DNA of 19,842 nucleotides, taken from IMG/VR virus record IMGVR_UViG_3300045988_179637, positions 1-19,842 of that record. The stretch is one strand, 5' to 3'. A program made the translations under genes and the position numbers. The stretch's first letter is position 1, and each line of letters opens with the position of its first letter. The notes beneath the pieces were generated by a model. The model searched no databases, was not told where the DNA came from, and worked only from the letters and a program-made list of their open reading frames with translations. This DNA comes from a virus. This document shows, piece after piece, positions 1-19,842 of the stretch.

Positions 1-342
1 CAGGTTGTTCATTTTTTGGTCACAAAAAATGGCCCTTCTTTCCCAGGCCTTACCAACACAAACACACGTAGGGGCTGGTCCAATTACGGACGGGCCCCTT
101 GACGCTGCTCGTTTTTCGTTCAGACAAATCCACTCGTGTACGTCATCATGCATCTATTATTACATACTTCTTCTCTTCTCGCAACACCTAGAACCTTCTA
201 GTTCGTAACGGTTTCATAACATCTTGTGCTGTCCTGTCCAACCCTTGCAACAGCAAACTGTGCAATATGGAATGTTCATTTATTGCCAGGGGTGGGGCGG
301 GGCCGTAGAGTAGGACACGTCGAAAGGAACAAAAAATGAACA
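1..342. repeat. Left inverted terminal repeat (342 bp), the exact reverse complement of 19501-19842
   Basis: Bases 1-342 are the reverse complement of the last 342 bases. This was checked at both ends and in the middle, and the ORF-track entries 5..208(+) and 19635..19838(-) translate identically. Identity stops after ATGAACA at 342. Confidence 0.95.
266..318 (+). promoter_or_regulatory. Sigma70-like promoter inside the left terminal repeat: -35 TTGCCA (283-288), 17-nt G-rich spacer, -10 TAGAGT (306-311), upstream element GGAATGTTCATTT (269-281)
   Basis: Hexamers are close to consensus with 17-bp spacing and sit 25 nt upstream of the AAAGGA ribosome-binding site and ATG at 336. Nearly the same promoter recurs at 920-948. 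Confidence 0.6.
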
Positions 343-797
343 TTCATGCGGCCACCTACGTCGCTCGCGAACTCTCTGACCGTCTCTACGCCGCCGGCTT
401 CCGGGGCGTGTGCGACATGGATCGTATTGGGTCTGTCATCAGTGCGTACACTACGTATCATCGTGCCCGTAAGGGGCTCACTGAATACCTGGTTGGTTGC
501 GGCGTGCGCGGTGATTACGCGCCCCGTATCGCGGTCCTGGCGGAGCGGGCTTTCCGTCGTGGCGGTGGTGACTGGGGCGGTGCGGGAGCTTTCGCCACCA
601 TCTTGGTGGCGCTTAATGACGCGTCTGGAATGCTGCGCGACGACCCGTCGCGCGTGCGTTCCTTGACTCACGTGATGGAACAGTATGAGCGGGAGGAACT
701 TGACCGTGAGGGTGTGCGTAAGCGGTTGCGGCGGGGGTCATACTGGCGGGGGCGTCAATGGATTGCCAATGAGGTCATGTTGTATTGGTGCGCGTGA
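336..797 (+). CDS. Early hypothetical protein, paralog 1 of a three-member family (shares CDM(D/P)xI, GGAG(A)F...ML(R/A)xD and W.YW motifs with the next two genes)
   Basis: AAAGGA ribosome-binding site 9 nt upstream. A single gene sits between the promoter in the terminal repeat and a strong terminator. The start codon lies inside the terminal repeat. Confidence 0.7.
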   Translation: MNIHAATYVARELSDRLYAAGFRGVCDMDRIGSVISAYTTYHRARKGLTEYLVGCGVRGDYAPRIAVLAERAFRRGGGDWGGAGAFATILVALNDASGMLRDDPSRVRSLTHVMEQYEREELDREGVRKRLRRGSYWRGRQWIANEVMLYWCA

Positions 798-803
798 CGT
801 GCT

Positions 804-852
804 GAGGGTCCGGTTTCTGCCGGACCCTCTTTCATTCTTTTCATTCTTTTCC
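804..852 (+). terminator. Rho-independent terminator: stem GAGGGTCCGG / CCGGACCCTC, loop TTTCTG, then a T-rich tract TTTCATTCTTTTCATTCTTTTCC
   Basis: Perfect 10-bp GC-rich stem followed by a T-rich run, immediately after the stop at 797. Confidence 0.8.
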
Positions 853-892
853 TCTTCCAGATTACCACACTTTCACACGTTGCGCAACTTCA

Positions 893-918
893 AAATGAAC
901 AATCTAGAATGTTCATTT
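893..918. promoter_or_regulatory. 26-bp near-perfect palindrome AAATGAACAATCTAGAATGTTCATTT (two A:A mismatches) abutting the -35; candidate operator
   Basis: Arms AAATGAACA and TGTTCATTT with a TCTAGA core. The same 10-bp half-site (AATGTTCATT / AATGAACATT) flanks the promoter in the terminal repeat at 271-280 and 335-344. Confidence 0.55.
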
Positions 919-919
919 C

Positions 920-948
920 TTGCCACGGGCTGGCGGGGTCCCTACTGT
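920..948 (+). promoter_or_regulatory. Sigma70-like promoter P2: -35 TTGCCA (920-925), 17-nt spacer, -10 TACTGT (943-948)
   Basis: Same -35 hexamer, the same 17-nt G-rich spacer pattern (GGGnTGGnGGGGnCC) and the same upstream TGTTCATTT element as the promoter in the terminal repeat. It sits 40 nt before the ATG at 989. Confidence 0.6.
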
Positions 949-988
949 AGATGCAGGGCCACAAGGAAGGGCCAGAAAGGACACAACA

Positions 989-1390
989 ATGATCTACACA
1001 AGCGCAGCACTCGCCTACCTGCACGAGAATCCCTGCGACATGCCTGACATTGCCCAGGTCCGGGGGGATGTCGCGTGGCTGAAAGCTGGGGAAGGCTGGG
1101 CCGAGGTATGGCGGGACACCGAGCTTGCCTACCGGGACACCGCCCGCGACTACGGCACGGCCGAAGGGATCTGTGCAGCAATCGCAGAACTCGGCCCCGG
1201 ACTCCGGGGGACGGCCGCCCACCTGCTGGCGGGCGACATCCTCAAGGATGAGCCGATTCCTGAGGACCTTCCCGCCGTGGCAGGGACCGAGACCGCTGAG
1301 GGACTCGCAGCGCGAGTCTGGCTGTACTGGGCAGAGAATGACGGCTGTGATGGCCGTGACGTGTGTGAGGGTGTGGGGGTGCTGCGATGA
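989..1390 (+). CDS. Early hypothetical protein, paralog 2 (133 aa)
   Basis: ATG at 989 with an AAAGGA ribosome-binding site about 8 nt upstream, downstream of P2. The N-terminal part of the 920 ORF runs through the promoter and is rejected. Shares AYR...LLAGDIL...PIP...ARVWLYW...GC with the next gene. Confidence 0.65.
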   Translation: MIYTSAALAYLHENPCDMPDIAQVRGDVAWLKAGEGWAEVWRDTELAYRDTARDYGTAEGICAAIAELGPGLRGTAAHLLAGDILKDEPIPEDLPAVAGTETAEGLAARVWLYWAENDGCDGRDVCEGVGVLR

Positions 1391-1800
1391 GGTACGCGAG
1401 TAGCGCCGTTGCGTTCAACTCCCTGTTCTACCACTTGCCTTCCCTCACCTGTCCCCAGGGGGTTGCGCGTCTGCCGCAGGGCAGGAAGTGGCGGAGGCTC
1501 TACAGAGGGATCCTGTTCGCGTATCGCACGGCGGTGGCCGGTGGCGCAGGGTTCGAGGCCGCGCTTGCTGCGGCTGTTGACGCTGCGCAAAATCGTTTGT
1601 TCATTCCGGCCATGCTGGCCGGTGACGTGTTGCGTCAGCTGCCGTTCCCGTATGCGGATGAGCCGGTGTACATGCCACCGTGCCCGTCAGATATCGCACG
1701 AGGGGTCTGGCGGTACTGGGATGCGCATCCCTATGGGTGCGGGTCCGTTCCCCTGTACGAACAAGAGATTTTGATCGAGCCTTACTGGCTCAAGAAGTGA
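1387..1800 (+). CDS. Early hypothetical protein, paralog 3 (137 aa)
   Basis: ATGA overlap with the previous gene suggests translational coupling. Motifs AYR...MLAGDVL...PFP...ARGVWRYW...GCG align with paralog 2 and with GGAGAF...MLRDDP...W.YW in paralog 1. Confidence 0.65.
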   Translation: MRYASSAVAFNSLFYHLPSLTCPQGVARLPQGRKWRRLYRGILFAYRTAVAGGAGFEAALAAAVDAAQNRLFIPAMLAGDVLRQLPFPYADEPVYMPPCPSDIARGVWRYWDAHPYGCGSVPLYEQEILIEPYWLKK

Positions 1801-1813
1801 AAGGTTTTTTCGA

Positions 1814-2338
1814 ATGTTGGTTTCAATGTCATTGATCGATCGTCTCTCCGCAGTCATGTCCCCGGAAGAGCTCCCGCAACTCGGCGCTCTGATCGAGTGG
1901 GCCGAGGACCACGGCTACTACCCGGAGGACCTGATCGCCCCCGTCGTGGGCGACGATGCCCGTTGGGTGTATGATGCCTACCTGTCTCTCAGTGACGTGC
2001 GGGCCAGCCAGGCCAGCGCGGCCGGGCTGACCCTCGATGTCCGGGTGCGCATTCTTGAGGCCGTGGCAGCGGTGCCCGCCGCCATGGGGGTCTGTGCTCG
2101 CTGGGATGCTGCGGTGGCGGCAGCTGAGGGTCTCCCGTGCGCGCCGTGGGCGGCGGTGGCGGATGTCGCCATGCTTTTCGGTTGGCTGCCATCCCGTGAC
2201 CTGCTGTGCTATGTGATGCTTCACGCGTCTGATGGGGCTCGGCGTGCGGCCCGGACCGTGATGCTGCTGAGAGACGGCGTGGATCCCATGGATGCATGGG
2301 AAGGCAGCTACGGGGCTCTGTCTGTGGGGGGTGAGTGA
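1814..2338 (+). CDS. Early hypothetical protein (174 aa), Ala-rich
   Basis: AAAGG ribosome-binding site 9 nt upstream. Same strand and operon as the paralogs. No recognisable domain. Confidence 0.5.
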   Translation: MLVSMSLIDRLSAVMSPEELPQLGALIEWAEDHGYYPEDLIAPVVGDDARWVYDAYLSLSDVRASQASAAGLTLDVRVRILEAVAAVPAAMGVCARWDAAVAAAEGLPCAPWAAVADVAMLFGWLPSRDLLCYVMLHASDGARRAARTVMLLRDGVDPMDAWEGSYGALSVGGE

Positions 2339-2339
2339 C

Positions 2340-2876
2340 GTGACGGCTCGTCTTTGGCCGTCCGAGACGGCATCCGACATGATGCTGGCAATCATCCTGG
2401 CATACCGGCACAAGATGCCGCTGTGCCATGGCGACACGGTCCAGTTCGACGGACCGTGCGCGTCCCGGACGCGCATGGGTCGCGACAAAATTCTTGCCCG
2501 CCTGGTTGCGGATGGGATGGTTGTTCAGCGTCGGGAGGGTCGGCGTGTGCTGTCGCTTCCGACTGCGGCGGGACTGTCGGCGTGGCGTATGCCGATGCCT
2601 GATGACCGGTCCGTGTACCGCCTGCTCCGGGAGGGAGGAACTGACGTTTCCAGCGCCGCCAATGCCGTTCTGGGCCGTTCGCTCCGCAGGTTGTGGCGGC
2701 GGCACTACGCCATTGGCGCCGAGGCTCTGCGGGACCTCGAGCCGCTGGGGTGTGTGCGTCAGGATCGGTACACGGCCCGTCTGTGGGCCGCTCGCGATAC
2801 CGCCATGGTTGAGGCCGTGCTTGACGTGCTGCCTGGTTTGCACCCGTATCGGGTGCGAAAGTTGCTGATCCCGTAG
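2340..2876 (+). CDS. Putative winged-helix (MarR/ArsR-like) DNA-binding protein; start taken as GTG 2340 (alternative ATG 2382)
   Basis: Segment DKILARLVADGMVVQRREGRRVLSLPTAAGLSAW looks like a recognition helix plus wing. The GTG lies 1 nt after the previous stop with GGGGGG 8 nt upstream. The ATG at 2292 overlaps the previous gene by 47 nt, has no ribosome-binding site, and is rejected. Confidence 0.45.
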   Translation: MTARLWPSETASDMMLAIILAYRHKMPLCHGDTVQFDGPCASRTRMGRDKILARLVADGMVVQRREGRRVLSLPTAAGLSAWRMPMPDDRSVYRLLREGGTDVSSAANAVLGRSLRRLWRRHYAIGAEALRDLEPLGCVRQDRYTARLWAARDTAMVEAVLDVLPGLHPYRVRKLLIP

Positions 2877-2890
2877 CTCACGGGATGGGA

Positions 2891-2930
2891 AGGGGCCGTG
2901 CTGTTGGCACGGCCCCTTTCTTCGTTTCAC
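2891..2930 (+). terminator. Rho-independent terminator: stem AGGGGCCGTGC / GCACGGCCCCT, loop TGTTG, then CTTTCTTCGTTTCAC
   Basis: 11-bp GC stem plus a T-rich tail 15 nt after the stop at 2876. Ends the rightward early operon. Confidence 0.75.
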
Positions 2931-3112
2931 CTTGCGTTTACAGGTCGTGATTATCAAGTCACGGCCTGTTTCAGTTGCATGCGGGTGCTTCCTGAGACGT
3001 CATGGGCAGCGCTGTGCGCGTTTCTGACGGCCTTGCAGGCTGTCCGGGTACTAGGGTATGTGGGCAGGGTTTGAGGCTCTCTGAGGGGCGTGTAGCGCTT
3101 ACGGGTTTGCCG

Positions 3113-3143
3113 GTGGGGGAGTGGTGTGACCACTCCCCCACCA
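3113..3143. other. Perfect 13-bp-stem hairpin GGTGGGGGAGTGG-TGTGA-CCACTCCCCCACC in the non-coding convergence zone, followed by C-rich direct repeats (ACTCCCC, CTCCCCTACC x2, through about 3208)
   Basis: Read directly from the sequence. No T-tract follows on either strand, so it is not a classical terminator. Confidence 0.6.
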
Positions 3144-3315
3144 CTCCCCTATCGTGTGCGTAGCAGCATTTTGATTATTCACCCCTCCCCTACCGCTCCC
3201 CTACCGGTCGAATCGGCTTTGACTAGGGGTTTTGCTGTTGCCGGGTGTTGTGTGTCTCCCCTCTTGGTGGAATATTTATGATTTTCACCACTCGTTATTG
3301 AGAATCATTCTCATT

Positions 3316-3340
3316 TTCTGAAAAGGGCCCCTCGCCGGCC
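3316..3340 (-). terminator. Weak candidate terminator for the leftward late operon: GGGCC-GGCGAGG-GGCCC + TTTT on the minus strand, about 140 nt after the ATPase stop
   Basis: 5-bp GC stem with a 7-nt loop and a TTTT run. The surrounding sequence (3290-3480) is AT-rich. Confidence 0.3.
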
Positions 3341-3479
3341 CGTCAGCGAAAAAGTTGAACTCAAAAATTTTTGAAAATCTCCGCAACCAACAACAATCCC
3401 AGAATCATGAAACAAGCAGACAGATCAAGAATCACAAGACCCCCCTCCCATGATTTTTCCGACACCGTTTCCCCATCCA

Positions 3480-4499
3480 TCATCTTCCGGAGAACAATTG
3501 CACGAACCCATTCCGCACCGCGGCATTGTCAAAGGTCATACGCCCCTTCGAGAAAGCCGTACGAGCCATCTGCAACAACGGATTGTTCAACGGCACGAGA
3601 TACACACCACCACCGGCAAGCTCTGCATCGGTGGTGAAACACTTACCCCTCGAGGGACGCTTCCTGGTGCCGTGAAAATGGAGACGTTGTTCATTGTCGA
3701 ACCACTTCCACAAAGAAGTCTCATGCCCCTTGTGCGTTACAGTGAACTCGTATTGCGCGTCCTGCGGTTTCGGAGCAACCATCATCTTGTGATTGTCCCG
3801 GAACGTGTTCCCGACAGCGTATTCCTCGTATTCGGTGCCGGCAATGAACTGCCCGAACCTGGTCCGGCGAACGGATTGCTCGAACGCTGTCACACGCGGG
3901 AAGTGAAACACCGCGAAGCCGCGCTTCCGGCGCGACCATTCACGGTCAGCATCGGCCTCCAGGGCGACCATGTAAGGGTTCTCGATGCGCACGGCGTTGG
4001 CGAGGAAGAACACCCGCACTCTGTCATTCCACCTGTCCACGGTGTTGTAGAAGTTGTTGAACACCGAGAACTCGTCCGGCAAATACCGGACACACCCCTT
4101 TTCAATGATGAACTCATCGAACAGAATGGTGTCGAAGTCGTCAAACACCATCGACTTCATTTGCTGCGCTGTCGACAACGCGACGGCCATGCCGATCTGT
4201 ATCCACTTTGAGCCCTTTACTGGTTCGGGATCGTCGCAGATCTCGAAGTGATGCCCGCGAACGCGGAAAGCGTAATCCGGGAACTCCCGCCCGACGTCGA
4301 CGAACATGTTCTGAATCGTCCGCAGCTCATTTTTGTAGCGCCGCAGATAGATGAACTTCCGTCCGTTGACGATGAAGTCCTCGATACAAAGTTTCTTGGC
4401 ACCGTAGGTTTTGCCAATGCCACGGCCACCAACAACGAAGTTGTATGTGCCGTTCTTCTCCAACAAAGGATCGAAGTCGTAGTACTCGATATTGCTCAT
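3480..4499 (-). CDS. DNA encapsidation (packaging) ATPase, phi29 gp16 homolog
   Basis: Motifs NFVVGGRGIGKTY (Walker A), FIYLRRYKNEL, REFPD, ILFDEFIIEKG (Walker B), RVRVFFLANAV, RRTRFGQFIAGTEYEEY and RMTFDNAAVRN align block by block with phi29 gp16. ATGA overlap with the upstream gene. Confidence 0.95.
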   Translation of the reverse strand: MSNIEYYDFDPLLEKNGTYNFVVGGRGIGKTYGAKKLCIEDFIVNGRKFIYLRRYKNELRTIQNMFVDVGREFPDYAFRVRGHHFEICDDPEPVKGSKWIQIGMAVALSTAQQMKSMVFDDFDTILFDEFIIEKGCVRYLPDEFSVFNNFYNTVDRWNDRVRVFFLANAVRIENPYMVALEADADREWSRRKRGFAVFHFPRVTAFEQSVRRTRFGQFIAGTEYEEYAVGNTFRDNHKMMVAPKPQDAQYEFTVTHKGHETSLWKWFDNEQRLHFHGTRKRPSRGKCFTTDAELAGGGVYLVPLNNPLLQMARTAFSKGRMTFDNAAVRNGFVQLFSGR

Positions 4500-5854
4500 G
4501 GCTTCAATCCTAGACTTTGCAGCCAGGGAATGCAGTTCTTGGAGGAGTAGATGTTACCCGGGGTGATTCCTTTCGGGTAATACTCGAAGTGGCAGTGAAC
4601 TCCGAATGCCCGTCCGGTCTGCCCCATCAACGCAACCGTCTGCCCCGCGGTCACCCTCTGCCCCTTCGAGACGAGAACCTTCTGCGCGTGGCAGTACATG
4701 TACGACTCCCCAGTGGCGGCCTGTATCGCAACGTGGTTCCCGGCCCAGGCTTTCGCCGTGTCGCCCACGACCGTGCCGTCGGTGACGGCCAGCAAAGGGG
4801 TGCCGGCCGCCCCTGCGAAGTCCGTGCCCGTATGGTATCGGGCCCAGGCGCCAGTTTCCCCGAAGCCTGCGGAGATCCTGTACTTCCCTTTCTCCACGGG
4901 GAGGCTGTACTTCCCGGACGGTGGCGGGGCGGGTGGGGTTCCGGGATCGTCATCATCGCCTCCGCCGGGCACCTTGCCGTGTGATGCCTGGCCGGCGGGC
5001 ACCCACATGCCCGGCTGGGTGGGTGTCATCATCTGCTTGTTTCCGGATGTCCAGTGCACCACCATGGATCCGTTGTGCAGCTGAATCAGCCGGATGTCGT
5101 CGGAGCCCCCGTTGTCGCCGTCGATCGGTGGCGGTGGCGGTGGCTGTGGGTCGCTGCCCCCTCCGTCGCCTCCGGGGGTTCCGGGTAGGGTGTCGCCGGC
5201 GTAGGGATCGACTTCCACACCGCCCCGCATGCCGGGTTTCAGCGTGTACCCCGGGAATGGTGGACTCGTGTCCCACTTGTCGATCGCGGCCTTCGCCTTC
5301 GTGTAACGGCTCCAATATTTCGTGAAGCTGCCGCCGACGGAGCGAAGTGCGTTCATGTAGGTGTCGAGGGACGGGTTCGATCCGGCGATCCTGACGGCCT
5401 TGTTCGTCCCAACCGGCCACTGGTGATTGGAGACGATGAACATGATCGTCGTCTTCGGAACGACATCGGGGTCGATGCCCTTCCGCTTGGCGAGGGCTAG
5501 GTAGTCGCCCATGTCCTGGTTTGCGGTGACGTGCTGCACCCACTTCGTCAGCGGCCGCACCATCACGGCCCGGATGGGTGCGAGTTCTTCCTTGCGCAGC
5601 CACAGCGAGTTCCACGCCTCCGAGGAGGGGCCGTTGGTTTCGAGCATGGAGCGGAGCCGGCCGGGCAGCATGGCGTACCCGGCCGGATCGTACTTCCGGA
5701 TCCTCGAGATCAACCTGCCCGCCCGCACCCCATACCACTGCATGATGCCGATCGTGATCGGGTCGCCGGTGTAGATGTCCGTATAGGACAGGTTGGATTC
5801 CACCAGCCCGAGGACGTGGATGGTGACGTTGAGTTCCGGAGTTCCGAATGCCAT
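4496..5854 (-). CDS. Tail-associated peptidoglycan hydrolase, phi29 gp13-like: N-terminal lysozyme-like domain, Pro/Gly/Asp-rich linker, C-terminal peptidase M23 (LytM)
   Basis: C-terminal motifs YHTGTDFAG...GNHVAI...GVHCHFE (HxxxD / HxH) are an M23 signature. Position between the gp12-like and gp16-like genes matches phi29 gp13. The start at ATG 5854 is 1 nt after the upstream TGA. The longer ORF reaching 5941 would overlap gp12 by 86 nt and is rejected. Confidence 0.8.
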   Translation of the reverse strand: MAFGTPELNVTIHVLGLVESNLSYTDIYTGDPITIGIMQWYGVRAGRLISRIRKYDPAGYAMLPGRLRSMLETNGPSSEAWNSLWLRKEELAPIRAVMVRPLTKWVQHVTANQDMGDYLALAKRKGIDPDVVPKTTIMFIVSNHQWPVGTNKAVRIAGSNPSLDTYMNALRSVGGSFTKYWSRYTKAKAAIDKWDTSPPFPGYTLKPGMRGGVEVDPYAGDTLPGTPGGDGGGSDPQPPPPPPIDGDNGGSDDIRLIQLHNGSMVVHWTSGNKQMMTPTQPGMWVPAGQASHGKVPGGGDDDDPGTPPAPPPSGKYSLPVEKGKYRISAGFGETGAWARYHTGTDFAGAAGTPLLAVTDGTVVGDTAKAWAGNHVAIQAATGESYMYCHAQKVLVSKGQRVTAGQTVALMGQTGRAFGVHCHFEYYPKGITPGNIYSSKNCIPWLQSLGLKP

Positions 5855-5855
5855 G

Positions 5856-7571
5856 TCAGATTGCGTTCCCTTGCGTGTCCTTCCAGCCCTCGAGGGTGAA
5901 GATGCACAGTTTGTTCTTGCCGGTGTGCCAATACATGGCACCCATCATGGATTTCGCAGCATCCCCGAAGGAAGGGAGGGTGTCGCCGTAGCCGGTGACG
6001 ACGGCCCCGTTCAACGGGGACGCGATGTGCTGGCCGGCGTGGAACACCTGCTGGCCGCCACGATCCTGGTTCACCCTGTACGGGAACGTCGCAACGGTGG
6101 TTCCGGGCTTCCTTGGGCGCATGTACCGGTAGGCGCCGGTGGACATGTTCGTGTTCGAATCGCCGAGAGCGATGACCTGCAACGCGCCCGGGTTGGTTTC
6201 ATTCGTGTCGATGATGAAACCGGCGTCCTCGTTCGGAGAACCTCCCTTGTAGAAGTTGCCGATGAGGTTGAGGTTCTCGCCGGAGCCTTGCTGGGAGGCG
6301 TCCCAGATGGCGCGGTGGTTGGGAAGGTAGATCTGGCAGCCGATGGCGGTGGCGGAGGCGCCGCCGCCACGGAAGTGCAACAGCCTGCGGCTCTCGGCCT
6401 GGATCTGCTTGTCGCTCTCGAAGTAGGTCCCGAAGATGCTGACCTGGCAGTTCGTGTTCAGTTCGATCGCGGTCTGATACGCCTCGATGGCGCCACCGTT
6501 GATGCGGCACATGGTGCCCTCCCTGAGGATGACACCCATTTTCCCGTTCTTGTCGCCACGGTCGGCCATGATGTGAGGCTCCGTCACGGCGAGGTTGTAG
6601 CAGTAGTTCGCGTCGACTGCGATCGTGTTCCACCACCACTTGCAGCGATCCAGTTGGGTGTACCAGTTTTGTTCCAGGTACACCGCTTTGTCCCATTTCA
6701 GGAAGTAGCAATCCCTGATGGTTGCGTAGTTCTTGATGTGCAACCCGATGCAGCCGAGGCGTTCGAAACCCGGGCCTTCGAGGCGCATGCGTTCCATGAC
6801 GTTGCCGTACTTCAAGACGATGCCCTTGGATTCTCGCATGTCGAACACAAGGGAGGAGTCGGGTTCGTTGTCGCCCCACTGCCCGGAGGTTCCGGCAATG
6901 TACTGGTCCTCGAGGAACTCCAAGGAACCAGTGACCCGGTACACACCCTTGGGGAAGTACACATGGCCACCCTTCCCGGCAGCAGCGATCGCTTTCCGGA
7001 TGGCAGCGGTGTCGTCGGTTGTTCCGTCGCCGGTGGCTCCGTGGTCCTTGACGACCTCGTAGTGGCGGTTGGCCTTCTTGGCTGCGAATTCCCGCACTTC
7101 CTTGACCTCCCGGTCGACCTTGGCGGTCAGTTCGGTGCGGGCGGTGCCGACGAGCTGCTCGAGGGAGGCACGGGCCTGCGCGACCTGGTTGGTGAGGTCG
7201 GTGCGGAATTGCTGAATCGTGGCGTCGGTGTCGCTCTTGTATTTCCCGAACACCTTGTCGAACTGCGCCGTCGTGTACGTCAACAACTCTTCGCCATTCA
7301 TCATGGCGAAGTGAATGATTCCGTTCTCGTCGTCGTGAACGGTGTGATGCACGAACTTGGCGATGAACTCGTTGATCTTGTTCGTCGAATCCGTGACGAA
7401 CTTCTCGATCGCCTTGTCCTGAATGCCGTGCGCATTCACCAACTCGTTAACCTTGTCCTTGATCTGCGCAAGCACATCGAGGAATGTGTACGCATCGGAG
7501 TGGGTGAATGCGACAACGGAGTTGATCGGACCGATCGGGCCGATTGGTGCAATGTAGGGGGCTATGGGCAT
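5856..7571 (-). CDS. Pre-neck appendage / tailspike-like protein (phi29 gp12-like) with a right-handed beta-helix (pectate-lyase fold) depolymerase domain
   Basis: VKDHGATGDGTTDDTAAIRKAIAAAGKGGHVYFPKG matches the N-terminal cap of pectate_lyase_3 / phi29 gp12. Gene order follows connector then lower collar. TGATG overlap with the lower-collar gene. Confidence 0.8.
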   Translation of the reverse strand: MPIAPYIAPIGPIGPINSVVAFTHSDAYTFLDVLAQIKDKVNELVNAHGIQDKAIEKFVTDSTNKINEFIAKFVHHTVHDDENGIIHFAMMNGEELLTYTTAQFDKVFGKYKSDTDATIQQFRTDLTNQVAQARASLEQLVGTARTELTAKVDREVKEVREFAAKKANRHYEVVKDHGATGDGTTDDTAAIRKAIAAAGKGGHVYFPKGVYRVTGSLEFLEDQYIAGTSGQWGDNEPDSSLVFDMRESKGIVLKYGNVMERMRLEGPGFERLGCIGLHIKNYATIRDCYFLKWDKAVYLEQNWYTQLDRCKWWWNTIAVDANYCYNLAVTEPHIMADRGDKNGKMGVILREGTMCRINGGAIEAYQTAIELNTNCQVSIFGTYFESDKQIQAESRRLLHFRGGGASATAIGCQIYLPNHRAIWDASQQGSGENLNLIGNFYKGGSPNEDAGFIIDTNETNPGALQVIALGDSNTNMSTGAYRYMRPRKPGTTVATFPYRVNQDRGGQQVFHAGQHIASPLNGAVVTGYGDTLPSFGDAAKSMMGAMYWHTGKNKLCIFTLEGWKDTQGNAI

Positions 7572-8278
7572 CAGAATCTACCTCCGTACATGAAGCCCGG
7601 GAAGAAAGGTGGCATGATCCATGGTATCGGCTCGGGAACGATCCGCTGACCCGAACTCCACACATTCATGAACAAGTCCGAGAGATTGTTGAGCACGTGC
7701 CCGTCAACATTGATGTAAGAGGACAGGTATTCACCCATCAGCCGGGTGACCGATCCCTGACGGCCCGAGGAGTCGTTGAGGGCGTCGTTGATGGTCTCGG
7801 CAGTGGAACGGCCGCTGCTGGTGCCGGTTCCGTCACTGCTGGACGACGAGCGACCGCCAGATGTTGCGTAGTCCCCGTCGCTCTTGAGCATCTGCTGTGG
7901 AAACTGGCTGGACAGTGATCCGGACTTCGTCAATGACGTGTTAGTCGACTCCCCAGACTCCGTGCTGGACGACTTCGTCGTACCCTTGTTGACCGACTTG
8001 ATCTCGTACGTCGACAGAATGTCGCCGACGTTGGCGATCGCAAGATAGGCCTGGTTGAACATTGGCATGTCCCGGTATAGGCGTCGGCGGAGTTCGAAGA
8101 AGAACAGCTCGTACGTTTCCTGGCCAACCTCGCGCAGCCAGTAGTGTTCGAGAATGATGCGATTCAGCCGGGGCCGGTAGGCCTCGGAGAAAATCGGATA
8201 CGAATCCAACCCAGTATCGAGATTCAAGCGCTTCGCATACTCGATTCCCTGCCGGAGTTCCCCGGTGTAATCAGACAT
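7571..8278 (-). CDS. Putative lower collar protein (gp11 position) with a long Ser/Thr/Gly-rich low-complexity segment
   Basis: Located between the connector and appendage genes as in phi29 and overlaps the connector gene by 8 nt. Assignment is by synteny only. Confidence 0.5.
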   Translation of the reverse strand: MSDYTGELRQGIEYAKRLNLDTGLDSYPIFSEAYRPRLNRIILEHYWLREVGQETYELFFFELRRRLYRDMPMFNQAYLAIANVGDILSTYEIKSVNKGTTKSSSTESGESTNTSLTKSGSLSSQFPQQMLKSDGDYATSGGRSSSSSDGTGTSSGRSTAETINDALNDSSGRQGSVTRLMGEYLSSYINVDGHVLNNLSDLFMNVWSSGQRIVPEPIPWIMPPFFPGFMYGGRF

Positions 8279-9197
8279 TCAATCCAGCCTTCCCATTCTC
8301 CCGTGCGTTCGTTTCGGCCTTGTACGTCAAGTCTGGGATGACGTTCTCGTCGAACGCCCACTTCACCGACACATCCAAACCGAACTTGCGGTTCATCTCC
8401 TCAACTGCCTGCTGCCTCGGCTTGTTGAACGAATTCCGGGCCGCAATGACTTGCCCATCCCTCGAGGACGCCTCGTCAGCCACGAGACGCTCCTTCTTGG
8501 TCTCATCCACACTGGTGATACCCATGAACGTCAACGCCTCCCGCCACAGGTGCTGCCATTCCTTGCGGGTCTGCTCAAGATAGGCGGGCTGGATCTGCAT
8601 ATCGAGAGTGCTGATCACCTGATCGTAATTCAGCTCCGGGTAGCCGAAGATCACCGGAGCACCTTGATCCCAATCCCTCAGCAGGTTCGCGTAGGTCTGT
8701 TTCTGCCCTTCCGGGCAGGTGATGATTTTCGTCACCCTCAGGTTCTTCGTGAGGATCTCGAGTGTGGTGGTGACGTCGCCGAGCCGGGCTGCGAAGTCGA
8801 GCATCTGGTCGGCGATCCCGCGCCGTGAGTTGGTGCCCCACACGGCCACACACTCTTCCTTGGGGAGTTGCAGCGACACGTACGGTGGCGGCGCGTAGGT
8901 CGTGTACGAAGTTGCGTTGCCGTACAGGTCGAGAGGGCCGGAGGGGGAGGCTGCGGCCATCACCCAGTCGTCGTATCGGCCGTCCCAGTACAGCACAACC
9001 AGGCCGCCGTAGTACAGCTGCTTCTCAACAAACCGGACATCAATGGATTCGGGTAGGCCTTCCCATTCGAAACGGGCCATGCACCATTCCGACAGCTTGT
9101 CGTAATAGCCTGCGGTGCGCATGTTCCCGAGACCGATGTGATTCCGCGGTATGAACCGGGACATCACTTCATGGGGGTTGTACTGATTCCTGCTCAT
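8271..9197 (-). CDS. Head-tail connector (portal), phi29 gp10 homolog, 309 aa
   Basis: FEWEGLPESIDVRFVEKQLYYGGLV, GAPVIFGYPE, WREALTFMGITSVDETKKERLVADEASSRDGQV and FGLDVSVKW align with phi29 gp10 (FEWENLPPTINPSFLEK..., [52 protein letters not shown]). The length equals phi29 gp10. The start at ATG 9197 forms an ATGA overlap with the tail-knob stop. The N-terminal extension to 9413 is rejected. Confidence 0.9.
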   Translation of the reverse strand: MSRNQYNPHEVMSRFIPRNHIGLGNMRTAGYYDKLSEWCMARFEWEGLPESIDVRFVEKQLYYGGLVVLYWDGRYDDWVMAAASPSGPLDLYGNATSYTTYAPPPYVSLQLPKEECVAVWGTNSRRGIADQMLDFAARLGDVTTTLEILTKNLRVTKIITCPEGQKQTYANLLRDWDQGAPVIFGYPELNYDQVISTLDMQIQPAYLEQTRKEWQHLWREALTFMGITSVDETKKERLVADEASSRDGQVIAARNSFNKPRQQAVEEMNRKFGLDVSVKWAFDENVIPDLTYKAETNARENGKAGLNV

Positions 9198-11386
9198 AGC
9201 ACAACCGTACCCCATCGGTTTCCCGTGGGGGCATTGTCCGCGATGTCGAGGTGAATGATGTGGTCGGGATTCCGCCACACGGTCACACCGCGCAGGAACA
9301 TGCCCTTGATAGTGGACTTGTACAGCTCTGGCATGAATGCGGTGTCCATGGTCACGTCCGCCATTTTCCAATAGCAGAAGTTGCTCATGGGCAGCAGCTC
9401 CGATGCATTCCAATACCGGTTTAGCGCATAGCCGTATCGCAGCCAGTACTCGCCGAGCCGTTCAACAGCGACCTGGTCGACGGTCTTCACCCGCACATTG
9501 ACCGTGTATCCCTGCTCATTGATCAAAGCGGAGAAGTTCCCTCCGAGCTGGCCGGACACGGAGGGTTGCAGCATCTTCGCGTCCTGAACCTTTGCGTTGA
9601 TGCCCGCGATCGCCATGCGTGCGTCGCCGGCAGCGGTCGCCTTGGCCAGGGAAAGATTGCTGTTCGCAATCCCACGAGAAAGGTTGTTGGAGATGCGGGT
9701 GCGGCCGGCGAGTTCGTCGTTGGCGATGGCGTTACGCCCGTTTATGGATATGTTGTTGATCTGATGATCCATCCAGGCATTCCCGACACCCATGAGGCCG
9801 TTGATGGCACCCCCGAGAAGGTTTCCGGAGGCCATCTGTGACAAGCCTCCGACACCACTGTTGATTCCCTGCTGCATGGACTTCAACCAGTTCAGCTCCC
9901 GCCCCAACGATGCGTTTCGGTTAGTGATGTCACGGCCGAGATCCGCGTTCTGCTGGGAGGCGTCAATGCCCATCATTGCCTGTTGGAATGCGGTGTTGGC
10001 GCCCATCATGGCCCGCTGCTGCGCCCAGTTGACGCTGTCATTCTGGAACGCCAACTGGTTCTTGTTACTAGCGAGGTAGTCGAGATATGAGTTGTTGGTG
10101 ATCGGCAGCTGAGGGTATTCCGTGATCACCGTGCATGCGTCCAGGTACGCCCCACCCCACGGGTCCTGCCGGAACCTGCGGCCGTAATTCAATGGGTAGA
10201 TAACGGTGCGCGGATTCGGGGGGATGATGCAGGCGGAGATCTGCAATTCAAGCCTGTTGCCGGAGAACAACTCGGGTTTCAGGATCACCGGTGAACCGGT
10301 GTATGTGGTGAGTTCGAACGCCGAATACGGATGTGTTGCGAACTTGACAAGGTGCTGATATCTGGCGGGAATGCGGGCCATCATGGTTGTGGTGATGTCC
10401 GGCGTCACTTCCTGCCGATAGGTGAAGGAACCGGTGACGAGCTTCCGCGTGGCGGCATCCCGGCCCAGGAAGGATTCCCCACCACCGAAGCTCTCGGGCA
10501 GCAGGGGCACGATGAAGCACGCCATGATGGAGCGTGACGCCCAGGGGGCGTTCTTCAGGGAATCCATGACGGTTACGAAGTGATCCGCGCTCGTAAACCA
10601 CAGGTCGGCGCCGACGGACACCGACACGCGACGGTACTGGTTGACCGTGCCCTCACCGTTCTGTTTCCGCTCGGTGGAGTGCAGATCGATGTTGGAACCT
10701 TTGGACGTGTTCAGAACAGGATTCTGGGTGGTGCCGGGATCGGTGGTGAGATCGGCCGAGGCGAAGAAAACGATGCTGTACGCGCCGTCGCCACGCGACT
10801 GGGGGTGCCGGATGCGGTGGCGCAGATAACCGGTTTCGATCATGTCGGCGCCACAGTCCAGGCCTTCGGGAACGAGGAGGTTCTTCAACCCGGTTTCGGT
10901 GCCGGCACCGGCGACCAGGAATGACAGATGACCGCGCTCGACGTAGCAGCGACCGAGAGTGACTTCCCACTGGAAACTGGACCACACATCCAGCTGAAGG
11001 TGGAATGCCGTGGTCTGCGGGGCAATGTGCTCCACCCCCTTGACAAAATAGTAGAAGGTGAGCGGCCCATCATTGTGGGTCTCCTTGTTCGTCACCCTCA
11101 TGAAGTTGTAGCCGTACGCCGACGACAGTGGAATGTCGAGGAGGACGTCCTGTTCGGGGCGGGCGTAGGAGAGTTCATTGAACTTGATGCGGGGTCCGGG
11201 GGAGGTTTCGAGGTACTTGTCCAGAGCTGCTCTGGATTCGAACTTGACAACGTTGTTGTATTCGGAATCCCATGGCACGTTGCACAACGTGACTTCGGTG
11301 CCGGGTCCCCAGATGTCGTAATTGAACACCGAACCCGCCGGCAGGACGGGACCGGCGGGTTCGATGTCGAAAGGTGTGGCTGTCAC
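9194..11386 (-). CDS. Tail knob / distal tube protein, phi29 gp9 homolog, with an expanded Q/N/G-rich loop; GTG start
   Basis: N-terminal VTLCNVPWDSEYNNVVKFES aligns with phi29 gp9 [21 protein letters not shown]. C-terminal YGYALNRYW...GVTVWRNPD aligns with YGYKINRVK...GITLWHTDN. An in-frame stop sits 9 nt upstream of the GTG. Confidence 0.85.
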   Translation of the reverse strand: MTATPFDIEPAGPVLPAGSVFNYDIWGPGTEVTLCNVPWDSEYNNVVKFESRAALDKYLETSPGPRIKFNELSYARPEQDVLLDIPLSSAYGYNFMRVTNKETHNDGPLTFYYFVKGVEHIAPQTTAFHLQLDVWSSFQWEVTLGRCYVERGHLSFLVAGAGTETGLKNLLVPEGLDCGADMIETGYLRHRIRHPQSRGDGAYSIVFFASADLTTDPGTTQNPVLNTSKGSNIDLHSTERKQNGEGTVNQYRRVSVSVGADLWFTSADHFVTVMDSLKNAPWASRSIMACFIVPLLPESFGGGESFLGRDAATRKLVTGSFTYRQEVTPDITTTMMARIPARYQHLVKFATHPYSAFELTTYTGSPVILKPELFSGNRLELQISACIIPPNPRTVIYPLNYGRRFRQDPWGGAYLDACTVITEYPQLPITNNSYLDYLASNKNQLAFQNDSVNWAQQRAMMGANTAFQQAMMGIDASQQNADLGRDITNRNASLGRELNWLKSMQQGINSGVGGLSQMASGNLLGGAINGLMGVGNAWMDHQINNISINGRNAIANDELAGRTRISNNLSRGIANSNLSLAKATAAGDARMAIAGINAKVQDAKMLQPSVSGQLGGNFSALINEQGYTVNVRVKTVDQVAVERLGEYWLRYGYALNRYWNASELLPMSNFCYWKMADVTMDTAFMPELYKSTIKGMFLRGVTVWRNPDHIIHLDIADNAPTGNRWGTVVL

Positions 11387-11402
11387 ACCAATTCAGTATA
11401 GC

Positions 11403-11639
11403 CTACTCGGCATGTTTCGGTGAGGGTTTCGCAATGTCATACACGCCCGCGGCGGCGAGACCAACGATGAGCCCTTCGGACAGGGCCTTCACCCAGGCGA
11501 CATCGGCGTGCTGCGCGGCGAACACGGCGAGCACACCGACGACGAGCGACACGACAGGGGCGGCCGCGGCGGGAAGCCCGGCCTTCTTGAGCAGGTTGAC
11601 GAGTGCCAGCACGGCCGGCACGGTCGCGATCTCAATCAT
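11403..11639 (-). CDS. Putative holin (78 aa, 2-3 predicted transmembrane helices)
   Basis: MIEIATVPAVLALVNLL...VVSLVVGVLAVFAA...LIVGLAAAGVY is hydrophobic with a charged C-terminus. GGAAGGAAA ribosome-binding site. ATGATTGA overlap with the upstream gene. The TTG-start extension to 11714 is rejected. Confidence 0.55.
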   Translation of the reverse strand: MIEIATVPAVLALVNLLKKAGLPAAAAPVVSLVVGVLAVFAAQHADVAWVKALSEGLIVGLAAAGVYDIAKPSPKHAE

Positions 11640-11871
11640 TGGTTTCCTTCCAGAGTTCTTCGAGTTTCGGCGGCTCCGGTGAATCCGGGCGCCGGTACCT
11701 GTAGTACAGGTCAACGAGTTGACGGTACACCATCCACAGTGAGTTGATGCGGCGATTTTCCCGCTCGAGCTGGTTTTCGAGCCGGGTCACACGCTGCCAC
11801 GTGTGACCCAGCACGACCGCAACGCCACCCAGCACCCCGACGGTGAGGGTGACGTCCAGCAGTGGGGGCAT
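11632..11871 (-). CDS. Small membrane protein (N-terminal transmembrane helix plus coiled coil); lysis-associated (second holin, antiholin or spanin-like)
   Basis: LLDVTLTVGVLGGVAVVLG transmembrane segment, then a charged helical tail. Lies between the peptidase and the holin. Confidence 0.4.
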   Translation of the reverse strand: MPPLLDVTLTVGVLGGVAVVLGHTWQRVTRLENQLERENRRINSLWMVYRQLVDLYYRYRRPDSPEPPKLEELWKETND

Positions 11872-11872
11872 G

Positions 11873-12532
11873 TCAGTTCTTCCCGCTCACAGCCGCGATG
11901 AGCTGTCTCAACAGCTCATTGGTCTTCTCCAACTCGGTTGCCACCATGCCGGTGCGCGACGCGGTGAGCGAGATCATCTCGTTGTTGTTGAGTTCGCTGT
12001 GAAGCTCGCGACGGAATTCCTCGGCAAGCATCTCTTCTCCTTCCACAGCCCCTCCGAGTGGGCTGTCATCGACGAGGTGGAGGGCCTGGTCGCCTCCACC
12101 GAAGTAGGCGTGCACGTGGTCACGGTGCGCCTCGGACACGCCACCCGTGTAGAGCCACTTCCACGTACCACGATCGGGATTCCACGATCGGGCGATTCCC
12201 TCATTGTAGATGTCGAAGATGATCCACCTGAGGTTGATGTGACGGGCGTTGACCTGGAACCAGCGCACCAACTTGAGTGCGTTGTCGCGTTCCTGCGGGG
12301 TGGGCAGCACACCCACCTTGCGGGAAATGATGAAGTCCTGGGCGTTGCCGGAGGAGTGCTCGTGGTTGAGGTCCACGAGTTTCCAGTTGCGCCGCACCCA
12401 GTTGGGTTCACCTTTCCCCTGCCCCAGCCAGATGCCTGCTGGAAGGCGAGGGAAGAGGTGCTCATCAACACGACGCACATTCATGTTGACAGCACCCACC
12501 CCGTTCGGCAGTTGAATGCTCACTTGGGCCAC
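11873..12532 (-). CDS. Putative endolysin: LAS-type zinc metallopeptidase (peptidase M15 / VanY-like)
   Basis: NHEHSSGNAQD fits the M15 motif HxxGxAxD, and DHVH fits the downstream HxH zinc ligands. Adjacent to two small membrane proteins. Confidence 0.5.
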   Translation of the reverse strand: MAQVSIQLPNGVGAVNMNVRRVDEHLFPRLPAGIWLGQGKGEPNWVRRNWKLVDLNHEHSSGNAQDFIISRKVGVLPTPQERDNALKLVRWFQVNARHINLRWIIFDIYNEGIARSWNPDRGTWKWLYTGGVSEAHRDHVHAYFGGGDQALHLVDDSPLGGAVEGEEMLAEEFRRELHSELNNNEMISLTASRTGMVATELEKTNELLRQLIAAVSGKN

Positions 12533-13905
12533 TTCACCTTGCCGGCATCGCTATCGACGGCAACGTCGGTGGAGAAGGTGACCTTCGGATCCGACGCCGC
12601 CTTGGCGGTCACCGCCAGTTTCGCCGCTTCCTCCTCGGCACCGATGAACAGCACCCCGTCCTGTGTGACGACGGTGCGCGGATCGGTGTTGCCGGCAACA
12701 CTCCAGAGGATGCCATGCTGGTCGAACTCGGAACCGCCGGTGCGGGTCATGGTGGCGTTCAGCAAGTACAAGAACCCGGGCGCCACCTTCTCAACCGTCT
12801 TCTCGGCAATGTCGGTGACACCGATGGCGGTGATCTTGGTGATCTTGCCGTGATCGACGGTTGCGGTGGTGACCTCTTCACTCGTGAAGAGCACCGCATT
12901 GGCGAACAGACTGGCGCCGATGATCTCGTGGTGATGGAGCCAGAAATTCTCGTACAACCCCATGGGGTTCGCGAACGACCTGTTCTCATACAACACGTCC
13001 CCGCAGACGAAGAACTTTTTGTCCACGAGAATTGCCTGCATCTTCGGAATACCGATGTACTCCGCGGGCACCTTGATGATGCGATAGTCGATACGACCCT
13101 TCTCCATGTTGAACATGGCAGCGAGTGCATCAACGTCAATGGTTGCAGCAGCCTCGGGAGTGACGAACAGGATCATGTCCTCCGTGTTGGACCAGGTGGG
13201 CAGCTTCAACGGATTGTACTTCTCCGACAGGTACACGAGCTTGTCAGCAGTGGTACGGATGGCCTTGATCAGTTTCTTGGCCTCGGCCTCACCAGCCGTC
13301 GCGGCGGTGACATCGGGAACCTGGATCTTCGTGAACCCGCCATTGGCGTAATGCTCACGCAACAAGGAGGCCATGAGCAGAAACTCGTCCCAGTTGTCAG
13401 AGGTGACGGGAGCCTGCATGATCTGGGCGACGAGATCGCCGAGGCCACCACTGGAGAGCATGGCGCGCCGCATCATGGCCTCGGAAATGGAAATCTGGTA
13501 CATGTCCTCCCGGTTGGTGTGGTAGAACGTGGATTCGATCCGCGGCAGACGGCGCCGGAAGATCTCGGTGCCGTATTCCCTGTTGTTGTACCAGTGCTCG
13601 GCCTCGATGAGACCAACGTAGATGTCCTCGATCTTGCCGCCGTAGTCAAGCACGGCACGCTTGAACTCGGAAAGCTTGTTCGTCCAGGGACGGGCGCCGT
13701 CGATGTAGATGGTGGACACGACATTCACCAGGTTGGTGACAAACTCGTTCCGGATCAGAGGGTCGCGGAGAATGTTCTTGCCGAGTTCGACGAAGTTCGA
13801 CTGGGTCGCTTCGGGAATGCGGCGCTGGAAGTCGAACGAGCCGTTGGCGCGGAGGGTGTTTATGATCTGGGCGTTGGTTGCGCCCTGATACTTCGGTGCG
13901 GGCAT
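12520..13905 (-). CDS. Major capsid protein, phi29 gp8 homolog
   Basis: ALAAMFNMEKGRIDY, QAILVDKKFF, ANPMGLYENFW and ASLFANAVLFTS align with phi29 gp8 VLAKAFNMNRTDF, EAVLVDKDWF, RNPRGLYWNYY and SRFANAVAFVS. Preceded by a small acidic gene. Confidence 0.9.
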   Translation of the reverse strand: MPAPKYQGATNAQIINTLRANGSFDFQRRIPEATQSNFVELGKNILRDPLIRNEFVTNLVNVVSTIYIDGARPWTNKLSEFKRAVLDYGGKIEDIYVGLIEAEHWYNNREYGTEIFRRRLPRIESTFYHTNREDMYQISISEAMMRRAMLSSGGLGDLVAQIMQAPVTSDNWDEFLLMASLLREHYANGGFTKIQVPDVTAATAGEAEAKKLIKAIRTTADKLVYLSEKYNPLKLPTWSNTEDMILFVTPEAAATIDVDALAAMFNMEKGRIDYRIIKVPAEYIGIPKMQAILVDKKFFVCGDVLYENRSFANPMGLYENFWLHHHEIIGASLFANAVLFTSEEVTTATVDHGKITKITAIGVTDIAEKTVEKVAPGFLYLLNATMTRTGGSEFDQHGILWSVAGNTDPRTVVTQDGVLFIGAEEEAAKLAVTAKAASDPKVTFSTDVAVDSDAGKVKWPK

Positions 13906-13917
13906 GAGTTTCCTTTC

Positions 13918-14196
13918 TCAGTGTGCGGTTTCTCGAGGGAACATTGTTTCCCGCAAGTGTTCCCAGGACCAGTCTTCCGGTTCCTCGGTTGTGGGGGTGC
14001 CGACCTGCCTGGTCAGGGTGTGGCGCAGGTCCGTGTACTTCTTGTCCAGTGCGTCGATGCGCTGGTGGAAGTCGCTCATCATCTGTTCCGCGATCTCCTT
14101 GAATCGCTCGCCAAGATCCTGAACCGGCTCGTTCGACACTTCAACGGGCTGCTGTTCGTAAACTTCTTCCGCCCCGGAGTTGTCGGTGTTTTCCAT
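13918..14196 (-). CDS. Putative scaffolding protein (92 aa, highly acidic, helical)
   Basis: Sits immediately upstream of the capsid gene, like phi29 gp7 (98 aa). Strong AAAGGAG ribosome-binding site. Assignment by position and composition only. Confidence 0.45.
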   Translation of the reverse strand: MENTDNSGAEEVYEQQPVEVSNEPVQDLGERFKEIAEQMMSDFHQRIDALDKKYTDLRHTLTRQVGTPTTEEPEDWSWEHLRETMFPRETAH

Positions 14197-14343
14197 GTGT
14201 CTGCTCCTTTCGATTGAGTGACGGTCGGCCGGTGGGACACCACTCCCTGACTGCCGGGCCCTTTCACGGGTGGTTCCGGTTCAGCCGTCTCCGACCGCCG
14301 CCACAAATGGCTTCACGACCTCCTGGGCCGCTGCCATGACCCA

Positions 14344-15999
14344 CTATACCTTCAATTCGTAGGGCCGGGGCACGAGGCACACCCCACCGGGCACACGTTT
14401 CGACGCAAGTTTGCCCTCAAAGATCCTGCCGGGTTCGAAATCGCCAATGGTCAACTCGGACGCGACACTGCGAGGCATGCCGGCAATGTGAACTTCATTG
14501 ACGCCATCCACACGTTTGTCGATGTAGCACTTGGCACGCCAGTACAGGGCGTAAGTGAATGAGTACTCGTGTTTCCACAACCCCAGCTCCGAGGGATGTT
14601 CCATCAGTTCTCCGGTATTGGGGCGAAGTACGTGCACGGAGTCGGTGTCGGCATAAACGAAGTCATCCCCGAACGCCTGCGCGGCGGTGATGGTCTTCCG
14701 GCGGGCGTAGGCGGTGACGAACACCGAAACCGGTGTGTAGACGGGATCCTTGACCTCAGGTACACATTCGACGAGACGTATCACCCCGTTTTCGAGAATG
14801 GGGCGTTTGGAGCGAACCTCGGGGCGGGTGGCGAACTTGCCGTACAGGGAGTTGAGGTGCAGTTTCGCCAACAAACGGGCACCGCCCGTAGCAGCGGCCT
14901 TTATGGCCATGTAGTGGTCGATGTAAGCGTTGAAAAGACCAGTGCGGGTTTGAAAGTAGAAGCCTCCGTGCCATTCGATGATGTTCAAGTCGTAATGCTG
15001 TTGCCAGAGTTCCAAGTCAATGTTGGTGACAGTCAATGTCACGGGTTCCTCAATGACGGTGAGATATTCAGTGGCGGCAAAACGAGAATTGTTCTTGATC
15101 TGAATACAGGGCAACATACCCGGCCGAATGGTGGCGGTCAGGCTGATCTCAACAATGTATGTGCGCCACGGATCCGGACGCCCCTCGAAACGAATGGGCT
15201 GACCATATGGCAATTGCTGGGTGCGCATCGCCCACGGATAAATGGAGTTGTTGTCATACACATCCCCATTGCAGACAACAATTCGAGCATACTTCTCATT
15301 GAGGAATGTCCAGCCGCCACGATAAGCGCCGCGTATGAAGTCATCAACATCACGTTCCAGCACAGGTAGGGACACTTCCCAGTCCTTCGTGAGACGTTTG
15401 AAGGCTGCCAGGGAGTCGGAGCCGATCGTGAGTTTCGTATTACCCTCAGCGAGAGTATGTGCAACACACTTGGCACCAATGATGATATCGTGATCGAGGT
15501 AACGCCACTCCTCCACGGTCGGTTCGTACCCCACAGATCGGTCGGCGTCGTAGTCGATCTCGAGTTTCCGTTCCGCCAGCCCGTAAGTCACAGCCAGCGC
15601 CGAGATCGACAAGGGCAGTTTCTTCAACGAGTCAGCGAACACAACCTTTTGCCCATTGGGGAACAGGCAGGTGATCGTGTAATACTGGCCCATCTCCGAT
15701 ATGCACGTGGAGAACTGGCACTCGCGCAACAAGGAATCCTCATTCCACACCCAGCCACTACCCAGCAGATAGGACAAAATGAAGTCCCCGTCGAAAGCCA
15801 AATTGTGGAAGTAAATGCGATTGTAGGGCCCGTCCTGCACCCAATCGAGAAACGATTCAACGTCAAGGCCATGAACCACCTGTTCGCGTGTGACATCAGG
15901 TGTGACGGGCGCGATGCCCCAGCACCACACCCGGCAGTCATCGACCTTGTTGACAGTTTCGAAGTCAGCGAACCCCGCTACCTCATTCCTCGTCCCCAT
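14344..15999 (-). CDS. Protein-primed family-B DNA polymerase (phi29 gp2-like)
   Basis: Exo I DFETVNK (residues 12-18, as in phi29), Exo II YFHNLAFDGDFIL, Exo III YLDHDIIIG, motif A DNNSIYP, motif B KLHLNSLYGKF (phi29 has KLMLNSLYGKF), motif C YADTDSVH, KxY region KCYIDKRVDG. Confidence 0.97.
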   Translation of the reverse strand: MGTRNEVAGFADFETVNKVDDCRVWCWGIAPVTPDVTREQVVHGLDVESFLDWVQDGPYNRIYFHNLAFDGDFILSYLLGSGWVWNEDSLLRECQFSTCISEMGQYYTITCLFPNGQKVVFADSLKKLPLSISALAVTYGLAERKLEIDYDADRSVGYEPTVEEWRYLDHDIIIGAKCVAHTLAEGNTKLTIGSDSLAAFKRLTKDWEVSLPVLERDVDDFIRGAYRGGWTFLNEKYARIVVCNGDVYDNNSIYPWAMRTQQLPYGQPIRFEGRPDPWRTYIVEISLTATIRPGMLPCIQIKNNSRFAATEYLTVIEEPVTLTVTNIDLELWQQHYDLNIIEWHGGFYFQTRTGLFNAYIDHYMAIKAAATGGARLLAKLHLNSLYGKFATRPEVRSKRPILENGVIRLVECVPEVKDPVYTPVSVFVTAYARRKTITAAQAFGDDFVYADTDSVHVLRPNTGELMEHPSELGLWKHEYSFTYALYWRAKCYIDKRVDGVNEVHIAGMPRSVASELTIGDFEPGRIFEGKLASKRVPGGVCLVPRPYELKV

Positions 16000-17077
16000 G
16001 TTTCTTCTCTAGTTCCTTTTGGTACTTCACGGTACGCCGTTTCCGTTCACGCGCCCTCTGCGCACCCGCCTTCCGGATTCGTTTCTTGGCATCCTCATCC
16101 GAAGAAGCCTGGATCAGCGGTTTCTTGTGCACATACCCAGCAGCGGCGGAACGTGCCCTGGCCTCCGCGCGGCGCATGTTGTACCGGTCCTGCTCGGAAT
16201 ACTCAGGCTTGTACCATGACGGAGGCTCATTGAACAGCGGCTTGCGACGCCGCTTGTACAAGTCGCCCGGGGTGTAGCCGTCGGCCCAGTCGACGGCCCG
16301 TTTGATCTCTTCCTGTTCCCACCACAGCGCATCCTCGCGGTTCGCACGCTCGGTGGCCTCGGTCTGCGGGTCCAGAATGATCTGTGTCTCAATGTAGGCC
16401 AGCCGAAGGTTGCTGGAGAAGTTGCGGTTGAACAGCCACAGCATCTCGACCTGGGCACCAGTGAGTTGTTGCACCTTCGGCACCAGTGCCGGATAGACAA
16501 GCCCAACCATTTTCTCCATCGAGGCCCTCGCGGAAGCGATTCGTTTCTCCTTGTGCTCCCGGGTAAACACATTCTCATTCAACTCGGTGAGGCGCCGCAG
16601 AGAGTTCTCGTTGGTAATCTGGTGGGGCATGCGATTCACCTTCACCAGATCATCGGGTGAGGACTTCGGCACCCTTTCAGGATGAACGGATGGAATGACG
16701 ATTCTTCGCCAGTCACCGTAGCTGGAGTCAATGTTGGGGGAAGTGGCTCGTTCAATCTTCTCGAGTTTCCGCTTCACCCCAGCATTACGTTTCTTCTCGG
16801 ACTTCTTATACTTCCGCCACTGCTCAGAAGTGACGAACTTGCCGTTCCCGAGCATGACGAACGAGTTCTTTCGGGAATTGAATGATTCGAAGCGTTGAAT
16901 CGCCGCATCCAATTGCTTGTTGGTGTAACCGGCCATTTTCTTCTTGTCCAGCGGAGGGGCTTCAACAGCGGTGTGGCCTTCACGTTTCCAGTACTGAACC
17001 TTGCGCTTGGCCCTGTGGTGCAGCTTCGCGAGATACTCGCGCTTCTCCCGGAGATTCATGATGAAACGGGCCCCCAC
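15983..17077 (-). CDS. Putative terminal protein (priming protein); alternative start ATG 17059
   Basis: Highly basic and charged 364-aa protein immediately upstream of the protein-primed polymerase, overlapping it by 17 nt. Gene order terminal protein then polymerase matches phi29 and Cp-1. No sequence alignment was attempted, so the call rests on position and composition. Confidence 0.55.
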   Translation of the reverse strand: MGARFIMNLREKREYLAKLHHRAKRKVQYWKREGHTAVEAPPLDKKKMAGYTNKQLDAAIQRFESFNSRKNSFVMLGNGKFVTSEQWRKYKKSEKKRNAGVKRKLEKIERATSPNIDSSYGDWRRIVIPSVHPERVPKSSPDDLVKVNRMPHQITNENSLRRLTELNENVFTREHKEKRIASARASMEKMVGLVYPALVPKVQQLTGAQVEMLWLFNRNFSSNLRLAYIETQIILDPQTEATERANREDALWWEQEEIKRAVDWADGYTPGDLYKRRRKPLFNEPPSWYKPEYSEQDRYNMRRAEARARSAAAGYVHKKPLIQASSDEDAKKRIRKAGAQRARERKRRTVKYQKELEKKHGDEE

Positions 17078-17097
17078 CCGTGAAGGGTGAGGGCCCG
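17068..17097. other. 12-bp-stem hairpin GGGCCCCCACCC-GTGAA-GGGTGAGGGCCC (one mismatch) that covers the candidate terminal-protein start region
   Basis: Read directly from the sequence. On the minus strand it is followed by GTTTCATCATG. Confidence 0.5.
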
Positions 17098-17120
17098 CCC
17101 TGTTCCCCTTCTGCGCGGCA

Positions 17121-17618
17121 TCAATCAGCGATCTTGAGGGTCAGGAACGACCTGGCCCCACGCCCCTTCACCTTCGCAGCGACAACCCGGATCGGCTCTT
17201 CCCAGGTAGAGGGATGGCCGGCGAGGCCGATGAGCTGCTTCAGATCACTCATGACCACCTCCGACATGGTCGCGTACGACTTCCCTTCAACGTCGTCGAC
17301 GAGCACAAGGCGAACGCCGGTGCGGGTCTCGAAGTGACCGGGGCGGGTTTCGGCCTGGAAATCAACCACGGTCGCCACGTAGTGGCGCAGGTTGATGACG
17401 GTGCCGATGTTCTCCTCGAGCGGCTCGGCATCGGAGTTCACCTTGTAGAGCCTCACGGCGTTGGCGGGATTGAGGTCGATGCTGGTGGCGACCCCGCTGG
17501 TGGGGTTCGCCAAGGCGCGGATGGAGTCGAATGCGAACTGGCGCGACCCTGCGGGGACGAGTGCCGGGTCGGTGACGATCTCGGCGTCGACGGTAGCGAT
17601 GGAAGTGGACTCAGTCAT
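17121..17618 (-). CDS. Hypothetical early protein (165 aa); possible DNA-binding replication accessory protein by position only
   Basis: Clean ORF on the operon strand, just upstream of the terminal protein. No motif recognised. Confidence 0.5.
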   Translation of the reverse strand: MTESTSIATVDAEIVTDPALVPAGSRQFAFDSIRALANPTSGVATSIDLNPANAVRLYKVNSDAEPLEENIGTVINLRHYVATVVDFQAETRPGHFETRTGVRLVLVDDVEGKSYATMSEVVMSDLKQLIGLAGHPSTWEEPIRVVAAKVKGRGARSFLTLKIAD

Positions 17619-17920
17619 GACAGTTTTCCTTTCAGCAACGTGACTGTTTTTTCTTCTTTGAGGAAGTCCGGTACGGCTTCCTCCCCCAGCATCCCAATCA
17701 AGTAGCTGGGTGTGACGGTGAAGTCCTCACCCCGCGGGCCGATGCCTCGGAGGGTGGTGACGTAGCCGTCGGTTTCGGCGATGATCGTGACGTGCCCGAT
17801 CATCGTCAGTCTTGTGGTGATCATACCCGACAGGGTCTCGGTGACTTGGTAGGCGGCACGCCATCCGGCTGCTCTCACGGCTTCCGCCCAGGCATGAGGT
17901 TCAAACGGCTCGAAGTGCAT
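17615..17920 (-). CDS. Hypothetical early protein (101 aa)
   Basis: Start ATG 17920 with a GGGAG ribosome-binding site 7 nt upstream. The Ser/Gly/Cys-rich N-terminal part of the 143-aa ORF looks like an out-of-frame artefact. ATGA overlap with the downstream gene at 17615. Confidence 0.45.
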   Translation of the reverse strand: MHFEPFEPHAWAEAVRAAGWRAAYQVTETLSGMITTRLTMIGHVTIIAETDGYVTTLRGIGPRGEDFTVTPSYLIGMLGEEAVPDFLKEEKTVTLLKGKLS

Positions 17921-18137
17921 CACGCAACTCCCGTCTCCCATGACCGGTGATGACGAGCCGGTCACCATGGAAGGCGATCCAGTTCTGCTCGATGGCGCGC
18001 AGCAGGATCCTGCGGCGCACACCTGCTTTGCCGATGTGGTACTCACCGGGACCCCAGCCGAGCCTGACCGTATGATGCCAAGTCATGGAACCGAACTTTT
18101 CGAGCCGGGACAGCACCTCGATGATATAATCACGCAT
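17901..18137 (-). CDS. Small putative winged-helix DNA-binding protein (78 aa)
   Basis: MRDYIIEVLSRLEKFGSMTWHHTV...RRRILLRAIEQNWIAFHGDRLVITGHGRREL resembles helix-turn-helix plus a beta-hairpin wing. Codon usage in this frame is gene-like. The start is 2 nt after the upstream stop. Confidence 0.4.
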   Translation of the reverse strand: MRDYIIEVLSRLEKFGSMTWHHTVRLGWGPGEYHIGKAGVRRRILLRAIEQNWIAFHGDRLVITGHGRRELRDALRAV

Positions 18138-18699
18138 CACCGTCAACCCCCCGATTGAAGGCCTCCAGGAACTTGGCCAGTTCAATGACCTCTTCAGGGG
18201 TGGCGCCCATGGATGCCAGATTGGCAAGCGAATCGTGTTCCACGCTGTGGGTGGCCGGCATGATCGGGAATTCACAGTCGTGGATCAGGCGCCACAGGTA
18301 GCCGATTTCTGCCGGATTGAACCTCCAGGACCGGCTGAACACCGACTCCAGGTAGAATGTGGCGCACTCATCGAAGAACGGCACATCGAGGTTGAGGAAG
18401 TCCTTGACGCCGTACACCAAGTTCAGATGAGCATCAGGGTCGAGGGTTTTGCGGGACAGCAGGAACTTCACAGGGTCCTGTTCATACCACAGTTCCACGA
18501 TGTAATCCCTGTCGAACAGGAACTCATGAGGGCAGGTGATGAGATAGTTCTCGAACTCAGCTCTTCCGAGCTGTCCGGCAGCTCGTTCGAGATTCTGGGG
18601 ATCGTCGCTTTTCTTGGCGATGACATGTTTGAACATGTCTGTTGCGAACTTGATCACTTTGTTTTTGATGTCACTCATTTTCTTCATTCCTTTCTTCAT
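18130..18699 (-). CDS. Hypothetical early protein (189 aa; alternative start 18678 giving 182 aa); somewhat lower GC than the late genes
   Basis: Long clean ORF on the operon strand with an AAGAAAGGAA ribosome-binding site. No recognisable domain. Confidence 0.55.
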   Translation of the reverse strand: MKKGMKKMSDIKNKVIKFATDMFKHVIAKKSDDPQNLERAAGQLGRAEFENYLITCPHEFLFDRDYIVELWYEQDPVKFLLSRKTLDPDAHLNLVYGVKDFLNLDVPFFDECATFYLESVFSRSWRFNPAEIGYLWRLIHDCEFPIMPATHSVEHDSLANLASMGATPEEVIELAKFLEAFNRGVDGDA

Positions 18700-18769
18700 T
18701 CTTGCCGGCGAAACAGTCCGCCATCAATTTAATGTATGACCTGATCATGGCCACACAATCCCCCCTTCC

Positions 18770-19507
18770 TCACCAAACGAAAGGCGAGCACTCATACAAT
18801 TCATCAACCGCGTTGCCCAGTCCTTTCCGTTCAGCATCGGCATACCCCTTTTCGACAAACCACTCCCACCATGCATTCATGAGAGTTTCCACATACTTCA
18901 ACTGCGCATGGACACCAAGATTACCGGTCCATCCGGGCGGAAAAAGCATGACGACATCCGCAAGAGCGAGAACCGTGTCCAGGCTGAAGGACGCCCCAAC
19001 GAGTGCCCGGACATGAAAACCAGGATCCAGAAGTTGCGTGTACCAGGCTCTGATCGCCGCGAAGGATGGCACAGTCTCCAACGGATGGCTGTAACAGGCG
19101 GAAGTGATGTCATCCACGAAACGTTCAGCCTCCAGAAGGCGGAGCCCCTCGTAGCCGACAGAGACGAAATCCGTGTGAAGCTGCTGAAAACCACCGTAAC
19201 GCCTGAAAGTGACAACCGATTCCCGGCATGCAATGGCGATGTCCTCGGCGTATGGCCAGTCGAGCATGAACCATGCAAGAATGGTGTCCAAACGGGGACT
19301 CTTCTCCCATGCGGCTCTGATCGTACAGGCAACTGAAAAGGCCAGTCCTGGTTCGGCATTGTCGTCGATCAAAAGGTTGGTGAGGCTGTCGGTGCCCTCA
19401 CGGCAGGCTCGCAAAATTCCTTCCATGTTGACCCACCCGTCACAGTGTGTGAAGTCCAGCAGCGTGAAGATCTTGCGTTGTACTGCGAGTTCCACCAGGT
19501 TGTTCAT
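18770..19507 (-). CDS. Hypothetical early protein (245 aa); start codon ATGAACA lies inside the right terminal repeat
   Basis: Driven by the inward promoter copy in the right terminal repeat. AAAGGA ribosome-binding site inside the repeat. No recognisable domain. Confidence 0.6.
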   Translation of the reverse strand: MNNLVELAVQRKIFTLLDFTHCDGWVNMEGILRACREGTDSLTNLLIDDNAEPGLAFSVACTIRAAWEKSPRLDTILAWFMLDWPYAEDIAIACRESVVTFRRYGGFQQLHTDFVSVGYEGLRLLEAERFVDDITSACYSHPLETVPSFAAIRAWYTQLLDPGFHVRALVGASFSLDTVLALADVVMLFPPGWTGNLGVHAQLKYVETLMNAWWEWFVEKGYADAERKGLGNAVDELYECSPFVW

Positions 19508-19842
19508 TTTTTGTTCCTTTCGACGTGTCCTACTCTACGGCCCCGCCCCACCCCTGGCAATAAATGAACATTCCATATTGCACAGTTTGCTGTTGCAAGG
19601 GTTGGACAGGACAGCACAAGATGTTATGAAACCGTTACGAACTAGAAGGTTCTAGGTGTTGCGAGAAGAGAAGAAGTATGTAATAATAGATGCATGATGA
19701 CGTACACGAGTGGATTTGTCTGAACGAAAAACGAGCAGCGTCAAGGGGCCCGTCCGTAATTGGACCAGCCCCTACGTGTGTTTGTGTTGGTAAGGCCTGG
19801 GAAAGAAGGGCCATTTTTTGTGACCAAAAAATGAACAACCTG
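19501..19842. repeat. Right inverted terminal repeat (342 bp)
   Basis: Reverse complement of 1-342. Long terminal repeats are typical of protein-primed linear genomes. Confidence 0.95.
19525..19577 (-). promoter_or_regulatory. Mirror copy in the right terminal repeat of the promoter (-35 TTGCCA, -10 TAGAGT on the minus strand), driving the 245-aa gene
   Basis: Identical sequence to 266-318 by terminal-repeat symmetry. Confidence 0.6.

What the first reader, a model, noticed from the sequence alone, without database searches (positions are those of the whole stretch)
1..19842. Complete high-GC phi29/Cp-1-like protein-primed podophage genome with unusually long (342 bp) terminal repeats
The window begins and ends with perfect inverted repeats. 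It carries the full phi29-type core gene set, with every structural and replication gene on one strand, which resembles the Streptococcus phage Cp-1 layout more than phi29 itself. GC is about 60%, far above the low-GC Firmicutes hosts of the described members of this group, so the host is probably an actinobacterium (an inference). phi29 has 6-bp repeats and Cp-1 has 236-bp repeats, so 342 bp is long for this group.
Basis: partly seen in the sequence, partly recalled or inferred. Interest (0 to 1): 0.75.

Follow-up and report, generated by a model that had tools for sequence, protein, structure and literature searches.

The report
Uncultivated phi29-like phage genome, Av-1 relative
This is a complete or nearly complete genome of a small phi29-type phage that copies its linear DNA from protein-capped ends; it is a new uncultivated relative of Actinomyces phage Av-1, but its high GC content and 342-bp terminal repeats are not exceptional for this group.

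Summary
The window starts and ends with a perfect 342-bp inverted repeat, GC is 58.6%, and the full phi29-type gene set lies on one strand.

- High GC is not unusual: many actinobacterial phi29-like phages are deposited, and a 2024 review lists 2,115 relatives with GC up to 65.9%.
- 342 bp is not unusually long: I measured 347 bp in pneumococcal phage Cp-7.
- The closest isolate is Actinomyces phage Av-1 (DNAP 49% identical, same gene order), not Cp-1 (35%).

About 85%-identical genomes occur in many metagenomes, and some are already in GenBank as unnamed virus MAGs. Their contigs break exactly at the inner repeat boundary or stop 13–43 nt from the window's ends. That supports a real repeat and real physical ends.

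An actinobacterial host is supported. The lysin's M23 domain points weakly to Propionibacteriaceae.

Extras:
- Each repeat carries a promoter, ribosome-binding site and start codon for an inward-facing early gene.
- The 9-mer TGTTCATTT marks the termini and the early promoters.
- A VldE-type endolysin with two holin-like genes sits between the capsid and tail-knob genes.
- No packaging RNA was found.

Verdict: new member of a known kind, modest interest.

The parts
1..342 (.). Left inverted terminal repeat; presumed replication origin plus an early promoter
   Evidence: 100% complementary to 19501-19842. The homologous ITR is 78-88% identical in L025 and L005.
19501..19842 (.). Right inverted terminal repeat
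   Evidence: Relatives' contigs break at its inner boundary.
283..311 (+). Promoter-like site P1 (TTGCCA-17-TAGAGT) inside the ITR, mirrored at 19532-19560 (-). It is followed by an RBS (GAAAGGA) and the ATG at 336, and by the mirrored ATG at 19507.
   Evidence: The -10 box and the flanking TGTTCATTT are conserved in L005, L025, L111 and L113. Function is inferred.
6..14 (+). TGTTCATTT motif at the terminus. Other copies: 273-281(+), 334-342(-), 893-901(-), 910-918(+), and the mirrored right-ITR copies 19501-19509, 19562-19570 and 19829-19837.
   Evidence: 8 exact copies against 0.10 expected; all lie in the ITRs or at the P2 region.
336..797 (+). gL1, left-end early ORF (153 aa, unknown function). 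Its first 7 nt lie inside the ITR.
   Evidence: Third-codon-position excess of substitutions. 44% identical homologue in L025 and L026. No Pfam or PHROG hit.
804..829 (+). Terminator-like hairpin after gL1
   Evidence: 11-bp stem with 8 GC pairs, then a T-rich tail.
920..948 (+). Second promoter-like site P2 (TTGCCA-17-TACTGT), preceded by the palindrome AAATGAACAATCTAGAATGTTCATTT (893-918)
   Evidence: Region 884-950 is 75% identical to ITR 247-313 (D2); sequence read.
989..1390 (+). gL2 (133 aa, unknown function)
   Evidence: Start revised to the ATG at 989, which has an RBS. A 133-aa homologue is called in L025. It is a paralogue of gL3 at about 30% identity.
1387..1800 (+). gL3 (137 aa, unknown function)
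   Evidence: 69% identical in L025 and L026; codon-position pattern.
1814..2338 (+). gL4 (174 aa, unknown function)
   Evidence: 80-87% identical in L013 and L025. Substitutions by codon position are 10/10/41.
2292..2876 (+). gL5 (194 aa, unknown function)
   Evidence: 82-88% identical and intact in L013, L025 and L026. The competing antisense 204-aa call has stop codons in the window.
2923..3360 (.). Conserved non-coding region between the convergent gene blocks. It holds five GGGGAGNGG repeats (3116-3201) and a 15-bp hairpin (3113-3148). It is one candidate site for a packaging RNA.
   Evidence: Conserved in relatives. Fold z-scores are -3.1 and -3.7. 0 of 51 pairs covary. All five repeats fall in this region.
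3361..3483 (-). 40-aa single-TM ORF overlapping the ATPase stop codon; a holin-like membrane protein
   Evidence: The same 40-aa gene is called in L025, L026, L111, L112 and L113.
3480..4499 (-). gp16-type DNA encapsidation ATPase
   Evidence: PF05894 E=2.2e-60; phrog_2150 E=5e-75.
4496..5860 (-). Tail-associated lysin (454 aa by the relatives' gene calls). The N-terminal part resembles Av-1 gp14; the C-terminal part is an M23 peptidase domain.
   Evidence: PF01551 E=1.2e-23. The N-terminus is 32% identical to Av-1 'antireceptor' and 30% to the Voltaire endopeptidase. P0001 gives the 454-aa length.
5856..7571 (-). Pre-neck appendage / tailspike with a pectate-lyase fold
   Evidence: PF12708 E=3.7e-16; several tail and tailspike PHROGs.
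7571..8278 (-). Lower collar (gp11-like)
   Evidence: phrog_3225 E=8e-21 and phrog_5472 E=8e-13.
8271..9197 (-). Connector / upper collar (gp10-like; 308 aa by the relatives' gene calls)
   Evidence: PF05352 E=2.5e-32; gene calls.
9194..11386 (-). Tail knob (gp9-like)
   Evidence: phrog_2248 E=1.4e-69; PF20934 E=1.4e-10.
11403..11871 (-). Two small membrane proteins that are holin candidates: 78 aa (11403-11639) and 79 aa (11632-11871)
   Evidence: Hydrophobic TM-like segments. Weak Phage_holin_5_2 hit, E=1.3e-3. 78-79-aa genes are called at this position in relatives.
11873..12532 (-). VldE/MT3-like LAS zinc peptidase; probable endolysin
   Evidence: H59-x6-D66 and H139-x-H141 are invariant. 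PDB profile hit to 9flh, E=0.009. The AF2 model (pLDDT 74) matches VldE 9flm/9flh with probability 1.00 and TM 0.69-0.72 on the target. VldE function comes from PMC11667670.
12520..13905 (-). Major capsid protein (phi29 gp8 type)
   Evidence: PF25622 E=1.3e-90.
13918..14196 (-). 92-aa acidic protein upstream of the capsid gene. Scaffolding protein is inferred from its position only.
   Evidence: A 92-aa gene is called at this position in L025, L026, L030 and L111-L114. No significant family hit.
14344..15999 (-). Protein-primed family-B DNA polymerase
   Evidence: PF03175 E=4e-57; phrog_1907 E=2e-131. All Exo and Pol motifs are present and the TPR1/TPR2 regions align.
15983..17077 (-). Terminal protein
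   Evidence: Lies immediately upstream of the DNAP. Homologous to the annotated TPs of PineapplePizza (33% over 179 aa, E=2e-16) and Thatch (E=6e-10) and to Av-1 TP (E=2e-8). It also matches the gene at the same position upstream of the DNAP in Voltaire (annotated 'putative terminal protein') and Mendel (annotated hypothetical).
17121..17618 (-). phi29-type SSB
   Evidence: phrog_6243 E=1.2e-14; PF17427 E=4e-6.
17615..19507 (-). Right-end early ORFs of unknown function: 18770-19507, 18130-18699 and 17615-18046. The first starts inside the ITR.
   Evidence: ORF list and GC3 analysis. No family hits. Equivalent genes are called in L030, L111 and L113.

Best explanation
The window is the complete or near-complete linear dsDNA genome of an uncultivated, lytic, phi29-type podophage. 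It belongs to the actinobacterial branch of that group, and its closest isolate is Actinomyces phage Av-1.

Inferred mechanism:
- A terminal protein (15983-17077) is covalently attached to each 5' end.
- The family-B polymerase (14344-15999, with TPR1/TPR2) uses it as a primer and replicates by strand displacement from origins in the identical 342-bp ITRs, assisted by a phi29-type SSB.
- Each ITR also holds an inward-facing promoter, an RBS and the first 7 nt of an early gene. The same signals therefore drive early transcription from both ends.
- The right-end unit runs through the replication genes into the late genes on the same strand.
- DNA is packaged by a gp16-type ATPase through a gp10-type connector, presumably with a packaging RNA that I did not identify.
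- Lysis uses a VldE-type zinc endopeptidase with small membrane proteins, and a tail-borne M23 lysin acts at entry.

The host is probably an actinobacterium, possibly a member of Propionibacteriaceae.
For: Shown here:
- Perfect 342-bp ITR.
- Strong family matches for the ATPase, capsid, connector, lower collar, tail knob, appendage, M23 lysin, DNAP and SSB.
- DNAP motifs ExoI-III, A, B, C and KxY are present, and the TPR1/TPR2 regions align with phi29, Cp-1 and Av-1.
- The TP is homologous to annotated TPs.
- Gene order matches Av-1 and the Curtobacterium, Microbacterium, Arthrobacter and Glutamicibacter phages.
- Best DNAP hits: Av-1 49%, then other actinobacteriophages at 41-45%, with Rhizobium phage RHph_N3_8 at 46% the one non-actinobacterial exception.
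- Related genomes (about 85% nt identity) from at least 10 other samples have contigs of 19.35-19.95 kb.
- Their contigs break at the same inner ITR boundary or stop 13-43 nt from the window's ends.
- The ITR promoter, RBS and ATG are conserved in relatives.
- The endolysin assignment rests.
- Host clue: the closest cellular homologues of the M23 domain (40-54%) are almost all Propionibacteriaceae or unclassified Actinomycetota MAGs, and other taxa are at or below 40%. MT3/VldE homologues occur mainly in Actinobacteria (PMC11667670).

Inferred from established phi29 biology: covalent TP linkage, the sliding-back initiation step, early and late timing, and the need for a pRNA.
Against: - No packaging RNA was detected. 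This is uninformative, because the Rfam search also finds nothing in Av-1 or Cp-1.
- The assembled terminus (5'-CAGGTTG) lacks the 2-3 identical terminal nucleotides that phi29-like phages use for sliding-back (PMC6266182). Cp-1, PineapplePizza, Thatch and Voltaire have such a run, and Av-1 has a TGTGT-type repeat. A few terminal nucleotides may therefore be missing, or initiation may differ.
- Linearity and protein-capped ends cannot be proven without reads or wet-lab work.
- The host call rests on protein similarity only. The second-best DNAP hit belongs to a phage deposited as a Rhizobium phage, a host the review calls questionable.
- The scan patterns used were derived from the closest hits, which biases the ranking toward them.
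- No virion, plaque or host data exist.
Confidence: 0.9

Rival explanations
1. The 342-bp terminal inverted repeat is an assembly artefact, for example a chimeric inverted duplication or a mis-resolved circular genome, and the true molecule has short repeats or none.
For: The window is a single metagenomic contig (JGI, 19,842 bp) and no reads are available. The repeat is suspiciously perfect. The outermost 21 nt are a 20/21 inverted copy of the sequence at the inner boundary of the right ITR (I6).
Against: - Independent assemblies of about 85%-identical relatives show the expected repeat-collapse signature at the same inner boundary. Two k141 contigs start exactly 141 nt inside it, one starts right after it, and one starts 54 nt inside it.
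- L005 carries the homologous ITR next to the right-end genes, and L025 carries it next to the left-end genes.
- No contig extends beyond the window's ends.
- ITRs of 101-347 bp are normal in Av-1, Voltaire, Thatch, PineapplePizza, Cp-1 and Cp-7.
Confidence: 0.04
2. The host is an Actinomyces species, as for Av-1, rather than a member of Propionibacteriaceae.
For: [quoted passage not shown] Av-1-like contigs have been reported from saliva metagenomes (bioRxiv 10.1101/633727).
Against: 49% DNAP identity is far too distant to transfer a host genus. No Actinomyces genome appeared among the 80 best cellular M23 matches, which were dominated by Propionibacteriaceae. The pattern-based scan could, however, have missed Actinomyces homologues.
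Confidence: 0.25
3. The host is not an actinobacterium at all, for example a proteobacterium as claimed for Rhizobium phage RHph_N3_8.
For: RHph_N3_8 is the second-best DNAP hit (46%) and the best tail-knob hit (34%).
Against: The review marks the Rhizobium host as questionable (PMC11476376). All other close relatives infect Actinomycetota. Both peptidoglycan hydrolases have their closest cellular relatives in Actinomycetota.
Confidence: 0.05

Closest known systems
Actinomyces phage Av-1 (genus Dybvigvirus; NC_009643)
   Same: It has the same gene order: early ORFs, SSB, TP, DNAP, capsid, tail knob, connector, lower collar, appendage, lysin and ATPase on one strand, with a short block of opposite-strand ORFs at the far end. 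It is the best DNAP match at 49%. It has a long ITR, 52 bp perfect and about 210 bp at 94% identity. [quoted passage not shown]
   Different: - There is no detectable nucleotide similarity, so the two are not in the same genus.
- Capsid identity is only 32%.
- GC is 58.6% here against 49.5% in Av-1.
- Av-1 has holA/holB/lysA after the ATPase. Here a VldE-type peptidase with two small membrane proteins lies between the capsid and tail-knob genes.
- The opposite-strand arm is about 2.5 kb with 5 ORFs here, against about 1 kb with 4 small ORFs in Av-1.
Streptococcus phages Cp-1 and Cp-7 (Salasmaviridae, Cepunavirus)
   Same: Replication and late genes are co-oriented. ITRs are long: 236 bp in Cp-1 (352 bp at 97.7%) and 347 bp in Cp-7. 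Early promoters lie inside the repeated ends and fire inward at both ends. The Cp-1 record places the PE1 and PE4 transcription starts 351 nt from either end.
   Different: These are low-GC (38%) Firmicutes phages. Protein identity is only 25-35%. Their tail genes are organised differently.
Bacillus phage phi29 (Salasmaviridae, Salasvirus)
   Same: The core machinery is homologous: DNAP 40% identical, capsid 29%, plus the ATPase, connector, tail knob, lower collar, appendage and SSB families.
   Different: phi29 has a 6-bp ITR. Its early replication genes are on the strand opposite the late genes. Its pRNA has been identified, and it has a low-GC host.
Actinobacterial phi29-like phages: Curtobacterium (Thatch, Ayka), Microbacterium cluster GI (PineapplePizza, Curie), Arthrobacter Anjalivirus, Glutamicibacter Voltaire
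   Same: DNAP identity is 41-45% and capsid identity 34-41%. Gene order is the same, including an M23 tail lysin next to the ATPase. GC is 50-60%. ITRs range from 16 to 176 bp (Curie's 90 bp is from PMC11320940).
   Different: They use M15 or amidase endolysins rather than a VldE/MT3-type enzyme. None has the 2.5-kb left arm of ORFs seen here. All are soil, plant or cheese isolates with known hosts.

Membership tests
phi29-like protein-primed podophages (Salasmaviridae and allied unclassified genera) | Family-B DNA polymerase of the protein-primed type, with TPR1 and TPR2 insertions and the 3'-5' exonuclease motifs | tested here: met
   PF03175 E=4e-57. Alignment A1 shows D12/E14, N66/D70, Y167/D171, DxxSIYP, KxxxNSLYG, YADTDS and KxY. 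The regions between motifs A-B and B-C align with phi29 TPR1/TPR2.
phi29-like protein-primed podophages | Terminal protein gene next to the polymerase gene | tested here: met
   The 364-aa ORF directly upstream of the DNAP matches the annotated TPs of PineapplePizza (E=2e-16), Thatch and Av-1 (E=2e-8), and the gene at the same position in Voltaire ('putative terminal protein') and Mendel (annotated hypothetical).
phi29-like protein-primed podophages | Terminal protein covalently attached to the 5' ends of a linear genome | not testable with these tools
   This needs protease-dependent mobility of end fragments, or reads. Indirect support only: independent contigs stop at or near the same ends.
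phi29-like protein-primed podophages | Inverted terminal repeats | tested here: met
   342 bp at 100%. The same inner boundary is seen in relatives.
phi29-like protein-primed podophages | Two or three identical nucleotides at the extreme termini, which allow sliding-back (PMC6266182) | tested here: inconclusive
   The window starts 5'-CAGGTTG with no such reiteration. Cp-1 starts AAA, PineapplePizza AAA, Thatch TTT, Voltaire CCC and Av-1 TGTGT. A few end nucleotides may be missing from the assembly.
phi29-like protein-primed podophages | gp16-type encapsidation ATPase without a small terminase | tested here: met
   PF05894 E=2.2e-60 over the full length. No small-terminase hit among the ORFs scanned.
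phi29-like protein-primed podophages | Packaging RNA (pRNA) | tested here: inconclusive
   No Rfam hit. The same search also finds nothing in Av-1, Cp-1 or Voltaire. Candidate regions show no covariation because the available sequences are too similar.
phi29-like protein-primed podophages | phi29-type capsid, connector, lower collar, tail knob and appendage proteins in a genome of about 16-27 kb | tested here: met
   PF25622 E=1e-90, PF05352 E=2.5e-32, phrog_3225, phrog_2248/PF20934 and PF12708. Genome size is 19.8 kb.
Genus Dybvigvirus (Actinomyces phage Av-1) | About 70% or more nucleotide identity across the genome. This is the ICTV genus convention as I recall it; I did not check it here. 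| tested here: not met
   No megablast hit in 50,697 phage records. No blastn alignment to Av-1. DNAP is only 49% identical at protein level.
VldE/MT3 LAS zinc peptidases (for the 219-aa protein) | LAS fold with H...D...H zinc ligands | tested here: met
   H59, D66 and H141 are invariant (also H139) in 21 homologues. Foldseek matches VldE with probability 1.00 and TM 0.69-0.72 on the target. The sequence profile gives E=0.009. Enzymatic activity was not tested.

The most novel reading that the evidence does not exclude
The long ITR may be a compact control module rather than just a repeat. In this reading it holds:
- an origin;
- an inward early promoter with RBS and start codon;
- an outward transcription unit. 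This runs from a promoter-like site at 184->156, through an invariant hairpin at about 104-70 with a GUAAUU loop, to a terminator-like hairpin plus U6 at about 50-24. It would give a roughly 120-nt RNA in two copies per genome, which could be this lineage's missing packaging RNA.

The 9-mer TGTTCATTT at the termini, at both early promoters and over both terminal start codons could be the site of one phage protein that couples replication initiation with the shut-off of early transcription, as p6 and p4 do in phi29. Separately, this could be the first phi29-type phage of Propionibacteriaceae.
Probability: 0.2. Interest if true: 0.55.

Novelty: new member of a known kind. Interest (0 to 1): 0.3.

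Why it matters
The window adds a genus-level lineage to the actinobacterial branch of phi29-like phages. It comes with at least a dozen related metagenomic genomes, and possibly a host family (Propionibacteriaceae) for which my literature search found no phage of this type. For annotation, it shows that high GC and ITRs of several hundred bp are normal for this group. It also shows how assemblers break such genomes exactly one k-mer inside the repeat. The ITR architecture, the terminal/promoter motif and the VldE-type endolysin are concrete, testable leads, but none changes how the group is understood.

Tried and rejected
- Rfam scan for a pRNA in the window found only two sub-threshold sRNA look-alikes that are terminator-type hairpins. 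The control on Av-1, Cp-1 and Voltaire also found nothing, so the negative result is uninformative.
- RNAalifold on the conserved non-coding region 2923-3360 (4 genomes) gave 0 of 51 covarying pairs. On the ITR outward transcript (3 genomes) it gave 1 of 23. The sequences are too similar to test any structure.
- A 204-aa gene called by gene finders on the relatives, antisense to gL5, was rejected. It has stop codons in the window and a P/R/A-rich composition, whereas gL5 is intact and 82-88% identical.
- A DNAP search of 185,579 bacterial and archaeal genomes for a prophage or contaminant copy found nothing.
- Exact-sequence look-ups of the window's DNAP and of P0079 and P0081, to identify the source sample, found nothing on record. 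The environment of origin is therefore unknown to me.
- An hhalign comparison of the 219-aa family with the M15 endolysin of phage Thatch showed no relationship.
- Pfam and PHROGs gave no hits for any left-arm or right-end early ORF.
- An IMG/VR search with gL4 found no relatives.
- I could not retrieve the Cp-1 genome paper (PMC190243) to check where its pRNA maps.
- I considered a fold-back artefact at the terminus. I rejected it because the sequence upstream of the near-terminal palindrome (10-31) is not the reverse complement of the sequence downstream.

Full report
OBSERVATION

The window begins and ends with a perfect inverted repeat. Arms 1-342 and 19501-19842 are 100% complementary, and an end-versus-end BLAST confirms this. 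Overall GC is 58.6%.

GC3 and ORF analysis together with Pfam and PHROGs scans give one long - strand array from the right end:
- three early ORFs of unknown function (18770-19507, 18130-18699, 17615-18046)
- phi29-type SSB (17121-17618)
- terminal protein (15983-17077)
- family-B DNAP (14344-15999; PF03175 E=4e-57)
- a 92-aa protein (13918-14196)
- major capsid protein (12520-13905; PF25622 E=1e-90)
- a 219-aa protein and two small membrane proteins (11403-12532)
- tail knob (9194-11386)
- connector (8271-9197)
- lower collar (7571-8278)
- pectate-lyase-fold appendage (5856-7571)
- M23 tail lysin (4496-5860)
- gp16-type ATPase (3480-4499; PF05894 E=2e-60)
- a 40-aa membrane ORF (3361-3483)

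Five + strand ORFs (gL1-gL5, 336-2876) converge on this array. The one refinement is that 2.5 kb of unknown genes lie on the other strand, as at the equivalent end of Av-1, Cp-1 and Cp-7.

IS THE REPEAT REAL?

No reads are available, but independent assemblies of related genomes give good indirect evidence. IMG/VR, ENA, Logan and JGI hold many contigs that are about 85% identical at nucleotide level, with DNAP 92-95% identical. These contigs behave as follows:
- Two MEGAHIT k141 contigs from different samples (L111, L113) start exactly 141 nt before the end of 'ATGAACA', which is the window's inner ITR boundary.
- L114 starts immediately after that boundary.
- L018 starts 54 nt inside it.

An assembler that collapses a terminal inverted repeat produces exactly this pattern. 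It shows that relatives have an ITR with the same inner edge.

L005 carries the homologous repeat (88% identical) next to the right-end genes. L025 carries it (78% identical) next to the left-end genes. They stop 13 and 43 nt short of the window's terminus, and nothing extends past it. The window's own contig is recorded in JGI at 19,842 bp, and a 100%-identical protein sits on ENA/Logan contigs whose longest is also 19,842 bp. I could not retrieve those records. I consider an assembly artefact very unlikely.

WHAT IT IS

The DNAP has all the exonuclease motifs (D12/E14, N66/D70, Y167/D171) and polymerase motifs (DxxSIYP, KxxxNSLYG, YADTDS, KxY). The TPR1 and TPR2 regions, which are specific to protein-primed enzymes, align throughout with phi29, Cp-1 and Av-1.

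The ORF just upstream matches the annotated terminal proteins of PineapplePizza (33% over 179 aa, E=2e-16), Thatch and Av-1 (E=2e-8). It also matches the gene at the same position in Voltaire ('putative terminal protein') and Mendel (annotated hypothetical). Gene order is the same as in Av-1 and the actinobacterial phi29-like phages.

There is no nucleotide-level match to any of 50,697 deposited phage genomes. The best DNAP matches at protein level are:
- Av-1, 49%
- Rhizobium phage RHph_N3_8, 46%
- Voltaire and Curtobacterium phages, 45%
- Arthrobacter phages, 43%
- Microbacterium phages, 41-43%
- phi29 group, 40%
- Cp-1, 35%

This is therefore a new genus-level lineage inside a well-known kind. 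It is closest to Av-1, and it is not especially Cp-1-like except in strand layout.

THE TWO CLAIMS OF UNUSUALNESS

High GC. Deposited relatives infect Actinomyces, Arthrobacter, Curtobacterium, Microbacterium, Glutamicibacter and Bifidobacterium, and have GC of 50-60%. A 2024 review found 2,115 phi29-related sequences with GC from 22.8% to 65.9% (PMC11476376). Av-1-like contigs were already noted in saliva metagenomes (bioRxiv 10.1101/633727). Relatives of this very lineage are in GenBank as 'MAG TPA: Caudoviricetes sp.' and 'Podoviridae sp. ctrfz10'.

ITR length. I measured perfect ITRs directly from the records:
- Cp-7, 347 bp
- Cp-1, 236 bp (352 bp at 97.7% identity)
- Voltaire, 176 bp
- Thatch, 131 bp
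- PineapplePizza, 101 bp
- Av-1, 52 bp (about 210 bp at 94% identity)
- Mendel, 16 bp

The literature gives 6-16 bp for Bacillus phages (PMC6266182, PMC9965433), 25-30 bp for Clostridium phages (PMC3362512) and 90 bp for Microbacterium phage Curie (PMC11320940). So 342 bp is near the top of the known range, and it is the longest among the five actinobacterial relatives whose deposited ends show a repeat. It is matched by Cp-7 and is not outside the range.

HOW IT PROBABLY WORKS

From phi29 biology I infer protein-primed, strand-displacement replication from both ends, with the origins in the ITRs.

What the sequence itself shows is that each ITR contains a promoter-like site (TTGCCA-17-TAGAGT, 283-311), an RBS (GAAAGGA) and an ATG at 336. 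The repeat ends 7 nt into the coding sequence. The two terminal genes, gL1 and the 245-aa right-end ORF, therefore share identical expression signals and their first two codons. The -10 box is conserved in four relatives.

Cp-1 is built the same way. Its annotated early transcription starts PE1 and PE4 lie 351 nt from either end, inside its extended repeat. gL1 looks monocistronic, because a strong hairpin terminator follows it at 804-829. A second copy of the promoter (920-948; 884-950 is 75% identical to ITR 247-313) then drives gL2-gL5.

A TERMINAL AND PROMOTER MOTIF

The 9-mer TGTTCATTT occurs 8 times against 0.10 expected, and always in these control regions:
- 5 nt from each terminus
- abutting the -35 box of P1 in both ITRs
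- over both terminal start codons
- as an inverted pair just upstream of P2

It is plausibly the binding site of a phage regulator, or part of the origin. This is inference only.

The outermost 21 nt of the genome are a 20/21 inverted copy of the sequence spanning the right ITR's inner boundary (I6). I cannot explain this.

The terminus (CAGGTTG) lacks the short reiteration used for sliding-back in characterised members (PMC6266182). A few end nucleotides may therefore be missing from the assembly.

LYSIS GENES

The 219-aa protein after the capsid gene gave no hit in my Pfam and PHROGs scans. The precomputed annotations of its homologues list PF26571 (VldE), in most cases only weakly. It has invariant H-x6-D and H-x-H motifs. 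A profile of the family hits PDB entry 9flh across exactly those motifs (E=0.009). An AlphaFold model (pLDDT 74, pTM 0.68) matches the catalytic domain of pneumococcal VldE with Foldseek probability 1.00 and TM 0.69-0.72 on the target.

VldE is a LAS-fold zinc L,D-endopeptidase. Its 'MT3' domain was first noted in the tape measure protein of mycobacteriophage TM4, and its homologues are mainly actinobacterial (PMC11667670). Two small membrane proteins follow the 219-aa gene.

I read this as the lysis cassette. It sits between the capsid and tail-knob genes, whereas in phi29, Cp-1 and Av-1 the lysis genes lie next to gp16. The M23 protein next to the ATPase shares its N-terminal domain with Av-1 gp14 and is probably the tail-borne lysin, like phi29 gp13.

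HOST

All close relatives except one questionable record infect Actinomycetota.

The closest cellular homologues of the M23 domain are from Friedmanniella and a Propionibacteriaceae MAG. In a scan of one genome per species, the roughly 48 best matches (40-54% identity) were almost all Propionibacteriaceae or unclassified Actinomycetota MAGs. The named genera were Tessaracoccus, Friedmanniella, Microlunatus, Pseudopropionibacterium, Auraticoccus, Enemella and Luteococcus. Other lineages scored 40% or less, and no Actinomyces appeared.

The scan patterns were derived from the closest hits, so this is a lead rather than a result. I put an actinobacterial host at about 0.8 and Propionibacteriaceae at about 0.4.

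PACKAGING RNA

None was found. The Rfam search is negative, but it is equally negative on Av-1, Cp-1 and Voltaire.

There are three candidate sites:
- The conserved 440-nt non-coding region 2923-3360. It has fold z-scores of -3.1 and -3.7 and five GGGGAGNGG repeats whose copy number varies between strains.
- An outward transcription unit inside the ITR. It consists of a promoter-like site at 184->156, an invariant hairpin, and a terminator-like hairpin plus U6, giving about 120 nt. Cp-1's record annotates an outward promoter at the same ITR position.
- The gL1-gL2 spacer, 798-988.

Covariation tests were uninformative.

VERDICT

The finding is real and correctly recognised as a phi29-type genome. 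It is a new member of a known kind. The two features offered as surprising are ordinary for the group.

Noticed in passing
window 6-14, 273-281, 334-342, 893-901, 910-918, and the mirrored copies at 19501-19509, 19562-19570 and 19829-19837: The 9-mer TGTTCATTT occurs 8 times against 0.10 expected. Every copy is at a terminus, next to the -35 box of an early promoter-like site, or over the start codon of a terminal gene. It may be a shared operator or origin motif.
   Followed up: partly
window 1-21 versus 19496-19516: The outermost 21 nt of the genome are a 20/21 inverted copy of the RBS-ATG-AAC-AAC-CTG segment of the right-end gene. The match extends 5 nt beyond the ITR's inner boundary. I have no explanation.
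   Followed up: partly
window 1-10 and 19833-19842: The termini read 5'-CAGGTTG and lack the 2-3 identical end nucleotides typical of phi29-like phages (AAA, TTT, CCC or a TGTGT-type repeat in relatives). The assembly may lack a few terminal bases, or the priming register may differ.
   Followed up: partly
window 11403-12532 (-): A VldE/MT3-type LAS zinc peptidase (219 aa) and two small membrane proteins form a probable lysis cassette between the capsid and tail-knob genes. In phi29, Cp-1 and Av-1 the lysis genes lie next to the ATPase.
   Followed up: yes
window 3113-3201; L013, L025, L026, L111: GGGGAGNGG units occur 5 times, all inside the conserved non-coding region. Their copy number varies between related genomes (2 to 5 in one run), and the last unit forms a 15-bp hairpin. 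The run is G-rich on the late-gene strand.
   Followed up: partly
window 24-184 (- strand), mirrored at the right end: The ITR contains an outward-facing promoter-like site (TTGCGA-17-TG-AATAAT). It is followed by a hairpin that is invariant in relatives (loop GUAAUU) and by a terminator-like hairpin plus U6. This could encode an RNA of about 120 nt in two copies. Cp-1's record annotates an outward promoter at the same ITR position.
   Followed up: partly
window 989-1800 (+): gL2 and gL3 are diverged tandem paralogues, about 30% identical at protein level.
   Followed up: partly
L025 12859-13473 and L026 12859-13473 (equivalent to window ~2376-2990, - strand): Automatic gene calls on the relatives place a 204-aa P/R/A-rich ORF antisense to gL5. 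It has stop codons in the window and is probably spurious.
   Followed up: yes
L001 (Av-1), L009 (Cp-1), L003 (Voltaire): The Rfam search at E<=1 finds no pRNA in Av-1 (which has an annotated pRNA at 16295-16402), Cp-1 or Voltaire. Rfam is therefore not a usable test for pRNA outside the Bacillus phages.
   Followed up: yes
L004 (Rhizobium phage RHph_N3_8): A phage deposited with a Rhizobium host, as a circular record with no ITR, sits inside an otherwise actinobacterial clade. It is the second-best DNAP hit (46%) and the best tail-knob hit (34%). The review PMC11476376 calls the host questionable.
   Followed up: no
L111, L113, L114, L018 starts: Contigs of related genomes begin exactly k nucleotides (141 or 54) inside the ITR's inner boundary, or right at it. 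This is a useful diagnostic for hidden ITRs in metagenomic assemblies.
   Followed up: yes

Follow-up and report, generated by a model that had tools for sequence, protein, structure and literature searches.

At each end of a 19,842-bp phage genome, here termed the window (the whole stretch of DNA that was analysed), the inverted terminal repeat carries the same predicted inward early promoter, leader and ribosome-binding site, and runs on into the first codons, Met-Asn, of a terminal gene that differs between the two ends. The explanation that best accounts for this arrangement, with a probability of about four in five on comparative evidence, is that a repeat-borne cassette reaching from an inward early promoter through the leader and ribosome-binding site to Met-Asn is kept identical at the two ends by concerted evolution. 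The features on which the argument turns are the following.

1-342, no strand: left inverted terminal repeat, 100% complementary as assembled to 19501-19842, its first 11-13 nt doubtful
19501-19842, no strand: right inverted terminal repeat, 100% complementary as assembled to 1-342
283-311, plus strand: predicted left inward promoter, with -35 TTGCCA at 283-288, a 17-nt spacer at 289-305 and -10 TAGAGT at 306-311; predicted start near 318
19532-19560, minus strand: predicted right inward promoter, the mirror copy, with -35 at 19560-19555 and -10 at 19537-19532; predicted start near 19525
322-328, plus strand: predicted ribosome-binding site GAAAGGA (AAAGGA at 323-328), 7 nt before the ATG
19515-19521, minus strand: predicted ribosome-binding site, the mirror copy (AAAGGA at 19520-19515)
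336-797, plus strand: left terminal gene, 153 aa, no known family; ATG at 336-338, its first 7 nt (ATGAACA, 336-342) within the repeat
18770-19507, minus strand: right terminal gene, 245 aa, no known family; ATG at 19507-19505, its first 7 nt within the repeat
15983-17077, minus strand: 364-aa basic open reading frame directly upstream of the polymerase gene, as in Actinomyces phage Av-1; no family match

Judged by its gene content, the window is the genome of a phi29-like, protein-primed actinophage, complete and linear, with the inverted terminal repeats at its ends. Pfam searches identified a protein-priming family-B DNA polymerase (PF03175 DNA_pol_B_2, E = 4.3e-57; 14344-15999, minus strand), a Gp16-type packaging ATPase (PF05894, E = 2.2e-60), a Phi29 major capsid protein (PF25622, E = 1.3e-90) and a phi29-type single-stranded-DNA-binding protein (PF17427, E = 4e-6), with connector and tail-knob domains seen in relatives. 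The nearest isolate is Av-1 (Dybvigvirus), which makes oral Actinomyces or Schaalia candidate hosts; its polymerase is 49% identical to that of the window, and no isolated phage matched either the genome or the repeat at the nucleotide level. Genes at both ends read inward, comprising a short plus-strand set from 336 to ~2900 and a long minus-strand set from 19507 down to 3480, in which the 245-aa gene is followed by those for the single-stranded-DNA-binding protein, the presumed terminal protein and the DNA polymerase. Close relatives with 84-87% DNA identity to the window occur in IMG/VR, ENA and Logan assemblies, among them a contig from a Human Microbiome Project sample; none of those recovered has both complete ends on a single contig. 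Neither end protein of the window gave a record on exact look-up, and a repeat-pattern search of genome contigs returned a sole match of 22 nt in an alphaproteobacterium, which was judged to be due to chance.

The two terminal genes encode different proteins, as the sequence-only reading had held: BLASTP between the 153-aa and 245-aa products detected no similarity (E = 1.3), a value on which the idea of distant paralogues was rejected, and Pfam and PHROGs returned nothing usable for either. The right gene heads the operon that also encodes the single-stranded-DNA-binding protein, the terminal protein and the DNA polymerase. Both open reading frames begin at the first ATG past an in-frame stop (for the left gene, the TAG at 306-308), and substitutions 3' of this ATG in relatives are synonymous (AAC/AAT, CAT/CAC and GCC/GCT; CTG/CTC and GTA/GTT), which argues that translation starts at the shared ATG. 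Homologues of the left gene fall into 22 clusters with 65-100% amino-acid identity to the window's protein, all starting MN[I/L], and those of the right gene into 18 clusters with 58-100% identity, the full-length ones starting MNNL; since every full-length homologue of either gene begins with Met-Asn, the repeat boundary in codons 2-3 is both old and stable.

Promoter, leader, AAAGGA and ATGAACA are identical at the two ends, again as first read from the letters, the arms being 100% complementary over 342 nt, a figure that may hide a few differences because assemblers collapse repeats longer than the assembly word size. The repeat as such far exceeds what chance would give. No gradient of identity is seen within the repeat; end-to-end identity stops abruptly after position 342, and over positions 343-380 left-type and right-type ends match at ~12-14 of 38 positions, about a third. 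Across relatives the best-conserved stretch is the outer repeat (nt 14-225), which exceeds the promoter region in this respect.

The outermost nucleotides call for separate treatment. Window nt 1-18 are an exact copy of 19496-19513, where the right gene starts in reverse complement, and the first 11-13 nt of the repeat are present in this assembly alone. The likeliest reading makes them a template-switch chimera or an extension specific to the lineage, and they are probably spurious, because position 14 is where four related contigs, produced by three pipelines, all start and because the A6 run that provides a 7-nt microhomology occurs in this strain only, relatives being without it. On the same two grounds, the 20/21 match between 1-21 and 19496-19516 was rejected as a reused, conserved origin sequence. 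The true genome end is probably 5'-T(4-6)GGTCAC. With these first nucleotides in doubt, the terminal copies of the 9-mer AAATGAACA, discussed below, drop out, and the finding of a shared promoter is unaffected.

The hexamers of the predicted inward promoter score 9/12, and matches of this type number six in the whole window, against 5.9 expected in shuffled sequence; four of the six lie within the 3.4% of the sequence that the repeats occupy. Taken by itself the hexamer match does not exceed chance, and the case for a promoter is made by its position and by conservation among relatives, for which the sequence upstream of the terminal genes was collected at five left-type and seven right-type ends; the footprint is drawn from about ten related end sequences of at least five strains. 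Across related ends the -10 follows TAnAGT, with nine cases of TAGAGT and one each of TACAGT and TAAAGT, and the spacer measures 17 nt throughout, with a sequence merely 59-88% identical to that of the window. Conservation of the -35 is poor beyond TTG (the forms are TTGCCA, TTGCCG, TTGCTC and TTGTGT); TGTTCATTTnTTG, a block extending into the -35, is conserved, and the last three -35 bases vary. Every relative has GTCGAAAGG unchanged at the ribosome-binding site, at a distance from the ATG that differs by one base at most. A constant -10 combined with a spacer of fixed length and variable sequence is the footprint of a promoter, and the predicted TTGCCA-17-TAGAGT element is credited as real on this basis, the comparison supporting a host-type (sigma-70/sigma-A-like) promoter.

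Further support comes from a paralogous promoter, P2, outside the repeat, and from the palindromes that flank both promoters.

804-829, plus strand: predicted intrinsic terminator after the left gene, an 11-bp stem followed by a T-run; stem and T-rich tail conserved in relatives
896-948, plus strand: P2, predicted paralogous promoter, with TGAACA (896-901)-N8-TGTTCA (910-915), -35 TTGCCA at 920-925, a 17-nt spacer and -10 TACTGT at 943-948
259-278 and its mirror 19565-19584, no strand: operator-like imperfect palindrome TGTGCA-N8-TGTTCA, ending 4 nt before the -35

P2 lies downstream of the strong predicted terminator at 804-829 and upstream of gene 2 (ATG at 989), a position before the second left gene that it has in every strain; its region is 75% similar to that of the repeat promoter and is conserved in four relatives. 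The palindrome at P2, TGAACA-N8-TGTTCA (896-915), is perfect and likewise ends 4 nt before the -35, and the element next to the repeat promoter is kept in all relatives as TGYGCA-N8-TGTTCA. These palindromes are probably binding sites for a regulator; searches of the genome with Pfam and PHROGs identified no phage-encoded DNA-binding regulator.

A second predicted promoter within the repeat reads towards the terminus, upstream of a candidate small RNA.

156-184, minus strand, and mirror 19659-19687, plus strand: predicted outward promoter, TTGCGA at 184-179, a 17-nt spacer and a TG-extended AATAAT at 161-156
24-149, minus strand, and mirror 19694-19819, plus strand: candidate small RNA of ~125 nt read towards the terminus, ending in a terminator-like hairpin at 33-51 followed by a U-run

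The hexamers of the outward promoter are invariant in relatives and its spacer varies. The candidate small RNA has a fold z-score of only -1.8, and in an RNAalifold comparison of 4-5 sequences its stems were invariant, with changes confined to loops and no covariation. An attractive idea is that it might act as a packaging RNA, of which the genome would have two copies. Rfam searches for prohead RNA gave no match in the window at E <= 1 and none in Cp-1 or Av-1; the like result in these two phages indicates that the Rfam family model does not reach this far. In a broader reading, each repeat would be a self-contained, two-way control module of ~330 bp, in which a conserved block at the centre separates an outward gene for the candidate small (packaging) RNA from an inward early promoter under a TGAACA-N8-TGTTCA operator that would also control P2, and either end may enter the cell first. 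This reading is a doubtful one, though its consequences can be spelt out: the ends would be indistinguishable for packaging and ejection, so that either could enter first; identical promoter, ribosome-binding site and ATG would allow an early gene to be expressed at once whichever end enters; and one regulator would switch all three early promoters together.

Another possibility is that the shared ATGAACA belongs to a regulatory site and does not merely follow from the position of the repeat boundary, such that a factor recognising AAATGAACA would bind the start codon, the -35 flank, P2 and the terminus, and would couple replication with early expression. Eight exact copies of this 9-mer occur, all within 920 nt of an end, and when one mismatch is tolerated the number of sites is 14, where 3.5 would be expected; the TGAACA-N8-TGTTCA arrangement, perfect at P2 and imperfect at the repeat promoter, is conserved at both. 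The copy at the start codon, however, stands alone as a half-site, lacking a partner 8 nt away, relatives read AAGATGAACA there, and one related contig (L024) reads ATGAATC; the copy at the terminus falls within the first 11-13 nt, which four related contigs lack, and no DNA-binding protein that might recognise the motif was identified in the genome. A regulatory site of this kind is improbable.

Comparison with known systems places this cassette in context. Streptococcus phage Cp-1 (NC_001825), like the window, is a protein-primed podovirus with long terminal repeats, and shares no detectable DNA similarity with it. The annotated repeat of Cp-1 measures 236 bp; the match between its ends is perfect to nt 236 and near-identical on to ~nt 352, with ~8 mismatches after 236. 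Within this stretch, at equal distance from the two ends, lie two tandem inward early promoters with starts annotated as mapped: on the left PE1 starts at 351 and PE2 at 357, and on the right, counted from that end, PE4 starts at 351 and PE5 at 257. The first genes differ, one beginning 376 nt from its end and the other 375 nt. As in the window, an outward promoter lies inside the repeat, in Cp-1 by annotation. Identity between the Cp-1 ends decays before the ribosome-binding site, leaving leader, ribosome-binding site and start codon similar and not identical, whereas in the window it is perfect through the ribosome-binding site and the ATG plus 4 nt, ~25 nt further.

Av-1 shares the genome plan of the window, with a long inward-reading operon at one end and, at the other, a short one made up of small genes that also reads inward. 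Its 210-bp repeat is 94% identical and stops right after the annotated -35 (206-211 from both ends); unlike the window, Av-1 has a -10 and leader that are partly similar between ends, ahead of first genes that start at 285 and 270. The Av-1 promoters are predictions and not mapped starts, and a simple scan of its repeat found no outward promoter. The tectivirus PRD1, of an unrelated virus lineage, also uses protein priming and has inward first early genes 233 and 241 nt from its ends, with promoter-like elements at matching positions; in contrast to the window, its perfect repeat spans 110 bp, and the promoters, only loosely similar to each other, lie just inside the genome from it. The idea that the PRD1 early promoters lie inside its repeat was accordingly rejected, the elements being found beyond the 110 bp.

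In phi29 the repeat is 6 bp, the signals differ between the two ends and there is a single prohead RNA gene; protein p6 binds the genome ends and represses the early promoter C2. The ends of the window, as opposed to those of phi29, are identical for about 330-342 bp. C2 lies near the right end of phi29 and reads inward, and promoter A1 reads outward at the left end and drives the prohead RNA (PMC11476376). The other actinophage relatives Voltaire, Mendel, Mantle, Evcara and RHph_N3_8 were set aside as not comparable in layout, their terminal genes being outward or one-directional. A search of the available library found no paper describing start codons inside the repeats of phi29-like phages. 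On this comparison the layout is not new, Cp-1 having established the principle, and the window is a modest extension of it; by their predicted or annotated signals, PRD1, Av-1, Cp-1 and the window form a series of overlap between repeat and promoter, with the window as the extreme.

These parallels bear on a further possibility, that the inner repeat serves replication or packaging, for example as an origin or as a platform for a terminal-protein factor, and that the hexamers are incidental, the first genes being transcribed otherwise or by read-through. Such a role would fit a promoter match that is no better than chance across the window, a TGAACA/TGTTCA motif suggestive of protein binding, and an outer 225 nt even more conserved than the promoter region, from which it follows that the repeat carries other functions. 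Yet neither gene has another promoter candidate upstream of it, since the one further candidate within the repeat points outward; the invariant -10 with a spacer of fixed length and variable sequence is a classic promoter footprint; the module recurs at P2, which is not part of the repeat and where a role as an origin would not be expected; and the equivalent elements in Cp-1 are mapped promoters. A purely replicative or packaging role is therefore very unlikely. Conservation across related ends, the P2 paralogue and the mapped equivalents in Cp-1 combine to uphold the assignment of the shared sequence signals, made before any relatives had been consulted, as a predicted promoter and ribosome-binding site.

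The second half of the preferred explanation, that the cassette is kept identical by concerted evolution, draws on differences between strains. The two repeat copies of the window show no differences in 342 nt, against 88% identity (12% divergence) to the repeat of the related contig L001, a value close to the 85% genome-wide identity between the two. L001 and L010, which carry right ends, and L022, which carries a left end, are 99.6-99.95% identical where they overlap and represent one strain (strain A). In a comparison covering the inner 55 nt in this one further strain, with ends taken from separate contigs, the sequence through ATGAACA is letter-identical at both ends and differs from the window at ~ten positions. 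A third repeat variant is common to left ends (L017 and L018) and right ends (L019, L020 and L021). The presence of strain-specific substitutions at both ends of strain A shows that the repeat copies evolve in concert, and the homogenisation between ends that had been suggested from the window by itself is borne out to the extent that strain A shares its ~ten substitutions at both ends.

The least probable explanation, that identity through the ribosome-binding site and ATGAACA reflects a recent one-off duplication of an end or an artefact of assembly collapse in place of ongoing homogenisation, could appeal to the tendency of graph assemblies to collapse repeats longer than the word size, to the non-genuine appearance of the window's first 11-13 nt and to a repeat identity that is perfect and then ends abruptly, with no gradient, but it is hard to reconcile with the same boundary in independently assembled relatives at 84-94% DNA identity, with left and right contigs that run into different genes, with the Met-Asn start of full-length homologues as divergent as those described above (right 58-100%, left 65-100%), or with repeat variants that differ between strains and match between ends within strain A, a pattern that a single recent duplication cannot give and that, at 12% divergence, would not collapse.

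Under the preferred explanation of a repeat-borne cassette maintained by concerted evolution, host RNA polymerase would start near 318 and near 19525, each start giving a leader of ~18 nt that contains GAAAGGA and is followed by the two codons for Met-Asn. The left transcript would be a short unit comprising the 153-aa gene and ending at the terminator, and the right transcript would be the replication operon, encoding the 245-aa protein, the single-stranded-DNA-binding protein, the terminal protein and the DNA polymerase; with the same cassette in both repeats, both first genes would receive identical signals for transcription and translation. In adenovirus and other protein-primed replicons, pairing of the ends of displaced strands and recombination or template switching between ends are established, and either route may serve copy correction in the window, whose displaced strands would likewise have self-complementary ends. 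Because correction cannot pass the end of homology inside codon 3, the boundary would remain stable. Promoter activity, start sites, early timing and the mechanism of homogenisation are in this scheme what we infer from the arrangement and conservation of the signals.

The current picture of these phages is unchanged by the layout of the window. What the comparison adds is that, in a protein-primed phage, end-to-end correction of the repeat can apparently carry a whole cassette, from the promoter to the second codon, as a result of which two unrelated genes would come to share their expression signals and an N-terminal Met-Asn; the pattern is documented across a clade of uncultured phages. Annotators of such genomes may find the start codon of each terminal gene within the repeat, a place where contigs often break, and the naturally duplicated promoter and ribosome-binding-site unit is a compact candidate part for Actinomyces-type hosts.

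Each inverted terminal repeat carries, beside its inward-facing early promoter, a second, outward-facing promoter with a predicted short transcript, and a conserved block lies between the two divergent promoters; these elements are listed below with those of the adjoining left arm, where P2 denotes the paralogous promoter upstream of the second left gene.

156-184 (-), mirror 19659-19687 (+): outward-facing promoter, TTGCGA-17-AATAAT with a TG-extended -10, one per repeat
about 24-149 (-), mirror 19694-19819 (+): candidate RNA of ~125 nt, predicted product of the outward promoter
189-220, mirror 19623-19654: block CTAGAACCTTCTAGTTCGTAACGGTTTCATAAC, between the divergent repeat promoters
259-278, mirror 19565-19584: palindrome TGAACA-N8-TGTTCA, imperfect copies in the repeats
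896-915: the same palindrome, perfect, at P2
804-829: strong intrinsic terminator, directly 3' of the left terminal gene

The inter-promoter block is almost invariant across six related sequences and includes a short inverted repeat (CTAGAA..TTCTAG). The palindrome is likewise kept in relatives, stops 4 nt upstream of the -35 element at three early promoters, and looks like a putative operator; a candidate regulator was sought among the proteins of the genome using Pfam and PHROGs, and none was found.

Since the terminator comes immediately downstream of the left terminal gene, transcription from the left repeat promoter probably covers that gene alone, and P2 restarts it for genes 2-5. Beyond the first gene (window about 800-2700), the left arm differs strongly in gene number and content among strains (loci L008, L010, L017, L022 and L024); the remaining genome is collinear between strains at ~85% identity. 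Where the two operons converge, weak, sub-threshold Rfam matches to sX14 and ncS16 (2831-2922 and 3113-3177) coincide with GC-rich hairpins followed by T-runs; these elements most likely serve as terminators in both directions and not as small RNA genes.

At the extreme end, window 1-18 matches exactly, in inverted orientation, the region where the right gene starts (19496-19513), and the mirror copy does likewise; four independent related contigs have position 14 as their first base (TTTTGNTCAC). The outermost 11-13 nt probably arose as a template-switch chimera or as an extension specific to this lineage, with a T-run as the probable true terminus. In IMG/VR contig L005 (4717-4745), a 29-nt repeat piece (window 90-118) is fused to internal sequence near window 7124; the contig may be an assembly chimera or may stem from a defective genome that carries a deletion.

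In Streptococcus phage Cp-1 (L029), similarity between the left and right ends continues past the annotated 236-bp repeat to ~nt 352, with ~8 mismatches over 237-352, and the similar stretch covers both mapped early promoters. An outward promoter is also annotated in Cp-1 at the place equivalent to that of the window, where comparison among relatives identifies invariant hexamers and a variable spacer. Rfam returned no matches for the candidate ~125-nt RNA, and covariation looked for among relatives was not found; its hairpins are conserved and its 3' end is terminator-like. It could represent a packaging RNA, encoded in two copies per genome.

Follow-up and report, generated by a model that had tools for sequence, protein, structure and literature searches.

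The closest described counterparts of the locus considered here come from phage phi29, from plasmids and from an actinobacterial phage. In phi29, the RKR cluster of the connector N-terminus contacts the prohead RNA (pRNA; Rfam family RF00044), and the late/early terminator TD1 is located downstream of gene 16. The parC locus of plasmid R1 is built from 11-bp repeats that are bound by ParR. In Actinomyces phage Av-1, an actinobacterial phi29-like phage, a pRNA has been proposed by the depositor as a ‘Packaging RNA’ feature (NC_009643, 16295-16402). The phi29 pRNA gene occupies 147-320, close to the left end of the genome (PMC11476376), and a 2024 review describes pRNA as unique to phi29 and related Bacillus phages.

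The window analysed here, the whole stretch of 19,842 nucleotides, represents the complete genome, 19.8 kb long, of a phi29-like actinophage, with inverted terminal repeats of 342 bp. As in phi29, the locus sits in a phage that encodes a gp16-type ATPase, a phi29-type connector, a capsid protein and a protein-primed polymerase. The + strand gene block on the left ends at 2876, and the gene of the gp16-type ATPase, on the - strand, ends at 3480 and matches Pfam PF05894 (Podovirus_Gp16) along its full length (E 2e-60). A 550-bp non-coding gap had been reported between these converging blocks; the gap is real and lies at the convergence of the operons, but its size was overstated, since 3361-3483 on the - strand is a protein gene, ORF40. 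The non-coding span is thus 2877-3360 (484 nt), or 2.4% of a genome with little spare DNA otherwise. The missed gene takes up about a quarter of the zone first reported, and terminators about a quarter of the non-coding part; a tRNA and tmRNA scan returned none. The features are, from left to right:

2887-2929, + strand: H1, a GC-rich stem-loop (2887-2921, 15-16 bp) with the run TTTCTTCGTTT after it, at the end of the left operon.
2940-2975, + strand: H2, a 13-bp hairpin (2940-2969) with TTTCAG after it, taken to be a tandem terminator.
2976-3110, + strand: the core, 135 nt, G/U-rich and conserved, with a predicted three-way junction of about 107 nt.
About 2986-2995 with 3081-3091, + strand: predicted core helix P1.
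About 2998-3030, + strand: predicted core helix P2.
About 3031-3080, + strand: predicted core helix P3.
3112-3142, unstranded: H4, an inverted repeat whose perfect arms GGTGGGGGAGTGG / CCACTCCCCCACC enclose a 5-nt loop, made from 11-nt GGGGAGTGG units.
3129-3206, unstranded: an iteron-like array of direct 11-nt units CCNCTCCCCYR at 3130, 3141, 3182 and 3193, reading GGGGAGNGG on the minus strand.
3220-3237 (TGACTAGGGGTTTTGCTG) and 3258-3275 (CCCCTCTTGGTGGAATAT), unstranded: conserved blocks with a variable 20-22-nt spacer between them in the alignment of 11 relatives.
3300-3312, unstranded: a 13-bp palindrome, GAGAAT-C-ATTCTC, with a 1-nt centre.
3320-3342, - strand: the late terminator, GGGCC-loop-GGCCC followed by UUUU, 15-20 nt past the ORF40 stop.
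3361-3483, - strand: ORF40, encoding a protein of 40 aa that has a single transmembrane segment.

We read the zone as a conserved end-zone in which two converging transcription units would stop, combined with a strongly constrained non-coding module belonging to the ATPase/late side, and give this explanation a probability of about 0.5. The zone would then be a constrained terminator and regulatory region that may include a new + strand RNA, with no demonstrable pRNA. Comparison with relatives carries much of this reading. At four-fold degenerate sites, the ATPase gene shares 49-60% identity with relatives (39% in the L007 group), whereas the non-coding zone is 62-91% identical, a difference that places the zone in its entirety under purifying selection. 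Identity amounts to 77-87% in the core (73% in the L007 group), 84-90% in H4 and the iterons (75%) and 81-91% in the right part (66%), and the stretch of roughly 400 nt enclosed by the terminators evolves 2-4 times more slowly than neutral sites. Furthermore, identity to relative L014 climbs from 44-65% to 85-89% at about 2960, with the mosaic breakpoint falling in H2, so that the core is inherited along with the ATPase side. Similarity searches returned no match, near or distant, among GenBank phages; the core motif was not found in 185,579 bacterial and archaeal genomes, and its occurrences in IMG/VR and JGI metagenomes belong to the same phage group only.

Both operons are closed by terminators of the hairpin-plus-U type, H1 and H2 on the + strand and one on the - strand, whose structure outlives the replacement of their sequence. 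For example, H1 contains a 12-bp perfect core at 2890-2918, and in L014 and L012/L013 another GC hairpin (GGGCCGGGGCCTTCGGGTCCCGGCCC) with a T-run sits in its place, so that, judging from the alignment, the H1 structure is retained despite sequence turnover. In the alignment with L017, the stem pairing of H2 is preserved through an A-U to G-C change and several G-U pairs, valid only on the + strand. The list of elements first drawn up for the gap had omitted these two + strand hairpins in 2887-2975. With its 5-bp stem and four U's the late terminator is a short one, and in the L007 group it is swapped for a TTTTCGC...GCGAAAA hairpin followed by TTTTT. H1, H2 and 3320-3342 each combine a GC-rich hairpin, a U-run, a position at an operon end and a conserved structure, which is how an intrinsic terminator is defined. 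They resemble TD1-type terminators of converging operons in lying at the same spot just past the packaging ATPase, in their GC-rich hairpins with U-tracts and in keeping structure while sequence is replaced; unlike them, the zone has three separate terminators spread over 460 nt, with about 400 nt of constrained DNA in between.

H4 falls outside this definition, as it has a U-run on neither strand. The perfect 13-bp-stem hairpin of the original prediction is present, one base away from the 3113-3143 given there, and is the longest perfect hairpin of the genome, shuffled sequence yielding 0.2 stems of at least 10 bp. All relatives retain its arms while the loop is free to vary; in the L013+L007 composite the arms reach 24 bp, with two units each, and in five assemblies the contig breaks inside H4. 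GC skew flips sign at H4, and the skew of 3140-3260 agrees with that of minus-strand genes. From this position at the skew switch, H4 might conceivably serve as a backstop against read-through from both directions.

The long - strand operon is closed by ORF40, whose start overlaps the ATPase stop as ATGA and which is translationally coupled to the ATPase. Its counterparts in relatives are transmembrane proteins of 39-57 aa that are called as genes, and one of its codon positions is protected (9/40 variable, against 22-26/40 at the others). Av-1 holA and, in relatives, a gene with a weak Phage_holin_9 match come after the ATPase; ORF40 has no sequence similarity to Av-1 HolA, and by synteny it is probably holin-like. 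A 14-bp palindrome placed at 3359-3372 dissolves into this gene: TCAAAAATTTTTGA, at 3361-3374, is the ORF40 stop with the last codons, and relatives lose the palindromy.

In the right half of the module (3143-3312), conserved blocks alternate with variable spacers. A sequence-specific protein may have its DNA platform here, made up of the 11-bp units together with the AATATTC boxes and the 13-bp palindrome, a role suggested because the units repeat about once per helical turn, in both orientations and in varying copy number. The C-rich direct repeats seen earlier hold up as two 11-nt tandem arrays, at 3129-3149 and 3181-3206, with a conserved spacer GCGTAGCA...TTTTGAWTATT between the pairs. 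All five genome matches of GGGGAGNGG lie within 3116-3201 (86 bp), against 1.1 expected, and copy number shifts by whole units, with one more in L002, L021, L022 and L023 and one fewer in L017, L013_L007 and L021. With at least three short units at helical-turn spacing and an 11-nt period in a single locus, this is an iteron-like array. AATATTC(C)ACC is present in both orientations, at 3173-3183 (+ strand) and 3266-3276 (- strand). The 13-bp palindrome noticed earlier is likewise confirmed: GAGAATCATTCTC, at 3300-3312, occurs once in the genome, shows a single change in one of the 11 relatives spanning the position, and is intact even in the 74%-identity L007 group, where the flanks have diverged. 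The arrangement shares with plasmid iteron arrays such as R1 parC the short units of about one helical turn, direct and inverted, the whole-unit copy variation and the adjoining AT-rich boxes; it differs in having 4-7 units, no recognised partner protein or partition ATPase, and, as its replicon, a protein-primed linear phage genome in which an internal origin is not needed. The adjacent 165-aa protein is modelled with a pLDDT of 82.5 as a helix plus beta-hairpin, has no PDB fold match below E 0.1 and no Pfam or PHROG match, and the idea that it is a winged-helix protein found support in neither fold nor family search. Two further candidates were rejected: TTATTCACC matches a DnaA box at 8 of 9 positions in the window but is not conserved in relatives, and the likeness of AACAGCAAA to the terminal repeat is at chance level.

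In the left half, the 135-nt core would most likely act as a folded + strand RNA, consisting of the three-way junction and H4. The junction is the RNAalifold consensus across relatives, and the consensus fold of the core's minus strand reaches only -6.4 kcal/mol. The + strand folding window from 2881 has a z of -8.5, the lowest among 658 windows, 2877-3150 on the same strand has a z of -7.4, and the remaining non-coding stretches of the genome show no folding of this strength. In the core fold, 94.6% of cells are paired, a value that shuffles equal in 120 of 500 trials and a second control in 186 of 500. Covariation across relatives, which the original prediction had put forward as a check, is not significant in the core (P about 0.13 when the fold is predicted anew in the null); an event-based test with P 0.002 was circular and was set aside for this null. 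Substitutions in the core show a weak asymmetry (p about 0.03-0.04), with G>A at 2 of the 19 G's whose partner is C, at 6 of the 14 that face U and at 11 of the 24 left unpaired, and C>U at 8 of 19 paired C's. The wider claim of a candidate non-coding RNA holds insofar as no non-coding stretch of the genome folds more strongly or is more clearly constrained, whereas its specific identity as a pRNA is unsupported. The constraint on the core exceeds what terminators need, and part of its function therefore remains unexplained.

A possible though doubtful alternative is that 2976-3312 works purely as DNA, as a nucleoprotein site (perhaps centromere-like, packaging-polarity or silencing) with no functional RNA, its iterons, inverted repeat, palindrome and core being occupied by proteins of the phage or the host. 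Such a site would suit the direct and inverted 11-bp units of variable copy number, the near-invariant palindrome with its 1-nt centre and the lack of both a promoter in the zone and significant covariation; moreover, as the 342-bp terminal repeats are identical, the left/right asymmetry of the genome would have to be internally encoded. It fits less well with the core, where constraint is spread fairly evenly instead of following a pattern of short motifs, and where C-paired G's are shielded from G>A while C>U is frequent, an asymmetry unexpected in a double-stranded DNA site. The genome also has no recognised partition ATPase or DNA-binding fold.

Improbable, in our view, is a functional product of the minus strand, in which a purine-rich RNA with four to five GGGGAG (Shine-Dalgarno-like) repeats, ending at H4, would arise by read-through of the weak late terminator or from a promoter near the palindrome that went unrecognised. 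The shortness of the late terminator would ease such read-through, the block is linked to the late module, its 3140-3260 GC skew is that of minus-strand genes, and 3143-3330 folds better on the minus strand than a position-randomised null. Yet most of this fold signal is due to small hairpins and the palindrome, whose conservation would be expected of a DNA site as well; no promoter was found for the product, the minus strand of the core has nearly no consensus structure, and the wobble changes in H2, H4 and a CCG...CGG hairpin are compatible with the + strand only.

The original prediction had singled out the gap as a candidate locus for a phi29-type pRNA, and the family model, loops, promoter scans and distribution all speak against it. 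The zone is outside the phi29 pRNA family: RF00044 has no match in the whole window at the gathering score, and none in 2850-3500 or 1-400 at E<=10, leaving only chance-level hairpin matches. What is left is a looser proposal, that the + strand core (about 107 nt) and H4 (2976-3143, about 170 nt in total) are the first prohead-RNA analogue beyond Bacillus phages, convergent or extremely diverged and inherited with the ATPase gene, which would link the connector and the gp16-type ATPase as domains I and II of phi29 pRNA do; we consider this quite improbable. In its favour are the full-length Podovirus_Gp16 match of the ATPase, the size and branching of the candidate (about 107-135 nt with a predicted three-way junction, then an extra hairpin), which resemble domain I followed by a hairpin domain, the strong and fairly uniform purifying selection, the retention of the core with the ATPase module across the recombination breakpoint, the + strand-specific substitution asymmetry and the lack of a comparably folding non-coding stretch in the rest of the genome. 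Against it, the candidate lacks the family-model match, ring-forming loop pair and promoter of its own that phi29 pRNA has. Among the unpaired segments of the predicted fold (a UGU loop, a U(A/G)GG loop and small internal loops), no complementary pair of at least 4 nt exists, provided that this fold is correct; a scan of both strands for canonical-type promoters found no sigma-70-like site in 2600-3800, with only weak, non-conserved candidates under looser settings, and the core lies directly downstream of two terminators. Covariation, as noted, is not significant, and the connector N-terminus has no RKR cluster. The candidate is also located where operons converge, 3 kb into the genome, as opposed to near the left end, and is conserved within one narrow phage group only. 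In L011, the closest syntenic outgroup (53% ATPase identity; a partial contig), only about 31 nt separate the ATPase from the converging gene, and R1, a covariance model of the core, found nothing better than E 0.3 in this partial contig, Av-1, Mendel or Reje; Rfam gave nothing at E<=1 in these four. The Av-1 feature similarly lies near the meeting of a long operon with a short opposite one; unlike the zone, it is antisense within coding sequence and folds no better than shuffles (z +0.53), and it has no Rfam match and no similarity to the zone.

A second candidate pRNA locus had been placed in the terminal repeats:

156-184, - strand: an outward promoter-like site TTGCGA-N17-AATAAT, one per terminal repeat, with its mirror copy at 19659-19687 on the + strand.

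This promoter-like site is indeed present, reading from 184 to 156, and its hexamers are conserved in L022 and L025 while the spacer varies, but the folding of the 150-nt product is at chance level (z -1.7) and has no covariation support.

Hardly credible, finally, is an unannotated small protein gene behind the core conservation, such as the 53-aa + strand ORF at 3002-3163: the frame is open across the core in most relatives, as expected by chance on an A-poor strand, but it has neither codon periodicity nor a third-position excess (14/35, 21/36 and 23/37 variable per frame position), is frameshifted in L014, has lost its start codon in L014 and L017, and accumulates non-conservative changes.

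For the annotation of this phage, the analysis adds a 40-aa membrane-protein gene and three terminators. With regard to the RNA component of gp16-type packaging motors beyond Bacillus phages, the zone gives a concrete target, namely a 135-170-nt segment that is strongly constrained, folds on the + strand only and is tied to the ATPase gene. Even without a pRNA, selected non-coding DNA with iterons and a palindrome points to an undescribed regulatory layer in this phage group.

The window holds a complete linear genome of 19,842 bases, bounded by perfect 342-bp inverted terminal repeats (1-342 and 19501-19842), in which family searches find a phi29-type protein set: a protein-primed family-B polymerase, a phi29-like SSB, the Phi29_MCP capsid protein, tail knob, upper collar and lower collar proteins, an M23 peptidase protein and a gp16-type ATPase. 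A rightward left operon (336-2876) comprises five genes without assigned function, all five encoding orphan proteins, and all remaining genes run leftward from 19507 to 3480. The 165-aa protein adjoining the convergence point (2379-2873, plus strand) lacks a match in PDB, Pfam or PHROGs; AlphaFold confidently predicts a helix and beta-hairpin followed by long helices (pLDDT 82.5).

Between the operons lies a real, strongly constrained non-coding zone. The original prediction gave it 550 bp, but its right-hand quarter codes for a 40-aa protein, ORF40. The features are as follows.

2887-2921 plus T-run, plus strand: terminator H1
2940-2969 plus TTTC, plus strand: terminator H2
2976-3110, plus strand: G/U-rich core
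3112-3142: perfect inverted repeat H4
right half: two further pairs of the 11-nt unit, copy number varying by whole units among relatives
right half: conserved block GCGTAGCA
right half: two AATATTC(C)ACC boxes, inverted relative to each other
right half: conserved block TGACTAGGGGTTTTGCTG
right half: conserved block CCCCTCTTGGTGGAATAT
3300-3312: 13-bp palindrome GAGAATCATTCTC
3342-3320, minus strand: terminator after ORF40, GGGCC-loop-GGCCC-UUUU
3361-3483, minus strand: ORF40
3483-4499, minus strand: ATPase gene, full-length Podovirus_Gp16 match

GenBank phages show no DNA-level similarity to the window; at the protein level its closest isolates, with ATPase identities of ~37-44%, are one Rhizobium phage and the phi29-like phages of Curtobacterium, Arthrobacter, Microbacterium and Actinomyces (Av-1). 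To gather relatives, the ATPase and the last protein of the left operon served as queries, and the contigs of the matches were then looked up. This yielded twelve distinct zone copies, most ~85% identical to the window and the composite group of contigs L013 and L007 ~74%.

Identity of each relative to the window, with four-fold degenerate ATPase-gene sites as neutral reference (most relatives; L007 group).
ATPase-gene four-fold degenerate sites: 49-60%; 39%
Terminator stretch 2877-2975: 64-80%; 62%
Core 2976-3110: 77-87%; 73%
H4 and repeats 3111-3210: 84-90%; 75%
Right part 3211-3360: 81-91%; 66%

Since zone identity exceeds that of the four-fold sites, the entire 484 nt is judged, on these alignments, to be under selection, with a much lower rate of change than at neutral sites. 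There is also a sharp mosaic boundary: contig L014 shows patchy left-operon identity to the window (44-86%) and 79-91% from 2961 rightwards, with a jump from 44-65% to 85-89% at ~2960, inside H2. Because of this jump, the core, H4 and the iterons (the 11-nt repeat units) are taken to travel with the ATPase module; they occupy the 3' side of the left operon but are not co-inherited with it. The left operon, terminators included, is swapped as a unit.

H1, H2 and the minus-strand hairpin are ordinary operon ends and make up about a quarter of the non-coding zone. In L014 and L012/L013 a dissimilar GC hairpin, again with a T-run, occupies the position of H1; in L017 an A-U pair turned G-C and wobble pairs possible only on the plus strand keep H2 paired; and the L007 group has swapped the minus-strand terminator for a different hairpin with T5. 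Elsewhere, a 12-bp perfect hairpin (11330-11363), the third longest genome-wide, lies near the tail-knob gene start in the long minus-strand operon, where it may terminate or attenuate transcription internally.

The predicted 13-bp-stem hairpin is real and the longest perfect one in the genome, although it sits at 3112-3142, one base from the position first given. The C-rich direct repeats proved to be two tandem arrays of the 11-nt unit: GGGGAGNGG matches the genome five times, each time inside 3116-3201, with 1.1 matches expected genome-wide. The 13-bp palindrome was likewise borne out, whereas the supposed 14-bp one lies at 3361-3374, in the end of ORF40, and is not kept in relatives. Across the right half, conserved blocks alternate with variable spacers, a pattern resembling the usual look of protein-binding DNA. 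Separately, contigs L001, L007-L010, L012, L013 and L020 have ends matching 3112-3142, at least five independent assemblies breaking inside the inverted repeat, and in L009 and L010 an Illumina adapter is reached directly at the contig end. These ends, attributable to the 24-bp repeat arms of the L013-L007 lineage, probably arose because assembly failed at a perfect inverted repeat of 13-24 bp with a variable number of units; less probably, the DNA physically ends there or sequencing was blocked.

The core does not conceal a gene: its variable sites lack codon periodicity, the frame is shifted in L014, and the start codon is absent in L014 and L017. A 53-aa frame (3002-3163, plus strand) is open in most relatives yet non-coding, a trap for gene callers that arises because stop codons are rare on this A-poor strand. 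As RNA, 2877-3150 has a folding z of -7.4 on the plus strand, and of 658 windows taken from both strands the 120-nt one starting at 2881 has the lowest z; the rest of the genome's non-coding DNA holds nothing comparable in folding or constraint. RNAalifold predicts a three-way junction for the plus-strand core. Covariation in the core is not significant: 94.6% of alignment cells are paired (n=12), but column shuffles equal this in 120 of 500 trials, only two pairs changed on both sides, and the real plus-strand alignment is just slightly better than a null in which the same substitutions are placed at random positions and refolded (-27.2 vs -24.0 +/- 3.0 kcal/mol, P about 0.13). An apparently significant event-based covariation test was discarded as circular, its structure coming from the same alignment. 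Substitution asymmetry favours plus-strand structure (G>A at 2/19 G's predicted paired with C, 6/14 paired with U and 11/24 unpaired; C>U at 8/19 paired C's), at p about 0.03-0.04 with some residual circularity. Evidence for the core as RNA is thus suggestive and insufficient. A DNA-only element with no functional RNA, which the right-half pattern and the lack of significant covariation would favour and the substitution asymmetry would not, is a less likely alternative. Scans found no promoter-like site in the zone, and two terminators lie upstream of the core; on the minus strand the core has almost no consensus fold, and an RNA from that strand is improbable.

The packaging RNA (pRNA) originally proposed here failed every specific test. 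An Rfam search gave no RF00044 match at E<=10, the predicted core fold lacks a complementary loop pair, and a core covariance model had zero matches in Av-1, Mendel, Reje and the covered part of the L011 contig. The syntenic outgroup L011 shows no zone counterpart, its converging gene lying ~31 nt after the ATPase. The RKR cluster of the phi29 connector contacts pRNA; the connector N-terminus here (MSRNQYNPHEV...) is without one. A 2024 review gives Bacillus phages as the sole known carriers of pRNA. The 'packaging RNA' feature in the GenBank record of Av-1 (NC_009643, 16295-16402, antisense to ORFs C and B) looks unsupported, because shuffles of it fold equally well (z +0.53) and Rfam gives no match. 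Inheritance with the ATPase module and the lack of a comparable non-coding stretch keep the idea alive, but a true pRNA analogue is very improbable.

The second candidate is the outward site claimed to give a pRNA-like run-off (TTGCGA-N17-AATAAT, 184->156). In contigs L022 and L025 its hexamers are conserved and flank a variable spacer, and it may be a real promoter. Its 150-nt product folds no better than chance (z -1.7) and gains no net covariation support among three sequences. Conservation of the terminal 100 nt would be expected in any case of a protein-primed replication origin. At the very end lies a 9-bp hairpin (about 10-31), and L022 and L025 share one start base, 13 nt inside that end. 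The repeat's inward promoter is TTGCCA-N17-TAGAGT (283-311). A third copy of the inner repeat part (247-313), 75% identical and including TTGCCA-N17-TACTGT, occurs at 884-950 in the 798-988 gap of the left operon, where this promoter region appears to be reused.

The start codon of ORF40 overlaps the ATPase stop as ATGA, and its product contains MMDGETVSEKSWEGG, followed by a transmembrane segment. It is called as a gene in every relative, at 39-40 aa or, in a more distant group, 57 aa; one of its codon positions shows protection, and the hydrophobic segment has diverged in sequence while keeping its character. It is probably holin-like, because the gene 3' of the ATPase is the one-TM holA in Av-1 and has a weak Phage_holin_9 match in another relative. 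In L007-L010, the 74%-identity group, the 57-aa ORF duplicates its N-terminal motif (GKRLRKILGW..., then DGETVAEKTWEGG) through a 50-nt duplication at the ATPase stop.

Beyond its terminators, the zone constitutes an element belonging to no known family, made up of 11-bp iterons (two of them forming an inverted pair), a palindrome and the G/U-rich core, possibly a plus-strand RNA. The preferred reading, at roughly even odds (about 0.5), is a composite: transcription of both operons would end here, with H4 as a two-way backstop, the right half would offer a protein-binding platform, and the core would probably form an RNA domain to which no role is assigned.
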